Shown in pieces: positions 1-64,000 of a DNA stretch of 64,000 nucleotides. The position numbers and the translations under genes were made by a program. The first letter of the stretch is position 1, and every line of letters starts with the position of its first letter. The DNA is taken from assembly GCA_963779755.1 (NCBI GenBank), contig CAVZZO010000001.1:960001-1024000 (forward strand), read 5' to 3'. This DNA is from an uncultured Gemmatimonadales bacterium. Its GTDB lineage: Bacteria > Gemmatimonadota > Gemmatimonadetes > Gemmatimonadales > GWC2-71-9. The notes beneath the pieces were generated by a model. It saw nothing but the letters and a program-made list of their open reading frames with translations, was not told where the DNA came from and did not search any database.

Positions 1-31
1 GGGCGCGCACCGAACCCCTCGCCGCGGTCCC

Positions 32-59
32 GCTCACTGCTCACTGCTTACCGCTCACT
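32..59. repeat. 7-mer tandem array (GCTCACT-type), single arm visible
   Basis: GCTCACT GCTCACT GCTTACC GCTCACT, ending 3 nt before ATG 63. Confidence 0.7.
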
Positions 60-62
60 GTC

Positions 63-3000
63 ATGTCCCTCTCCTCACGCTCCATCTCCCGCCCCGTCAC
101 CACCATCGCCGCGCTGCTGGCGCTGGTGCTGGTGGGGATCGTGAGCCTGAGCCGGCTGCCGGTCTCGCTGCTGCCCGATGTGCAGCTACCGGTGCTCACG
201 ATCCGGACGCACTACCCGGGTGCCGCCGCGATGGAGGCGTCTCGCCTCGTCGCCGAGCCGATCGAGGAGGCCATCGGCGCGACGCCCGGCCTGGTGGAGC
301 TGCGCTCGGTGAGCCGAACTGACGAGGTCACCACCACCGCGCGCTTCGCCTGGGGCACCGACATGGCGGCCACGGTGCTGGCCGTGCGCGAGCGGCTGGA
401 CAACGTCCGCAGCCGGCTGCCGGAGAAGGCCGAGCGTCCCACCCTCCTCACCAGCGACCCGGGCCAGCGGCCCATCGCGATGCTGGCCCTCACCGGGGTG
501 GGAGATCTGCGGGTCGTCTCCCGCACGGCCAAGGAGGTCCACGCCCGCCGGCTGGAACAGCTCGACGGTGTCGCCAGCGTGGCGGTGGTCGGTGAGCCCA
601 AGGACGAGATCCGGGTGGAGCTGGACCCCAACCGGATGCGTGCGCTGGGCATCTCGCCCGAGGATGTGAGTCAGGCGCTCCAGGCCGCCAATTGGGGCGC
701 GCCTGGAGGGACGATCAAGCGGGGGCAGTTCCGCTATTCGGTTCGCGCCCTCACCGAGTTCCAGAGCCTGAACGAGATCGGCGAGATACCGGTGGGGCCG
801 GCCGGCAGCGCCCGCTTGCGGGACATCGCCACCGTCACCCTCGCCACCGCCGATCCGCTGACGGTCGTCCGCCTGGACGGCAAGCCCGCCGTTGGCCTGG
901 TGGTCTACAAGGACGCCAACGCCAATACCGTCGCCGTCACCAGGAAGATCGACGAGGCAGTGGCGCAGCTGGAACAGGAGTTCCCCGGCGTCCATCTCAC
1001 CGTGGTGGCGGCGCAAGCCCGTTTCGTGAAGGACGCGCTCACCAACCTGGGCCAGGAGATCATCGCCGGCGGCATCCTTGCCGTGCTGGTGATCATGCTG
1101 TTCCTGCAGGACATCCGCGCGTCGCTCAGCATCGCGCTGGTCGTGCCGCTCTCGGTGCTGGTGGCGCTGGTCGCGCTCCAGGCGCTCCACGTCACCATCA
1201 ATGTCCTCTCGCTCGGCGGCCTGGCACTCGGCGTCGGCATGCTGGTGGACAACGCCATCGTGGTCGCCGAGGCGACTCGGCGCAAACGGGACGAAGGACT
1301 TCCACCGGCGGAGGCGGCACGGGTCGCGACGGACGAAGTCGCGGGGCCGCTCATCGCGGGGACGCTGACAACGCTGCTGGTCTTCGGACCGATCGTCTTC
1401 GTTCGCGGCCTGGCGGCGGCCCTGTTCCGAGATCTGAGTCTGAGCGTGGTGACGGCGGTGGGAGCGTCGCTGCTGTTGGCGCTTACCCTGATGCCCGTCA
1501 TGATGGCGCGGGGCGGTAAGCGGTCAGCAGTAAGCGGTAAGCGGGGCCCCGGTTCCGGCCCGCTCACCGCTCACCGCTCACTGCTGACCAGGTGGGGGCA
1601 TTACCTGTCCGAGGCGTACGAACACGGCGTCGCCTGGTGCCTCGACCACCCCTTACGGGTGTTCGCGGTTTCTCTTGCGGTGGTGCTCGCGACCGCGCTT
1701 CTCGCCTTGCGGCTCCCGCGGGAGATCCTGCCGCAGGTGGATGAGGGTGTGATGGTTGCCGAGGTGAAGCTGCCGGTGGGCACAGCCCTGGAGGAGACCA
1801 CCCGCAACGTGGGCCGTGTGGAAGACGCCGCGGAGGCATTGGGCTCCGCCCGGATCTACAGCCGGGTGGGGGTCGCGACCGATGAGGAAATCCTGGCCGG
1901 GGCCGATCCTGGCACCTCCAGCACGGCACAGATGGTGATTCCCGTACCGCCAGGCGCCGACGCACAGGAGTTCGCCGACCGGCTGCGCGCCAGGGTGCCC
2001 GACCTCGCGGCGGGATCCCTGGCCCTGGATCTGGCGGGACAGTCGGAGTTCGGCAGTCTCATCGGCCGCGAGGGGCGGCTGGTGAGCCTCGAGGTGAGCG
2101 GCCTGGATCAGAAGCAGGCGGAGGTCTGGGCCGATTCCGCCCGGCGCATCGTCGGAGGGATTCACGGGCTGGCCGACGTGCGCGATGCCTACGCCGGCAC
2201 CCAGCCGGTGGTGGAGATCACGCTGGAGCGGCAGCGGATCGCGCTGCGGGGCCTGAGCGTGGAACAGGTGGCGGGCGCCCTCTCGGGCGGGCTCGGGGGC
2301 ATCAAGGCGACCGATTTTCGCGAGACGGACAAGCGCACGCCGATCACCGTCCGGCTGGCGGGCAGCGCCAACGAAGATCTCGACGCCGCGCTCAACACCG
2401 TGGTGCAGGGAGTCCCGGTGGGGCAGCTGGTAACGGTGCATGAGACCCGCGCCCCGATCGAGGTGGTGCGGGTGAACCAGCGCCCGGTGTCCATCGTGGA
2501 AGCGGTGGTGGAACGCGGCGGGACGGCGCGAGCAACCGAAGCGGTCGAGACGGCGCTCGGGTCTCTCGCCACGCCGCCCGGCCTCACCTGGACCGTGACG
2601 GGCGCCGATGTCGAGCAACGCCGCACCACCCACGAACTGAGCCTGGTGGCGGTACTGTCGGTGGCCCTGGTCTTTCTGGTGCTGGCGGGCGAGTTCGCCT
2701 CGTTCACCACGCCGCTGCTCATCATGCTCACCGTGCCGCTGGCCGCCGGCGGCGGGATCGTGATCCTCTGGCTCACGGGCCAGAGCCTCAACGCCGTGTC
2801 GCTCATCGGCATGGTGGTGATGATCGGTATCGCCGACAACGATGCCGTGGTGAAGCTCGATGCCATTCGGCGCTACCGGGCGCAGGGGCTTCCCATCCGC
2901 GAAGCGATAATGAAGGGCGGCCGCGAGCGGCTGCGCGCCATCGCCATGACCTCGCTGACGACGGTCGTCGGCGTCCTGCCGCTCATCGTGGGCATCGGCA

Positions 3001-3209
3001 GCGGCGGCCAGCTCTATCAGCCGCTCGCCGCCGGCATCATCGGCGGGTCCATCTCGGCGACGCTGGTGACCTTCTTTCTCCTTCCCACGGCATATGGAGT
3101 GGTGGAGACGTATAAGGAAAGGAAGGCGGTAATGGCGGTACAGGCGGTAACGGCGGTAGAACCTCATGCCCTGACTCCCTCCCCACGCGGTGGAGAGGGG
3201 GAACCGTGA
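63..3209 (+). CDS. Efflux RND transporter permease subunit (AcrB/MdtB-like)
   Basis: 1048 aa. N-terminal SISRPV plus TM segment, LP..LLP, TM4 GMLVDNAIVV, C-terminal RLRAIAMTSLTT..G.LPL. Two-repeat 12-TM RND layout. Confidence 0.95.
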   Translation: MSLSSRSISRPVTTIAALLALVLVGIVSLSRLPVSLLPDVQLPVLTIRTHYPGAAAMEASRLVAEPIEEAIGATPGLVELRSVSRTDEVTTTARFAWGTDMAATVLAVRERLDNVRSRLPEKAERPTLLTSDPGQRPIAMLALTGVGDLRVVSRTAKEVHARRLEQLDGVASVAVVGEPKDEIRVELDPNRMRALGISPEDVSQALQAANWGAPGGTIKRGQFRYSVRALTEFQSLNEIGEIPVGPAGSARLRDIATVTLATADPLTVVRLDGKPAVGLVVYKDANANTVAVTRKIDEAVAQLEQEFPGVHLTVVAAQARFVKDALTNLGQEIIAGGILAVLVIMLFLQDIRASLSIALVVPLSVLVALVALQALHVTINVLSLGGLALGVGMLVDNAIVVAEATRRKRDEGLPPAEAARVATDEVAGPLIAGTLTTLLVFGPIVFVRGLAAALFRDLSLSVVTAVGASLLLALTLMPVMMARGGKRSAVSGKRGPGSGPLTAHRSLLTRWGHYLSEAYEHGVAWCLDHPLRVFAVSLAVVLATALLALRLPREILPQVDEGVMVAEVKLPVGTALEETTRNVGRVEDAAEALGSARIYSRVGVATDEEILAGADPGTSSTAQMVIPVPPGADAQEFADRLRARVPDLAAGSLALDLAGQSEFGSLIGREGRLVSLEVSGLDQKQAEVWADSARRIVGGIHGLADVRDAYAGTQPVVEITLERQRIALRGLSVEQVAGALSGGLGGIKATDFRETDKRTPITVRLAGSANEDLDAALNTVVQGVPVGQLVTVHETRAPIEVVRVNQRPVSIVEAVVERGGTARATEAVETALGSLATPPGLTWTVTGADVEQRRTTHELSLVAVLSVALVFLVLAGEFASFTTPLLIMLTVPLAAGGGIVILWLTGQSLNAVSLIGMVVMIGIADNDAVVKLDAIRRYRAQGLPIREAIMKGGRERLRAIAMTSLTTVVGVLPLIVGIGSGGQLYQPLAAGIIGGSISATLVTFFLLPTAYGVVETYKERKAVMAVQAVTAVEPHALTPSPRGGEGEP
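1513..1589. repeat. Inverted 7-mer microsatellite inside RND gene 1
   Basis: (GCGGTAA)-like x4, 15-nt spacer, (CCGCTCA)-like x4. Confidence 0.85.
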
Positions 3210-3264
3210 CGACAGCCACGGGCGTGCACCTACCGCCTTTACCACCGCTACCGCCCATACCGCC
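3125..3264. repeat. Inverted 9-mer microsatellite enclosing a REP-like hairpin
   Basis: (GGCGGTANN)x4 at 3125-3160 and (NNTACCGCC)x4 at 3229-3264. Confidence 0.85.
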
Positions 3265-3282
3265 GGTGCGGCGGTCCCGCCC

Positions 3283-6200
3283 ATGATTCAGTGGGCCGCC
3301 CACCGTCCCGCCGTCGTCTGGTCGGTGAGCCTCGCGCTGGTCGCGGCGGGGGCCGTGGCCTTCACCCGGCTGCCGCTCGCCACCCGCCCGGTGGTCGAGC
3401 TGCCGAAGCTCACCGTGAGCGTCTCCTGGCCCGGCGCCTCCGCCGAGCTGGTCGAGTCCTATCTCACCTCACCCATCGAAAGCGCCATCCAGGGCGTCCG
3501 AGGCGTCAAGAAGGTGAGCAGCGAGTCCACCGACGGTTCCGCCAGCCTGGAGGTGGATCTGCAGGAGGGGAGCGACGCGCAGTTTGCCCGTCTGGGGATT
3601 CTCGAGCGGCTGGAGCTTATCCGGAAGGACTTCCCGCCCGGCGCCTCGGCGCCTTCGGTTACCAACTACGTCCCCGACGACCTCGCCGAGCAGCCGCTCC
3701 TTTTCTACATCATCTACGGACCGTACACCTCGGGCACGCTGGCGCGGATGGCGGAGGAGCGGATCCTGCCGCACATCACCGCCGTGGAAGGCGTGGCGGG
3801 CGTGGACCACAGCGGTGGCGCGGAGCAGGCCGTCGCGGTGAGCTACGACGCACAGCGGCTCCGCCAGCTCGGCATTTCCAGTGATGCCGTCGCCCAGGCC
3901 ATTGCCGGCGCGAGGGTCGTGCAGTCGCTGGGCCGGGTGGAGAATGCAGTCAACGTGCTGCCGGTGACGCTACGCGATCAGCCCCACGCCATCGAGGATC
4001 TGGGGCAGCTCCCGGTCCGCGGGCTGGCGGGACAGGTCTACCCCCTGCGCGAGCTGGCCAGCATCCGGATGGAAGAGGACTCGCGCGACCAATTCTACCG
4101 GGTGAACGGCGAGCCGGCGGTGGCGCTCCGCATCGCTCGGCTTCCCGGTGCCGATGCCATCCGCACCGCCGCGCGGGTCCGGCAGGCTATGATGATGCTG
4201 CAGCCTCAGCTGTTGCCGGGCGTCCGTCTCGAGCTGCAAACCGATGAGAGCGTGGAACTCGGCACGCAGCTGCGCGATCTCCTGCTGCGCGGGAGCATCG
4301 CCTTCGCGGCGGTGATGCTGGTGCTGGCCTCGGCGCTGCGGAACGCCCGGTCGATCGCCCTGGTGATGGGGAGCGCCGCGGTGGCCATCGCCGGAACCGC
4401 GCTCGGGCTCTATCTCCTCAGGATTCCCGCCAACCTGCTGACGCTGGCCGGCCTGGGGATGGGCATCGGCATCCTGGTCCAGAATGGGCTCATTGTGGTG
4501 GCCCGGCTCCGTACCATGCCGGACACGCCGGAGGGCCGCGCCGAGGCCAGCCGGCGCATCCTGCCGGCGGTGGTGGGCGCCACGCTCACTACGGCGGTTG
4601 TGCTGATTCCTTTCCTTTATTTGCAGGGAAACGCGCGGGCCGCCTTCACCCCCTTTGCGGTGGCCTTCGTGCTGGCCCTGGCCTGGTCGGTGGGGGCCTC
4701 GGTGATCATGATCCCGGCGCTGGGCGCGGGGCACGGGATGAATACCCGGCAGTGGCCCAGGCTGCAGCGGGCCTATTTGCGGATCATGGTGCGGCTGCTG
4801 CGCTGGCGCTGGGCCACGCTCGTCCTGGCAGCGGCGGCGGTGGGGGTGCTCGCCTGGGGCTTCGTCAAGAAGGTGCCCCGCAGCAACTGGGGCAACTGGT
4901 TCGGCCAGCGCACCACACTCGGCGCCAGCCTCAGTTTCCCCCGCGGGTCCGACCCGGCCAGTCTCGACCAGGGCATGCGCGATCTGGAGTCGGTGGTGCA
5001 GGGGCAGCCCGGCGTGGAGCAGGTGACGGCTCAGGGCTCCGGCGGAGAGGCGTATCTCCGCGTGGTCTTCACCCATGCGTCGGAGTTCGGGCCGCAGCCG
5101 TACATCCTGCAGGAAGCGCTCACCCAGCGGGCCATCCTGATCGGCGGGGCCACCGTTTCGGTGTCCGGGCGCGGCCCCGGATTCTACTCCGGCGGCGGCA
5201 TGGGCGGGTCCACCTATCGTATCAAGGTGCTGGGCTATTCCTTCTCCGGGGTGGAACAGCTGGCGTACGACCTCAAGAAGCGGCTGGAACGCATTCCGCG
5301 GGTACAGGATGTGGACGCCAACGCCGCCGGGTTCTATGGCAGAGAGAAGTCCTATCTGGTGACGCTGGATCCCGACCGCGAGGCACTGGCCCGCCATGGC
5401 ATCACGGCCCGGCAGTTCGCCTCGGCGCTGGGACGCGCGGTGGCGGGGCAGGTGGGGGGAACCCGGATCGAGATCGGCGGCCGCGAGCTGCCGGTGAACG
5501 TCAAGGCGAAGGGCGCGCGGGAGCGCACCCTGGACCAGCTCCGCTCCTCGTTCATCGCCAACAGGGACGGTGCCCCGGTGCGGGTGAGCGATCTGGCCGC
5601 GGTGGACGAGCAGGAGGCGCTCTCGCGGATCAGCCGGGAAGACCAACAGTACGTGCGCATCGTGAGCTACGATTTCCGCGGGCCTCCCAAACTGGCGGAG
5701 CGGACGCACGAGGCGTTCATGAAGACCATCTCCGTACCCCCGGGCTATACCGTGGGCGATGACGAATGGGACTGGGGCACGGACAGCAGCACCAGAGGCC
5801 TGTGGCTGGTGTTCGGCATCGGCATTCTGCTGGTGATCCTCTCCGTGGCCATGGTGTTCGATTCCGCCTGGGCAGCGGCCATGGTGTTCCTGAGCCTGCC
5901 GATCGCCCTGGGCGGCAGCGTGGCAGCTTTCTGGATCGCCGGCGCCGCGTTCGGCCGGGAGGCGGCGGTGGGGGTGATACTGGTGGTCGGCCTGGCGGTG
6001 AACCAGAGCATTCTGCTGGTGGATGGGGCGCTCGGAAGGCGGTCGGCTAAGGCGGCAAGACGGCAGGACGGCAGGACGGCAGGGGGTGAGCCGGTGGCAT
6101 CCTACCGCCGTACCGCCGTACCGCCGTACCGCCGGGGGTTGGGCGGCCGGGACGTGATCGCCGCCTGCCGCGACCGGGCGGGAACCATCCTGCTGGTCAC

Positions 6201-6405
6201 CTTCGTCACGCTGGCCAGCCTGCTGCCGTTGGCCGTCGGCACGAAGACGGACGAGCTCTTCGGCGGGATTGCGCTGGCGACGGTGGGCGGGACCATCGCG
6301 GGGACGATCGGCGCGCTGTTCGTGGTGCCGGCGATGGTGGTGGGGCGGAGGAGGAAGAACAGCGATCCCTCCAATCCCCAATCCCCCGCCCATCACTCCT
6401 TCTAA
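3283..6405 (+). CDS. Second efflux RND transporter permease subunit (divergent partner)
   Basis: RND layout (WPGASAELVE..LT.PIE, large periplasmic loops, 12 TM). ATG 3283 (MIQWAAHRP) preferred because the upstream extension is repeat-derived. Confidence 0.9.
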   Translation: MIQWAAHRPAVVWSVSLALVAAGAVAFTRLPLATRPVVELPKLTVSVSWPGASAELVESYLTSPIESAIQGVRGVKKVSSESTDGSASLEVDLQEGSDAQFARLGILERLELIRKDFPPGASAPSVTNYVPDDLAEQPLLFYIIYGPYTSGTLARMAEERILPHITAVEGVAGVDHSGGAEQAVAVSYDAQRLRQLGISSDAVAQAIAGARVVQSLGRVENAVNVLPVTLRDQPHAIEDLGQLPVRGLAGQVYPLRELASIRMEEDSRDQFYRVNGEPAVALRIARLPGADAIRTAARVRQAMMMLQPQLLPGVRLELQTDESVELGTQLRDLLLRGSIAFAAVMLVLASALRNARSIALVMGSAAVAIAGTALGLYLLRIPANLLTLAGLGMGIGILVQNGLIVVARLRTMPDTPEGRAEASRRILPAVVGATLTTAVVLIPFLYLQGNARAAFTPFAVAFVLALAWSVGASVIMIPALGAGHGMNTRQWPRLQRAYLRIMVRLLRWRWATLVLAAAAVGVLAWGFVKKVPRSNWGNWFGQRTTLGASLSFPRGSDPASLDQGMRDLESVVQGQPGVEQVTAQGSGGEAYLRVVFTHASEFGPQPYILQEALTQRAILIGGATVSVSGRGPGFYSGGGMGGSTYRIKVLGYSFSGVEQLAYDLKKRLERIPRVQDVDANAAGFYGREKSYLVTLDPDREALARHGITARQFASALGRAVAGQVGGTRIEIGGRELPVNVKAKGARERTLDQLRSSFIANRDGAPVRVSDLAAVDEQEALSRISREDQQYVRIVSYDFRGPPKLAERTHEAFMKTISVPPGYTVGDDEWDWGTDSSTRGLWLVFGIGILLVILSVAMVFDSAWAAAMVFLSLPIALGGSVAAFWIAGAAFGREAAVGVILVVGLAVNQSILLVDGALGRRSAKAARRQDGRTAGGEPVASYRRTAVPPYRRGLGGRDVIAACRDRAGTILLVTFVTLASLLPLAVGTKTDELFGGIALATVGGTIAGTIGALFVVPAMVVGRRRKNSDPSNPQSPAHHSF
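6051..6133. repeat. Inverted 8-mer microsatellite inside RND gene 2
   Basis: (GACGGCAG)-like x4 and (CGTACCGC)-like x4. Confidence 0.85.
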
Positions 6406-6536
6406 CTCCCATCCCCACAGCCACTTAGCGCAACACCGCTCCATTGCTCACGGGGGCCGACCGGGCTATATTTCCATGTTCGCCGGGAGGCGCTCTGTAA
6501 GCCGTCCCGACCGGCCGTGTCTCCATCCCACAATTC

Positions 6537-9068
6537 ATGACCGTCCCTACCACGCACGAGCGGATCCTCCCCCGCCTGATCGAGGAGGAGCTGCAGCAGT
6601 CCTTCATTAATTACTCGATGAGCGTCATCGTTTCGCGCGCGCTGCCCGACGTGCGAGACGGGCTCAAACCGGTACACCGGCGGATTCTCTACGCCATGAA
6701 CGAGCTGGGGCTGCTGCCCGGCCGGGCGTTCAAGAAATCCGCCACCGTGGTGGGCGACGTGCTGGGCAAGTATCACCCGCACGGCGACTCGTCGGTTTAC
6801 GACGCGCTGGTCCGCATGGTGCAGGACTTCTCCCTGCGCTATCCGCTGGTGAACGGCCAGGGCAACTTCGGCTCGGTGGACGGCGACCCGGCGGCGGCCT
6901 ACCGCTATACCGAGGCGCGGCTGACGCCCGTGGCCGTCGCCATGCTGGACGATATCGACAAGAACACGGTCGAGTTCCAGCCCAATTTCGACGATCGCCT
7001 GCGGGAGCCCACGGTCCTCCCCAGCAAGATCCCCAACCTGCTGGTGAACGGGTCGAGCGGCATCGCGGTGGGCATGGCCACGAATATTCCGCCGCACAAT
7101 CTGCGGGAAGTGGCCCGGGCGGTGCAGTTCGTGGTGGACAATCCCGAGGCCACCATCGCCGATCTGCGCAAGCTGATCAAGGGGCCCGATTTCCCGACCG
7201 GCGGCTACATCTACGGCCGCCAGGGCATCAAGGAAGCCTACGAGACGGGCCGCGGGCGGGTGATCATGCGGGCCCGGGCCCAGGTGGAGGAGCGGCAGAA
7301 CGGCCGGCAGTCGGTCGTCATCACCGAAATTCCCTACCAGGTCAACAAGAGCAAGCTGACGTCGGACATCGCGCATCTGGTCAACGCCAAGAAGCTGGAC
7401 GGTATCTCCGACATCCGGGACGAGTCCGACCGCGACGGCATGCGGCTGGTGATCGAGCTGAAGCGTGACGCCATCGCCAACGTGGTGCTGAACCAGCTCT
7501 ACAAGCACACGGCGATGCAGTCCACCTTCGGCGTCATCATGCTGGCGCTGGACAAGGGCATCCCCAAGGTGATGAACCTGAAGCAGCTGCTGGACCGGTT
7601 CATCGAGCATCGCCACGAGATCATCGTCCGGCGCACGCAGTACGATCTGGACCAGGCCCAGGCGCGGGAGCACATCCTCGAAGGCCTCAAGATCGCGGTC
7701 GACAACATCGAGGAAGTGATCCAGATCATCCGCGGCTCCTCCGACGTGGCGGAGGCGGACGCGGCGCTGCGCGAGCGGTTCGGGCTGTCCGAGCGGCAGA
7801 GCGAGGCCATCCTCAACATGCGGCTCGCCCGGCTCACCGGGCTCGAAATCGACAAGCTGGAAGCCGAGCTCACGGAAGTCCGGGCCACCATCAAGGAGCT
7901 GCAGGGCATCCTCGAGTCGCGCGAGCGGCGCATGGGCATCCTGAAGGATGAGATGGACGAGGTCGCCAAGAAGTTCGGCGACAACCGCCGCACCGAAATC
8001 CTGGCCGATCAGGACGACTTCTCGGTGGAAGACCTGATCGCCGAAGAAGACATGGTGATCACCATCTCCCATACCGGCTACATCAAGCGGATTCCCGTGT
8101 CCACCTATCGGCGGCAGCGCCGGGGCGGGCGCGGGCTCACCGGGATGGGCACCAAGGAAGAGGACTGGGTTGAGCACCTCTTTATCGCCAGCACCCACGA
8201 CTACCTGATGTTCTTCAGCAACCGGGGGCAGGTCTACTGGCTCAAGGTGCACGAGATCCCGCAGGGCGGCCGGGCCGCCCGGGGCAAGCCGGTGGTGAAC
8301 TGCATCGCCATCCGGCAGGACGAACGGGTCGCCGCCGTGGTGGCGGTGCGGAACTTCTCGGAGGAGAAGTGGCTCATGTTCGCCACCCGGAGCGGGACGG
8401 TCAAGAAGACCGCCCTGTCCGCCTACGGGAACGTCCGGTCCAACGGCATCAACGCCATCAACATCGGCGAGGACGACGAACTCATCGACGTGCAGCTCAC
8501 CGACGCCGACAGCGACATCGTGCTCTGCACCCTGAACGGGATGAGCATCCGCTTCCATCAGAGCGACGTGCGCGAAATGGGCCGGGTCGCTGCCGGGGTC
8601 AAGGGCATCGAGCTGGTGAAGGGCGACGCCGTCATCGGCATGGTGGTGGTGCGGCGGGACGCCACCCTGCTGGTGGTGAGCGAAAAGGGCTACGGCAAGC
8701 GATCGGAGCTCACCGAGTACCGGGTCCAGCGCCGCGGCGGCAAGGGCATCATCACGCTGAAACGCACCGAGAAGACCGGCCATATCGTGGCGCTCAAGGA
8801 AGTGCAGCCGGCCGACGAGCTGATGATGATCACCCGGCACGGCGTCATCATCCGGGTGCCGGTCGACGGCATCCGCGTCATCGGCCGCAACACCCAGGGC
8901 GTCCGGGTCATGAACCTCGATGCCGGCGACGCGGTGGTGGATGTGGCGCGGGTCATCAAGGAAGACGAGGCCGCCGGCGGCATCGCGGCGGGCGCGGAAG
9001 CCGGGGCGGCGGCCGAGGGGATCGACGCCGACGCCGACGGCACGGAGGACACCGCGGGCGAAGAATGA
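6537..9068 (+). CDS. gyrA: DNA gyrase subunit A
   Basis: [26 protein letters not shown], catalytic AYRYTE, GyrA-box QRRGGRG, acidic C-terminal tail. Confidence 0.98.
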
Positions 9069-9071
9069 ACG

Positions 9072-9115
9072 CGTGAGACGTGAGGGGCACGACGCTTCAC
9101 GTCTTGCGGCTCACC
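9072..9115. repeat. Degenerate inverted 7-mer repeat after gyrA
   Basis: CGTGAGA CGTGAGG ... CTTCACG TCTTGCG GCTCACC. Confidence 0.6.
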
Positions 9116-9128
9116 TACTGGGAGCACC

Positions 9129-10097
9129 ATGGCGCACGCGACGTTACCGGTTCGTCTCGAGCACGTTCAGGAGGCTGCGGCGCTCATCCGCGGCATCGCC
9201 GATAACACCCCCCTGTATGGCGCGCCCGGCCTGAGCTCCAGCCTCGGCGTCTCCGTCTATCTCAAGGGTGAGCACCGCCAGCCGGTCGGGGCCTTCAAGG
9301 CCCGCGGGGCCTACAATGCGATCGCCCGGCTGGACGATGGCGAGCGGGCCCGCGGTGTCATCACCTACTCCAGCGGCAATCATGGCCAGGCCGTCGCCTG
9401 GGCGGCGAAGCAGATGCACACCCGCGCCGTCATCGTCATGCCGGAGACGGTGCCGTCCATCAAGTCCGAGGGCGTCCGGCGCCACGGCGGCGAGGTGGTG
9501 CTGGCCGGCCGGACCAGTGCCGACCGCTACACCCGGGCCATGGAGCTGGTGGACGAGCACGGCTATGTGGTCATTCCCCCCTTCGACCATCCCGATGTCA
9601 TGGCGGGGCAGGGGACCTGCGGCCTGGAGATCCTGGAGCAGCGGCCCGATGTAAGCACCATTCTGGTGCCGGTGGGCGGCGGCGGCCTCATCGCCGGGAT
9701 CGCGACGGTGGTGGCGGCCCTCCGGCCCGAGGTCGAGGTCATCGGCGTCGAACCGGCCGGCGCGGCCAAGCTCACCGCCGCCCTGGACGCCGGCGAGCCC
9801 GTTACGCTGGACCACACCGAGAGTCTGGCCGACGGGCTGCTGCCCTTGTCCATCGGAAAGCTCACCTTTCCTCAGATGCGCTCCAGCGTGCACCGCACCG
9901 CCCTGGTAAGCGACGACGACCTCCTCAAGGCCATGCGCTACCTGCGGGACGATGTCGGAGAGCGGGTCGAGCCGTCCGGCGCGGCCACCACCGCCGCCCT
10001 GCTGGGAGGGCACGTGCAGGTGCGCGGCACCGTGGTGGCGGTGATCAGCGGGGGCAATATCGAGCCCGAGCGCTTCGACCGCCTGGTGGCGGCATGA
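9129..10097 (+). CDS. PLP-dependent threonine/serine dehydratase (no ACT domain)
   Basis: GAFKARGA (PLP lysine), SSGNHGQA, PVGGGGL, SGGN. Confidence 0.92.
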   Translation: MAHATLPVRLEHVQEAAALIRGIADNTPLYGAPGLSSSLGVSVYLKGEHRQPVGAFKARGAYNAIARLDDGERARGVITYSSGNHGQAVAWAAKQMHTRAVIVMPETVPSIKSEGVRRHGGEVVLAGRTSADRYTRAMELVDEHGYVVIPPFDHPDVMAGQGTCGLEILEQRPDVSTILVPVGGGGLIAGIATVVAALRPEVEVIGVEPAGAAKLTAALDAGEPVTLDHTESLADGLLPLSIGKLTFPQMRSSVHRTALVSDDDLLKAMRYLRDDVGERVEPSGAATTAALLGGHVQVRGTVVAVISGGNIEPERFDRLVAA

Positions 10098-11527
10098 GCC
10101 TTGCGCCGCGGATCATCATCGCCGATGACGACCAGGCCCTCACCCGTACGCTGAGCTGGATCCTCAAGGAAAACGGCTACGAAGTCACGGTCGTGCTCAA
10201 CGGCGATAATCTGCTCGAGCGCCTGGCGGCCGACGAGCCCTACGATCTGCTCCTGCTGGATATCATGATGCCCCGGGTGGACGGCCTCGAGCTCCTGCGG
10301 CAGCTCAAGGAAGACAGCCGGTTCAAGGATCTGCCGGTGCTCATGGTCTCTTCCATGCCGCCCGAGGAGGCGACGGTCCGCGCCCTCGGGCTCGGCGCCT
10401 CCGATTTCATCCCCAAGCCCTTCCGGGTGCGCGAGCTGCTGGCCCGGGTGAAGGCGCATCTGCGGGTGGGCCGCGAACTGAACCAGGCCCGCGCCGAGGC
10501 CCGCAGCCGGAACGAAATGGTGGAGATCCTCCAGGAAGTGGCGGCCAGCCTCAAGGCGGAGGAGATCTACCAGATCCTGGTGCGGCGAGTGGCGCGGGGG
10601 CTGCGGATTTCCAAGTGTTCCATCATCCTGGCCCGGCCGGGCGAAGAGCTGGGGACGGTCGTGGCGGCCTACGAGAACCCCATGTTGCGCCACCTGCGCA
10701 TCGAGCTCAGGAAGTACCCGGAAATCGTCCAGGCCATCGAGACCGGCCAGCTGGTGCTGGTCCGCGATGTGCTCACCGATCCGCTCTACGATGAGGCCCG
10801 CCAGCAGTGGGACGAGAGCGGAACCAGCGTGCCCACACGCTCCGCCATTGCCCTGCCGTTCACGCTGCGCGGTGAGGTCTCCGGGGTGTTCTTTCTCCGG
10901 ACCACGGCCGAGGATCCGCCGCTCAACCAGCAGGACGTCCAGTTCGCCGACCAGGTCACCCGGGCCGCGGTGGCCGCCCTGGAGAAGGCCTACGACCTGG
11001 AAAGCGTGGTGGCGGGGCAGGAGGAGCTCCGCTATCTGGCTGAGACGGATCCGCTCACCGATACGTATAATCGCCGGGCCCTGGTGGAGAAGCTGAGCCA
11101 CGAGATCGACCGGACCCAGCGCTACGGCACCGTGCTCGCCTGCCTCATGCTGGATATCGACAACTTCAAGCAGGTGAACGATACCCACGGCCACCTGATG
11201 GGAGACCGGGTCCTGCGGCACCTGGCCGGCATTCTGCGCCGGGAGCAGCGCTCGGTGGACGTAGTGGCCCGGTATGGCGGCGAGGAGTTCGTGGTCCTCC
11301 TGCCCGAAACCGGCCTTCCCGGCGCGCGCATGTTCGCCGAGCGCATCCTGCGCCGGGTCGCCGGACACGACTTCGGCGACGGCACCCGTACGGTCAACAT
11401 CACGGTGAGCATCGGCCTCGCCACCTTCCCCGACGACCGGGTGGAAGACGGCGAGCAGCTGCTGCGGCTGGCCGACACCAATCTGTACAAGGCCAAGAAG
11501 GACGGGAGGAACCGGTACCGGGACTGA
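10094..11527 (+). CDS. Response-regulator diguanylate cyclase (REC-GAF-GGDEF)
   Basis: Receiver domain (ADDD, LLDIMMP, KPF), central GAF-like region, GGEEF with RSVD I-site. ATGA overlap with the upstream gene. Confidence 0.93.
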   Translation: MSLAPRIIIADDDQALTRTLSWILKENGYEVTVVLNGDNLLERLAADEPYDLLLLDIMMPRVDGLELLRQLKEDSRFKDLPVLMVSSMPPEEATVRALGLGASDFIPKPFRVRELLARVKAHLRVGRELNQARAEARSRNEMVEILQEVAASLKAEEIYQILVRRVARGLRISKCSIILARPGEELGTVVAAYENPMLRHLRIELRKYPEIVQAIETGQLVLVRDVLTDPLYDEARQQWDESGTSVPTRSAIALPFTLRGEVSGVFFLRTTAEDPPLNQQDVQFADQVTRAAVAALEKAYDLESVVAGQEELRYLAETDPLTDTYNRRALVEKLSHEIDRTQRYGTVLACLMLDIDNFKQVNDTHGHLMGDRVLRHLAGILRREQRSVDVVARYGGEEFVVLLPETGLPGARMFAERILRRVAGHDFGDGTRTVNITVSIGLATFPDDRVEDGEQLLRLADTNLYKAKKDGRNRYRD

Positions 11528-11533
11528 ACACCA

Positions 11534-11597
11534 GGGAATGGGGAAACGGGAATGGGGAAAGGCCCATACGTTCCCGGTTCCCTTTTCCCTTTTCCCG
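11534..11597. repeat. Inverted 7-mer microsatellite (GGGAANN)4/(TTCCCNN)4
   Basis: Arms at 11534-11561 and 11571-11597, between the cyclase and kinase genes. Confidence 0.85.
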
Positions 11598-11621
11598 CTC
11601 TGATCTTACCTTCAAAAGGCC

Positions 11622-12722
11622 ATGCCCGACGCCCCCCGCCCCACCTCTCCCTCCAGTGCGCGCCGCTGCCCGCGGTGCGGAGCCACGTTCGCGCCCCCGG
11701 CCCGGTTCTGCCAGAACGATGGGTCGCCGCTGCTGGATGTGCAGGGCAGTACGCCGGCTCCCGGGTCGCGCCCCTCGTCGGTGCAATCCAGGACGGAGGT
11801 GCGCCGCTCCCCCTCGCCCCAGGCCGATCCCGCCGGGACCCTGACCAATCAGGTGCTGGACGGCCGTTACGAAATCCGGCGCAAGCTGGGCGAGGGCGGC
11901 ATGTCGTACGTCTACGAGGCGCGGGAGGTGGCCGGGGGACAGAGCGTCGCCATCAAGGTGCTCTCTCCCCGGCTCGCGGGCGAGCGCAATTCGGTGGAAC
12001 GGTTACGCCGCGAGGCGGGGCTGGCCATGCGGCTGGACCACCCCAATGTCTGCCGTATCCTCCGCCTGGGGGAAACCGAAGACGGCCTGATCTATCTCGT
12101 CATGCCGTACCTGGCGGGCGAGCTGTTGTCCGATCTGGAAGTGCGAGAAGGGCAGATAGCAGTCTCCCTCGGGGTGCCGCTCCTGATCCAGATGGCCCGC
12201 GGCCTGCAGCATGCGCATGAGCTGCAGATCATTCATCGCGACCTCAAGCCCGAAAACGTCATGCTGCTGAAAGACCCGGGCATCCCCTGCGGGCTCCGGG
12301 CCGTGGTGATGGACTTCGGGCTGGCCAAGGAACGGCGCACCGGGCCCGAGGCGGCCAAGCTGACCGCAACCGGTATCGTGCTGGGCACGCCCGAGTTCAT
12401 GAGCCCCGAGCAGATCCGGGGCAAGCCGTTGGATGCCCGCAGTGATGTCTATGCGCTCTCCATTCTGGGGTTCGAGATGTTCACCACCCAGCTGCCGTTC
12501 CAGGGCCGGACCGCCCAGGAAACGATGATCGCGCGGCTCCGGGGCCATCCAACGCCGCTGCGGAAGGTCCGTCCCGATCTTCCGGCCGGGCTGGAGACCG
12601 TCATCATGCGGGGCCTGGACACCGATCCCGGGAAGCGCTGGAGCACCATGGCGGATTTCGCCCAGGCGCTGTCGGAAATGGACGGCGGGAAGACCATGTT
12701 CAACCGGATCTTCGGACGATGA
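11622..12722 (+). CDS. Hanks-type Ser/Thr protein kinase with N-terminal zinc-ribbon-like segment
   Basis: LGEGGMS.V, VAIK, HRDLKPEN, DFG, GTPEFMSPE. N-terminal CPRC..FC. No TM segment. Confidence 0.93.
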   Translation: MPDAPRPTSPSSARRCPRCGATFAPPARFCQNDGSPLLDVQGSTPAPGSRPSSVQSRTEVRRSPSPQADPAGTLTNQVLDGRYEIRRKLGEGGMSYVYEAREVAGGQSVAIKVLSPRLAGERNSVERLRREAGLAMRLDHPNVCRILRLGETEDGLIYLVMPYLAGELLSDLEVREGQIAVSLGVPLLIQMARGLQHAHELQIIHRDLKPENVMLLKDPGIPCGLRAVVMDFGLAKERRTGPEAAKLTATGIVLGTPEFMSPEQIRGKPLDARSDVYALSILGFEMFTTQLPFQGRTAQETMIARLRGHPTPLRKVRPDLPAGLETVIMRGLDTDPGKRWSTMADFAQALSEMDGGKTMFNRIFGR

Positions 12723-12780
12723 GGGGCGGCAGCCCGGCCCTGAAAGCCTTCCTCGCAGCCTCTCTCCCGGAGAGCCGCCT

Positions 12781-12877
12781 GGCCGCAGGACGGCAGGCGA
12801 GGGCCGGCGGCGGTCCCCACCGGGAGCGGGGCGGTTCAACTTGCCGTCCTGCCGTCTTGCCGTCCTGCCGTCCTGCC
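12781..12877. repeat. 8-mer microsatellite (CYTGCCGT)~5 with a short complementary arm
   Basis: 12840-12877 uses the reverse complement of the unit at 6051-6083. Partner GCAGGACGGCAGG near 12785. Confidence 0.8.
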
Positions 12878-12879
12878 TC

Positions 12880-13980
12880 ATGAAGCGCTATCCCGCATTC
12901 GATCCCCCCGAGTACGTCAACTGGACGCCCGATCCCGAACTGGTTCGCGGCTTCGCCGAGACGGTCGAACGGGACGAGGCGCGCCGCGGGCTGGTCGAGC
13001 GGCTCGACCAGCCGGCATTGCTGGAGCTCTATCGCCGGCTGCTCCGCGCCCGGCTTCATGACATCGGGCTCAAGCGCTGGGTGCGCCAGGGTGTCATCTC
13101 CAAGGCCTGGCTGGGAACGGGTGAGGAGGCGACCACCGTGGGCCCGGTCTACGCGCTCGATCCGGAACGCGATTACGTCGCGCCCATGATCCGGAACGCG
13201 TCCGCCTGCTGCGACATGGGTATGCCGCTGGCCGACATGTTCCGCGGCTATCTTGGCACCGAGAATTCTCCCTCCCGGGGCCGCGACATCCATATCGGCG
13301 CGCCGGCGCATCACGTGATCTCGCCCGTCTCGCCCGTGGGCCACATGGTGCCGGTGATGCTCGGCGTGGCGATGGGCGCCCGGATGCGGGGGGAGGAGGC
13401 CGTGGCGCTGACCTGGGTGGGCGACGGGACCACCAAGGCGGGTGTGACGCACGAAGGCCTCAATTTCGCGGCCGTACGCCGCGCGCCGGTGGTCTACATT
13501 ATCGAAAACAATCAGGTGGCGCTCGGCACCCGGCTGCATCAGCATCACCGGGCCGATACCTTTACCGGCTGGCCCGCCGCCTACGGGGTCGAGGGCTGGA
13601 GCTTCGACGGCAACAACGTGCTGGATGCCTATGCCGCGACCGCACTGGCCGTCGAACGCTGCCGGGCGGGCAGCGGGCCGGCCCTGCTCCTGGCCGAAAC
13701 CTTCCGTATGGGCGGCCACGCGACGCACGACGAACGGGAAGCCCGGGAGACCTTTCCCGACGAGCTGTTCCAGGCCTGGGGCAAACGCGACCCGATCGGG
13801 CTGTACGAGGAATACCTCAAGGCCCGCGGGATCGACGCCGGCTCGCTGCAGGAGATCGAGGATAGCGTGACCGGTGAGGTAGACCAGGCGGCCGAGGAAG
13901 CCCTGGCCGACCGGGAGCGGATGCCGGCGCCGGAAACGGCGCTGCGCGGCGTCTATGCGGAGAAGCAAGGTGAGGGGTAA
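12880..13980 (+). CDS. TPP-dependent 2-oxoacid dehydrogenase E1 alpha subunit
   Basis: GDG...ENN TPP motif, FRMGGHATHD, DPI. ATG 12880 chosen because the upstream extension is 8-mer repeat. Confidence 0.88.
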   Translation: MKRYPAFDPPEYVNWTPDPELVRGFAETVERDEARRGLVERLDQPALLELYRRLLRARLHDIGLKRWVRQGVISKAWLGTGEEATTVGPVYALDPERDYVAPMIRNASACCDMGMPLADMFRGYLGTENSPSRGRDIHIGAPAHHVISPVSPVGHMVPVMLGVAMGARMRGEEAVALTWVGDGTTKAGVTHEGLNFAAVRRAPVVYIIENNQVALGTRLHQHHRADTFTGWPAAYGVEGWSFDGNNVLDAYAATALAVERCRAGSGPALLLAETFRMGGHATHDEREARETFPDELFQAWGKRDPIGLYEEYLKARGIDAGSLQEIEDSVTGEVDQAAEEALADRERMPAPETALRGVYAEKQGEG

Positions 13981-14013
13981 GGGGTAGGCCGTCGTCACAC
14001 CTCACCCCTCACC
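13969..14013. repeat. Inverted 7-mer microsatellite (GGTGAGG)/(CCTCACC)
   Basis: Three units per arm. The E1 alpha stop codon lies in the left arm. Confidence 0.75.
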
Positions 14014-14042
14014 ACACGTCCCAATCTGTCTGGAGGCCCCCA

Positions 14043-14849
14043 ATGATTCTCTCCTCCCTTCGAGGCGCCGCCAGTTACGCGCTGGTCGCCGCACTGGCGG
14101 CCGCCGCCGGTGCGGCGGTCACCTGGCTCTTCACCGGACACCGTACCCGTCCACTCGATGCCGTCACCACCCACGGCGAGTGGGTGCAGGTCCGCCGCGG
14201 CTCCGACTCCATCCGGGTCTATGTGGCCTATCCCGAGCGGAAGGACAAGGCGCCCGCCGTGCTGGTCATCCACGAGATCTACGGCCTCACCGACTGGGAG
14301 CCCACGGTGGCCGACAAGCTGGCCAGGGCCGGGTATGTGGCCGCGGTGCCGGATCTGCTCTCGCGCCAGCACGGCCGGACGCCGCCGGATCAGAATCAGG
14401 CTCGGCAGCTCATCGGACAGCTCAATCCCGACAGTATCACCGCCGATCTCGATGCGGTGGCCGGCTATCTCAACGGTCTGCCGGCGGTTCGGGCCAACGA
14501 TCTGGGCGTGATCGGCTTCTGCTGGGGGGGCGGGCAGAGCTTCCGGTACGCTACCAACAATCCGGAGCTCAAGGCGGCGGTCGTCTGCTACGGGCCGCCG
14601 CCGGACGACGCAGCCCTCGCCCGCATCCAGGCGCCGGTGCTCGGGGTCTACGGCGAGGAAGACGCCCGTATCGGCGCCACCGTGCCCGCCACCGATTCCG
14701 CCATGCAGACGCTGGGCAAGTCCTATCAGCACCATACCTATTCCGGCACCGGCCACGGGTTTCTCAAGCCGGGGCGGAAGGGGTCGGACACGGACCAGGT
14801 GGAGAAGGCCTGGGACGACATTCTCCATTTCTTTCAGAAGCACCTGTAG
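14043..14849 (+). CDS. Dienelactone hydrolase family protein, N-terminal signal/anchor
   Basis: HEIYGL, GFCWGG nucleophile elbow, GHGF. SD GGAGG upstream. Confidence 0.9.
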   Translation: MILSSLRGAASYALVAALAAAAGAAVTWLFTGHRTRPLDAVTTHGEWVQVRRGSDSIRVYVAYPERKDKAPAVLVIHEIYGLTDWEPTVADKLARAGYVAAVPDLLSRQHGRTPPDQNQARQLIGQLNPDSITADLDAVAGYLNGLPAVRANDLGVIGFCWGGGQSFRYATNNPELKAAVVCYGPPPDDAALARIQAPVLGVYGEEDARIGATVPATDSAMQTLGKSYQHHTYSGTGHGFLKPGRKGSDTDQVEKAWDDILHFFQKHL

Positions 14850-14855
14850 CCTTGG

Positions 14856-14885
14856 GGTAGGCGGCAGACATGCCTGCCGCCTACC
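14856..14885. repeat. Perfect 12-bp intergenic hairpin related to the 8-mer unit
   Basis: GGTAGGCGGCAG-acatgc-CTGCCGCCTACC. Confidence 0.7.
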
Positions 14886-14895
14886 TTTCCCGCCC

Positions 14896-16467
14896 ATGCT
14901 CTTGCTCCTCGCCCTCCTCCAGCTCCAGGCTCCCACGCCCACGCTGGCCTCCACGCCGCCTCCCGCCCACAATGCCCTGCGGTACGAGATCACCCTCTCG
15001 CTGGGCGATACCTCCCGTGCGATTACCGGAGTGACGGGCACTTCCTGGCGGCTCGCATCCCGTGAGCCGCTGCGCCTGGAGCTGGACAGCGCCCTGCGCG
15101 TCACCGGGGTGACGCTGAACGGCCACCGGGCCCGGTGGCGACGCCAGGGCGACCTCGTCCTCATTCCCCACCGGGGAGGCGCCGGCGATACGCTGCATTC
15201 GACCATTGCCTATCGGGGGGTGCCGCGGGACGGACTCATCATCCACGACAGCATGGGCACCCGCACGTTCTTCGCCGACAACTGGCCCAACCGCGCGCAT
15301 CGCTGGTTTCCCTCCCAGGACCATCCCAGCGACAAGGCCGAGGTATCGTTTCAGGTCGAAGCGCCGGCGGGATTCTCGGTCATCGCCAACGGTGTCCGCC
15401 GGCGGGTGGATACCCTCTCCACCGGCCGCACCCGCTGGACCTACCGGCTCGACGTGCCGATCCCGGTGTACACCATGGTGGTGGGCGCGGCTCGCTTCGC
15501 GCGGACCCCGCTGGGGCGGGCCGCCTGCGAGGTGCGCTGCGTCGACCTCGCCGTCTGGACCTATCCCGCCGATTCCGCCTGGGCGGTGGACGGCCCCTTC
15601 CGCCGCGCCGGCGAGATCGTCGCCTATTTCTCGAGCCTGGTGGGGCCGTTCCCCTACCCCGACCTGGCCCACGTCGAGTCCAGCACCATCTTCGGCGGCA
15701 TGGAAAACTCGACCGCCATCTTCTACGACGAAAATGCCTACCGCCGCCACGCACTCCGCGAGGCGATAGTGGCCCATGAGACGGCCCACCAGTGGTTCGG
15801 CGACGCCGTCACCGAGCGCAGTTGGGACCATCTCTGGCTGTCGGAAGGCTTCGCCAGCTATTTCGCCGCGCTCTGGGCGGAGCACCTGGGCGGCGACTCC
15901 GCGCTGCAGGCGGCCATGCGGGGAGAGGCCGCCGGGATCTTCCGCTCGAACGCTACCGAGCGTCCGGTGGTGGATACCGCCGCAAACCTGATGCGACTGC
16001 TCAATACCAACAACTACAACAAGGGCGCGTGGGTCCTGCACTCGCTCCGCGGTATCCTGGGCGATTCTGCCTTCTTTCGCGGCCTTCGCCTCTACTATCA
16101 GACCTTCCGCGACAGCACGGCCCTGAGCCGGGATTTTGCGCACGTGATGGAATCCGCCTCGGGCAAGGATCTGGGCTGGTACTTCCAGCAGGCGCTGCAC
16201 CAGCCGGGCTATCCCCGCCTGCAGGTGGACTGGAGCTACCGGGATGGGGCGGTAGACCTGGAGATCCGGCAGGTGCAGAAGCCCGCCTGGGGCACCTACC
16301 GTCTGCCGGGCCTGGAGCTCCTGGTGGGCGACCAGCTGCTACGGCTGGATGTCGACAGCGCGGTGAGCCAGGCGCGGTTCACCGGCTTCCCCGCCGCGCC
16401 CGATTCCCTGACGGTGGATCCCAACGGCTGGTGGCTGTTGCAGGCGAAGACGGAGCGGCGCCGGTGA
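14896..16467 (+). CDS. M1 family zinc aminopeptidase, exported
   Basis: GGMEN, HETAH...E (WLSEG), YNKG. Signal-like N-terminus. Confidence 0.92.
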   Translation: MLLLLALLQLQAPTPTLASTPPPAHNALRYEITLSLGDTSRAITGVTGTSWRLASREPLRLELDSALRVTGVTLNGHRARWRRQGDLVLIPHRGGAGDTLHSTIAYRGVPRDGLIIHDSMGTRTFFADNWPNRAHRWFPSQDHPSDKAEVSFQVEAPAGFSVIANGVRRRVDTLSTGRTRWTYRLDVPIPVYTMVVGAARFARTPLGRAACEVRCVDLAVWTYPADSAWAVDGPFRRAGEIVAYFSSLVGPFPYPDLAHVESSTIFGGMENSTAIFYDENAYRRHALREAIVAHETAHQWFGDAVTERSWDHLWLSEGFASYFAALWAEHLGGDSALQAAMRGEAAGIFRSNATERPVVDTAANLMRLLNTNNYNKGAWVLHSLRGILGDSAFFRGLRLYYQTFRDSTALSRDFAHVMESASGKDLGWYFQQALHQPGYPRLQVDWSYRDGAVDLEIRQVQKPAWGTYRLPGLELLVGDQLLRLDVDSAVSQARFTGFPAAPDSLTVDPNGWWLLQAKTERRR

Positions 16468-17243
16468 GCCGGGGCCGGCGGCGCAGGCTGGCGGCGGTGG
16501 CCGTATTCGCCGCCGCAGCGGTCGCCTGCAAGCTTTCCATCTCGCCCCTCATCAACAAACTGGATGTGGGCCAGGAGGCATATCTGGTCTTCCAGGGAAG
16601 GGGAGAGGGGGACGTGGGCGATCTCTACGCCGTGGCCGCCGCCGGGGGGCCGGTCTTTCCCTTCACCTTCAGCAAGGTGCACGAGACCGCGCCCGCGCTC
16701 TCCCCCGACGGGGTCGTCGTCGCTTTCATCCGGGGACGCACGCCGGGCGACTCGGCTTCCTATCGCGTCTGGTTCATGAACCTGCTGAATGGAGCGGAGC
16801 GGGAAGTGCCTGCCTTCCCGCCGGGCGTGGTGCCGCGCCGCCTGGGCTGGTCGGCGGACGGGAAGGTACTCTATATCGCCACGGCGGCGGGGCCCTACCA
16901 GACGGCTGCTCCTCCGGGGCGCGGCGGCCTGGCCCCTGTGCCCGGCCCCGCCCGGGCCTCCGCCGACTCGGGGCTGGCCGTGATGCTGGGGAGCCCCGCC
17001 TTCGCGCGGGCCGCGACCTGTCCCGGCGGGAGCGGGATCTGCACCTGGCGTGATTCCACGCTGGCCGACACCCTCTCGGCCGCCGCTCGCGATCCGGCCC
17101 GCTGGGGCCCCGACTCGGTTGCGTATTTTGTGGACGGCCAGCTGCAGATTCGCCCGCTGGGCGGCGGCCATAACCGCGAGCCGAGCTGGTCCAATGCTCC
17201 CGCCGACCCGCGGTTCCCGTCCTATTTCGCCGGCCCCCGCTGA
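16464..17243 (+). CDS. Putative lipoprotein with TolB/PD40-like repeats
   Basis: GTG start overlapping the upstream TGA. Basic N-region plus AVAC lipobox. PALSPDG and WSADGK motifs. Confidence 0.65.
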   Translation: MSRGRRRRLAAVAVFAAAAVACKLSISPLINKLDVGQEAYLVFQGRGEGDVGDLYAVAAAGGPVFPFTFSKVHETAPALSPDGVVVAFIRGRTPGDSASYRVWFMNLLNGAEREVPAFPPGVVPRRLGWSADGKVLYIATAAGPYQTAAPPGRGGLAPVPGPARASADSGLAVMLGSPAFARAATCPGGSGICTWRDSTLADTLSAAARDPARWGPDSVAYFVDGQLQIRPLGGGHNREPSWSNAPADPRFPSYFAGPR

Positions 17244-17277
17244 TTGCTCGCCGTTCCTCCTTCGAGCTTGTCGCCTC

Positions 17278-18948
17278 TCAGACCGTTATTTCCCGCGACC
17301 ACGCCTGCTCAGTGCCCGGTGCGCCGTCCGGCGGCGGCATGCGCGACATCGCGTATTCCGCCAGGGCCGTAATCGAGAGGCTGGGGTTCACCCCGGGGTT
17401 GGCGGGCATGATGGAGCCGTCTACCACATACAGACCGGGATAGCCGTGGGCCTGGCAGTCCAGATCCACCACGCCTTCTTCCCGGTCGTGTCCCATGGGA
17501 CAGCCGCCCAGGATGTGGGCCGTCATGGGCACACCGAGGAGACCCTCATTGACGGAGCCGGACGCGATGCCTCCGGTCTTCTCGGCGAAACGCCGCGTCA
17601 CTTCATGGCCGATCTCCACCGTGACCGGAATGCTCTTGCCGGAATCGGTTTCCGAGGCCAGTCCGCGGCGGAACAGGGTGAGCGGGCCGCGCCGCAGCCG
17701 CACGCGAATACGATTGTCCACCTTCTGCATGACCAGAATGATCGTGGTGCGCTGGGCCCAGCCCGGCAGCAGATGCGTCCGCATGAAATCCATCGGCCGG
17801 TGCAGGATATCGAGCGCTGAGCGCAGCAGCCGGGCGGGGATGCTGCCGCCGGAGAGCAGCGGGCCGGTGAGAAATCGCATGACCGACGACCCGGCGGGAT
17901 AGCGCACCGGCTCTACGCTGGTCACCGGATCGGCCTGGAAGATCGAGGTGATGGCGATGCCCTTGGAGTAGTCGGGGGTGGCCGACCGGCTGACGCTGCC
18001 CAGGATGGCTTCGCTGTTGGTCCGGACCATATCTCCCAGCCGGGGAGAGAGCCGTGAGAGCGAGCCGGTGACGTCGCGGCAGCGGAACAACAGCCGCATG
18101 GTGCCCAGTGCCCCAGCCGAGAGGATGACGCGGCGGGCCCGGACCCGGTGGGTCCGGCGGTCCAGAATGCCGGAGGTGCGCTGATACAGCACCTCGTAAC
18201 GGGCGCCGTCCGCCTGATCTCCGTTGAGCGGGCGGATGTCGCGCACCCGGGCATCGGCCCGGATCTGCGCTCCCTTCCGCTCCGCCAGCCAGAGATAATT
18301 CTTCACCAGCGTGTTCTTGGCGTTGTGACGGCAGCCCACCATGCAGGCGCCGCAGTGGATGCAGCCCCGGCGGGGCGGCCCCTCGCCCCCGAAGTAGGGG
18401 TCGGGGACTTCCTCACCCTCCCGGCCCGGCTCCCCGAAGAAGGTCCCCACCCGGGTGGGCTGGAAGGTGGAGGACACCCCCATCTCCTCGGCGATGTGCT
18501 GGAGTACCTCGTCGGCCGGCCCCAGACGGGTATTCCGGGCGACGCCCAGCATGCGCCGGGCGGTGGCGTAGTGCGGTTCCAGCAGGGTCTTCCAGTCGGC
18601 CAGATGGCGCCAGCCCGGCGCATCGAACATCTCGGGCGACGGCTCCATGAGGACATTGGCGTACCCCAGGCTGCCGCCGCCGACACCGGCGCCGTGGAGG
18701 ACGACCACGTGCCGCAGCGGCGAGATCTGCAGGATCCCGAAGCAGCGAAGCGCGGGGGCCCAGAGGTAGCGCCGGATGTTCCAGTTGGAGCGGGCGAAGT
18801 CCTCGTCGCGGAAGCGGCGGCCCTGCTCGAGGACGAGGACGCGGTGGCCCTTCTCGGTAAGCCGGAGGGCAGAGACGCTCCCCCCGAAGCCGCTGCCGAT
18901 GATGACGGCGTCGTAGTAGTCCCGGGTGCCGTTTCGCTGTTCGTTCAT
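17278..18948 (-). CDS. GMC oxidoreductase, cholesterol-oxidase-like
   Basis: IIGSGFGG, LEQG, GVGGGSL, TAHILGG, VVDGS..P...GVNPSLSI. Confidence 0.9.
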   Translation of the reverse strand: MNEQRNGTRDYYDAVIIGSGFGGSVSALRLTEKGHRVLVLEQGRRFRDEDFARSNWNIRRYLWAPALRCFGILQISPLRHVVVLHGAGVGGGSLGYANVLMEPSPEMFDAPGWRHLADWKTLLEPHYATARRMLGVARNTRLGPADEVLQHIAEEMGVSSTFQPTRVGTFFGEPGREGEEVPDPYFGGEGPPRRGCIHCGACMVGCRHNAKNTLVKNYLWLAERKGAQIRADARVRDIRPLNGDQADGARYEVLYQRTSGILDRRTHRVRARRVILSAGALGTMRLLFRCRDVTGSLSRLSPRLGDMVRTNSEAILGSVSRSATPDYSKGIAITSIFQADPVTSVEPVRYPAGSSVMRFLTGPLLSGGSIPARLLRSALDILHRPMDFMRTHLLPGWAQRTTIILVMQKVDNRIRVRLRRGPLTLFRRGLASETDSGKSIPVTVEIGHEVTRRFAEKTGGIASGSVNEGLLGVPMTAHILGGCPMGHDREEGVVDLDCQAHGYPGLYVVDGSIMPANPGVNPSLSITALAEYAMSRMPPPDGAPGTEQAWSREITV

Positions 18949-18995
18949 CGATCCCAACCCCGGCGGCCTCTGCGTTGAGTAAGCTGAGGCTTGCC

Positions 18996-19619
18996 TTATT
19001 CCGCCCTGACGGTGATCGCATCCCAGGCCGCGTCCAGCGTCATCCCCACATGGGGATGATCGGCCGGCCACTCCCGGGCGCAGGCCCGCTCCACCGTGAA
19101 CTGGATCAGCGCCAGCCACACCGCCGACCACAGTTCCGCCGGGCCGGAACGGATTTTCCCATCCGACTTGCCGGCGGCGACCACCTGCTGCAGCGTCTCG
19201 CGCATCTCCCGGGCCGCCTCCCGGCTGCGGTCGTCGAGATGGCTGTCGTCGCGCGGGTAGAACAGCATGCGCATGGCTGCCGGATCCCGTTCGCCGCTCT
19301 CCACCAGGTGGCGGGCGATACGATTCAGCCGGTCCCGGACGCCCAGCGAGCGGTCGCTTTCGGCCTCCTTGATGAGCTTGACGGCCCAGCGCTGCGCCCC
19401 GCGGAAGATCTCGTTGAGCAGGTGCTCCTTGCCGTTGAAGTGGCGGTAGATGGTGCCTTCGGCCACGCCGGCGCGCTCGGCGATCATCGGGGTGGTGGTG
19501 CCCCGGAAGCCGATCGACGTGTACAGCTCCAGGGCCGCCCGGAGCAGCCGCTGGCGCGTGGCTTCTCCGTCGCGCCGGGGGGTGGGAGGCGCGGACGGAG
19601 GAGAAACTGGAGAGGACAT
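18996..19619 (-). CDS. TetR/AcrR family transcriptional regulator
   Basis: HTH signature IAERAGVAEGTIYRHF..KE.L. Confidence 0.93.
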   Translation of the reverse strand: MSSPVSPPSAPPTPRRDGEATRQRLLRAALELYTSIGFRGTTTPMIAERAGVAEGTIYRHFNGKEHLLNEIFRGAQRWAVKLIKEAESDRSLGVRDRLNRIARHLVESGERDPAAMRMLFYPRDDSHLDDRSREAAREMRETLQQVVAAGKSDGKIRSGPAELWSAVWLALIQFTVERACAREWPADHPHVGMTLDAAWDAITVRAE

Positions 19620-19729
19620 GCCTCTAATCTACACGCGGAGCCGGAGGTGGTAACGCCCGGTTGAGCCGGGGGCCCTGACCCGGCTAGATTCGAGGGCTTC
19701 TCCGGGCTCGCTCACATGGAGTTAACCAT

Positions 19730-20872
19730 ATGAAAATGCTGGTGTTGGGCGCCGGGCTGCAGGGCTGCGCCTGCGCGTATGACCTCTGCGGCAATCCGGC
19801 AGTTACCGCCGTCACGCTCGCCGACCTCCATCCCGACAACCCGCCGCCCTTCCTCCAGCCGTTCCTGGGCGGCAAGCTGACCACGCTTACCCTCAACGTG
19901 AAGGACACGGCCGCCGTGGAAGCGGCCATGCAGGGGCACGATGCCGTCATGAGCGCCGTCCCCTACTACTTCAACGGCCCGCTCGCCCGGAGTGCCGTGA
20001 AGGTCGGCACCAACTTCGCCGACCTGGGCGGCAACACCGAGATCGTCTTCGAGCAGAAGAAGCTCGACCGCGACGCCCGGGCGAAGGGCGTGTCCATCAT
20101 GCCCGACTGCGGCCTGGCGCCCGGCATGGTCAACATCCTGGCCCAGGAAGGCATTCGCCGGCTGGACCAGGCCGAGCGGGTCAAGGTGTATGTCGGGGGG
20201 CTGCCGCAGCATCCCGAGCCGCCGCTCAACTATCAGGTGGTGTACTCCCTGGAGGGCGCGCTCGACTATTACACCACGCCGAGCTGGATTCTGCGCGACG
20301 GCAAACGGCGCCAGGTCGAAGCGCTGAGCGAGCTGGAAACGCTCGAGTTCCAGACTCCCGTCGGCCAGCTGGAGGCGTTTCACACCGGCGGCGGCATCAG
20401 CACCATGCCCTGGACGTTCGAAGGCAAGGTCGCCGTCATGGAGTACAAGACCCTCCGCTATCCCGGGCACGCCGACATCATGCGCGACATCCGGTCGCTG
20501 GGCCTGCTCGACCTCGAGCCGGTAGACGTGAAAGGGCAGAGCGTGGTGCCGCGCGATGCCTTCATCGCCGTGGTGCAGCCCAGGCTGAACAAGCCGGAAG
20601 GGCAGGATCTGGTGGCGCTGCGGGTGCTGGTAACGGGAAAGCAGGGCGGGAAGGAAACCACCATCGGCTTCGAGCTGCTGGACTACTACGACGCCGAGCA
20701 CCACATCAGCGCCATGATGCGCACCACCGGCTATTCCCTCGCCATCACCGGCGTGATGCAGGTGGACGGCCGCGTCACCGCCAGGGGCGTCCACACCCCG
20801 GACGAAGCGATGCCCTTCAAGCCCTATGTGGACGAATTGCGGAAGCGGGGAGTCGAGATCAGGGAAATCTAG
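19730..20872 (+). CDS. Saccharopine dehydrogenase / lysine 6-dehydrogenase family
   Basis: VLGAGLQG, DLGG, DCGLAPG, YKTLRYPGH, AMMRTTG. Confidence 0.9.
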   Translation: MKMLVLGAGLQGCACAYDLCGNPAVTAVTLADLHPDNPPPFLQPFLGGKLTTLTLNVKDTAAVEAAMQGHDAVMSAVPYYFNGPLARSAVKVGTNFADLGGNTEIVFEQKKLDRDARAKGVSIMPDCGLAPGMVNILAQEGIRRLDQAERVKVYVGGLPQHPEPPLNYQVVYSLEGALDYYTTPSWILRDGKRRQVEALSELETLEFQTPVGQLEAFHTGGGISTMPWTFEGKVAVMEYKTLRYPGHADIMRDIRSLGLLDLEPVDVKGQSVVPRDAFIAVVQPRLNKPEGQDLVALRVLVTGKQGGKETTIGFELLDYYDAEHHISAMMRTTGYSLAITGVMQVDGRVTARGVHTPDEAMPFKPYVDELRKRGVEIREI

Positions 20873-20886
20873 GAACGTGGCAGGCG

Positions 20887-21057
20887 GGTCAAAGGTCAAA
20901 GGTCAAAGGTCAAATTCCGGATGTTTCCCTGAGGCAGGTGTACCTTCTCGCCTTCGACCTTCGACCTTCGACCTTCGACCTTCGACCTTCGACCTTCGAC
21001 CTTCGACCTTCGACCTTCGACCTTCGACCTTCGACCTTCGACCTTCGACCTTCGACC
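20887..21057. repeat. Inverted 7-mer microsatellite (GGTCAAA)4 ... (CCTTCGA)15
   Basis: Four perfect copies at 20887-20914 and 15 perfect copies at 20951-21055, between convergent genes. Confidence 0.97.
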
Positions 21058-21073
21058 ATTCACCGGTTGTCGC

Positions 21074-22207
21074 CTAGAAAAACCACCCGCTCCCCATCGA
21101 GAAGTTGAACCCGTCGGGGCCGCCCGCAAAGTTGAAGGTAAATATGGTGCTCCGCAGCAGCCGGACGGCAATCCCGCCGCCGGCCCCGACTTTCAGGTGG
21201 TCGGTGGTGAGCCGGAAATCCTCGTTCTCGAATACCCGGCCGGCGTCCACGAAGGCGATGGCGGTGATGGCTCCCAGCGTCTGCAGGTCGATGATATTGT
21301 GGCGCACCTCCAGATTGCCGAACAGCAACCCGGTGCCCGCCAGCCTTCCTTCTACCAGCCCGCGGTTGGTATAGCGCTCGCCATAGACCGTCAGGGTCTG
21401 CTCCCACATCGGCAGCTCGAAACGGGCGTTGAGGGGCGGCGCGCCGCCCAGGTTCGATCCCGCCACCCGCGCCGCAATGGTGGTGCCTTCCCCGAGGGGC
21501 AGGTACCCCCGTGCTGCGCCGTAGACCCGGGTGTACCCGTTGCCGCCGCTGCCTACCTCGTACCCGGCTTCCAGCCAGAGGCCTTTGTGGGTGTTGTATT
21601 CGTTGTCCCGGGTGTCCAGCACCGCCGCCAGCCGTCCTGCCACGTCCGTCTGGGAGACCTCGTGCCCCTCGGTCGCCCGGAACACCGAGGGGCCCGGCAG
21701 ATCGGTGAAGTGGACGTGCTCGACGTGGCTTCCCAAAGCCAGGTAGAAATGCGGAGCCACCAGCCGGCTCACCTCGGCGAGGCCTTCGTAGGTGGTGCGG
21801 TGTACCCGGTAGAGATAGGGCTGGTCGGGCGTCACCAGGTTTTCGTCGAAAGCGGTGTTGTTGCCCAGGCCGTAGTAGCCCATGCGCGCTTCGCGCCTGG
21901 CGCCGCCGGAGAACACCAGCCGCCACTTGTCCCACAGCCCCGGGGCCCGGAATTCGGCCGAAAGAAACCGGCTGCCCCGGAAGCTGATGCCTCCGTCCAG
22001 CACCACGGTGCCGGCATAGGGCAGGGGAGAGAAGTAGTCCGGCGCCCGTTTGGTCCAGAGCCAGCGGGCGGCAATGGCCGGAAAATCGTTGCTGAGCGAG
22101 GTGATATAGGGGTAGCGGCTGTCCCGCCACTCCTGGGCGTGAAGGCGGCCGGGAAGCCACCCCAGCGCGATCAGCGATATGACCAGCAGACGGCGGCAAC
22201 GATTCAC
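21074..22207 (-). CDS. BamA/TamA (Omp85) family beta-barrel outer membrane protein without POTRA domains
   Basis: Signal peptide, LDTRDN, FVDAGRV, amphipathic strands, C-terminal aromatic GWFF. Confidence 0.75.
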   Translation of the reverse strand: MNRCRRLLVISLIALGWLPGRLHAQEWRDSRYPYITSLSNDFPAIAARWLWTKRAPDYFSPLPYAGTVVLDGGISFRGSRFLSAEFRAPGLWDKWRLVFSGGARREARMGYYGLGNNTAFDENLVTPDQPYLYRVHRTTYEGLAEVSRLVAPHFYLALGSHVEHVHFTDLPGPSVFRATEGHEVSQTDVAGRLAAVLDTRDNEYNTHKGLWLEAGYEVGSGGNGYTRVYGAARGYLPLGEGTTIAARVAGSNLGGAPPLNARFELPMWEQTLTVYGERYTNRGLVEGRLAGTGLLFGNLEVRHNIIDLQTLGAITAIAFVDAGRVFENEDFRLTTDHLKVGAGGGIAVRLLRSTIFTFNFAGGPDGFNFSMGSGWFF

Positions 22208-23250
22208 GATGGCATCTCGTAGAGATAGGCGGTGTCCCGCTTGGCAGCCTCGCGTCCGTCATGGACGGCGTAGGCGCTGGGATAGAGCGAGGCGGCGCCG
22301 TACTCTCCCTGCTTGTTCACCGCATAGAAGTTGAGCCCGAATTGCGGGCGGCCCCGGGCGTCCAGCAGCCGCGGGGGCGAGAGCTGCACCGCCCGCTTCA
22401 GCGTGGCCAGGCAGGCATCGGTGGGCTTCATGCCCTGCCGCATGAACTCGACCGTCAGAAACGCGCCGCAAACCATGATGTTCGACTCGCCGCGGCCGGT
22501 GGAACCGGCGGCCCCGATGTCGTTGTCGGTATACTGGCCCGCGCCGATGATGGGAGAATCGCCCACCCGCCCCGGAATCTTGAACGCCAGGCCCGCCGTC
22601 GTGGTCACCGAGGAGATGTCGCCCGCCGGATTGACCACATTCATGTTGATGGTCCCGGTCGGCCGGTGCACCATCGGCTCTTCGCCGGGGACGTCCAGCC
22701 AGTCGTCGTCCTTGTTCAGGTTGGCCCGCCACAGCAGCCATCGTTGGCGCGACTCGGGGGTGAGCAGGTCCTCGTCCTTGAAGCCGTAGCTCAGCGCGAA
22801 TTTCTTGGCGCCCTCGCCTACCAGCATGATGTGGTTGGTGTATTTGAGCACCAGCCGGGCCACCTCGCTGGCGGTCTTGATGCCTTCCAGCGCGCCGACC
22901 GCGCCGGCCCGCCGGGACGGCCCGTGCATGCAGGAGGCATCCAGCTGGACCACCCCATCGGCGTTGGGCAGCCCGCCGTAGCCGACCGACTGATCGGTGG
23001 GATCGAGCTCCTGGATCTTGACGCCTTCGATGGCGGCGTCCAGAGTGTCGCCGCCCCGGGCGACGAGCTCGGCCGCGCGGGCCACGCCCCGCAGCCCGTT
23101 GGCCGAAGCGACGGCGACCGGCCGGCTGGGCGGCCGGCGGTGAACGGCGGGGAAGGCGATGGGCGAGGGCAGGGCTGCCGGCAGGGTGCCGGCGGCCAGG
23201 GCGGCGCCGGTCGCCCCGAGAAATCGCCGGCGGGAAAGCGGGTGGGGCAC
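22204..23250 (-). CDS. Glycosylasparaginase / isoaspartyl peptidase (Ntn hydrolase), Tat-exported
   Basis: SRRRFLG Tat motif, SVGYGGLP, LDASCM, GT nucleophile, GRVGDSPIIGAG. SD AGGAG before GTG 23250. Confidence 0.9.
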   Translation of the reverse strand: MPHPLSRRRFLGATGAALAAGTLPAALPSPIAFPAVHRRPPSRPVAVASANGLRGVARAAELVARGGDTLDAAIEGVKIQELDPTDQSVGYGGLPNADGVVQLDASCMHGPSRRAGAVGALEGIKTASEVARLVLKYTNHIMLVGEGAKKFALSYGFKDEDLLTPESRQRWLLWRANLNKDDDWLDVPGEEPMVHRPTGTINMNVVNPAGDISSVTTTAGLAFKIPGRVGDSPIIGAGQYTDNDIGAAGSTGRGESNIMVCGAFLTVEFMRQGMKPTDACLATLKRAVQLSPPRLLDARGRPQFGLNFYAVNKQGEYGAASLYPSAYAVHDGREAAKRDTAYLYEMPS

Positions 23251-23312
23251 GGAATGCTCCTGCGACCGGGGAAGGATGATGATCCGCATGCGCCGGCCTG
23301 CGGCCGGAATCC

Positions 23313-23335
23313 GCTAATGGCTAATGGCTTCTGGC
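23313..23335. repeat. Short 7-mer array (GCTAATG)
   Basis: GCTAATG GCTAATG GCTTCTG GC, in a divergent intergenic region. Confidence 0.55.
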
Positions 23336-23412
23336 GGTCTGTCAACTTGTCTTGCCGCGCGGCGCCCCGTATTGTTCCCGGAGCCGTTCTTTCCTTTGTC
23401 ATCGATCCCGCC

Positions 23413-24042
23413 ATGCGCCGATTGCTGGACCCGTCGGATCCGTTCAGCTACCTCCGCGTCACGGTTGCCGGACTGCTGCTGGCGGGGACGGTGCTCGCGA
23501 TTATCCTCGCCGCCGCCGGTATCGCGCCACGCGCCCTGGTGCTGGCCGGCGTCTTCTGGGCGCTCTACGGCCTGGTGCTGGGAATGATCGACGGCGTGCT
23601 CGCGCCCGCCATCGATCTGTTCGCCCGCATGGCGCAGAATGTGGGGCTGGGACGGGGAGAAGGCTACTCGGACGTCGAAGCCCTGGTCGCGCGCGGCCGG
23701 CTGGCCGACGCGGCGGAAGCCTATGCCGCCCGCGCCGCACACGGCGCGGTGGAACCGCTGCTGCGCCGTGCCGCGTTGCTGGCCGGCGCCATGGGCAGCC
23801 CGGGGCTGGCAGCGGCGGAGCTGGAAACGCGCCGCCGCACGGGTCATCCCCTGCCGCCGTCCGATGATCTCCGCCTGGGCCTCGCCCTGGCGGATCTCTA
23901 CGAACACCGGCTGGACCAGCCCGGCAAGGCCATGGCCGAGTTGCGGCGCCTGCTCGACCGCTATCCCTCCTCGCGGCGGGTGCGGCAGATCCGCGCGACC
24001 CTCGCCGCGCTCAAGCAGGAAAGCCTCGGAGCCGGCCGATGA
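23413..24042 (+). CDS. Membrane protein with C-terminal TPR-like helices
   Basis: Two N-terminal TM segments, then helical repeats ending LLDRYPSS. Confidence 0.6.
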   Translation: MRRLLDPSDPFSYLRVTVAGLLLAGTVLAIILAAAGIAPRALVLAGVFWALYGLVLGMIDGVLAPAIDLFARMAQNVGLGRGEGYSDVEALVARGRLADAAEAYAARAAHGAVEPLLRRAALLAGAMGSPGLAAAELETRRRTGHPLPPSDDLRLGLALADLYEHRLDQPGKAMAELRRLLDRYPSSRRVRQIRATLAALKQESLGAGR

Positions 24043-24082
24043 GTCGGCGCGCTCCGGTCGTCACCTCCTGACCAGGACCCGC

Positions 24083-25141
24083 ATGCCCCGTCGCCCACGG
24101 CTCGATCCTGCCATCTTCCACCTGCCGGTGGACCGGATGCGGGAAGGTTATTACTCCGACAAGTATTTTGTCCGCGCCCGCGAGATTCTCATCGCCGACG
24201 GGGCCCGCCCCCGGCTCACCATGCAGGTCTTCGGCAAGACCCACGCCTTCCTCGGCGGCATGGATGAAGCCATCGCCATCCTCAAGCTCTGTTCCATGGA
24301 GTGGCCCGAGCTGATAGTTCACGCTCTCTACGACGGCGATGAAGTCGAGCCCTGGGAGACGGTCATGCTGATCGAGGGGCCCTATGACGCCTTCGCGCAC
24401 CTGGAAACGCTGTACCTGGGCGTGCTGGCCCGGCGCACCCGCGTCGGGACCAACACCCGGCGCGTGGTGGAAGCCGCGGCGCCCAAGGAGATCATGTTCT
24501 TCCCCGCCCGGCACGACCACTGGCTGGTCCAGACGGGAGACGGCTACGCCGCCCATATCGCCGGCGCCATCGGCGTGTCCACCGATGCCCAGGCCAGCTG
24601 GTGGGGCAGCGAAGGGATCGGCACCGTCCCCCACAGCCTGATCGGCGCCTATGGCGGCGACACGGTGACCGCCTCGCGGAAGTTTGCCGACTACATCTCG
24701 CCCGACGTCCGCCTGCTGACCCTGGTAGACTGGGAAAACGACTGCGTGCGGACCGCCCTGGAGTGCGCCCACGGCCTGGGCGACCGGCTCTATGGCGTCC
24801 GGCTCGATACCAGCGAAATGCTGGTGGACCGCTCCGTCCTGCCGGAAATGGGCAACTTCCGCCCCACCGGTGTCTGCCCGCAGCTGGTGGAGAATGTTCG
24901 CGTGGCGCTGGACAGCGCGGGCTTTACCGGTGTAAAAATCGTGGTGTCGGGCGGCTTCACCGTGGAGAAGATCCGCGAATTCGAGCGGCTGGCCGTGCCG
25001 GTGGATGCCTACGGTGTGGGCAGCTCGCTCTTCGGCGGCCGCTTCGATTTTACCGCCGACGTGGTCCTGCGGGAGGGCCAGCCCTGCTCCAAGGTGGGCC
25101 GGCAATACCGGCCCAATCCGCGGCTGGAACTGGTGACGTGA
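24083..25141 (+). CDS. pncB: Nicotinate phosphoribosyltransferase (type II PRTase)
   Basis: YSDKYF, GTVPHS, GVRLDTS, IVVSGGF, YGVGS. Adjacent to the nicotinamidase gene. Confidence 0.8.
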   Translation: MPRRPRLDPAIFHLPVDRMREGYYSDKYFVRAREILIADGARPRLTMQVFGKTHAFLGGMDEAIAILKLCSMEWPELIVHALYDGDEVEPWETVMLIEGPYDAFAHLETLYLGVLARRTRVGTNTRRVVEAAAPKEIMFFPARHDHWLVQTGDGYAAHIAGAIGVSTDAQASWWGSEGIGTVPHSLIGAYGGDTVTASRKFADYISPDVRLLTLVDWENDCVRTALECAHGLGDRLYGVRLDTSEMLVDRSVLPEMGNFRPTGVCPQLVENVRVALDSAGFTGVKIVVSGGFTVEKIREFERLAVPVDAYGVGSSLFGGRFDFTADVVLREGQPCSKVGRQYRPNPRLELVT

Positions 25142-25147
25142 ACAGCG

Positions 25148-25243
25148 GGGAATGGGGAAACGGGAATCGGGAACAAACATGCGGTAAGAAGGGCTACCAA
25201 TAGCGGCCAGCGACTAACGACCAGCGACCACTTGCCAGCAGCC
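25148..25243. repeat. Two unrelated 7-mer arrays between pncB and pncA
   Basis: (GGGAANN)4 at 25148-25174 and (CAGCGAC)-like x5-6 at 25201-25243. Confidence 0.8.
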
Positions 25244-25248
25244 ATCTG

Positions 25249-25908
25249 ATGATTTCAAGCCTCCTCTTCTGGGACGTCGACACCCAGGCCGATTTCATGC
25301 TGCCCGACGGCAGGCTCTACGTGCCGGGAAGCGTGGACATCATCCCGGCCCTGGAACGGCTCACCCGGTTCGCGCACCAGCGCGGCATCCGCATCATCGC
25401 TAGCGCCGACGACCATGAGCCGGGCCATCAGGAACTGAGCGACCATCCCGATTTCAAGGACACCTATCCGCCGCACTGCATGCGGGGCACCCCGGGGCAG
25501 CAGAAGATCCCCGCCACGGCGCTGCGCAACCCGCTGGTGATCGAGCCCCATCCGCAGGACCCGAAGGCGGTCGCGGAGCGTGCGGTCGGACACGATGGCG
25601 ACATACTCTTCCACAAGCACTGGTTCGATGTGTTCACCAATCCCAACGTGGTACCGGTGGTTCGTGCCCACGACCCCCCGGCCATCGTGCTCTACGGAGT
25701 CGCGCTGGACGTCTGCGACCGTTATGCCATCGAGGGGCTGGTCCGTTACCGGCCGCACACCCGGCTCTATTTCGTGACCGACGCCGCCCGCGCCATCTAT
25801 GCCGAGCAGGCCGAGCACCTGCTCAAGGCCTGGGGCGAGGAGGGCGTCCGCCTGGTGACGACCGGCGAAATCGTGGACGAAGGTATCCTGGACGAGTATC
25901 TCCCATGA
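25249..25908 (+). CDS. pncA: Nicotinamidase (isochorismatase family cysteine hydrolase)
   Basis: DVDTQADF, D.H, PPHC..GT.G, K, GVALDVC catalytic Cys. Confidence 0.85.
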   Translation: MISSLLFWDVDTQADFMLPDGRLYVPGSVDIIPALERLTRFAHQRGIRIIASADDHEPGHQELSDHPDFKDTYPPHCMRGTPGQQKIPATALRNPLVIEPHPQDPKAVAERAVGHDGDILFHKHWFDVFTNPNVVPVVRAHDPPAIVLYGVALDVCDRYAIEGLVRYRPHTRLYFVTDAARAIYAEQAEHLLKAWGEEGVRLVTTGEIVDEGILDEYLP

Positions 25909-27008
25909 CCGATCTGCCCTTTGGCCGCATCTTTCTTCCCGGGCCCGCCGATATCCACCCCGACGTCATCGCCGCGCTCGACGCCCCCAGGATTTCCCAC
26001 CGCAGCCCCGAGATGGAACAGGTCATCGCCACCATGCAGCCGCGGCTGCAGCGGCTCTTCCGCACCGGCAGACCGGTCCTGATCGGAACCTGCTCGTCCA
26101 CCGGCTTCATGGAGGCCGCCATTCGCGGAGGCGTACGCCAGCGGGTGCTGGTGGTGGATGGCGGGTATTTCGGCGACCGGTTCATGAAAATCGCCGAGGC
26201 CTGCGGCAAGGAGGCTATCCGGGTCAAGGTGCATCCGGGGCGGACCATCGAACCCGATCAACTGGCCCAGTTTCTCGATGGGCCGGAGGTCGACGCGGTC
26301 GCCCTGGTGCACTCCGAAACCTCCACCGGCGCGCTGGCCCCCCTGGAAGAGCTGGCCCGCGTGGTCCGCACCCGGCCGGATGTGCTGCTGCTGGTGGACG
26401 CGGTCACCTCACTCGGCGCCTCACCGGTCGAAACCGATGCCTGGGGCATCGATTTCGTCTTCACCGGCAGCCAGAAAGCGCTGGCGGTGCCGCCGGGGCT
26501 GGCGCTCGGGGTGGCGTCGAAGCCATTGGTCGAGCGGGCTCGTACGCTGGGCGACCGCGGCTGGTATTTCGATCCCCTGCTCTTCGAAGATGCTGCGGTG
26601 CACGGCCGGCCGACCCAGACTCCCGCCATGCCGCAGTACTTTGCGCTGGCGCGGCAGTTGGAACGGATCGATGCCGAAGGCGGCGTCGAGGCCCGCTGGC
26701 ATCGCCACTACGACATGCTGCTGGCGGTTGAGCGCTGGGTCGCGGAACATCCGGGATTCTCATTCTTTGCGCCAGAAGGCCGGCGATCCTGGGCCGTTTC
26801 CGCCCTGCGGGTGCCCGAAGGCGTCAAGGCCACCGAGCTGGTGCGCCGCCTCAAACGCCGCGGCTGGCTGATCGGGGCGGGCCTTCCCGACCTGACGGAG
26901 GTCATCATCCGGATCGGACACATGGGTGATGTAGGGGAGGCCCACCTCACGGCCCTGCTGGAACAACTGGAAGCGGTTGTGGCCGAAGGGGCTGGCACGC
27001 CGGTGTGA
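25905..27008 (+). CDS. Class V aminotransferase (alanine-glyoxylate / serine-pyruvate type)
   Basis: PGP, HSETSTG, VDAVTS, GSQKALAVPPG, RIGHMG. Confidence 0.92.
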   Translation: MTDLPFGRIFLPGPADIHPDVIAALDAPRISHRSPEMEQVIATMQPRLQRLFRTGRPVLIGTCSSTGFMEAAIRGGVRQRVLVVDGGYFGDRFMKIAEACGKEAIRVKVHPGRTIEPDQLAQFLDGPEVDAVALVHSETSTGALAPLEELARVVRTRPDVLLLVDAVTSLGASPVETDAWGIDFVFTGSQKALAVPPGLALGVASKPLVERARTLGDRGWYFDPLLFEDAAVHGRPTQTPAMPQYFALARQLERIDAEGGVEARWHRHYDMLLAVERWVAEHPGFSFFAPEGRRSWAVSALRVPEGVKATELVRRLKRRGWLIGAGLPDLTEVIIRIGHMGDVGEAHLTALLEQLEAVVAEGAGTPV

Positions 27009-27189
27009 GCCATCCCACAGACGGCGAGTCCGGACGGCAGCATTGTTGGCCCGGAAGGTCGGCGGGATGTCAGCGGCAGACAATGCCGGTCTACACACAC
27101 CCGGGTCGACGCAGCCCGGTTGTACTCTGACATGGCGTCGGCCTTCTCCTCCACAGTCCTGCCACAACGATCCTCGCAGTCTCCCACCG

Positions 27190-27223
27190 CGAATCGGGCC
27201 CATGCGTAGGCCCGATTCGTTTT
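27190..27223 (+). terminator. Rho-independent terminator
   Basis: Perfect 11-bp stem CGAATCGGGCC/GGCCCGATTCG, 8-nt loop, followed by TTTT. Confidence 0.75.
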
Positions 27224-27559
27224 AGGGGGGATGGGCAGAGTGGGCTTGCCGGGCTCCCGTTCCTTCCCTCATCCGCCGACTGCGCCCAGTCCATCTACGA
27301 CATGGCCGGTCACCTGTCTGAGCCGTGTGACCCAGTTCACCGCATGGCACTTCAGGCGGGGTAGATTGGGGCCGCGAGAGGGCGCTGGGCGCGGGTTCTA
27401 GGAGAGAGAGAGCCTGAGGACGGCCGGCAGCACAGACCGAATGAGAGCACCCGCGTCGTCTCTGGCTATAGATAAGGGCGGCCGTTGACTGGTTGTCCGC
27501 GTATGGAAAGGGCGCCCCCCGCCCCTGACATGCCGGGCTGCCGGGTCCAGCGGTCGCCT

Positions 27560-29266
27560 TTAGCCGTTTATGCTGGGGGCCAGCGACAGGTCGCCCGCGG
27601 GTTCCGGCCGCTCCACCTCCGGGACTTCGGGCGCGCGCTCGAGCTGGAAGCGGGACACGGCGCCGGTCAGGCGGTCTGACGCCTGGGAGAGCTGGGAGGC
27701 CGAATGCGCGATCTCGATCGTGGAGGCGCTCAGCTCCTGGGCCGAGGCGGCAATCTGCTGGGCGGCGGCGGCGAACTCCTCGGTGCCTTCGGAGACATCG
27801 GTCATTCGTTGCACGATTCCCTGGACCAGTTCCCGGACTTCCCGGGAACTGCCCGAGATCTGACGGGTCCAGGAATCATTGGCTTCGGCCTCGCTGGCCA
27901 GCGTGTTGAGTCCCGATGCCGCGGTGTTGGCCGCATCCCGCGCCGTGACCCCGCCCTCGGCCAGCCGGAGCAGCCGTTCGCGGGCCGTTCGCACCCGGAT
28001 CTGGACCGCGTCTACCGTCTGGCTGGTGGTCGTGGCCGCCTGCGCCGCCTGGCCCGCCAGCTTCCGAACCTCCTCCGCCACCACCGCGAACCCGCGGCCT
28101 TCCGCCCCCGCCCGCGCGGCTTCGATGCCCGCGTTGAGGGCCAGCATATGGGTCTGCCGGGCGATGGTCTTGGTCTGCACGACGAACTTGCCGATCTCCT
28201 CCGAGGCCGCGGCCAGCGCCTCGGCTTCTTTCAGGCCCAGCTCGATCTCCTCGGCCAGGCGCTCCAGCTGGGTGGAGCTGGCATCGAGCTGCTCCTGGTG
28301 GCCCCGGGCGACCCGTGCCAGTGAGGCGTTCCGGTCGGCCGCTTCGCGCGCGCCCTCGGCCAGGCCCTGGGCGATGTTGAGGATGCGGGAGGCATCGACG
28401 GCGGTCGCGCGGACCAGGGCGGCCTGCTTGTTGGCCCGGTCGGTCAGGTCGCCGCAGGTGCCCGCCACCTCTTCCGTGGAGGCGCTCATCTGCTGCGTCG
28501 AGGCGGAGATCTGGAGGGCCAGCGTCGCGGCCTCGCCGGAGGCGCTGCGAATGGACTCCACCAGGTTGCGCAGCTCGTTGACCATGAACGTCACCCCGGT
28601 GCCCAGTTGGCCGACCTCGTCGCGGGATTGCGGCAGGTGGAGACTGGGCGCCGTGAGATCGCCCACGGCCACGCGGGAGACCACCCGGTCCATCCCCACC
28701 AGGGGTTCGACGACCCGGCGGCGGAAGTAAGCTACGATCGCCGCCAGCAGCAGCCCGCCGACGATGGCCACCAGCACCAGTTCCAGCCAGATGGTGTGCA
28801 GCAGGCCGCGCATGCTCCAGGTCGTCGAGGCCTGCTGGCGCAGTACCAGGGTCCAGCCGGCGCGCTGCAGCGGTACCGTTGCGATATGTTCCCGGCCATG
28901 CGCGTCCTGCACTTCGAGGACGCCGCCTCCGGTTGCACCGGTCAGGTTCGGAGCGGCCTCGCCCGCCGGGTGCTGCGGATCGGTGGAGGACACGATGATC
29001 CCCTGCTCGTTGACGATCTCCACGTCGACCCTGCTGTCGGTGGCGGCGAGAGTCCCCGGCGTCGGGACAATGCCGGCCGCGAGCAGCTGGTTGGCCAGAC
29101 CCGCCGCCTGCACTGCAAACTCGCGCAGTTCCAGATCGCGCCGTTCGCCCACGAAGCGGTTGGCTCCCCGGTAGGTGAGCAGAAAGGTGAACAGCAGAAA
29201 GAGCGCGCCGGCGGCGCCGCTGGCGATCCAGATGGTTCGGGCAAGATGGGAGTGGCGCGCTGCCAT
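27560..29266 (-). CDS. Methyl-accepting chemotaxis protein (TM-sensor-TM-HAMP-MCP)
   Basis: [45 protein letters not shown]. Start set at ATG 29266; the longer ORF is the antisense shadow of leuS. Confidence 0.93.
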
Positions 29267-29395
29267 GGGGCTCCGGGGAGCTGATGTGCGAGGGGGGATC
29301 CTGGCGTGGAAGTTAGGGTTTGGCGCGAGGGTGGGCAAGCAGATACCCGGGGTCCGGCTTTCGGTCCTCCAGCCACCCTGTCTAGATTGCCGCGC

Positions 29396-31867
29396 ATGAC
29401 CGAGCACACGCAGGATCAGGCCGGCTACGACCCGGCCGTCATCGAGGCGCGCTGGCAGGCGCGCTGGGCTGAGCGGCGCACTAACGAGCCCGATCTCGAA
29501 GGCGCCGCCAGGCCGTTCTACAATCTGATGATGTTCCCCTATCCCTCGGCGGAAGGGCTGCACGTGGGGAACATGTTCGCGTTTACCGGCAGCGATATCT
29601 ACGGCCGCTTCAAGCGGCTGCAGGGCTGGAATGTCTTCGAGCCCATCGGTTTCGACGCCTTCGGGATTCACAGCGAGAACCACGCGATCAAGGTGGGCAT
29701 CCACCCCGCCGAGCTGATTCCCCGTAACATCGAGAACTTCCGTCGCCAGCTGGTCCGCATCGGGGGGATGTTCGACTGGCGGCACGAGCTCTCTACCACC
29801 GATCCCGGTTATTACAAATGGACGCAGTGGCTGTTCCTCCAACTGTATCAGGCGGGGAAGGCCTACAAGAAGAAAGCCGCGGTCAACTGGTGCCCGGAGT
29901 GCAAGACGGTCCTGGCCAATGAGCAGGTGGTGAACGGGTTCTGCGAACGGCATCCCGACGTCAAGGTGGAGCAGCGGATGCTGGAGCAATGGTTTTTCCG
30001 GATCACCGACTACGCCGAGGCCCTGCTGCACAACCTGAAGACGCTGGACTGGTCGGAGAGCACCCTGACGGCCCAGCGGAACTGGATCGGGCGCTCCCAG
30101 GGCGCGCGTATCACGTTCCAGGTGATGCCGGAAGCCGCGGGCGAGGCGGAGCATGGCCCCGTGGCGGTCGAGGTCTTTACCACCCGTCCCGATACCATCT
30201 TCGGCGCTACCTGGCTGGTGCTGGCACCCGAACATCCGGCAGTCGCGCGGATCACCCATCCGGACCGGCGGCAGGAGGTGGTGGCCTACCGGGAGCGCGC
30301 CGCGGCCATGGACCTGGTCACCCGCAAGGTGGTGAAGGACAAGACCGGCGTCTTCACCGGCGCCTATGCCACCAATCCCGCCACCGGCGAGCCGATCCCG
30401 GTATGGGTGGCCGACTACGTCCTCATGGAATACGGGACCGGCGCCATCATGGCGGTGCCCGGCCACGACGAGCGTGACTTCGAGTTCGCCCGGGAGTTCG
30501 ATCTCCCCATCGTCCGGGTGGTGGCGGCCAGCGGCGACACCGCCGATACGCCGCTGGACCAGGCCTATACCGACAGCGAGCGCGGCCGCCTGGTCAACTC
30601 GGGGCAGTTCAACAATCTGAGCGTGGCCCAGGCGCAGCGGGCCGTCGTGGAGTGGCTGGCGAGTCTGGGCGCGGCTCATCCCGAGGTGAACTACCGGCTG
30701 CACGACTGGTGCATTTCCCGGCAGCGCTACTGGGGGCCGCCGATCCCCATCATCTACTGCGACACCTGCGGCGCCGTCCCCGTGCCCGAAGCCGACCTTC
30801 CCGTGCTGCTTCCCGCGATCGAAGACTTCCGGCCCGAGGACACCGGCGTCTCGCCCCTGGCCCGGCATGAGGAGTGGTACTACGTCCCCTGTCCCCAGTG
30901 CGGAGCCCGGGGCCGGCGGGAGACCGACGTTTCGGACACCTTCCTGGATTCGGCCTGGTACTACCTGCGCTACCCCAGCAGCGACCTGGATGACCGGCCA
31001 TTCGATGCGGCGCTCACCCGCCGCTGGCTGCCGGTCACGACCTACATCGGCGGCAATGAACACGCCGTGCTGCACCTGCTCTACTCCCGCTTCATTGCCA
31101 TGGTGCTGCACGAGCTCGGCCACATCGGGTTCGAGGAGCCGTTCACCCGGTTCCGCGCCCACGGGCTCATTGTGAAGGACGGGGCCAAGATGTCCAAGTC
31201 CCGGGGCAACGTGGTGGTGCCCGACGAGTACATCTCCAGGTGGGGGGCGGACACTTTCCGCATGTATCTGATGTCGCTCGGCCCTTTCCAGGAGGGCGGC
31301 GATTTCCGCGACGCAGGCATCAGCGGCCCCCGGCGTTTTCTCGACAAGGTCTGGATGCTGGTCGGCGATTCCGTGGGCGAGGACGCCTGCGGAGAGATCA
31401 CGCACCGCATTCTGGTGAAGTGGCACCAGACCAAGCGCAAGGTCACGGAAGATTACGAGGACCTGAAATACAACACCGCCATCGCCGCCATGATGGAACT
31501 GGTGAATACGCTGCGCGAGGCCAACTGTGTCGAGCGGCGGGTGGTGGCAGACCTGATCGTCATGCTCGCACCCATCGTCCCGCATTTCGCCGAGGAATGC
31601 TGGGAGCGGCTGGGGCAGCAGGGATCGGTGTTCGATGCCGCGTGGCCCGCCTGGAACCCGGCGCTGGTGGTGGAGGACACGGTCGAGCTGGTGGTGCAGG
31701 TCAACGGCCGCACCCGCTCCCGGGTCATGGTGCCGCGGGACTCCGCCGAGGAGGCCGCGGTGGACGCGGCGCTGGCCGATACGGCGGTGCAGCGTTTCGT
31801 GGGCCAACAGGAGATTCGCAAGCGGATCTACGTGCCCAACCGGCTGGTGAATCTCGTGGTGGGTTAG
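29396..31867 (+). CDS. leuS: Leucine--tRNA ligase
   Basis: MFPYPS..GLHVGN, FTTRPDT and [12 protein letters not shown] (editing domain), KMSKS. Confidence 0.98.
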
Positions 31868-32042
31868 TCCGGCCAGGGCGTCGCGCATCCGGCGCCGGGT
31901 CCGCCGGGGGCGTGTGCAGGGAGTACCGGATCAGGCGTCATCAAGGCTGGGTAACGGTGGCGCCGGCCTGGCTGTGTGGCCGAGGCCGCTTACGACCCGG
32001 TCGAGGTCACCACCGACGTCGCCGTTGCCCGTTTCTCCCTCC

Positions 32043-33155
32043 TCAGAACAGCCGCACAATCCAGTCACCCACCAGATAGCCCGCCCCCGCCACGCCCAGC
32101 CCCACCAGGAACATGTCCATGCCGCTGCGGATCACGCCGCGGCCGGTAAAGAACGAGCGGGCCGCGCCCACCCCGAAATGCGACAGCATGGCGATGGTGA
32201 ACGCGATCCAGATGGCCGCGGCGCCGCGGGTGAAGAGAAACGGAGCCACCGGAATGAACGCCCCGAAGGCCGTGGCGAGGCCGGTGACCCACGCCTCCTG
32301 CAGCGGCGTACTGTCGGCCTCGCCGATCTTCAGCTCTTCCCGGACCTTCTCTTCCAGCGCCCGCTCGGGATCCTGCATGACCTGATGGGCCAGCTCGTTG
32401 GCCTGGCCCTCCGGAATGCCCTTGGCCTGATAGAGCAGGGAGAGTTCCTCCTGCTCGATTTCGGGCATGAGCCGGAGCTCTTCCTTCTCCATGGCGATCT
32501 CGTGCTCGAAGACTTCACGCTCGCTCTTGGCGGCCAGATAGCCCGAACTGCCCATGGACAGGGCATCGGCGACCATGCCCGCGAGCCCGGCCACCAGCAC
32601 CGCATGCGCCGCGCCCAGCGACGACTGGGCGCCGATCATGCCCGCTACCAGCCCAAAGTTGGCGGTCAGGCCGTCATTGAAGCCGTACACCACGTTCCGC
32701 AGGAAGCCGCCCGCGCCGGTCTTGTGCCAGGGTTCGCCCTCCGTGCCGCTCAGGGTGGCGAGCGACTCTGCGTGCTGCGCGGATTCCCGGGCCAGGCGCA
32801 GCGCCGTGGGCCCGGCGGCGCCTCCGGGTGCCTCCTTGTACATGTTGAGGTACCCTTTCACCTCGCGTCCCTCTTCTTCCAGCAGCAGGGGGAGCACTGT
32901 GCGCGCCCCGAACCGGCGGGCCATCCAGACCATCCCCCGCGCCCGAAGACTGGGACGAAACGAGGGAACCTCTTCCCCCTGGTCCTTCAGAAGCCGCTCC
33001 CACAGCTCGACGTGCCGATCCTCGACCTCGGCCAGCCGCTGAAACAGGCTGACTCGCTGGGGGTCGGTTTCGAGCTCCGCCAGAGCGCGGTACATGAAGG
33101 CCGCGTCCGCCTCGTCGGTCAGGTGCTCTCGCCAGGAGTCGGTTGTGGTAGCCAT
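32043..33155 (-). CDS. VIT1/CCC1 family metal transporter with N-terminal ferritin/rubrerythrin-like domain
   Basis: E..A...Y...LA.VE.RH carboxylate motifs, VYGFNDGL, ALSMG.SGYL. Confidence 0.9.
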   Translation of the reverse strand: MATTTDSWREHLTDEADAAFMYRALAELETDPQRVSLFQRLAEVEDRHVELWERLLKDQGEEVPSFRPSLRARGMVWMARRFGARTVLPLLLEEEGREVKGYLNMYKEAPGGAAGPTALRLARESAQHAESLATLSGTEGEPWHKTGAGGFLRNVVYGFNDGLTANFGLVAGMIGAQSSLGAAHAVLVAGLAGMVADALSMGSSGYLAAKSEREVFEHEIAMEKEELRLMPEIEQEELSLLYQAKGIPEGQANELAHQVMQDPERALEEKVREELKIGEADSTPLQEAWVTGLATAFGAFIPVAPFLFTRGAAAIWIAFTIAMLSHFGVGAARSFFTGRGVIRSGMDMFLVGLGVAGAGYLVGDWIVRLF

Positions 33156-33385
33156 GCCGCAAATCTAGCAGGGGCGGCATGCTGCACTGTGCATGACAGA
33201 GGCTTGACCTCCCTCCCGCCGTCCCGTCTGTCGGCCCACTGGCCTCCTGACGCCTGGCCCGTGATGGGCTGCTCCACAGCCGGCCTCCGTCCGAGAAATC
33301 GATCCGTGAGAGCCGGCGGGCTGAACATGGAGTCAGCCTGAACGGCCGCCGTCCGGCCGCCTCTCCCTTTTCTCACCACCCCCCC

Positions 33386-33412
33386 TGCAACGCTGCCCCT
33401 TTCAGGGGCATC
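33386..33412 (+). promoter_or_regulatory. Candidate ECF-type autoregulatory promoter (TGCAAC-N17-CATC)
   Basis: AAC-type -35 and CATC -10 just upstream of the sigma ATG at 33425. Overlaps the palindrome TGCCCCT-TTC-AGGGGCA. Confidence 0.5.
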
Positions 33413-33424
33413 TTTAAAAGAGTC

Positions 33425-33964
33425 ATGACAGACATCTACGCACTCGCCAATGCCGACGCGGTGGTGGCCCAGGCCCGGGCAGGGGACCTGGAGGCACTGG
33501 AGCAGTTGTACCGTGCCTTCGAGGTACCGGTCTTCAACCTGGCCCGGCGGATCTGCCGGACGGCCGAGGATGCGGAAGATGTGGTGCAGGAGACGTTTTT
33601 CGAGGTCTGCCGGAGCATCGGGCAGTACCGGGCGGAGGGGAGTCTCTGGGGCTGGATCCGGACGATCGCCTCCAGCAAGGCACTGATGCGGCTGCGGCGC
33701 AATCGCTACCGGGAGACCGACCAGCTGGAGGACGAGCTGGTGCCGGCCACCCGGCGTGAGGAGCCGCTGCTCCGGATGGATCTCGAGGCGGCGCTGGAAC
33801 GGCTGCCGGAGATCAGCCGGGCGGTGGTCTGGCTGCACGATGTCGAAGGGTATACGCACGAAGAGATCGCGGACATGATGGGCAAGACGGTGAGTTTTTC
33901 GAAGTCGCAGCTGGCCCGGGCCCACGCGCGCCTGCGCCGCTGGCTGGGGGAGGAGGTCGCGTGA
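33425..33964 (+). CDS. ECF sigma-70 factor
   Basis: Region 2 DAEDVVQETF...WIRTIA. Region 4 EGYTHEEIA..MG....SKSQLARA. Confidence 0.93.
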   Translation: MTDIYALANADAVVAQARAGDLEALEQLYRAFEVPVFNLARRICRTAEDAEDVVQETFFEVCRSIGQYRAEGSLWGWIRTIASSKALMRLRRNRYRETDQLEDELVPATRREEPLLRMDLEAALERLPEISRAVVWLHDVEGYTHEEIADMMGKTVSFSKSQLARAHARLRRWLGEEVA

Positions 33965-34566
33965 ATCACCTCACCCTGGAGCAGCTCCTGGATCTGCGGG
34001 AGCCCGGCCTGGCGCCAGGCACCGCTACGGCCCGGTTACATCTGGAAGGTTGTCCCGAATGCCGCCGCGAACTGGACCGGCTGCACCAGCGGGCGGCCCG
34101 GTTGCGCGCCCTGCCGGCGCTGCGGCCGGCGCGTGATCGGTGGCCGGTAGTCCGGGCCCGGGCCGTGGCCCACCGGCGGCATCGCCGGATCCGCTGGATG
34201 GGCATGGCCGGTCTGGCGATGGCGGCGTCGATCGCGGCGGTGCTGGTGGTGGGCGACATTTCGGCTCACGACGGCCGCGGGACGCCGGTGGCGGCGATCG
34301 ACTCGGTGAAGGCGCAGTCGCAGGCGCTGGAGAGCGCCCTGCGCCGACTGAATCCCGAGGCGCGCGTCACCGACGGCCGCACGGCGCACATCGCGGCCGA
34401 ACTGGAAGACCGCATTGCCGCGCTCGACCGCCAGCTGCAGGCCTCCGAGCTGGGCGGACAGCGGGCGCCTCAGACGCAGACGCTCCAGCTCTGGCGGGAG
34501 CGAGTCGGTTTGCTGGACGCCCTGATGGACGTCCACCTGACCCGGGCAACCAATGTCGGGCTCTGA
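33961..34566 (+). CDS. Zinc-binding (ZAS) membrane anti-sigma factor
   Basis: HLEGCPEC (HxxxCxxC), one TM helix, GTGA overlap with the sigma gene. Confidence 0.8.
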   Translation: MNHLTLEQLLDLREPGLAPGTATARLHLEGCPECRRELDRLHQRAARLRALPALRPARDRWPVVRARAVAHRRHRRIRWMGMAGLAMAASIAAVLVVGDISAHDGRGTPVAAIDSVKAQSQALESALRRLNPEARVTDGRTAHIAAELEDRIAALDRQLQASELGGQRAPQTQTLQLWRERVGLLDALMDVHLTRATNVGL

Positions 34567-35503
34567 TCGAGACGCTCGCTGCCGGCCGTTGCGCTCCCGG
34601 GGTCTGATGCTGGCGGCCCTCTGTGCCGTTCCGGCCCTGTTGGCCGCCCAGCAGCCCCGGTCGCTCACGCCGGGCCGGGTGCCGCCCGATTCCCTCCGCA
34701 TCAGTTATATCCACCATCGCGCTCGCATGGGGATCACCATCAACATGCGGGCCAGCGCCACCGACTCCATCGGCGCGTACGTCGAAGCCGTGACGCCCGG
34801 CGGGCCGGCGGCCCGGGCCGGGATTCGCTCGGGCGACATCATCACCCGGGTGAACATGCAGGATCTCACGACTGGCGGCGGCCCCGCGCCGGATGAGCAG
34901 TTCTCCGCGCCGCCCTCCCTGCCGGGCCTGCGGCTGATCGAGCTGGCTGCCCGGCTCGATCCCAACGACACCCTGAGCCTGGAGTACCGCCGGGACGGCA
35001 AGCGGCGGGTGGCCCAGTTGGTGACCGACCTGCAGCCGGGCTGGATCGCCTACGAGACGCCGGGCGGCGTGTACTTCAGCCCGCCCGAGAGTATGGCGCT
35101 CCGCGTCATGCCCATGCCGCAGGAACGCACCTACCTTCCGGGACCGCGACCGGCCGGGGACGAGCGGCAATTCGTGCGACAGCCCGAGCCGTTCGCCGGT
35201 TCCTTCTTCTTCTCCTGGAGCTCGCCCCTCGCCGATCTGGAGCTGGCCCCGCTCAACCCCCTTCTGGGCCGCTACTTCGGGACCAGCCAGGGAGTCCTGG
35301 TTCTGGACGTTCCCGATTCGAGCGGGCTCAATCTTCAGCCGGGTGACGTGGTCCGGTCGGTGGACGGCCGGCCCATCGTTTCGCCCGCCCATCTGCTCCG
35401 GGTGTTGCGGAGCTACCAGGGCGGCGAACATTTCCGGCTCGAGATCGTGCGCATGCACAAGCCGGTGGTGGTGCAGGGTAGCCTCGCCCCTCCCGGACGC
35501 TGA
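34553..35503 (+). CDS. Exported tandem-PDZ protein (no protease domain)
   Basis: V.PGGPAARAGIRSGDII and LQPGDVV.SVDG. Signal-like segment; true start may be ATG 34607. Confidence 0.78.
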   Translation: MSGSDRDARCRPLRSRGLMLAALCAVPALLAAQQPRSLTPGRVPPDSLRISYIHHRARMGITINMRASATDSIGAYVEAVTPGGPAARAGIRSGDIITRVNMQDLTTGGGPAPDEQFSAPPSLPGLRLIELAARLDPNDTLSLEYRRDGKRRVAQLVTDLQPGWIAYETPGGVYFSPPESMALRVMPMPQERTYLPGPRPAGDERQFVRQPEPFAGSFFFSWSSPLADLELAPLNPLLGRYFGTSQGVLVLDVPDSSGLNLQPGDVVRSVDGRPIVSPAHLLRVLRSYQGGEHFRLEIVRMHKPVVVQGSLAPPGR

Positions 35504-35547
35504 AGCCCGGTTTCCTCCCGGGGCGGGCCGGATTAAGCTGTAGCCCC

Positions 35548-36510
35548 ATGCGCCAGACCGCATTGCTCGCTGCCGGGCTCGCTCTCCTGCCCGGGCTGCC
35601 GCTCGCAGCGCAGAATCCGGTCCCCCCGATCCCCGCGTTCCATTCCATCAACCCGCTGGCGCAGTCCCGCTCCGGGGTGTTCTTCCAGCCCTGGGAGCCG
35701 CCGGATTCCGGCTGGGCCGTGCGGGTTCTGCTGGACTACGGCAGCGCCATCGAGTTCAACACGAGCCGCTCCGGTACCTACCTCCTCGACGCCGAGCTGC
35801 TGGTGCTCCGGGCCGGGCTCCGTCACGACCTCACGTCCTCGACCTTCGTTGCCGCCGAAGCGCCTCTGGGCTACGCCTGGGCGGGGTTTCTGGATGGGTT
35901 CCTCAACTGGTACCACCGGGTGATCGGCGTGGACCTTCCGGCGCGCGACGAACGGCCGCGGGATAGTTTCGCCTATCGGCTGGATCTCCCGGGGGGACGG
36001 CAGGTCGGGTACGGGCCGGGAGCCTATCTGGGAGATGTTCGCCTGGCGGTGGGGCATCGGCACCGGCCGGGGCTCCAGTCGGTCTTGTCGCTGACGCTCC
36101 CCACCACCACCCGCGAAGGGTACGGCCGGGGCACGCCTTCTCTGGCGCTGATGACGACGCTGGCCGCCCCCTTGGGCCGGCGCTGGAACTTCACCGGCGG
36201 CCTGGGGGCCGGTGTCACCCCCCGCCACGGAGTGCTGGGCCCCTGGCAGCACTCGCTCTTTGTCGCGGTGACGGCCGGCGCCCGCTGGAACATCTGGGGA
36301 AGGCAGGCGCTCTACGCCGATTTCTTCATTCATTCGCCCTATTACCACGGCACCGGCTACCCGGCTCTGGATCGCTTCGAAATGTCCTTGAACTACGGAT
36401 GGCTGCTGCGGACGGCGGGAGGGCTGGAGTGGCGGGTGGGTATGACCGAAGACCCCTCGCCTTCAGGACCGGCGATCGACGCGGTGTTTCAGGTGGGGGT
36501 GGGACGGTGA
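35548..36510 (+). CDS. Putative outer-membrane beta-barrel protein (DUF3187-like)
   Basis: Signal peptide, GFLDGFLNWYH motif, LTLPT, alternating beta-strands. Confidence 0.6.
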   Translation: MRQTALLAAGLALLPGLPLAAQNPVPPIPAFHSINPLAQSRSGVFFQPWEPPDSGWAVRVLLDYGSAIEFNTSRSGTYLLDAELLVLRAGLRHDLTSSTFVAAEAPLGYAWAGFLDGFLNWYHRVIGVDLPARDERPRDSFAYRLDLPGGRQVGYGPGAYLGDVRLAVGHRHRPGLQSVLSLTLPTTTREGYGRGTPSLALMTTLAAPLGRRWNFTGGLGAGVTPRHGVLGPWQHSLFVAVTAGARWNIWGRQALYADFFIHSPYYHGTGYPALDRFEMSLNYGWLLRTAGGLEWRVGMTEDPSPSGPAIDAVFQVGVGR

Positions 36511-36517
36511 TGGGGAA

Positions 36518-36784
36518 TCAGCGGCTTCCTTCCGCGGTTCCTGATGCCTTCGTTTCCGGTTCCTCAAAGAGAAAGCGCTTCATGTTCTCCATCAGGAACT
36601 GCTTCGCCTTCGGCTCCAGCAGGTTCAGCGCATAGTGGTTGATCAGCTGTTTCTGGTAGTTGAGCCACTCGGCCCAGCAGACGGCGCAGATGTGATCGTA
36701 GATGCGCTTGCCGGTCTCGTTAGGAAAGGGCTGGAAGGCGATCCGGTCGCGCTCCATCCCGCAGCGGGTACAGGTAACAGTCAT
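36518..36784 (-). CDS. yggX: Fe(II)-trafficking / oxidative damage protection protein (YggX-like)
   Basis: PFP...GKRIY..I...WAEW...Q..LINHY.LN. Confidence 0.85.
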   Translation of the reverse strand: MTVTCTRCGMERDRIAFQPFPNETGKRIYDHICAVCWAEWLNYQKQLINHYALNLLEPKAKQFLMENMKRFLFEEPETKASGTAEGSR

Positions 36785-37053
36785 CGGCTATCCACAGATT
36801 GACGATTCCTCGGATGACACGGACTCCCCACACTAATCGGGAGGGACCGCCAGGGGGAGCCCGGACGGCCCGGCAGCCCGGGCAGGAGCACGACCGCACT
36901 GTGAATCGCCTCGCCCCGCGTTCCCTCCTCCGCAGCCGTCAGCGGGCCGCCGGGGAGCGGGTCAGTTGCGGAACGCAGCGGGAAGATGGGCCAATCTGCG
37001 CGATCGGTGTAATCTCTGGAGCCGCCGCGGTGCCGGGGTCGCCGGCGGGCCGA

Positions 37054-37347
37054 TCATCTGGTCATCTGCGTAGACCGGCGCAGGGCACGGACACCGCTGG
37101 CGGTGCCGAATCCGGTGCCCAGTCCGAAGGCGATGGCTGCGGTGGTAGTGATGATCGGGAGCAGGCCCGCAACCGGCCAGGCGATGACGGCGCAGGCCGT
37201 TCCCACCAGCAGCGGGGCCAGCGGCGAATAGACTGCGTCTACGAAGCGCAGCCGGCGCTGCACCAAACGACGGGTCAGCATGTAGCCGCCGATGCCGGCG
37301 ACGATCGTGGCAAACAGGGCCAGCAGTCCAAAGAGCGTATGGAACAT
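37054..37347 (-). CDS. Small hypothetical membrane protein
   Basis: About 97 aa, 3 hydrophobic segments, SD GAGG upstream of ATG 37347. Confidence 0.65.
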   Translation of the reverse strand: MFHTLFGLLALFATIVAGIGGYMLTRRLVQRRLRFVDAVYSPLAPLLVGTACAVIAWPVAGLLPIITTTAAIAFGLGTGFGTASGVRALRRSTQMTR

Positions 37348-37487
37348 GGATAGCCTCACAGAAAAGACCCAGGATGTGTTTCATTACGTAACGACAAGCG
37401 CTTAGGATTCACTGAAACCGCAAGTGGTTGCCTTGCAATATTTTGTGGCGCAGCTACCCTTCTCCTGTACCTGGTCAGGATGCATGA

Positions 37488-37889
37488 ATGGAGACTGAAC
37501 AACCTGCCACCGGCCGGCGCCTGGAGGTACCCCTCAAGGGCTGGGGGGCCGAGCCGAGCCGAGCCGTTATTACCACCACGCAACTGGCTCCCGCCGCCCG
37601 GCTCAAACGGGCGGCCACGATCTTCGGGCTCTGCCTGCTGCTCGCCCTGATCTTCCTCCCCATACCGCTGGTCCATCTGGGCGCCGTCCCCGCCGCCGTG
37701 ATTGCGGCCTTCGTCCTGGGCGGCATGCGCCTCACCCAGGGGGAGATCTTCAAGTCCGCGCATGGCAACTGCCCCTTCTGCGGCACAGAGCAGGACTTTC
37801 CGCTGTATGGGCGTTTCAAGCTCCCCAAGTCCGTCGCATGCAACCACTGCCACCGCGACCTGATCGTCGAGCGGCCGGAGGGCGACTGA
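37488..37889 (+). CDS. Small membrane protein with C-terminal zinc ribbon
   Basis: Two TM helices, then CPFC...CNHC. Confidence 0.65.
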   Translation: METEQPATGRRLEVPLKGWGAEPSRAVITTTQLAPAARLKRAATIFGLCLLLALIFLPIPLVHLGAVPAAVIAAFVLGGMRLTQGEIFKSAHGNCPFCGTEQDFPLYGRFKLPKSVACNHCHRDLIVERPEGD

Positions 37890-38578
37890 TCGCCGGCAGG
37901 GCACTGGCTCTGCTGCTCATGGCGGTGATGCTGCCGGGCGCCGGGCATGCGCAGGCATTCCCCGATCCGGGCAGACGGGCGGCCCCCGCGCTCGGCCGGG
38001 ACCAGCGCAGCGAGGCGGCGAGGGATCGCGATCATGAGGCGCAGCAGGTCTTCGACGACCTGGCGCTGCAGCAGGGAATGGCGGTCGCCGACCTTCACCC
38101 CGGCGGCGGGTATTATACGGTACGGCTGGCCCGGCTGCTCGGCCCGCTGGGGCGGCTCTTCGCCGTGAGCGACGATCCCGCGCGGTTGCAGCAGTTGGGA
38201 CAACGGCTGGAGCAGAACGGCATGCAGCAGGTGCAGCTGCTCCTGGGGAAGCCCGATGATCCTGGATTGTCTCCCCGATCGATAAGTCTGGCCCTGCTGG
38301 CGGACGGCTATCACGAGATCCCCAATCCCTACGCCTATTTCTACCGGCTTGCCGCAGGGGTGATTCCGGGGGGGCGGCTCGCCATCGTGGAAGCCGACCG
38401 GCCGATCCTCTCAGGCGGCGCCCCGCCCAACCTCATCCGCTGCGAACTGGGGGCGCTGGGCTACCGGCAGGTGGATTTCCGCTGGCTGTTGCCCTCCGAG
38501 GAGTATCTCGCGGTCTTTACGGTTCCCGATGCGCTGCCCGCGCCGGAGGCGATTCGGCCCTGCGGCGAGGGCGGCTGA
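37886..38578 (+). CDS. Exported class I SAM-methyltransferase-like protein
   Basis: VADLHPGGGYYT (degenerate motif I), YHEI, PGGRLAIVE. Start uncertain (CTG 37886 or ATG 37919). Confidence 0.65.
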   Translation: MIAGRALALLLMAVMLPGAGHAQAFPDPGRRAAPALGRDQRSEAARDRDHEAQQVFDDLALQQGMAVADLHPGGGYYTVRLARLLGPLGRLFAVSDDPARLQQLGQRLEQNGMQQVQLLLGKPDDPGLSPRSISLALLADGYHEIPNPYAYFYRLAAGVIPGGRLAIVEADRPILSGGAPPNLIRCELGALGYRQVDFRWLLPSEEYLAVFTVPDALPAPEAIRPCGEGG

Positions 38579-39821
38579 GGCGCCCTTCCGGGAGTCCCGC
38601 GGCCAGCAGGGTTCCGACCCAGATCCAGAGCAGCCAGCTCGTCGTCCGCGCCGGATCCAGCGAGCGCCAGGTCTCCCACATCATGCCGACCGGAGTGAGC
38701 CACCGTGGCCATGCGGACCACTCGGTGAGGTGGTGACGCTCGACGATCTGCACCGCACCCGTGCCACCGCTGCGGAGCCGCGCCAGCAGGGCGACGCAGG
38801 GATCGGGCACATCCCGCCACCCGGGGATCCGCACGAGATTCCAGACCATACTGGTAGCGCCCCAGCCGTGGTTGTCGCTCGCGCCCACCACCAGCAGATG
38901 GTGGGTTCGGGCCAGGCTGAGGACGGTATCCCGGCGGCCGGGGGCCAGCCGGGCCTTGGGGGCGGCGTTGACCAGTTCCAGCCCGTCCAGTCCCGCGCCG
39001 ATCAGCAGGGAGAGGTTTTCCCACTGGCTCTCCGAGTACTCCGGCAGCGAGGCGATCGTGATCGCACCGTAGCGGGCCTCGCTCTGCCGCAGCAGCTCCA
39101 GCAGGCCGCCCAGGGAATCGGAGTAGGGGCTGCGGGGCACCTGGACGGTATCGCCCAGCAGGACGATATGCGCGTGCCAGGCACTGACCTCGGTGCCGGG
39201 GCAGAGCACGGGCCGCACGCCGGCCGGGGGCGGCCTCGGAGGCAGGTTGGCGACGGTGTTATGATCGGTCAGGAAGAAGGCATCGAAGCCGGCGCGGCGA
39301 TGCCAGCGGCGGTTGGCCTCGGTGCTGAAGCCGCTCACCGGCCACTTCTTGACATCGTGAGACGCGTTGGAATGCGAATGGGTATCCACCCGCATGAGGT
39401 CGGGATCGCCGATCTCCAGGGCCGCCATGGGCCGGTGCCAGATGATGCCCACCCCGATGAAAAGCACCAGCAGGATGAGGCCGGCGATGGCGATGGACAC
39501 CTCGCGCAGCAGGGGGAAGGGGGGGCCGGCGTCGGGCTCGCGCCGGTGGCGCAGCACCGCGGCCACCACGCGCCAGAGGAGCCACAGCAGCACGACACCC
39601 GTCAGGAAGCCGGTCAGCCGGCCCATGCTCAGCATCGAGACGCCGTCCCACAGGTCGAACAGCGGCGCCAGGATGATATTGAGCAGGGGGAAATGCAGGC
39701 GGGTCCCCACGGGGAGCGTCCCTCCCGCCGGATCGGTGAGCACCGGGGCGCGGAACACCCGGGCCGCCACCAGCGCACCGGTCAGGAGTACCGGAGTCAG
39801 GGGAACGCGGCGCGAAGACAT
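38517..39821 (-). CDS. Membrane-anchored PHP-domain phosphoesterase
   Basis: DTHSHS..SHD, TDHN, GTE, ASDNH. N-terminal TM helices. Confidence 0.8.
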   Translation of the reverse strand: MSSRRVPLTPVLLTGALVAARVFRAPVLTDPAGGTLPVGTRLHFPLLNIILAPLFDLWDGVSMLSMGRLTGFLTGVVLLWLLWRVVAAVLRHRREPDAGPPFPLLREVSIAIAGLILLVLFIGVGIIWHRPMAALEIGDPDLMRVDTHSHSNASHDVKKWPVSGFSTEANRRWHRRAGFDAFFLTDHNTVANLPPRPPPAGVRPVLCPGTEVSAWHAHIVLLGDTVQVPRSPYSDSLGGLLELLRQSEARYGAITIASLPEYSESQWENLSLLIGAGLDGLELVNAAPKARLAPGRRDTVLSLARTHHLLVVGASDNHGWGATSMVWNLVRIPGWRDVPDPCVALLARLRSGGTGAVQIVERHHLTEWSAWPRWLTPVGMMWETWRSLDPARTTSWLLWIWVGTLLAAGLPEGRLSRPRRRAESPPARAAHREP

Positions 39822-39836
39822 GGCACAGATATAAAG

Positions 39837-39864
39837 GGGAAACAGGAAAGGGGAAGCGGGAAGG
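39837..39864. repeat. 7-mer array (GGGAANN)4
   Basis: GGGAAAC AGGAAAG GGGAAGC GGGAAGG, directly abutting ATG 39865. Confidence 0.75.
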
Positions 39865-40089
39865 ATGTCCTGGCTGGATGACGAGTTCCCTCGGGGCGAC
39901 GGCACCGCCCAACGGGAGGCGGCCGTAGTCTGCCCCTTCTGCGGAGAGCGCGCCTGGATCGGTCTCGATCCCGGGAGCGGAGCACACCAGGTGTATGCCG
40001 AGGATTGCCCCGTCTGCTGCCGGCCCTGGCGGGTGGAAGTGCGCTATCGCGCCGACGGCAAGGCGGATGTGGCGGTCGAGCGGGAATAG
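39865..40089 (+). CDS. CPXCG-motif cysteine-rich small protein
   Basis: CPFCGE...EDCPVCCRP. Confidence 0.85.
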   Translation: MSWLDDEFPRGDGTAQREAAVVCPFCGERAWIGLDPGSGAHQVYAEDCPVCCRPWRVEVRYRADGKADVAVERE

Positions 40090-40102
40090 GGCGGCAACAC
40101 GC

Positions 40103-40822
40103 TCAGACGCCGCCCAGCCAGGGGTAGCCCTGGTCTTCCCAGTAGCCTCCCGGACGCTCCGCCGTGAAGCGCATCGCCGTCAGGTACTTGGTCATCTTGT
40201 ATCCCAGCTTGATCGGGGCATACAGGCGCAAGGGGGCGCCATGGTCGGGGCCGAGCGGCCGGTCGTTGTAGGCCCAGGCCAGGATGGTCTGCGGGTGCAT
40301 GGCGCTCTTGAGATCCCACCCGTTGTAATAAGTCTCATCGAACGAGTCGAACCGCAGGTACTGCGCCTGTGGGGTGGGCTCCACCAGCGCGGCGATCGTG
40401 GCAACCGGTACGCCGGTCCAGGTGGCGATGGCCGACCACCCTTCCACGCAGTGGTGCTTCACGGTATAGCGGACGCTGGGTAGCGCCTGGAGCATCTCCA
40501 GGGTGAATCGCGTCGGTTTCCGGACCAGTCCGCCTACTTCCAGCGCCCAGAAGGCCGGGTCGCGCAGCAGCGGAACCGTGTCGCTGATGAAATAGGTGGG
40601 GAAGGCGCTGCCGGTACGCGCGGCCACAGGATATTCAGGGGCGAGCCGGTCGCTCGAGAGGAGCAGGTTTTCTCCCACCCAGTCGTTGAGGCGGGAAACG
40701 GCGTGCAGGGGCGGGCGCAGCAGCGCGCCGCCATCCCAGCCGCAGGCGGCGGCCAGTGCCGCGGGGGCGACGCTCAGGCCGATCCGCATGAAGGCGCGCC
40801 GGTCCAGGCGGTGGTCAGTCAT
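40103..40822 (-). CDS. Sulfite-oxidase-family molybdopterin oxidoreductase (MsrP/YedY-like)
   Basis: DRRAFM Tat motif, HHCVEGW, HGAPLRL..P.KLGYK, GGYWED.GY. Confidence 0.9.
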   Translation of the reverse strand: MTDHRLDRRAFMRIGLSVAPAALAAACGWDGGALLRPPLHAVSRLNDWVGENLLLSSDRLAPEYPVAARTGSAFPTYFISDTVPLLRDPAFWALEVGGLVRKPTRFTLEMLQALPSVRYTVKHHCVEGWSAIATWTGVPVATIAALVEPTPQAQYLRFDSFDETYYNGWDLKSAMHPQTILAWAYNDRPLGPDHGAPLRLYAPIKLGYKMTKYLTAMRFTAERPGGYWEDQGYPWLGGV

Positions 40823-41525
40823 GGCTGGGGAACTTCCCGCGGTACCATCCGCTGATCATGGCCCGCAGCGAGGCGGGGTCTACCAGGAATACCAGGGCAA
40901 CGTGGAGCAGGGTGAACCCGACGAAGGTCCAGACGGCAAGAAAGTGCCAGTACCGTGCCAGCTCATACCCGCCGAAGAGGGTGGTGAGCCAGTGTAGCTG
41001 TACCGGCTTGTAGACGGCAAAGCCGGTCAGTACCGACAACGCTCCCAGCAGCAGGATAAACGTATAGGCGCCCTTCTGGAGCGCATTGTGCTTTCCCTGC
41101 GGCGGGTGCTCCTTCCGGAGCCGCAGATAGTACGTCTGCATCTCCCAGGCGGGCCGCAGGTCTGCCGGCCGGAACAGCAGCGAGCGCCACTCACCCGAGA
41201 CCGCCAGATACCCCAGGTACACCAGGCCGGTCAGGATGAAAGGCCACGCCAGTGCGAAATGCCAGTTGAGCCCCCCGGCCAGCCACCCGCCAAGCCGGGC
41301 CCAGCGAGGGAAGGCGTCCCCCTGGAAGGGGTTGGGCCCGATGTAGGGGCCTCCGCGCAGGCCGAACCGGCTGTAGGCGGCGTAGATCTGGAGCCCGCTC
41401 GCGACCATCCCGGCCAGCAGCAGCAGGTTGGCCCAGTGGCAAACCCGGACCAGCCAGTGGTGCCGCCGGACAGGAATGGTGGGGGGGGCGGTGGTGCCGG
41501 CGTTGCCGGTGGTGGTGCTGGTCAT
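40815..41525 (-). CDS. Cytochrome b/b6 domain membrane subunit (partner of the molybdoenzyme)
   Basis: R.CHW, WHF, K.NALQK.AY, WHF, H heme ligands. Overlaps the downstream gene. Confidence 0.87.
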   Translation of the reverse strand: MTSTTTGNAGTTAPPTIPVRRHHWLVRVCHWANLLLLAGMVASGLQIYAAYSRFGLRGGPYIGPNPFQGDAFPRWARLGGWLAGGLNWHFALAWPFILTGLVYLGYLAVSGEWRSLLFRPADLRPAWEMQTYYLRLRKEHPPQGKHNALQKGAYTFILLLGALSVLTGFAVYKPVQLHWLTTLFGGYELARYWHFLAVWTFVGFTLLHVALVFLVDPASLRAMISGWYRGKFPSHD

Positions 41526-41574
41526 GGCGTTCCCGGTTTCCCTGCAACAACGTCCCGAGGCATTTCCCGGTTTC

Positions 41575-43857
41575 CTAGCGCCGGAACTGGTACGCCAGCT
41601 TCACGAAGAACCCGTCGACTTCCCTCCGCAGCCCGCGGAAGCTCAGCGTATTGGGGCCGGTGAGTGAGCTGCCGTACCCGAAGAAGGCCACGGTACCCGG
41701 GCTGGGTTCGAAGGAGAGCAGCCCGTCTACCCGCAAGGCGTTGGTCTCGGTATCGCTGGAACTGGTGCCGTTCACCAGCAGGACGGTCCCGGTGCGGGGA
41801 TCGCGCAGGGCCGCCTGCCGCTCGGAGCGGTATTCCCCGACCACCCGGAAGAACAGCGCCCGGCTGGGCTGGTACTCCAGCTTGAGGCGGGGGATGACCG
41901 ATCGGGCGAACTCGCTCCCGTCCATCCGGCGGGTGAGCCGCTGCACCACCGTACTGCCCGTGATCCGGATGGAACCGGTGGGCCGCAGCGTCAGGTCGAG
42001 GCTGGCGTCGACTTCCGTGCCCTCTCCCGCCTCCAGAAAGAGAGCCGCGCGGCCGGTGCCGACCTGCAGGCTGGCGTCGAAGCTCTGGAAGGTCGGGGTG
42101 CTGAGCTCGAGGCTGGCGGTGGGGCCGGAGACCCCGGACGGTGGCACGAAGGTGGCCGGGCCGCCCGGGGTGTCGACCTGGTATCCCTGGTAGTCGGCGG
42201 GCACGAAGTCCACGAAGGCCCGCTCCACGTGCCCGTTCAGCTCCCAGCCGCCACGCAGCCGGGTTCGCAGATCGATGCTCTCGTTTCCTTCGATGGAGTT
42301 CCCCAGGATGTCGCCGTAGCGCCAGATGCGGGTCGGACCGAAGAAGCTGGTGAAGTTCTCGACCAGCGCGCCTCTCGCCCCGTAGAAGCTCAACCGGTTA
42401 TAGGCGTGGAAGGAGACGATGTCGTTCCGGGGCACGAAGCCCGAACGGGTGACGAAATCCCGGCCGATGGCATTGAGCTGGTAGTTGAACCCCCAGGACC
42501 GGCCGGTGCGGTCGTATTCCAGCTTCCAGATGGGAGAGGAGCGGCGGCCCGCGGCATCGTCGGTCCAGGAGCCGCCCAGCTGGCCTTCAAGGTAGTAGAG
42601 CTTGCCGAAGACGTAGCGCACATCGCCGGCCAGCACGCGGTTGTAGTAGGGGCTCCGCAGCACACTCCGGTCGGTGAAGGTCACCCCGGCCGTCGAGTTG
42701 GAGCCGAAGTCGCGCCGCAGCCGGGTAACGTTGAAGAGGGCCTCCCTGCTGGTCCCGTCCACGTCCTGGTCGACCGCCGTCAGGTGGGCGATGCCGAAGC
42801 CGCCCAGTTTGCCGGTAATCTTGCCGCCGGCGATAGGATTGACGATCTGGCGGGAATAGACCAGCTGGTTGGGGGTCGAAAACAGCTCGATGCCCTCGAG
42901 AAAGAAGGGCCGCTTTTCCGGGAAGAACAGGGCGAAGCGCTGATTGACCGTGACCTGCCCCACATCCGACTCCACCTGGCTGAAGTCCGGATTGGCGGTC
43001 GCGTCGAGCGACAGGTTGGTCAGCCCGGCGTGCAGGTTGAGCCCGGCATCGGGGTTGATGCTCTCCCGGGTAAAGGCCCCGCCGGCGTCCCGGGTTCCGT
43101 TGGCCGTGGCGGTCACGAAGGGTTGGGCCTCCACCACGATGCCGCGGTGCAGGTCGTGCAGCCCCGTCAGGGTCCCCGCCTGGATGAGAAAGCTGGCGTT
43201 GGCGCGCCGGGCGTCGGTCCAGGTGTCCTCATAGCCGGTGCGCTGGGTGACCCGGTCGATCTGGATGCCCCACCTCTGCGGCCCGCTGCCGGGATAGCGC
43301 AGGCTCTTGAACGGAATGCGGATCTCGACCTGATAGCCCGAATCGGTCACCATGCCGCTGGAGGACCAGAGATAGTCCGGATTCTTGTCGACGGTCCCCC
43401 CGAAGAGATTGCCGGCGCTGGAGGCTCCCTCGGTGCGTACCCCGTCCTGCTGGGCCCCCAGCGGGTTGACCGCGAAGAAGAAGGCGCGCCGGCGGTCGTT
43501 GAAGGTGTCCAGGTAGATGGTAATGTTATCGTCGCTGCCGATGTTGTCGCGGTCGGCATGGGTGGCCCGGACACTGGACGGCTGGGCGTCGTGAGCCACC
43601 AGGCCGAAGTAGATGGCCGAGGGAGAATACCACACCAGCACGTCGGTAGCCTGCTCGGCGGGACGGCCGTCCACCGGCTGGTACTGGGAGAATCCGGTCA
43701 ACCGGGTAGCCTGGGCCCATGCCGGCTCATCCAGCCGCCCGTCGACGGCCGGCTCGGCCTCGATCCGGGGAATGGTCACGGCGGGCGCGCCGGTGCCGGC
43801 AACGGTGTCCGGGGCGGCCGCCGGCGCCTGCATCAGGGCGAGCGTCAGGAGCAGCAT
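41575..43857 (-). CDS. CBM9-like sugar-binding domain plus beta-barrel (DUF5916-like) outer membrane protein
   Basis: VDGRLDE..W, EIRIPF.SLRY, NPDFSQVE, FFPEKRPFFLEG, C-terminal FVKLAYQF. Confidence 0.8.
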   Translation of the reverse strand: MLLLTLALMQAPAAAPDTVAGTGAPAVTIPRIEAEPAVDGRLDEPAWAQATRLTGFSQYQPVDGRPAEQATDVLVWYSPSAIYFGLVAHDAQPSSVRATHADRDNIGSDDNITIYLDTFNDRRRAFFFAVNPLGAQQDGVRTEGASSAGNLFGGTVDKNPDYLWSSSGMVTDSGYQVEIRIPFKSLRYPGSGPQRWGIQIDRVTQRTGYEDTWTDARRANASFLIQAGTLTGLHDLHRGIVVEAQPFVTATANGTRDAGGAFTRESINPDAGLNLHAGLTNLSLDATANPDFSQVESDVGQVTVNQRFALFFPEKRPFFLEGIELFSTPNQLVYSRQIVNPIAGGKITGKLGGFGIAHLTAVDQDVDGTSREALFNVTRLRRDFGSNSTAGVTFTDRSVLRSPYYNRVLAGDVRYVFGKLYYLEGQLGGSWTDDAAGRRSSPIWKLEYDRTGRSWGFNYQLNAIGRDFVTRSGFVPRNDIVSFHAYNRLSFYGARGALVENFTSFFGPTRIWRYGDILGNSIEGNESIDLRTRLRGGWELNGHVERAFVDFVPADYQGYQVDTPGGPATFVPPSGVSGPTASLELSTPTFQSFDASLQVGTGRAALFLEAGEGTEVDASLDLTLRPTGSIRITGSTVVQRLTRRMDGSEFARSVIPRLKLEYQPSRALFFRVVGEYRSERQAALRDPRTGTVLLVNGTSSSDTETNALRVDGLLSFEPSPGTVAFFGYGSSLTGPNTLSFRGLRREVDGFFVKLAYQFRR

Positions 43858-43963
43858 CAGGTCGCTATCGGTAAAACGGTCCGGAATATGGGAAGCCGGC
43901 GGACGGAGGCGCCCGCCGGCCTCAAGCTAGCCGCAGATGGTGGCGCAGGCCACCGCGCCGGGC

Positions 43964-45181
43964 CTATTCGTACCGCAGGGCTTCGATAGGGTCGAGGACG
44001 GCGGCGCGCCGGGCGGGCCAGAGCCCGAAGATGATGCCCACCGCCGCGCTGAAGCCGAAGGCAACCCCCACGGCCGACATCGAGATCAGAGTGTTCCAGC
44101 CGAACGAGCTCGCCATCCAGGACGCGACCCCCGCGCCCGCGGCGATCCCGATGACGCCGCCTACCAGGCACAGCACCAGGGCCTCCGCGAGGAACTGCAT
44201 CATGATATTGAGCCGGGTGGCGCCGAGGGCCTTCCGCACGCCGATCTCGCGGGTGCGTTCGGTGACCGACACCAGCATGATGTTCATGATGCCGATGCCG
44301 CCCACCAGGAGGCTCACGGCGGCGATGCCGGCCAGCAGCGAGCCAAAGACCTCGGTGGCCTGCTGCTGTGTGGCCAGGAGCTCCATCTGGTTCCGGATCC
44401 GGAAATCGTTCTCGCTGCCGGGCGGAATATTATGCAACGAGCGCAGGACCCGTTCCACGTCGATCATCCCCTGTTCCAGCGTGCTGCTGTCCTTGACCGC
44501 CACGGTAATCGATCGCACCCGGTCGGTGCCGAAGATCCGGTATTGCGCCGTCTGCAGCGGGATCAGGATCTGTTCGTCCGGATCGTGCCAGGAGCCTTGA
44601 GAGCCTTTCGGGCTCAGGACACCCATGACCTCGAAGGGGATGCCGCGGATCAGAAGCGTCTGGTGGATGATCGCCGCTGGATTGGCGTCCAGCATCTCCG
44701 GTACACTGGAGCCCAGCACCGCGTAGCGCCGCCGGGCGTTGTTGTCGCCCCGGGTATACATCTGCCCGAAGGGCATGGTGTAATTGTGCACCGCCGCGTA
44801 ATTCGCGGTGGTGCCGACGATCTCGAGGTTCACGTTCTTGTTGCCGTACTTCACCTGCATGTCGTTCGAGAGTTCCGGAACCACCGCGTCGAGCACCCGG
44901 GTCTTCTGCTGCAGCGCTTCCGCGTCCTTGGTGGTCAGGCTGACCCTGTTGCCGCTGGCGATACCGTGGGAAAACGACTGCCCCGGATAGATGCTGATGA
45001 GGTTGGCGCCCAGCGATTCGATCTGCTCGCTGATCTTCTTCTTGGCGCCGTTCCCCAGCGACACCATGGTAATGACTGCACCCACGCCGATAATGATCCC
45101 CAGCATGGTCAGCGCGGAGCGCAGTTTGTTGACCCGGATGGATTGAAAAGCTACCGCAATCGTTTCACCAACAGGCATCAT
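43964..45181 (-). CDS. MacB/FtsX-type ABC permease (copy 2)
   Basis: NKLRSALTMLGIIIGV, VGGIGIMNIMLVSVTERTREIG, DPIEALRYE. SD GGGAGG. Confidence 0.95.
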   Translation of the reverse strand: MMPVGETIAVAFQSIRVNKLRSALTMLGIIIGVGAVITMVSLGNGAKKKISEQIESLGANLISIYPGQSFSHGIASGNRVSLTTKDAEALQQKTRVLDAVVPELSNDMQVKYGNKNVNLEIVGTTANYAAVHNYTMPFGQMYTRGDNNARRRYAVLGSSVPEMLDANPAAIIHQTLLIRGIPFEVMGVLSPKGSQGSWHDPDEQILIPLQTAQYRIFGTDRVRSITVAVKDSSTLEQGMIDVERVLRSLHNIPPGSENDFRIRNQMELLATQQQATEVFGSLLAGIAAVSLLVGGIGIMNIMLVSVTERTREIGVRKALGATRLNIMMQFLAEALVLCLVGGVIGIAAGAGVASWMASSFGWNTLISMSAVGVAFGFSAAVGIIFGLWPARRAAVLDPIEALRYE

Positions 45182-45253
45182 TCCAGTGTCCTCCCGCGGT
45201 CGGCCTTCTCCGAGTTCCAGTGGCTTGCCTGCGGCCACCGTATGGCAGCAGGG

Positions 45254-46471
45254 CTATTCGTACCGCAGCGCTTCGATCGGGTCGAGCCGGGCGGCCCGCC
45301 GCGCCGGCCAGATTCCAAAAATAATTCCGACGGCTGCGCTGAACCCGAAGGCGGCGCCCACCGCCGACATGGAGATCAGGGTGTTCCAGCCGAAGGCGCT
45401 CGCCATCCAGGATGCCACCCCGGCACCCGCCCCGATCCCGATGAGGCCGCCCACCAGGCAGAGCACCAGGGCCTCGGTGAGAAACTGCATGAGGATGTTG
45501 AGCCGGGTTGCGCCCAGGGCCTTGCGCACGCCGATCTCCCGGGTGCGCTCGGTCACCGAGACCAGCATGATGTTCATGATGCCGATGCCGCCCACCAGCA
45601 GGCTGACGGCCGCGATGCCCGCCAGCAGCGACCCGAACACCTGGGTGGCCTGCTGCTGGGTGGCGAGGATCTCCATCTGATTCCGCATCTGGAAATCGTT
45701 GTCGCCGCCCGGGGGGATCTTGTGCAGCCGCCGCATGACCCGCTCCACGTCCACCATGCCGCGATCCAGGGGAACGCCCGGCTTCACCGCCACGGAGATC
45801 GACCGTACCCGGTCGGTGCCGAAGATCCGGTACTGGGCGGTCTGGAGCGGGATCAGGATCTGTTCATCGGGATCGAACCAGGAGCCCTGCGACCCCTTGG
45901 CGCTCAGCACCCCCACCACCTCAAAGGGAATCCCGCGGATGAGAATGGTCTGATGGATCAGTGCCGCGGGATTGGCTTCGAGCATTTCCGGTACGCTGGC
46001 GCCGAGCACGGCATAGCGCTGCCGGGCGTCGTCGTCGCCCTTGCTGAACATCTCCCCGTAGGGCACGGTGTAGTTATGCACGCCGGCATAGTTGGCCGTG
46101 GTGCCTACGATGTTCAGGTTCAGGTTCTTGTTGCCGTACTTCACCTGCAGGCTGCTCTGCAGTTCCGGCACCACGGCCTCCAGCAGCGTGGCGTCGCGCT
46201 CCAGCGCCTCCGCGTCCTTGGTGGTGAGGCTGACCCGGTTGCCGCTGGCGATTCCGCGAGAGAACATCTGGCCCGGGTAGATGGTCAGCAGGTTGGCGCC
46301 GAGCGATTGGATCTGTTCCTCGATCTTCTTCCGGGCGCCGTTGCCCAGCGAAACCATGGTAATCACGGCGCCCACGCCGATGATGATCCCCAGCATGGTC
46401 AGCGCGGAGCGCAGTTTGTTGACGCGGATGGACTGGAACGCCACCGCGACAGTTTCTCCGATGGGCATCAT
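45254..46471 (-). CDS. MacB/FtsX-type ABC permease (copy 1)
   Basis: Same motifs as copy 2. SD GGAGG before ATG 46471. Confidence 0.95.
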   Translation of the reverse strand: MMPIGETVAVAFQSIRVNKLRSALTMLGIIIGVGAVITMVSLGNGARKKIEEQIQSLGANLLTIYPGQMFSRGIASGNRVSLTTKDAEALERDATLLEAVVPELQSSLQVKYGNKNLNLNIVGTTANYAGVHNYTVPYGEMFSKGDDDARQRYAVLGASVPEMLEANPAALIHQTILIRGIPFEVVGVLSAKGSQGSWFDPDEQILIPLQTAQYRIFGTDRVRSISVAVKPGVPLDRGMVDVERVMRRLHKIPPGGDNDFQMRNQMEILATQQQATQVFGSLLAGIAAVSLLVGGIGIMNIMLVSVTERTREIGVRKALGATRLNILMQFLTEALVLCLVGGLIGIGAGAGVASWMASAFGWNTLISMSAVGAAFGFSAAVGIIFGIWPARRAARLDPIEALRYE

Positions 46472-46475
46472 GGTC

Positions 46476-48011
46476 TTACCGGCCTCCGGAGGGGCGGCTG
46501 CCACCGCTGCTGGTACTGCTGCTGTTGCTGCGCAGGCCGCCGGTCCCGCCCCCGGTGATCCGCTCGATCCGGTTCTTGAACTCCTCTTGCGATTGCACCA
46601 GGCTTGCGCTGGGCAGCAGCAACACCGTATCGCCCACCGCCAGCCCGCTGGTGACCTCGCTGTAGTCCAGGTCGGTGAGCCCGGTCTGGACCCAGGTGGG
46701 CTGGGGCGAGCCATTCTTCTTGACGAACACGACGTACCTGCCGCCGAACTGGAAATCGGTCCCGGACGCTGCCGGCCGTCCGCCCCGGCCGCCGCCGTTG
46801 CCGCGCATTCCCGCGAACACCTTGCGCAGGAGGGCGGATTCGTCGGCGCTCACCTTCCCGCCGGACATCCGCTTCTTCAGGATGTCCTGGACCTGCTTCT
46901 CGGTTACGCCCTCCGGCAATGCCACGGTGGCGCCGTTCGGCAGGGTCAGGACATTGCCCGCCGGCTGGGGCGCGGCGCTGTCTTTGCCCGGACCGCTGGC
47001 ACCGAGCGAGTCCTGCCGCGGCTGCGAGGCTTGCGCCAGTTCCTTCTGGACCGTTGCCGGATCCAGCCCCAGCACCTGGGCGGCAGAGCCCACATCCCGC
47101 TGGGTCCGCAGCGCGGAGGTCGGGACGGCGACGACGTCACGCCGCTGGCCCACGTGGATCTCAACCTCGCTGTTCATCCCCGGCCGCAGCATTCCCTCCC
47201 GGTTATCGATCCGGACCAGCACGGGAAACATGGTGACGTTCTGCGTGGTGGTGGCCTGCGGCTCGATCTTGATCACCTCGCCCTGGAAGGGACGATTGGG
47301 ATAGGCATCCACCGTAACGGTCGCCTCCAGGCCGGGGCGGATCTTGCCGATATCGGTTTCGTCCACCAGCGTGCTGACCTGGACGTGGTTCAGATCGGCC
47401 ATCTGCAGCAGCACGGTACCGCCGCTCACGTTGCTGGTGGAGCTGGCGATCACCTGCCCGCGCTGGACGTCAAGCTGGATCACCGTACCGGTGATCGGGG
47501 CCCGCACGTCCGTCTGGTCCACCACGATCTGGGCGTTCTGCATCGCCACCCGGGCGCTGACCACCGCCGCCTTGGCGTTGGCGTAGTCGAGCACCGCCGT
47601 GTCGTGCTCCGTCTGGGTGATGGCCTGCTGCTTGTAGAGCTCGTCGGAACGCTGCTTCTGCGCCAGCGCATTGTCCAGCCGGGCCTGGGCCACTTCGAAG
47701 TTCGCCTTGGCCTGGTCCAGGTTATTGGTGGGGATGCGCGGGTCGATCCGCATCAGGAGCTCGCCCTGGTGCACCAGCTGGCCGGTCTGGGCCTTGATGT
47801 CCAGGATCTCGCCCGAGGCCTGGGACTTCACCTCGACGGTGGTATCCGGCTGGATCGTCCCCGAGGCCTGCACCGAAACGATGATGTCCCGGGTGCTCAC
47901 CGGCATGGCGATGTACGGCGGCGGCGGCACGGGTTTGTCGCACCCTGCGGCAACCAGCGCGGCCAGAACGGCGGGAACCAGAATACGGTTGCGTAGCATC
48001 ATTGAAGACAT
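46476..48011 (-). CDS. Periplasmic adaptor subunit (MacA/MFP), lipoprotein
   Basis: AAGC lipobox, VEVKSQASG, VRAPITGTV, VDETDIG. Confidence 0.92.
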   Translation of the reverse strand: MSSMMLRNRILVPAVLAALVAAGCDKPVPPPPYIAMPVSTRDIIVSVQASGTIQPDTTVEVKSQASGEILDIKAQTGQLVHQGELLMRIDPRIPTNNLDQAKANFEVAQARLDNALAQKQRSDELYKQQAITQTEHDTAVLDYANAKAAVVSARVAMQNAQIVVDQTDVRAPITGTVIQLDVQRGQVIASSTSNVSGGTVLLQMADLNHVQVSTLVDETDIGKIRPGLEATVTVDAYPNRPFQGEVIKIEPQATTTQNVTMFPVLVRIDNREGMLRPGMNSEVEIHVGQRRDVVAVPTSALRTQRDVGSAAQVLGLDPATVQKELAQASQPRQDSLGASGPGKDSAAPQPAGNVLTLPNGATVALPEGVTEKQVQDILKKRMSGGKVSADESALLRKVFAGMRGNGGGRGGRPAASGTDFQFGGRYVVFVKKNGSPQPTWVQTGLTDLDYSEVTSGLAVGDTVLLLPSASLVQSQEEFKNRIERITGGGTGGLRSNSSSTSSGGSRPSGGR

Positions 48012-48023
48012 GGATCTACCCGT

Positions 48024-48779
48024 TCAGTGCGTAGGTTGCGTCGCGAAGTCGCGCTCCACCCGGCCGTCCAGGATATGGACCTGGCGCTCGGCGTGCGCGG
48101 CGATGTCCGGTTCGTGCGTCACCAGGACGATGGTCTGTCCTTCTCCGTGCAGCGTCTCGAACAGATTCATGATCTCGGCGCCCGTGGCCGAATCGAGATT
48201 GCCCGTGGGCTCGTCCGCCAGGAGAATGCTGGGCTTATTGACCAGCGCCCGGGCCACCGCCACACGCTGGCGCTGGCCGCCGGAGAGCTCGTTGGGCCGG
48301 TGGCTCATCCGGTCCTGCAGGCCCACGCGGGTCAGTGCGTCTTCCGCCGCCGCCCGCCGCTCCTTCCCCGGCATGCCGGCATAGACCAGCGGCAGCTCCA
48401 CATTGTGGAGGGCGGTGGCGCGGGGCAGCAGGTTGAAGGTCTGGAAGACGAACCCGATCTCCCGGTTGCGGATGTGGGCCAGCTGGTCGTCCTTCAGTTC
48501 CGAGACCCGGTGCCCGTTGAGCCAGTACTCCCCCCCGGTGGGCGTATCCAGACAGCCGATCATGTTCATCAGCGTGGACTTGCCCGACCCGGAGGGCCCC
48601 ATGATGGCGACGAACTCGTTCCGCCGGATGACGACGTCGAGGCCACGCAGCGCGTGGACGACCTCGCTGCCCATGACGTAGTCGCGCTGCAGGTTACGGG
48701 TGACGATGATGGCATCCCGCGGAATGTCCGGGGGTAACTGCGCCATGCGCTCGGCGGTGTTTTCCAGGGTTGGGCTCAT
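48024..48779 (-). CDS. ABC transporter ATP-binding protein (LolD/MacB type)
   Basis: [30 protein letters not shown]. Confidence 0.96.
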
Positions 48780-50071
48780 AGTGACTTCCCGATGAGGGCT
48801 TCGATCTGCGCCTTGGCGCGGAGATAACTGAACCGGGCATTGACGACATCCACCTCGGCCTGGTTCAGAGCTTCCTGCGAGGTCAGGACATCCACAATGG
48901 TGGCGGCGCCCAGGCGGTACCGCGCCTGCTGCACCCGGAGATCTTCCTCCGCCGCCTGCACGCTGGTGCGGGTGATCTCGATCTGCAACCGGGCCGCGTC
49001 GAGGTTGGCCAGCTGGCCGATGAGCGAGGCCTGGACCTGGCGGGCCGCATCGTTGGCCTGGGCCTGGGCGACGTCGAACGTGGTCTGCTGGGTGACGATC
49101 GACCGCTCCCGGCTGAATCCATTGAAGATCGGCCAGGAGAGCCGCAGGCTCACCTGCCGCTGGTTGAACAGCTGGTAATTCAGGTCCTTGTTGCCGCTAT
49201 AGCTGTAGCTGCCATTCAGGCTCAGCGTGGGCCAGTAGGCTGCCCGCGCAGCCGACACCTGGGCCCGTGCGGCGCCGACGTTGGCCTCGGCGCTCTGAAC
49301 CTGCGGTGACTCTCTCTGGGCCTGGTCCAGCAGCGCCGTGGTATCGATGGTCTCGACGACGTGGTAGAACGAGGAATCGTCCTGAGCCTGCACCCGGCCG
49401 TCCACCCCGATCAGCCGCCCCAGGTTGGCTTCGGCCTGGGCCAGCTGGGCCTGGGCCTGGATCAGCTGCACCTGGGCATTCCCCAGGGTCACCAGGGACC
49501 GGAGAGAATCGGACCGGGTGGCGGAACCGGTGTGCAGCTTGGCCACCGAGACCTTGAGCTGCTCCTGGGCGCGGGCCACGCTGGCATCCCGCACCTTTAC
49601 CAGTTGTTCCGCCGCCAGGGCATTGAGGAACTCCTGCGTGGTATTGAGCCGGGTCTGATAGCGGGCGTTCACCAGGCCGGCATCGGCCGCGCTGCTCTGC
49701 GCCTTGGCGCTGCGCATGTCGGCGCCACGCCGGAAACCGGTGAACAGGTCCACGCTGGCCGACAGCCCCATACTGAGGCTGGTGCTCGAGGTATTGCCGC
49801 CGATAACCTGGCCGGTCACCGGATCGGGCCGGGCAAATTCCGAGAAGCTGTAGCCGCCGGTAGAGTTGGCCGTGAGGCTGGGCAGGAATTCGCCGTAGGC
49901 CGAGCGCACCTGGGCCGAGGCATTTTGCACCGACCCCTGCGCCTGGATGACATTCGGCTGGACCTGCTGGGCCATGCTGATGGCCTGGTCCAGGGTGACC
50001 GAGTTGACCTGCTCCTGGGCCGCCAGGGGGGCCGCCAGGAGAGCCAGGCCGAGAACCATGTATGCGCGCAT
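48776..50071 (-). CDS. TolC family outer membrane channel
   Basis: Signal peptide, two OEP repeats (FLPSL.., YWPTL.., RY.LG..T..DV). Confidence 0.92.
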
Positions 50072-50072
50072 G

Positions 50073-50462
50073 CTATCGCTGCTCCGTTCCGTGCCGCTCC
50101 GCCTGATACCGGCGGACCATGTCGTTGTAGGTGGTGGTCTGTTCCGGGGTGAGCTGTGCCCGGATCTCCATACCGATGGAATCGCGCAGAGTTTCAAACC
50201 GGGGCCGGACCTCTCCCCAGATGGAGTCCATCCGCGGCCGGTACCGGGTCAGTACCGCCTGGATGCTGTCGCGCTGGGTGGGGGTGAGCTGCAGTCGTCG
50301 AGTCATGTCGTCGAGCCAGCCGCCCCCCCCGTGGCGCTCCCGGTCGTTGTGCGACCAGGGGGGGCGCCGCGCGGAGAGCCCCATGGCGGCACCACCCGCC
50401 ACGCCTCCGGCGAGGAAGGTGATCGTCAACAGCAGCGCTGCTTTCCAGGTTGGTGCGTTCAT
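50073..50462 (-). CDS. Spy/CpxP/ZraP-like periplasmic helical protein
   Basis: N-terminal TM, two LTxxQ motifs (LQLTPTQ, LTPEQ). Confidence 0.7.
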   Translation of the reverse strand: MNAPTWKAALLLTITFLAGGVAGGAAMGLSARRPPWSHNDRERHGGGGWLDDMTRRLQLTPTQRDSIQAVLTRYRPRMDSIWGEVRPRFETLRDSIGMEIRAQLTPEQTTTYNDMVRRYQAERHGTEQR

Positions 50463-50493
50463 ACCGTCTCGTTCATCGGGGCCGTGCCCCGCT

Positions 50494-50853
50494 TCAGTGC
50501 CCGCCTTCCAGGACCAGGCCCAGAATCAGCTCCTGGTCGGGGCGGGCGGTGGTAAACAACTGGGCCGGCGCATCGCCCGGCCGGACCGCTTCGGCGAGGC
50601 CGGGGCGAGCGGCCGCCGGCTGGCTCGCCAGGAACCAGGCGCCCAGCAGCGCCAGCAACAGTACCGCGGCGGCGATGCCGGGCCGGAGCCAGTGCGCCAG
50701 AACCGCCCAGCTCGACTCGGCCTGATTGCCGCCGATGCGCGCCAGCAGCGCGGCGGACCAGGCCTCGTGGCCGCCCGGATCGAGATGTTCGCGCAGCAGG
50801 GCGCCCAGGGCTTCGTCCCGGCCGGCCTCAAACGGATTGCGCGGGTTCGTCAT
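50494..50853 (-). CDS. Putative anti-sigma factor (single TM)
   Basis: Coupled to the sigma gene (ATGA overlap). One TM helix. Confidence 0.6.
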   Translation of the reverse strand: MTNPRNPFEAGRDEALGALLREHLDPGGHEAWSAALLARIGGNQAESSWAVLAHWLRPGIAAAVLLLALLGAWFLASQPAAARPGLAEAVRPGDAPAQLFTTARPDQELILGLVLEGGH

Positions 50854-51383
50854 TCCTCCTCCTGCGGGCTCAGGCTGCGCCGCAGCGCGCGCCTCGCGTG
50901 AAACACGTCTGATCGCACCGTTCCCTCGGGAATGCCCAGGATCTGCGCGATATCGGCGTGGCTGTAGCCCTCCGCGTCGAACAACACCACCGCGACCCGC
51001 TGCCGCTCCGGCAGCCCCTGCAATGCCCGGTCGAGTTTGTCGCGGAGCAGGGCGCGCTCGGTATCCCGTTCCGGCGAGTCCCTGGTACTGGCCGCTTCCG
51101 GGAGCGGTTCCGTCTGGCGCACCTTCCGGCGGCGTCGCAGGTCGGCCGCGGCATTGAGGACCAGCCGCATGAACCAGGGTACGAAGGGCCGGCCCGGATC
51201 GTACCGGTGCAGATTCCGCCAGGCGGAGAAGGCCGCGTTCTGCACCGCGTCGTCGGCATCGGCGGCCTGGTGCAGGACGGATCGCGCCAGACGCCGCGCC
51301 GCAGGAAGGTGACGCTCGAGCAGCTGGCCGAAAGCCTCCCCATTGCCGCCGGCGGCCCGGGCGGCCAGGTCAGCGTCGCTCAC
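50850..51383 (-). CDS. ECF sigma-70 factor
   Basis: SDADL...A.G..EAF, DADDAVQ, EGYSHADIA.ILGIPEGTVRS. GTG 51383 preferred; GTG 51431 is possible. Confidence 0.92.
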   Translation of the reverse strand: MSDADLAARAAGGNGEAFGQLLERHLPAARRLARSVLHQAADADDAVQNAAFSAWRNLHRYDPGRPFVPWFMRLVLNAAADLRRRRKVRQTEPLPEAASTRDSPERDTERALLRDKLDRALQGLPERQRVAVVLFDAEGYSHADIAQILGIPEGTVRSDVFHARRALRRSLSPQEEE

Positions 51384-51388
51384 ACCAG

Positions 51389-51420
51389 GGTTACGCGCGG
51401 GCGGGGCAGAATGTTGAACC
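51389..51420 (-). promoter_or_regulatory. ECF-type promoter GGTTCAAC-N17-CGTAACC
   Basis: AAC/CGT bipartite motif whose -10 ends 7 nt before the sigma GTG. Same motif at 57485-57516. Confidence 0.65.
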
Positions 51421-51509
51421 GGGGGAAACACATGCTGGGAAGATAAGGCGGCGCGCCTGGTTGCCTGCCGAACCGGCGGCGGGTCAACGGGTTGGCAACC
51501 CCGGCGGCA

Positions 51510-52889
51510 TCATTCCTGGCGGCGGCGGGTCGCTTCCCGGACGGCAGCGATGGCAAACCAGATGCAGAGGCCCCCCACCGCGTAGGCCATGGTCCGGGGC
51601 AGGAGCAGGAAGAACCCCGCCAGGACGATCAGCACCAGGGCGGCGGGGCCGTAGATGGAGCGGCGGGCTCCGGTGATCACCGTCCACAGGGTGACCACCG
51701 CCCGGCGCCGCATTTCGCGGCGGCTGCGGGAGTGCCGTACGGGGCGCTCATCCGGCGCCTGGCGGGCCAGGCGGGCCGGGATGACGCGCTGGAGGCGGGC
51801 CGGGGCCCGCCGCTCCCCCCGTACCACCTCCAGGCTGCTGGAGATGTCCCGCCGGAACTGCTCTTCCATCGCCTGGGCGAAAGCGGGATCGTCGGTAAGG
51901 ACGTCGAGCTCGTAGTTCCCCAGCAGGCTGGAGGCATTGAGATTGCTGGATCCGATACGGGACCAGTGCCCGTCCGCCACCATCGTCTTGGCGTGGAGCA
52001 TGGGGCCTTCCCACTCGTAGATCCGCACCCCGGCACGCAGGAGCTGGCGATAGCCTACCCGGGTAAGGTTGCGCACCAGGGGAAGGTCGCTGGAACCGGG
52101 GACCAGCAGGCGGATATCGAGCCCCTCGCGGGCGGCATCGAGGAAGGCCTGGAACAGCCTGGGTGGGGGCACCATGTAGGCGTCGGTGATCCAGAGGCGG
52201 GTCGCGCTGCTGGCCGCGAGGATCTCCAGCACCTTGTAGGCCCGCTCCCGGCCGGGCCGGCCGGCGATCACCCGAATCGCGGCATTTCCCGCCGACGGCA
52301 CATCCGCCTGGTCGGGGAGGGCCTCGCCGCTCAGGCGCTGCCACAGACGGCCGAACGCCCGGTCGAGGGCGGTGGCCGCAGGCCCCGCGATCCGGAGCGC
52401 GGTATCCCGCCAGGGCAGTATGCCCCGTTGCTCGTTGCCCACCCATTCGTCGCCGATGCAGAGCCCCCCGGTCACGGCCACGCGGCCGTCGGCCACGACC
52501 AGCTTGCGGTGGTCGCGCGAGAGATTGGCGAAGGTGTCGACCAGGCGCGGAGGATTGAAGGCATGGATCCGCACGCCGGCCTGGCGCAGGTAGCGCCAGA
52601 GTTTCCAGCGGGTAGTGAAGGAGCCCACCCAGTCGTAGATGAGCCGGACCTCCACGCCTGCCCGGGCCCGGGCGGCCAGCGCCTCGGCGAAGCGCCAGCC
52701 GGTGTGGTCGGAGCGGAAGATGTAGTTCTCGAAGTGGATCCGGTGTCGGGCCTCGCCGATCATCTCCAGCATGGCCCCGTAGGTGGCCGGGCCGTTGAGC
52801 AGGAGGTCCACCCGGTTGCCGGGAATGGGCCGGGTGCCCGCCGCGCGGTCCAGGGCGTGATTGAGCGAGGCGATCTCGGCGGCGGCCAT
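51510..52889 (-). CDS. cls: Cardiolipin synthase / phospholipase D family
   Basis: Two HKD motifs (HRKLVVAD, HAKTMVAD), WRDT, GSSNLN. C-terminal TM pair. Confidence 0.85.
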   Translation of the reverse strand: MAAAEIASLNHALDRAAGTRPIPGNRVDLLLNGPATYGAMLEMIGEARHRIHFENYIFRSDHTGWRFAEALAARARAGVEVRLIYDWVGSFTTRWKLWRYLRQAGVRIHAFNPPRLVDTFANLSRDHRKLVVADGRVAVTGGLCIGDEWVGNEQRGILPWRDTALRIAGPAATALDRAFGRLWQRLSGEALPDQADVPSAGNAAIRVIAGRPGRERAYKVLEILAASSATRLWITDAYMVPPPRLFQAFLDAAREGLDIRLLVPGSSDLPLVRNLTRVGYRQLLRAGVRIYEWEGPMLHAKTMVADGHWSRIGSSNLNASSLLGNYELDVLTDDPAFAQAMEEQFRRDISSSLEVVRGERRAPARLQRVIPARLARQAPDERPVRHSRSRREMRRRAVVTLWTVITGARRSIYGPAALVLIVLAGFFLLLPRTMAYAVGGLCIWFAIAAVREATRRRQE

Positions 52890-52904
52890 GCTGGAAGGTA
52901 CTGC

Positions 52905-53507
52905 CTACCCCGCGGCGCCTCCGAGCCCCAGCCGCGCTTCATGGGGACGCAGCGCCTCCAGCACGAAGGCGACATGCTCCTCCAGAGGAACGCCGATCTC
53001 CCGGGCGCCCTGCAGCACCTCCTCGCGGTTCACCCCCCGGGCAAAGGCCTTGTCCTTCAGCTTCTTCTTTACGCTTTTCACTTCGAGATCGGCCAGGCTG
53101 CGGGAGGGCCGGACCAGGGCGCAAGCGACCAGGAACCCGCACAGCTCGTCCACGCTGAACAGCGCCCGGGCCATGGGGGTGTCGCGAGCCACGCCGGTAT
53201 AGTGGGCATGACCCAGGATGGCCCGCTGCCACGGCTCGGGAAAGCCCTGGGCGGCCAGGACCCGCACGCCTTCACTGGGATGCTCTTCGGCCGGGGAGTG
53301 CCGTTCGTTGGGATAGCGTTCGTAATCGAAGTCGTGGAGCAGGCCGACGATGCCCCAGGCGTCCGGGTCTTCGCCGGCCCGCGCCGCCATGGCACGCATG
53401 GCGAGCTCGACGGCGTACATGTGGCGCCGGAGGCTTTCGGACGCGGTGTATTCGTGCATCAGCGCCAGAGCGCGGTCGCGGGTCCAGGCGGTGGCAGGGC
53501 TGGGCAT
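52905..53507 (-). CDS. HD-domain phosphohydrolase (HDIG-like)
   Basis: RRH..AVE, GLLHDFDYE, VDELCG, KKKLKDKAFA. Confidence 0.9.
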   Translation of the reverse strand: MPSPATAWTRDRALALMHEYTASESLRRHMYAVELAMRAMAARAGEDPDAWGIVGLLHDFDYERYPNERHSPAEEHPSEGVRVLAAQGFPEPWQRAILGHAHYTGVARDTPMARALFSVDELCGFLVACALVRPSRSLADLEVKSVKKKLKDKAFARGVNREEVLQGAREIGVPLEEHVAFVLEALRPHEARLGLGGAAG

Positions 53508-53530
53508 GGGGAAAAGGTAACGGGGAGGCA

Positions 53531-53598
53531 GCAAGGGATCAGGGACCAGGCACCAGGGACGTTTGCCCCTGATGCCTGGTCCCTGGTGCCTGATGCCC
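53531..53598. repeat. Inverted 7-mer microsatellite (ACCAGGS)/(SCCTGRT)
   Basis: AGGGACCAGGCACCAGGG pairs with CCCTGATGCCTGGTCCCT (one mismatch). GTTT loop. Confidence 0.85.
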
Positions 53599-53603
53599 GA
53601 AGC

Positions 53604-54866
53604 CTACGGAATGGTGATGGCTGGGATCGTGGTTCCGTAGGTGCTGTTCACTGCCGCGATCATGGCGTTGGCGACGTATTCGTGCGCCAGTGCGGTCGGA
53701 TGTACGCCGTCCAGCGAGAACAGCGGCCCGAAGGTCACCGGCCCCGGATTGAGCGGATTGCTGAGGGCGGCGGTGATGTCCGGGAAGGGTGGGATGAGCT
53801 GGGCCAGGGCTGCCAGATTGGCGTTGATGTCCACGTAGGCCCAGCCGTGGCTGGTGGCCTGCTGCTGGATATAGGCGTTGTAGCCCGCCACCGCCGCATG
53901 CAGACCCGCCAGCTCGGCGCCGGTCACCACTTCGTTGTCGTTGGTGCAGTCGATCGTTACCACCGAGCCGGGATCCATCAGCGCCTGCTGTGCCTTGGAC
54001 AGGCCGATAGGCCAGGGAATGCTGGTGGTGTCGCCCACCGAGGTGGGAACGGCCGCCGCCGGTGCGCAGCTGATATCCACGTTCAGGTTGACCGGGAACA
54101 GCGGGTTCAGCGGGATGCCGGGGCACAGGCCGGTCTTGAGGCACCAGTAGATCGAACCCTTGGAGGCGTAGGGGATCACCGCCACGTCGGCGACGCTGAA
54201 GAGCACGGCACTGGCCCCCTCCGAGGCGATGCTGTCGACGATCTCTCCGTACTCCGATTCGAAGGCCGTCTCGGGCGTGACCAGCGCCGGATTGCCGGGA
54301 TTGCTCAGGCTGGTGAGCGAGCCCAGCACATCGTTGTTGCCGATCCAGAGCGACACGAACGTGGGGTTCTGGGCCTGCATGGCCTCGACCTGTGTCTTGC
54401 CCCCCAGGAAGAAGAAGGTCAGGGCATTGGACGCGGAGACCGGCATGCCGAAGTTGGTCAGGAGTTCCAGCACCCGGGCGCCGGGAACCGCGACGTTCTG
54501 GACGTAGGGTGGTGCTTCCGGGCTCGCCGCCCGCAGGTCGCAGCTCGCGGCGGTGCCGCCCCCGACCCGGGCCTGGGTGACGTTATTGGTGAAGGGCGGG
54601 GGACAGCCCCGGCCCTGGAGGTCGGGGATGACGAATGGTGCCCCGGCCTGCCCGGCGAAGAGCACGGCGTAGCTCTCCCGCTGGGTGCTGTCGTTGATGC
54701 CGGCCGACTGGAAGCCGGCGGTGATACTGTTGCCCATGGAGACGTAGTGGGCGAACAGCTCGCCGCCGCTCGGCGGCGCGGGCGGTTGCAATGATTCGTC
54801 CGAATGGCACCCGGCCAGCAGCGGAAGCGCCAGCGCCAGGGATGCCGCAAGTACGGAGTACTTCAT
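53604..54866 (-). CDS. SGNH/GDSL lipase-esterase lipoprotein
   Basis: LAGC lipobox, GNSITAG, NVAVPG, WIGNND, SLDGVHP. Confidence 0.87.
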   Translation of the reverse strand: MKYSVLAASLALALPLLAGCHSDESLQPPAPPSGGELFAHYVSMGNSITAGFQSAGINDSTQRESYAVLFAGQAGAPFVIPDLQGRGCPPPFTNNVTQARVGGGTAASCDLRAASPEAPPYVQNVAVPGARVLELLTNFGMPVSASNALTFFFLGGKTQVEAMQAQNPTFVSLWIGNNDVLGSLTSLSNPGNPALVTPETAFESEYGEIVDSIASEGASAVLFSVADVAVIPYASKGSIYWCLKTGLCPGIPLNPLFPVNLNVDISCAPAAAVPTSVGDTTSIPWPIGLSKAQQALMDPGSVVTIDCTNDNEVVTGAELAGLHAAVAGYNAYIQQQATSHGWAYVDINANLAALAQLIPPFPDITAALSNPLNPGPVTFGPLFSLDGVHPTALAHEYVANAMIAAVNSTYGTTIPAITIP

Positions 54867-54880
54867 AGGGCGAGTCCCCA

Positions 54881-56260
54881 TTAGAAGGCGTAGGTCAGAG
54901 TCGCGCCGAACAGGTGCGCGTGAAAGGTGTAGAGCCCGTTGTTCACCGTGGCGGGCGGCCCGATCAGTCCGGCATCGGTGGTCCGGCCCCGGCGGTCAGC
55001 CTGGTCGATGTACTGGTAGGCCAGATCGACCTTCAGGCGGCTCATGATCCGGGTCCCGAAGCCCACGGTGTACTCGCTGCGGGGGCCCTCCGGCAGGTTG
55101 GGCGTGACCGTCTGCGCCGGCGCGGCGGCCTCGTGCGTCAGGAAGCCGAGACGGAAATGCGTCGTGGGGCTGTAGGCGTAGTCGCCACCGAAACGGAACC
55201 CGCTGGTGGCGTTGTAATTCTCCACGATGATCTTCTGACCCGCATGCTGGAAGTTGAGCACCAGCGCATCGAAGACTTCCCAGTTCACCCACTGGTAGTC
55301 GAACAGGAGCTTGAGCTTCGGAGTGACGTCATAGGCCGCTCCGACGACGAGTTGTTCGGGCAGCGTGAGCACGGTGCTGCCCGACTGATTACTGAGCTGC
55401 GAGTCGGGCAGGAACTGGGGGGCCAGGACCGCGTCGAGCGGCGTGCCCGCCGGAAGACCCAGCGGGTTCCCCTGCGGCAGCAGAATGCCGGTGTTGATCT
55501 GGGTGAAGTCGACGCTGGCCTTGTTGATCTCCACCCGCTGCCGGGTGAGATAGCGGGCGCCGAGCGAGAGCTTTCGGTTCACCTTGATCTGGATGCCCAT
55601 GTTGGCGCCCAGATTGGTGGCATTGCCGTGCAGGTTGGCATCGGCGAAGTCGGTGCCCGATGGAATGCCGAGGTTCCCGAAGGTGACGCCCGGCGCCGCG
55701 GCCACCGTGGACAGATCGGCATGCTGGCGCAGCTGTACGTGCAGGAAGGTAAGATCGACCCCACCGCCGACTGCCAACCAGCTGGTGAGCTTGACTGCCG
55801 CGGTAGGCTGCACGTAGATGGCGCGGATCTGGCTGCGGTAGCCCAGGAACCGGCCCTCGAAGTTCTCCGGCCAGTTGGTCTCCAGTCCGTAAGGGACAAA
55901 GACGCCGAGACCCACGGCCCAGCGGTCGTTGAGCGGCCGCTGGTAATAGCCGGAGGGGACCGGAATGGTCTTCTTCTTGAGCTCGGTCTTGTCGCCCGTG
56001 ATGTCGTTGGTAAAGCTGCCCCCGGCGGTGATGAACGTCGCGCCGGCGCTCAGCAACTGCTGGTTGGCCCAGGCGAGTCCCGCCGGGTTGTAATAGATGG
56101 TCGAACCGTCGTCGCAGGGGGCGGCCACCCCGGTTCCTCCCCGGCCCATGACGCACGTGCCGTGCTCGTGAACGCCATACCCCTGTGCCCAGCCCGTGCG
56201 GGGGAACGCCAGTGTAGCGGCGATTGCCCCGACGGCCAGCCAAACCGGAAACCGTCGCAT
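54881..56260 (-). CDS. FadL/OmpP1 family outer membrane transporter
   Basis: Signal peptide, YYNPAGL hatch motif, PYGL, C-terminal TYAF. Confidence 0.9.
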   Translation of the reverse strand: MRRFPVWLAVGAIAATLAFPRTGWAQGYGVHEHGTCVMGRGGTGVAAPCDDGSTIYYNPAGLAWANQQLLSAGATFITAGGSFTNDITGDKTELKKKTIPVPSGYYQRPLNDRWAVGLGVFVPYGLETNWPENFEGRFLGYRSQIRAIYVQPTAAVKLTSWLAVGGGVDLTFLHVQLRQHADLSTVAAAPGVTFGNLGIPSGTDFADANLHGNATNLGANMGIQIKVNRKLSLGARYLTRQRVEINKASVDFTQINTGILLPQGNPLGLPAGTPLDAVLAPQFLPDSQLSNQSGSTVLTLPEQLVVGAAYDVTPKLKLLFDYQWVNWEVFDALVLNFQHAGQKIIVENYNATSGFRFGGDYAYSPTTHFRLGFLTHEAAAPAQTVTPNLPEGPRSEYTVGFGTRIMSRLKVDLAYQYIDQADRRGRTTDAGLIGPPATVNNGLYTFHAHLFGATLTYAF

Positions 56261-56396
56261 AGAGTTAGCTCCGTTGGGAGGTCGGAACGACCGTACTCTC
56301 GGGGGGAAGCCCCGGGATTTTACGGTTTCATCAGGATTTTGTAAAGCTGGTGGGATGGTGTGAAGATTTGGGGAAAACCGCCTGAAGATCACCCCG

Positions 56397-56816
56397 CTAA
56401 TGGCCGTAGGAAGGGCCGGCCTGGGCCGGGGCCTGAGCGGCGGTGAGGGGGACCTTGGCCGCCCGGGCGCCATCCATCAGGATCTCGAAATGATACCGGC
56501 CGGGGCGCGGCAGCGGGACATCGAAAACCAGGACGGCGCCCGCCTCCAGCTCGGTCACGCCGGCCACCGGCTCGCCGAACTGGACCGTTCCTTCCCCGCC
56601 CAGCAACTCGGCTCCCGCCTCATCGACGAAGCGGATGCGGATCGAATGACTGCCGATCTCGGTGCGCCGGCCCCGCACCCGGATCACCAGGTGGGTCCTC
56701 CCGTGCACCGCCGGGAAGCTGGCCACCCAGACGTGCTGGAAGATGCCGATGATCGACAGCTTCCCCTGCTGATCGATCAGGGCGTGGTCGGCGAGAACGG
56801 CGAAGTCGAGTTCCAT
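56397..56816 (-). CDS. Conserved hypothetical protein (DUF6941-like)
   Basis: LADHA..D..GKLSIIGIF, PG.Y.FEI. Confidence 0.6.
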   Translation of the reverse strand: MELDFAVLADHALIDQQGKLSIIGIFQHVWVASFPAVHGRTHLVIRVRGRRTEIGSHSIRIRFVDEAGAELLGGEGTVQFGEPVAGVTELEAGAVLVFDVPLPRPGRYHFEILMDGARAAKVPLTAAQAPAQAGPSYGH

Positions 56817-56830
56817 GGTTTCAGGCCGGA

Positions 56831-56919
56831 CCTCGACCCCCTCCACCCTCCCGGCTCCGTCGACCTTTCGGAGTGGTCGAGCGGGTCGAGCGGGTCGAGC
56901 GGGTCGAGGAGGTCGAGGA
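56831..56919. repeat. 9-mer microsatellite (GGTCGAGSR)5 with a degenerate complementary arm
   Basis: Five units at 56875-56919. CCTCGACCC CCTCCACCC at 56831-56848. Confidence 0.8.
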
Positions 56920-56924
56920 TAGCA

Positions 56925-57380
56925 TCAATCCTCGGAAGAGACCCTGATCGAGTTGACCACGTCGCCCTGTTTGATCTGCTGCACCACGTCCATGCCGTCG
57001 GTGACCTGGCCGAAGACGGTGTGCACACCGTCGAGGTGGCGCTGGGGGGCGTGACAGATAAAGAACTGGCTGCCGCCCGTGTCCTTGCCGGCATGAGCCA
57101 TGGAAAGGGTGCCGGCCACATGCTTGTGCACGTTCCGGTCGGTTTCGCACTTGATGGTGTATCCCGGGCCGCCGCTCCCCACCCGCGGGTTCTGTGGATC
57201 GCGGGAGAGCGGGTCGCCGCCCTGGATGACGAAATTGGGAATTACCCGGTGAAAGCGGGTCCCGTCGTAGAAATCGCTGTTAGCGAGTTTCTCGAAATTG
57301 GCGACGGTTCCCGGCGCTTCTTCATCATATAGCTCAGCCTGGATGATACCCCTGCTGGTGTCGATCGTGGCGTGTTTCAT
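56925..57380 (-). CDS. Cyclophilin-type peptidyl-prolyl isomerase
   Basis: [41 protein letters not shown]. Confidence 0.96.
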
Positions 57381-57484
57381 GGTACGCAGTTCCGCGGATG
57401 GAGTCGGGGCCTGGTGGGCGGTTGGAGTCCGAGCAGGCACGTTAACACCGGTCGATCCGAATGCACAGACTCCGGCCGGGCGGC

Positions 57485-57516
57485 GGTTCAACGAAGTCGA
57501 TCCTCGCCGCGTATCC
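57485..57516 (+). promoter_or_regulatory. ECF-type promoter GGTTCAAC-N17-CGTATCC
   Basis: Matches the motif in front of the sigma gene at 51389-51420. About 60 nt upstream of ATG 57578. Confidence 0.6.
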
Positions 57517-57577
57517 TCGGCATGCCCTGCGGGCGCCGCCCGCGGGCGCAGCGCTCTCCCTCTTCAGGAGTAACCGC

Positions 57578-57970
57578 ATGACAACCAAGGCACGATGCCG
57601 GTGGCTGGGTGTGCTGGCATTGACCATGCTGGCCGTGGCGCCGGCAGCTGCTCAGACCGGCGCCGCCAAGTTGGGTGGGGACTGGACCCTGAGCTATTCC
57701 ACCCCGCGGGGCGAGAATACGATGACGCTCCACTTTACCCAGCAGAACGACTCGCTGGGCGGCACCGCGGAGCTGCGCCGGGGCAGCGGGGCGCTCGCGG
57801 GGACGGTCAAGGGAGACTCGGTGACATTCACCATGACGATGCAACGGGAGGAGCGGACCTTCACGCTCAAGTTCGCCGGGCAGGTCCAGGGAGACAGCGC
57901 CAGGGGAACCATGGAGACGCCGCGGGGGGCCAGCCCCTGGACGGCGGTGAGGGGCGCACCCGGGCAGTAA
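57578..57970 (+). CDS. Small secreted beta-rich hypothetical protein
   Basis: SD AGGAG, signal peptide (APAAA-Q), GDW.L...G.V.GD beta-strand pattern. Confidence 0.75.
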   Translation: MTTKARCRWLGVLALTMLAVAPAAAQTGAAKLGGDWTLSYSTPRGENTMTLHFTQQNDSLGGTAELRRGSGALAGTVKGDSVTFTMTMQREERTFTLKFAGQVQGDSARGTMETPRGASPWTAVRGAPGQ

Positions 57971-58032
57971 GGCCCGCCGGCGGCGCAGATGACCCGGAAT
58001 CCGGTCGTCTGCGCCGGCGGTTTCAGGGGAGC

Positions 58033-59928
58033 CTACCTTCCGGCTTCCTGCCAGGTGTTGTTGGTCGTATCGGCATCCACCCAGATTCCGCCGTCGATGG
58101 ACAGCGCGCGCAGCGTTTTCCCGGTCTTCACCGCAACCGGCGCACGCGCCTGGTTCCGCTCCCAGACCGCCGCGGCCTGGTGCAGGCGCTGGGTGGTGCC
58201 GTCGCCGAACGTCAGCACCAGGTCGAACGGCGCGTCCATGCCGCCCTTGTTGTCGATGGTGACGGTATACCCGTTCCCCGTCCGCGCCACCCGCTGCACC
58301 GCGAGATCGATATAGCCGTTGCCGAAGAACCAGTTGGTCCAGAACCAGTCGAGCGTGCGCCCGGCCACATCGTCGAAGGTATAGAAGAAGTCCCAGGGCG
58401 TGGGGTGCTTGCCGTGCCAGCGCGCCATATAGGCGTGCAGGCATTTCCGGAATACCTCATCGCCCAGCATGTCCTTGACCGCCAGGTAGCCCAGGGCCGG
58501 TTTGCCGTAGGCGTTGATACCGTAGGCCAGGCCCGTCAGCGCGTCCGCCGGGGTGAGGATCGGCAGATCTTCCAGTGGGGACGGGTCGTGCGCCCACCGG
58601 TTGACGCGGAACCGCTGAAAGAGCGCCGTAGCCGAATCCGCGCCCATATCGGTCCGGTTGATGAGGTACTCGAAGGTGGTGGCCCACCCCTCGTCCATGA
58701 AGGCGTAGCGGGTTTCGTTGATTCCCATGTAGAACGGCATGTAGGTATGCGCGATCTCGTGCGCGGCCACGAACTCGGCGAAGGCCGGATCGGCGTACGA
58801 CTGGTCGTTGGCCATCATGGGATATTCCATTCCCGCCCCACCCTGGAACTCGGTCGTCTTCTCGTAGGGGTAGGGAACTCCCGGCCACCGGTGCGAGAGG
58901 AAGTCGAGCGAGTGGCGTCCGAACTGCACCATCTGGTGGAAATCGGCGGCGCTGTCGGCATAGGCCGCCTGCACGCTGGCCCGCCGGTGGGCGGCATCGT
59001 CCACCAGCACGCTGGCGGCGTCCCAGTCGTAGTGGTCGCTCAGGCCGAAGGCCACATCGGGCACGTCGGTGGCGGTGAAATGCCAGCTGTTCATCGGGTG
59101 CCGGGTGGTGACCTGGCCGGCGTCCGTCCGGGCGCCCGTGGCGACATGGATCGTGCTGTCCGACGTCAAGGACGCCCGGTAGCGGGCCAGCACCGCGGGC
59201 TGGAGCAGTTCGGCGGGGTTGGCGAGCGTGCCGGTGCCCCAGACCACGAAATCGGCTGGCACGTTGACGGTCACGTCGTAGTCGTTGAAATCGCTGTAGA
59301 ACTCGTGCCCCGAATGGTCCATCGTATCCCAGCCGTTGTAGTCGTCGTAGACCGCCACCCGGGGATAGAAGTAGGCGACGAAGAACGTGGTGGAGTCGAT
59401 CATGCCTTCGCGGCCCGGCTGTCGGGAGAGGTCATAGTACCAGTCGAAGGCCAGGTCGACCGACTGATGCGGCGCCAGCGCGGCGGGAAGCCGGACCGGC
59501 ACGGAGGTATAGAACCGGGGGTTGGCATTCCATTGCTGCGGCTGGTCATTCACCCTGAAGGAGCGGATGTGGACCCCCGAAGTAAGAAAGTCCCCGGAGG
59601 CGGGCCCGCCGCGGGGGGCGCCGGCCTTGTGAATGTTGTCGAGCAGTTTGATGACCAGCGTATGCAGGGTGTCGGGACTGTTGTTGGTGTAGGTGATCCG
59701 CTCGCTGCCGGACACGCGCCGGTCGGGCGGCATCAGCGCGATGGTGATCTGATAGGCCCCGCGATTCTGCCAGTACCGGGGCCCCGGCCGGCCGTCGGAG
59801 GAGCGGGTGCCGCCGGCGTAGGTCCGGGTAATGGCGCGGGGCTGGTACAGGTTCTGGGCGGCGGCCATCCGGGGCGCAGTCAGGAGCGCGGCGGTGAGCG
59901 CCCAGGAGCAGAACGATCGTACGTCCAT
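58033..59928 (-). CDS. M1 family metallopeptidase, exported
   Basis: YWQNR..Y, GMEYP, HEIAH...E (FMDEG), AYGKP. Confidence 0.9.
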   Translation of the reverse strand: MDVRSFCSWALTAALLTAPRMAAAQNLYQPRAITRTYAGGTRSSDGRPGPRYWQNRGAYQITIALMPPDRRVSGSERITYTNNSPDTLHTLVIKLLDNIHKAGAPRGGPASGDFLTSGVHIRSFRVNDQPQQWNANPRFYTSVPVRLPAALAPHQSVDLAFDWYYDLSRQPGREGMIDSTTFFVAYFYPRVAVYDDYNGWDTMDHSGHEFYSDFNDYDVTVNVPADFVVWGTGTLANPAELLQPAVLARYRASLTSDSTIHVATGARTDAGQVTTRHPMNSWHFTATDVPDVAFGLSDHYDWDAASVLVDDAAHRRASVQAAYADSAADFHQMVQFGRHSLDFLSHRWPGVPYPYEKTTEFQGGAGMEYPMMANDQSYADPAFAEFVAAHEIAHTYMPFYMGINETRYAFMDEGWATTFEYLINRTDMGADSATALFQRFRVNRWAHDPSPLEDLPILTPADALTGLAYGINAYGKPALGYLAVKDMLGDEVFRKCLHAYMARWHGKHPTPWDFFYTFDDVAGRTLDWFWTNWFFGNGYIDLAVQRVARTGNGYTVTIDNKGGMDAPFDLVLTFGDGTTQRLHQAAAVWERNQARAPVAVKTGKTLRALSIDGGIWVDADTTNNTWQEAGR

Positions 59929-60067
59929 CAGTCGCGACCTTGTCGTCAGAGGGTATGCGGAAGACAATGACGCCTGGCTCAGCGTACGCAGCCCACCCGG
60001 ATCCTGTTTCCGGACCGGCATGCACCTCCTGCGGGCCCCTGTCCGCCTGAGCCGGCGAGATCGCCGT

Positions 60068-62119
60068 TCATTGCCGCAGTCGCTGTGCCAGCTCGGCATC
60101 GGTGGAGGCCGGGAGCTCGCAGGCGGCGCCGATGCAGACGTAGGCACGGACGTCGGCCGCTGAGCGCACCAGGGACGCCACGGCCGGCGCCGGCGTGATC
60201 GAGCCGGCATTCTCCGGGGTGATCCGCTGGACGATGCGGCGGGGCCGGAAGGTGGCGAGGGCGCGGCGGTGCATGCGCCGGGCCTCTTCCTCTTCGGCCG
60301 GGCCGGTAATCACCAGATGTACCGGCGGATGGAGAAAGGAATCCAGCGCGAGGAGCCAGGTTGCGCCATGGAGGCCCAGGTCGTCGGCCCGGCCGGCGAA
60401 GGCCTCGAGCAGCGCGCGCTGGCGATCGCGCCAGCGCGCGACGCCGGTGTGCTCCGCCAGCCGCCACAGGACCATGCCGGCCACCCCGTTCGCAGACGGC
60501 GTGGGCGCGTCCTGCACCGGCTTGGCCCGGGTCGGGAGCAGGCCTTCGCCCCCGCGGTCCCGCGCCTGGTCGTAGAAGCCGCCGGCCTGCTCGTCCCAGT
60601 AGTCTCGCAGGACTCGCTCCATCAGCCCTTCCGCCCAGGCGAGCCACTCGCGGCGGCCCGTCGCCTCCCAGGCGGCAATGCCGGCGGCGGCGCACTGCAC
60701 CTGATCTTCCAGCAGTCCGTCGGGCCCTCCGGCTACGTGGGGAACGGCATCGGGTTCGGGCGATTCCGCCCGGATGCGCTCCAGGGTACGCAGCGCATGG
60801 GTCCCGGCCCAGTCATCGTCCAGCACGGCGCCCGCTTCCAGCAGCGCCGATGCCATCATGGCATTCCAGGCGGTGTAGCGGGTGCGGTCCACCTCGGGCG
60901 CGGGCCGCTGCCGGCGGGCGGCGCGGAGCTTGTCCGTGGCGGAGTCCAGAATCTGGACGACCCGTTCGAGCGGCAGCTGAAGGCGCTCCGCGATGCGTTC
61001 CGGCGATTCCGCCAGAAACAGGACGTTCTTCCCGGGATGATGGCGCATCTCGCCCGCGGTGCCGATATCATAGCGCAGCGCCGCGACCTCCAGCTCGTCT
61101 CCGCTCAGGGTCTCCGCCGCCTCATCGAGCGTCCAGGTGAAGTAGTCGCCGTCGTCGTCCAGCCCGACGTCCGCATCCTGGCTGGCGCCGTAGCCGCCGT
61201 CGGGGTCGGCCAGCACCTCGCGCACCCAGCGGACGATACCGCGGGCCGCCGACTCGCAGGCGGGGGTACGGAAAACGCTCCAGGCATGGAGGTAGACCCG
61301 CAGCAGCTCGCTGTTGTCGTAGGACATCTTCTCGAAGTGGGGGACGATCCACCGGGCATCGGTGCTGTAGCGGTGGAACCCGCCGCCCAACTGATCGTGA
61401 ATCCCGCCCGCGGCCATGGCAATGAGGGTGCCGTCGATCATATCGCGCAGGGCGGGCGCCGGGGCATCCAGCCAGCGGCCCAGCAGCAGCTCGATGGCCG
61501 CCGGATGAGGGAATTTCGGCGCCGCGCCGAACCCGCCGTGTTTCGCATCGTAAACCCGGGCCATGCCCGCGACGGCGCGCTCCAGCAGTGCCGGATCCAG
61601 CGGGCCGGGCGCCGTCTCGTTCATGGCGCCGGCCAGGATGCGCCGGACCGCGCCGGCCTGGGCGGCAAGCTCCTCCCGCTTGTCCTGGAATGCCCGGAGC
61701 ACCGAGTCGAGCACGGCCCGAAAACCGGGCCGGCCATACTGGCCGTCGGGAGGGAAATAGGTCCCGCCGAAGAACACGTCGCCTTCGGGGGTAAGCAAGG
61801 CGGTCAGCGGCCAGCCCCCCTGTCCGGTCAGGGCCTGAACGGCGCGCTGGTAGCGGGCGTCCACGTCCGGCCGTTCGTCGCGGTCCACCTTGATGCAGAC
61901 GAAGTGCCGGTTGAGGAACTCGGCCAGGCCCGGATCTTCGTAGGATTCCCGGTCCATGACGTGGCACCAGTGGCACCAGACCGCACCCACATCGAGGAGC
62001 ACCGGTCGGTCGGTCCGTTGTGCCTCGGCGAAGGCCTCCTCGCTCCAGGGATGCCAGTGGACCGGCTGGTGGGCGGCCGAGCGCAGGTAGGGGGAACGGG
62101 CTGAGGCGAGGAGGTTCAT
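60068..62119 (-). CDS. Thioredoxin-domain protein, YyaL/SPATA20 family
   Basis: N.L....SPYL..AAHQPV.W, WCHWCHVM, KVDRDERPDVD, GGWPLT, PHFEKM. Confidence 0.93.
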   Translation of the reverse strand: MNLLASARSPYLRSAAHQPVHWHPWSEEAFAEAQRTDRPVLLDVGAVWCHWCHVMDRESYEDPGLAEFLNRHFVCIKVDRDERPDVDARYQRAVQALTGQGGWPLTALLTPEGDVFFGGTYFPPDGQYGRPGFRAVLDSVLRAFQDKREELAAQAGAVRRILAGAMNETAPGPLDPALLERAVAGMARVYDAKHGGFGAAPKFPHPAAIELLLGRWLDAPAPALRDMIDGTLIAMAAGGIHDQLGGGFHRYSTDARWIVPHFEKMSYDNSELLRVYLHAWSVFRTPACESAARGIVRWVREVLADPDGGYGASQDADVGLDDDGDYFTWTLDEAAETLSGDELEVAALRYDIGTAGEMRHHPGKNVLFLAESPERIAERLQLPLERVVQILDSATDKLRAARRQRPAPEVDRTRYTAWNAMMASALLEAGAVLDDDWAGTHALRTLERIRAESPEPDAVPHVAGGPDGLLEDQVQCAAAGIAAWEATGRREWLAWAEGLMERVLRDYWDEQAGGFYDQARDRGGEGLLPTRAKPVQDAPTPSANGVAGMVLWRLAEHTGVARWRDRQRALLEAFAGRADDLGLHGATWLLALDSFLHPPVHLVITGPAEEEEARRMHRRALATFRPRRIVQRITPENAGSITPAPAVASLVRSAADVRAYVCIGAACELPASTDAELAQRLRQ

Positions 62120-62122
62120 AAT

Positions 62123-62152
62123 AGAGTGGGCAGAATGGGCAGAGTGGGCAGA
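62123..62152. repeat. 9-mer array (AGARTGGGC)3
   Basis: Fills the nth-yyaL gap. ATGGGCAGAGTGGGC also occurs at 27231-27245. Confidence 0.75.
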
Positions 62153-62866
62153 TCAGAGGTCGGACGAGGGGCAGATATCGGCCAGGACGCACCGGTCGTG
62201 CCGGGGGCGGCGGGCGATGCAGACCTGCCGTCCGTGGGTGATGAGCAGGTGGGAGATGATGGTCCAGTCCTTCCCGGGGACCAGCTGCATCAGGTCCTGT
62301 TCGATCTTCTCCGCGTCGGTCTGGGTCGTGAGCCCGAGCAGCCGGCTCAAGCGGCTGACGTGGGTGTCCACCACGATGCCTTCATCGATGCCGAAGGCGT
62401 TGCCGAGGACGACATTGGCCGTCTTGCGTCCCACCCCGGGCAGCGCGCGCAGCGATGCCATGTCCCGGGGGATCTCGCCCTCGTGATCGGCCACGACCGC
62501 CCGGGCCATGCCGATGAGGTTTCGGGCCTTGCTGCGGAAGAACCCGGTGCTGCGAATGAGGTCTTCCAGCTCGGCCTGGTCGGCTCGCGCCAGCAGGCCC
62601 GGGGTGGGATAGCGGCGGAAGATCGCCGGGGTCACCATGTTGACCCGGGCGTCGGTACACTGGGCGGACAAAATGGTGGCGACCAGCAGCTGGTAGGGCG
62701 AGTCGTGGTCCAGGGCGCAATGGGCGCCGGGGTATTCCCGTTTCAGCCGCTTGACGATCTCCCGCGTTCGCGCTTTGCGCGCCTCCGCCGACTCCCGCGT
62801 GCGGGCGGCGGGCTTGCGCGCGGGTTTCTTCCGCGCGGGCGTCTTCTTCGGTGCCGGCTTCTTCAT
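62153..62866 (-). CDS. nth: Endonuclease III
   Basis: LVATILSAQCTD, HhH LPGVGRKTA, VDTHV, C-terminal Fe-S Cys cluster. Confidence 0.96.
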   Translation of the reverse strand: MKKPAPKKTPARKKPARKPAARTRESAEARKARTREIVKRLKREYPGAHCALDHDSPYQLLVATILSAQCTDARVNMVTPAIFRRYPTPGLLARADQAELEDLIRSTGFFRSKARNLIGMARAVVADHEGEIPRDMASLRALPGVGRKTANVVLGNAFGIDEGIVVDTHVSRLSRLLGLTTQTDAEKIEQDLMQLVPGKDWTIISHLLITHGRQVCIARRPRHDRCVLADICPSSDL

Positions 62867-64000
62867 CCACTCCTCCGCGCGATCGCCGCCAGAAAGTCCT
62901 CCGCGGACCGGCTGTTCAGCACGTCGTCCGCCTCCAGCCAGGCCTTGCGGGCCATGGCCAGCCCGAACTCAACGTTACCCAGGCCGACCAGGCTGTGCGC
63001 GTCCACGCCGATGGAGATCCGCACCCCGAGTTCGCGCGCGCGGCGCACCGCCTGCCAGCTCAGATCGAGGCGATGCGGGTCGGCGTTGATCTCAACGGCA
63101 ACGCCGCGCTCGGCGGCCCGGGCGAGCACCGCGTCGAGGTCCAGCGGGTAGGGCTTGCGGGAGAGCAGCAGCCGGCCGGTGGGGTGGCCCAGGATCGAGA
63201 GCCGCGGATTGTCGAGGGCGCGCAGCATCCGGGCGGTCATCTGGTCGCGGTCGAGATTGAACCGGCCGTGCACCGATCCGATCACGAAGTCGAGCCGACC
63301 CAGGGTGGTGTCGTCATAGTCCAGCCGCCCATCGGCCAGGATGTCGGCTTCGATGCCCTTCAGCACCCGGAAATCACCGCTCCGCCCGTTGAACGCGTCG
63401 ATTTCTTCCGCCTGCCGGGCCAGCTCCGCGGGGCTCAAGCCGCCGGCGTATGCCGCCGCCTGGCTGTGGTCGGTGATGCCCAGCCAGCGATAGCCCAGGT
63501 CCCGGCTGGCCCGGGCCAGCTCTTCCACCGAGACCGAGCCGTCGGAGTAGCTGGTGTGACAATGCAGGACCCCCTGCAGATCCTCCCGCCGGACCAGGCA
63601 GGGGAGGCGGCCATTTGCGGCCGCATCGACTTCCCCGGTGCCCTCGCGCAGCTCGGGCGGAATCTCCGCCAGGCCCAGCGCACGGTAGAAGGAGGTTTCG
63701 TCCGGGGTCGGGATGAACCGGCTTCCCTCCCAGAGGGCGGCGCCCTCCAGAGTGTGGCCGGTGGCGCGGGCCCGTTCCGCCAATTGCGCCAGGTGCTCTT
63801 CCGAGCCGGTGGCCTGTACCAGCACGGCCCCCAGGTTGGCGGGCGTGGTGATCACCACCCGGGCGCTGGCGCCACCGACAAAGCGCAAGGTGGCGCGGCG
63901 CTCGTCCCGCTCGGCGAACTCGTTGACCCCCGGGAACGTGGCAAGCTGCCGCCAGATCTCTTCCGCGGCCACCTCGGCGACGAGCACCAGAATGACATCG
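62863..64000 (-). CDS. polX: DNA polymerase X / PHP-domain protein (5' end outside the window)
   Basis: ATGS..H, IPPELRE, HCHTSYSDG, ITDHS, GHPTGR, EINA.P.RLD, DAH. Confidence 0.9.
   Translation of the reverse strand, partial: DVILVLVAEVAAEEIWRQLATFPGVNEFAERDERRATLRFVGGASARVVITTPANLGAVLVQATGSEEHLAQLAERARATGHTLEGAALWEGSRFIPTPDETSFYRALGLAEIPPELREGTGEVDAAANGRLPCLVRREDLQGVLHCHTSYSDGSVSVEELARASRDLGYRWLGITDHSQAAAYAGGLSPAELARQAEEIDAFNGRSGDFRVLKGIEADILADGRLDYDDTTLGRLDFVIGSVHGRFNLDRDQMTARMLRALDNPRLSILGHPTGRLLLSRKPYPLDLDAVLARAAERGVAVEINADPHRLDLSWQAVRRARELGVRISIGVDAHSLVGLGNVEFGLAMARKAWLEADDVLNSRSAEDFLAAIARRSG

Follow-up and report, generated by a model that had tools for sequence, protein, structure and literature searches.

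What are the short tandem arrays, many with complementary arms, that sit at gene boundaries throughout a 64,000-nt stretch of bacterial DNA? The stretch, called the window below, comes from an uncultured Gemmatimonadales bacterium (Gemmatimonadota, GWC2-71-9; GCA_963779755.1, contig CAVZZO010000001.1, positions 960,001 to 1,024,000, forward strand). A preliminary description reported about 15 arrays in it, and this observation is confirmed: when Tandem Repeats Finder (TRF) is run over the window, all but one of the 15 positions have a row on them or no more than 65 nt away. TRF rows were also counted genome-wide, with an order-5 Markov copy of the genome (4.23 Mb) as the null. After overlaps are merged, the window holds 13 strong arrays of period 7-9 and score at least 40; the Markov copy yields 15 such rows per 4.23 Mb, or 0.23 expected per 64 kb, which bears out an excess over a composition-matched null. 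With a score of at least 50, the genome has 203, 130, and 87 rows of periods 7, 8, and 9, and the copy has none of any period. The arrays are real tandem repeats and not products of chance.

Arrays and arms in the window

Most arrays had been said to carry a complementary second arm. This applies to 10 of the 15 sites (32, 1513, 3125, 6051, 11534, 12781, 13969, 20887, 53531, and 56831); there is a single arm at 23313, 39837, and 62123, a non-complementary second array at 25148, and only a short imperfect hairpin at 9072. Similarly, the reported contact with start or stop codons stands for the 13 sites that lie within 25 nt of one and fails for 1513 and 6051, which are in frame inside RND pump genes. 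The description of the units as unrelated was overstated, since several share a core by reading: the 7-, 8-, and 9-mers at 32, 1513, 3123, and 6103 all hold GCGGTA or CGGCGGTA.

The first element is a C-rich 7-mer arm (32..60, 4.1 copies) that ends 2 nt ahead of the ATG at 63, with its G-rich 7-mer partner (4.4 copies) just outside the window at -28..2. Within the RND pump gene that follows (63..3209), an inverted 7-mer pair at 1513..1589 (plus strand, 4.6 and 4.3 copies, 15-nt loop, folding z -3.2) is read in frame as part of the cytoplasmic loop between TM6 and TM7. The inverted 9-mer pair at 3123..3265 (4.0 and 3.8 copies, z -6.5) forms the C-terminal tail of the same pump with its first arm, and the stop (3207-3209) falls within its 71-nt loop, which also contains a separate small hairpin. 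A second RND pump (3190..6405) carries an 8-mer pair at 6053..6134 (plus strand, 3.9 and 4.0 copies, z -2.5), complementary at 6 of 8 positions per unit and translated in frame in the TM10-TM11 loop; the Pfam match ends at the array, and the frame and TM11-12 go on.

The weak, short imperfect hairpin at 9072..9117, with about two units per side, was identified by reading, has no TRF row, and lies 4 nt past the gyrA stop. An inverted 7-mer pair at 11534..11596 (z -4.5) begins 7 nt past the stop at 11527. At 12781..12877 (z -3.3), a degenerate G arm of about two units is followed by an 8-mer C arm (4.5 copies) that ends 2 nt ahead of the ATG at 12880, and the TAA stop of that gene (12880..13980) is contained in the first arm of a short inverted 7-mer pair at 13969..14013 (about 2.7 units each, z -5.3). 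The asymmetric inverted 7-mer pair at 20887..21057 (4.0 and 15.3 copies) has a convergent gene on each side, with the stops at distances of 15 and 17 nt, and its arms are one transition apart per unit. A weak single 7-mer array without a partner (23313..23329, 2.4 copies) lies 24 nt upstream of the start of the minus-strand gene 22204..23289.

At 25148..25230, a G-rich 7-mer array (3.7 copies) precedes a C-rich 7-mer array (4.1 copies) of unrelated unit; the polarity is kept, the arms are non-complementary, and no hairpin forms (z +2.3). A single purine-rich 7-mer array (39833..39855, 3.3 copies) occupies a divergent spacer and stops 9 nt short of the ATG at 39865. The inverted 7-mer pair at 53534..53605 (z -7.3) fills the whole 69-nt spacer between two minus-strand genes (start 53534, stop 53604). 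Two minus-strand genes (start 56846, stop 56925) also flank the 9-mer element at 56831..56917, which has the opposite, C-first polarity with a degenerate C arm and a G arm of 4.8 copies, and a single 9-mer array (62123..62152, 3.3 copies) takes up the whole 33-nt spacer between two more (start 62119, stop 62153). Seven of the eight window elements that were folded give long periodic stems (z -2.5 to -7.3).

Abundance, polarity, and placement across the genome

The recurrence of the same unit at distant loci, claimed for the window, holds genome-wide. About 589 array loci are spread over the 4.2 Mb, and 206 canonical units cover 774 arrays, the commonest accounting for 72, 40, 33, and 32 arrays. 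A single unit can recur at as many as 72 loci whose loops and flanks are unrelated, and neighboring loci are alike barely more often than random loci (11.4% vs 7.4%). By our own gene calls, which are home-made, contain errors, and underlie both the intergenic share and the gene-end distances, 507 of the 774 arrays lie wholly and another 119 partly in intergenic DNA, which makes up 12.5% of the genome.

In paired and single arrays alike, the G-rich strand points away from the nearest gene. Complementary 7/8-mer pairs in the genome are G-first in 87 cases and C-first in one; adjacent arrays of unrelated units (gap at most 120 nt) are G-then-C in 40 cases and C-then-G in two. Where a single array lies 20 nt or less from a gene end, the G strand points away in 131 cases and toward the gene in 25 (79:18 at stops, 52:7 at starts), and 249 partnerless 7/8-mer arrays obey the same rule. 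The 73 metagenome loci from relatives include 16 G-then-C and no C-then-G arrangements. Polarity is independent of pairing and of transcription.

In co-directional spacers (n = 78), the median distance of the pair is 4 nt to the preceding stop and 27.5 nt to the start that follows; 60 pairs are nearer the stop and 18 nearer the start (p 6e-5). Inverted pairs are rarer in divergent spacers (9/434) than in convergent ones (23/393, p 0.006), and arrays are present in 59 of the 434 divergent spacers. Arrays also lie inside proteins: in 35 called genes, 7/8-mer arrays lie over 45 nt away from either end, and 19 of the 20 such genes that were scanned have a clear Pfam architecture. They encode, among others, a DnaE-type polymerase, UvrA, SMC, CarB, Lhr, Ffh, an E2 acyltransferase, NAD synthase, and three Ser/Thr kinases. 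In the several proteins compared by position, the array falls between domain matches.

Turnover among relatives and competing explanations

Presence/absence polymorphism, on which the earlier interpretation depended, is seen at orthologous junctions. Of 37 full-length orthologues of the pump, 15 contain arrays in the TM6-TM7 loop; the units and periods differ, and the distribution is scattered over the tree. Two sister sequences (L049 and L051, branches 0.03-0.04) share an 8-mer that is present as 12 direct copies in one and as 4.9 copies plus an inverted arm of 4 in the other. Three other window genes were compared at their junctions: arrays, of other units, are present there in 10-30% of relatives and absent from 70-90%.

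We consider fast-turnover selfish or neutral DNA that fills dispensable sequence, rather than a code, to be the most likely reading, with a probability of about 0.4. Arrays would lengthen by replication slippage, and the second arm would probably arise by fold-back (template-switch) copying of the G-rich array: a nascent strand ending in such an array may fold back and copy itself, which would produce the G-then-C order without a dedicated enzyme. The arrays would then persist wherever additional bases are tolerated, and hairpins in mRNA would be a consequence and not a purpose. Four observations count against this reading. Local slippage does not account for the spread of one unit over so many loci; arm complementarity that is kept while sequence changes could mean selection on the stem; the convergent over divergent bias would be expected if the pairs acted at the 3' ends of transcripts; and a gradient of unit age along the arms, which would give the direction of growth, was not found.

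It is possible, if on balance unlikely, that the elements act in RNA, as long stems in operon mRNAs serving as RNase III sites, 3'-end stabilizers, or non-canonical terminators or insulators between cistrons. The 23S rRNA intervening sequences, which have a related gene-in-a-stem layout, are cut by RNase III and lend this idea some weight, as do the periodic stems of the window, the position of pairs directly past stop codons, and their preference for convergent spacers. Arm complementarity also covaries across genomes: at four-helix-bundle loci from 30 genomes, 23 of 27 arm pairs are at least 80% complementary, compared with 5.6% of cross-locus pairs. Most such repeats in Xanthomonas are transcribed, as far as the excerpted text of Rehm et al. 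(PMC4692102) goes. However, arm mismatches compatible with G-U wobble lack a sense-strand bias (28 sense vs 30 antisense), about one-quarter of G-then-C neighbors are non-complementary, and the pair at 25148..25230 does not fold. The polarity shared by the partnerless arrays, the arrays in divergent spacers and coding linkers, and the array-free state of most relatives at orthologous sites likewise argue against a function in RNA. No T-run was found 3' of the stems, and none of the 21 terminator-like sites in positions 1-40000 coincides with an element. The proposed RNA-structure code is thus not demonstrated, given the unbiased mismatches and the unfoldable arm pairs.

Another possible explanation, which we rate as equally unlikely on balance, is that empty hairpins are remnants of, or landing sites for, small gene cassettes with PF05635 (four-helix-bundle) or GxxExxY cargo, moved or written by some trans-acting system. 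Six-frame profile searches of the whole genome matched PF05635 nine times, TIGR04256 12 times, DUF559 twice, and Y1_Tnp three times, all outside the window, which agrees with the earlier statement that no four-helix-bundle or GxxExxY-type gene is present there. Arms that enclose an ORF do occur elsewhere in the genome: seven or eight of the nine PF05635 matches, and some GxxExxY genes, have a G-rich array on one flank and a C-rich array on the other. Among 30 PF05635 loci in 30 genomes of the phylum, an array is present on one side in all 30 and on both sides in 27, with 21 G-then-C and 3 C-then-G. These cassettes resemble the window elements in arm architecture, periods, and G-then-C polarity, and in this genome their arm units belong to families that are common in empty elements too; their loops are 420-555 nt, compared with gene-less loops of 6-72 nt in the 15 window elements. 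Literature searches brought up no publication connecting this gene family with tandem arrays. At the site upstream of ffh, an array lies no more than 130 nt from the ffh start in 12 of 30 relatives (the nearest array ends 36-71 nt ahead of that start in most of the 12), with the cargo gene between arms in three, empty pairs in two, and other or single arrays in seven. This alternation between arms with a gene, arms alone, single arms, and nothing fits the part of the preliminary description that proposed empty footprints. In two close relatives (Ffh 93% identical), the cargo at this site is 62% identical and the arm units are unrelated.

Against the cassettes, the orthologous flanks of three window genes, 173 in all, hold no cargo gene, and neither do 92 loci around the pump. 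Across 15 relatives, the number of PF05635 copies is no predictor of 7/8-mer array density (rho 0.19, p 0.49): genomes with 8-9 copies hold 0-1.2 arrays per 100 kb, and two genomes (G134 and G086) have arrays although PF05635 gives no match in them even at E 0.01. For each cassette there are more than 10 empty elements, and gene remnants in cargo-less loops amount to one broken PF05635 match. The genome has no RVT_1 reverse transcriptase, and none of its three HUH transposase (Y1_Tnp) genes is array-flanked, so the suggested trans-acting writer or inserter finds no backing here. As a whole, the earlier interpretation is partly supported: the excess and the polymorphism are real, and neither of its mechanisms is established.

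Relation to known repeat systems

Cyanobacterial STRR sequences are short tandem heptamers, mostly intergenic and with several families per genome, as here; they differ in phylum and units. Rickettsia palindromic elements are hairpin repeats of roughly 100-150 nt, copies of a conserved consensus, that can lie in frame in coding genes and be translated as an extra surface or linker peptide, whereas here the architecture alone is common and units, loops, and lengths vary by site. REP/BIME sequences with RAYT transposases are likewise abundant intergenic palindromic repeats near gene 3' ends, but the present arrays lack a conserved palindrome and the Y1_Tnp genes of this genome stand apart from them. 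Borg tandem repeats evolve rapidly, have independent origins, and also make disordered protein regions (PMC9879509); they are direct repeats of an archaeal extrachromosomal element, and the abstract mentions neither inverted arms nor G-strand polarity.

A close parallel is known from Xanthomonas campestris/axonopodis and Nostoc, for which an earlier study had set out both the inverted pairs and the strand rule (Rehm et al. 2015, PMC4692102). The excerpted text of that paper describes tandem G-rich 7-nt units, typically of about four copies, that are 89-93% intergenic, lie within 50 bp of a stop if on the sense strand and ahead of an ORF if on the antisense strand, form 70-75 convergent (inverted) pairs per Xanthomonas genome, and are not kept at the same genes by two species; it interprets them as G-quadruplex (G4) elements and does not take up how they arise or turn over. 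That a periodic nucleic-acid-binding protein reads the units here, or that a G4 tunes the adjacent gene, as proposed for those genomes, is very improbable: position and strand follow the rule reported for the G4-forming repeats, one strand of the units is G-rich, and the G strand carries SD-like tetramers somewhat more often than shuffled units do (42% vs 31%), but 206 units would demand many readers, a canonical G4 is unlikely for many abundant units because by reading they have no run of three G, arrays are translated within proteins, and orthologous sites are mostly empty in relatives.

As far as that excerpt goes, Xanthomonas and Nostoc have one dominant unit per genome and the same polarity rule; this genome, unlike them, has 206 canonical units of three periods, many of them without G runs, about 589 array loci, translated linker arrays, and arms around small genes. 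New here are the unit families, dozens in number and of periods 7, 8, and 9, the translated arrays within linkers of housekeeping proteins, the variation among relatives at orthologous sites, which may be filled, filled differently, or empty, and the ffh-upstream site, outside the window, where the same arms occur with or without a four-helix-bundle gene. One unit named in the excerpt, GGGAATC (PMC4692102), also occurs in the window at 25148.

Abundance and placement of the arrays

Tandem arrays of 7-9-nt units are far more frequent in this genome (G000; 4.23 Mb, 68.5% G+C, four contigs, with the window at G000:C1:960001-1024000 on contig C1) than its composition predicts, as the preliminary description had supposed. 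Tandem Repeats Finder (TRF) returned 67 rows in the window. With overlaps merged, the window holds 13 arrays of period 7-9 and score ≥40, against 0.23 per 64 kb in an order-5 Markov copy of the genome, which yielded 15 such rows over 4.23 Mb. At a score ≥50, the genome-wide rows for periods 7, 8, and 9 number 203, 130, and 87, and the Markov copy has none for any of the three periods. Genome-wide, 774 non-overlapping arrays (score ≥40) make up 589 loci, one every 7 kb or so, and are built from 206 canonical units, the commonest of which account for 72, 40, 33, and 32 arrays. The density of 7/8-mer arrays is 12.6 per 100 kb here vs 0-8.8 across 15 relatives. We saw no local spread, as a unit is common to 28 of 246 neighbouring loci (<3 kb) vs 7.4% of random pairs, with no distance dependence, and stop codons within units are only mildly enriched (29% vs 23.5%, G strand). 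Two 8-mer arrays 5234 nt apart, at C1:9256-9343 and C1:14490-14577, are identical, flanks included, so that either about 5 kb has been duplicated or the element is a repeated one; the array at C1:14490-14577 lies within a called ORF.

At 14 of the 15 window sites first listed, a TRF row lies at or beside the position; the exception, 9072, is a short imperfect hairpin only, and 23313 is weak. The second complementary arm that had been described as usual is present at 10 of the 15. The partner arm of site 32 sits just upstream of the window, the array next to 25148 has an unrelated unit and gives no fold (z +2.3), and sites 23313, 39837, and 62123 are single arms. When folded as RNA, seven of eight elements form long periodic stems (z −2.5 to −7.3). 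The statement that nearly all sites touch a start or stop codon stands for 13 of the 15, which lie ≤25 nt from one in our own gene calls, and fails for the arrays at 1513-1589 and 6053-6134, which are inside genes. Both are in frame in AcrB-type RND pump genes, the first in the TM6-TM7 cytoplasmic loop of 63..3209 and the second in the TM10-TM11 cytoplasmic loop of 3190..6405; the frames are open through the arrays and the downstream transmembrane segments are intact. Four-helix-bundle, GxxExxY, DUF559, and HUH transposase genes are all absent from the window, as had been said, and PF05635 (the four-helix-bundle family of 23S rRNA intervening sequences, IVP) has no match in the window and none among its 47 ORFs. 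Rfam at gathering thresholds and a tRNA scan each gave no matches. Two ORFs called by a first gene caller, 51492..54794 and 56400..57332, were discarded as shadow ORFs, and the second version of the calls was used instead. On the minus strand, 27560-31888 is an open frame of 1442 aa in which HAMP and MCP signalling domains are confined to the C-terminal end; its true extent is uncertain because the second gene caller splits it.

Intergenic DNA is 12.5% of the genome in our gene calls; of the 774 arrays, 507 lie in it completely and a further 119 in part. Spacers with arrays number 326 among 1847 co-directional, 86 among 393 convergent, and 59 among 434 divergent ones, and for inverted pairs the counts are 77, 23, and 9, respectively (convergent vs divergent, p 0.006). 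In 78 co-directional spacers, the median distance of the pair is 4 nt to the stop on its upstream side and 27.5 nt to the start that follows (p 6e-5). Deep inside genes, 7/8-mer arrays are found in 35 called genes, 20 of which we scanned; 19 of these 20 have clear domain architectures. Hosts include genes for a DnaE-type polymerase, UvrA, SMC, CarB, Lhr, Ffh, an E2 acyltransferase, NAD synthase, and three Ser/Thr kinases, and in those several hosts whose array and domain positions were compared, the array lies between domain matches. The DnaE-type polymerase gene (G000:C1:19972-23223; PHP, pol III alpha, and finger domains) holds three in-frame 8-mer arrays, at relative positions 0.12, 0.79, and 0.87. 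The arrays also bear on annotation: they extend or cut back ORF ends and add 10-30 residues to the linkers of such proteins as RND pumps, UvrA, SMC, CarB, and Ffh; they probably also break short-read assemblies.

Polarity of the arms and their turnover in relatives

Genome-wide, 139 neighbouring arrays are inverted copies (≤2 mismatches per unit), and transitions make up 95 of the 134 arm-to-arm mismatches. In complementary 7-/8-mer pairs, the G-rich arm comes first 87 times and the C-rich arm once; one 9-mer family, of which the element at window position 56831 is a member, has the reverse order. The polarity is independent of pairing. Where two neighbouring arrays ≤120 nt apart have unrelated units, the order is G-then-C in 40 cases vs C-then-G in 2, and single 7/8-mer arrays ≤20 nt from a gene end have the G-rich strand directed away from the gene 131 times and toward it 25 times (79:18 at stops, 52:7 at starts). 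Among 73 metagenome loci of relatives, 16 are G-then-C and none C-then-G. In nine pairs with a common unit, neither the loops (6-54 nt) nor the flanks are related, and no target-site duplication was seen; loops and flanks are likewise unrelated in four other unit families, and such pairs are therefore not copies of one element. In this they are unlike MITEs, which have a common internal sequence, terminal inverted repeats, and target-site duplications. No gradient of unit age runs along the arms, as last-unit mismatch to the arm consensus is 0.067 at inner vs 0.066 at outer ends. The flank past the outer arm end is slightly more unit-like, an excess for which base composition could account.

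A metagenome scan with the pump protein gave those 73 loci, the best 76% identical, and the genome collection searched has no second genome of the genus, so all comparisons of filled and empty sites are between genera. A search of public reads gave no RNA run with this genome; the only runs found, three soil metagenomes from one study, had shares of 0.13, 0.07, and 0.00, and their short contigs miss the arrays. Orthologous junctions differ in presence or absence of arrays and in their units at the pump loop, at the pump flanks, and at three other window genes, which bears out the polymorphism anticipated at the outset. In the pump TM6-TM7 loop, arrays are present in 15 of the 37 full-length orthologues compared (34 distinct), and their units and periods differ; loops with arrays are in most cases 114-162 nt and those without 84-135 nt, thus not much longer. 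Filled loops are scattered over the tree. One six-member clade (support 100) is filled throughout with three different units, and the sisters L049 and L051 (branches 0.03-0.04) have a common 8-mer, as 12 direct copies in one and 4.9 plus 4 inverted in the other. Of 42 loci, 16 have an array ≤150 nt upstream of the pump gene, and of 38, 17 have one at the gene's 3′ junction. For the three other genes, leaving out this genome's own locus, arrays occur in 3 of 28 relatives upstream and 4 of 26 downstream of the E1 dehydrogenase gene, in 8 of 29 downstream of the saccharopine dehydrogenase gene, and in 6 of 29 upstream of the DUF255 thioredoxin gene. The units at these flanks are unlike those of this genome, the pairs are mostly G-then-C with none C-then-G, and a cargo gene is present at 0 of 173 of them. 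Like Rickettsia palindromic elements, the arrays can lie inside intact ORFs and be translated; unlike those elements, which have one conserved consensus, their units vary between hosts and between orthologues.

Genes enclosed by arms

Copies with a gene between the arms, envisaged in the preliminary description, exist elsewhere in the genome: seven or eight of the nine PF05635 matches have a G-rich array on one side and a C-rich array on the other, and 9- or 8-mer arms enclose some of the GxxExxY genes. The window elements match the PF05635 cassettes in arm architecture and polarity and differ in the absence of the enclosed gene. Of 151 genomes sampled from the phylum, 96 have PF05635. At 30 PF05635 loci from 30 genomes, an array flanks the gene on at least one side in all 30 and on both sides in 27, with 21 in G-then-C and 3 in C-then-G order. 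Arms are ≥80% complementary at 23 of 27 loci vs 5.6% of cross-locus pairs, and left arms of different genomes are as dissimilar as cross-locus pairs (median best ungapped identity 0.53 for both). In 12 of 30 relatives, an array lies ≤130 nt ahead of the ffh start; three of these sites (this genome included) have the PF05635 gene between arms, two have paired arms with nothing between them, and the remaining seven have single arrays or others. At this site in L216 (genome G172) and L217 (G016), whose Ffh proteins are 93% identical, the cargo is 62% identical and the arm units are unrelated, which implies very fast evolution or cassette replacement.

Two four-helix-bundle cassettes adjoin at G000:C3:1584081-1585573, each with its own arms (8-mers and 7-mers). 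Nine of the 12 genomic GxxExxY (TIGR04256) matches, several truncated, fall within 17 kb at G000:C3:1489117-1506472, and two DUF559 genes are at C3:1459909-1463962, about 25 kb from this cluster. A separate 9-mer family of about 50 arrays, with the core ATCTGYG, occurs in dense clusters and as pairs whose arms are about 110-120 nt apart, at G000:C1:709200-710900 and 726300-728300 (outside the window) and C3:1465409-1465957; one of its pairs brackets a GxxExxY gene.

Origin of the arrays and relation to known repeats

An excess of heptamer tandem repeats in bacterial genomes has been known for decades, and we know of no mechanism for it. The arrays described here behave like DNA that expands wherever it is tolerated and turns over quickly, with a polarity fixed at the DNA level. 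Slippage with fold-back copying of a G-rich 3′ end would give the G-then-C order and is, in our judgement, the most economical source. It leaves unexplained the occurrence of one unit at dozens of distant loci, the joint change of both arms, and the depletion of pairs in divergent spacers. The latter two keep alive a function at the RNA level, as processing or terminator stems, against which stand the G-U-compatible arm mismatches, equally frequent on the two strands (28 sense vs 30 antisense), and the lack of overlap with terminator-like sites, 0 of 21 of which coincide with an element in window positions 1-40000; unlike intrinsic (Rho-independent) terminators, the elements have no T run after their second arms, by reading. 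Derivation from gene cassettes, as footprints or landing sites, is kept alive by the one unit at dozens of loci and the joint arm change; against it, array density is unrelated to PF05635 copy number in the 15 relatives (53-80 kb sampled each; rho 0.19, p 0.49), one of which has a single copy at E 1.1e-10, and 7/8-mer arrays are present in two genomes without a PF05635 match at E 0.01.

On a broader reading, which we consider unlikely, at roughly one chance in five, a single system would comprise the empty hairpins, the in-frame linker inserts, and the cassettes with four-helix-bundle or GxxExxY cargo, as an undescribed class of bacterial element that architecture, not sequence, defines. The class would be any G-rich 7-9-nt array laid 5′ to 3′ toward the centre from both sides, and its arms would be rewritten together while cargo is gained and lost between them. 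If this were true, one DNA-level mechanism would link the 23S rRNA intervening sequences with the heptamer repeats of bacteria, which have long lacked an explanation.

Rehm et al. 2015 (PMC4692102) state the same strand rule for G-rich heptamer repeats of Xanthomonas and Nostoc and give 70-75 convergent pairs per Xanthomonas genome; the repeat class, the inverted pairs, and the strand rule are already in print for two other phyla. Like those heptamers, the tandem 7-nt units here are far above expectation, mostly intergenic, and scarcer as inverted pairs between divergent ORFs, and their G-rich strand is sense just after stops and antisense just before starts. Unlike them, periods 8 and 9 occur too, and many units replace the one consensus per genome with its G3 runs and G-quadruplex potential; by reading, the abundant units at 1513, 20887, and 53568 have no G3 runs. 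We found no published description of many unit families with three periods, of translated linker arrays, of site persistence with unit replacement, or of a link between arrays and PF05635 and GxxExxY cassettes. This genome stands at an extreme in how frequent its arrays are, how many unit families and periods (three) they have, and how strict their polarity is, and it therefore makes testable whether the polarity comes from DNA manufacture or RNA action, how fast both arms are replaced, and what relation, if any, the enclosed small four-helix-bundle genes have to the arms.

The preliminary description also entertained a trans-acting system that writes or inserts the repeats. Against this, PF00078 (RVT_1) has no match at E ≤ 0.01 in six frames of the 97%-complete genome, unlike telomerase-like or DGR-like repeats made by a retroelement, and none of the three Y1_Tnp (HUH) matches in the genome has a 7-9-nt array within 350 nt, unlike REP/BIME elements, whose RAYT (HUH/Y1 transposase) gene is flanked by its own repeats. 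A break-and-add origin of the G-then-C order, akin to telomere healing, was rejected, since there is no enzyme (no reverse transcriptase) and the arrays hug gene ends, not random breaks.

A divergent Y1_Tnp transposase gene (77 bits), without flanking 7-9-nt arrays, lies 6.5 kb upstream of the window at G000:C1:953128-953475, and it differs from two near-identical IS200-type copies elsewhere in the genome.
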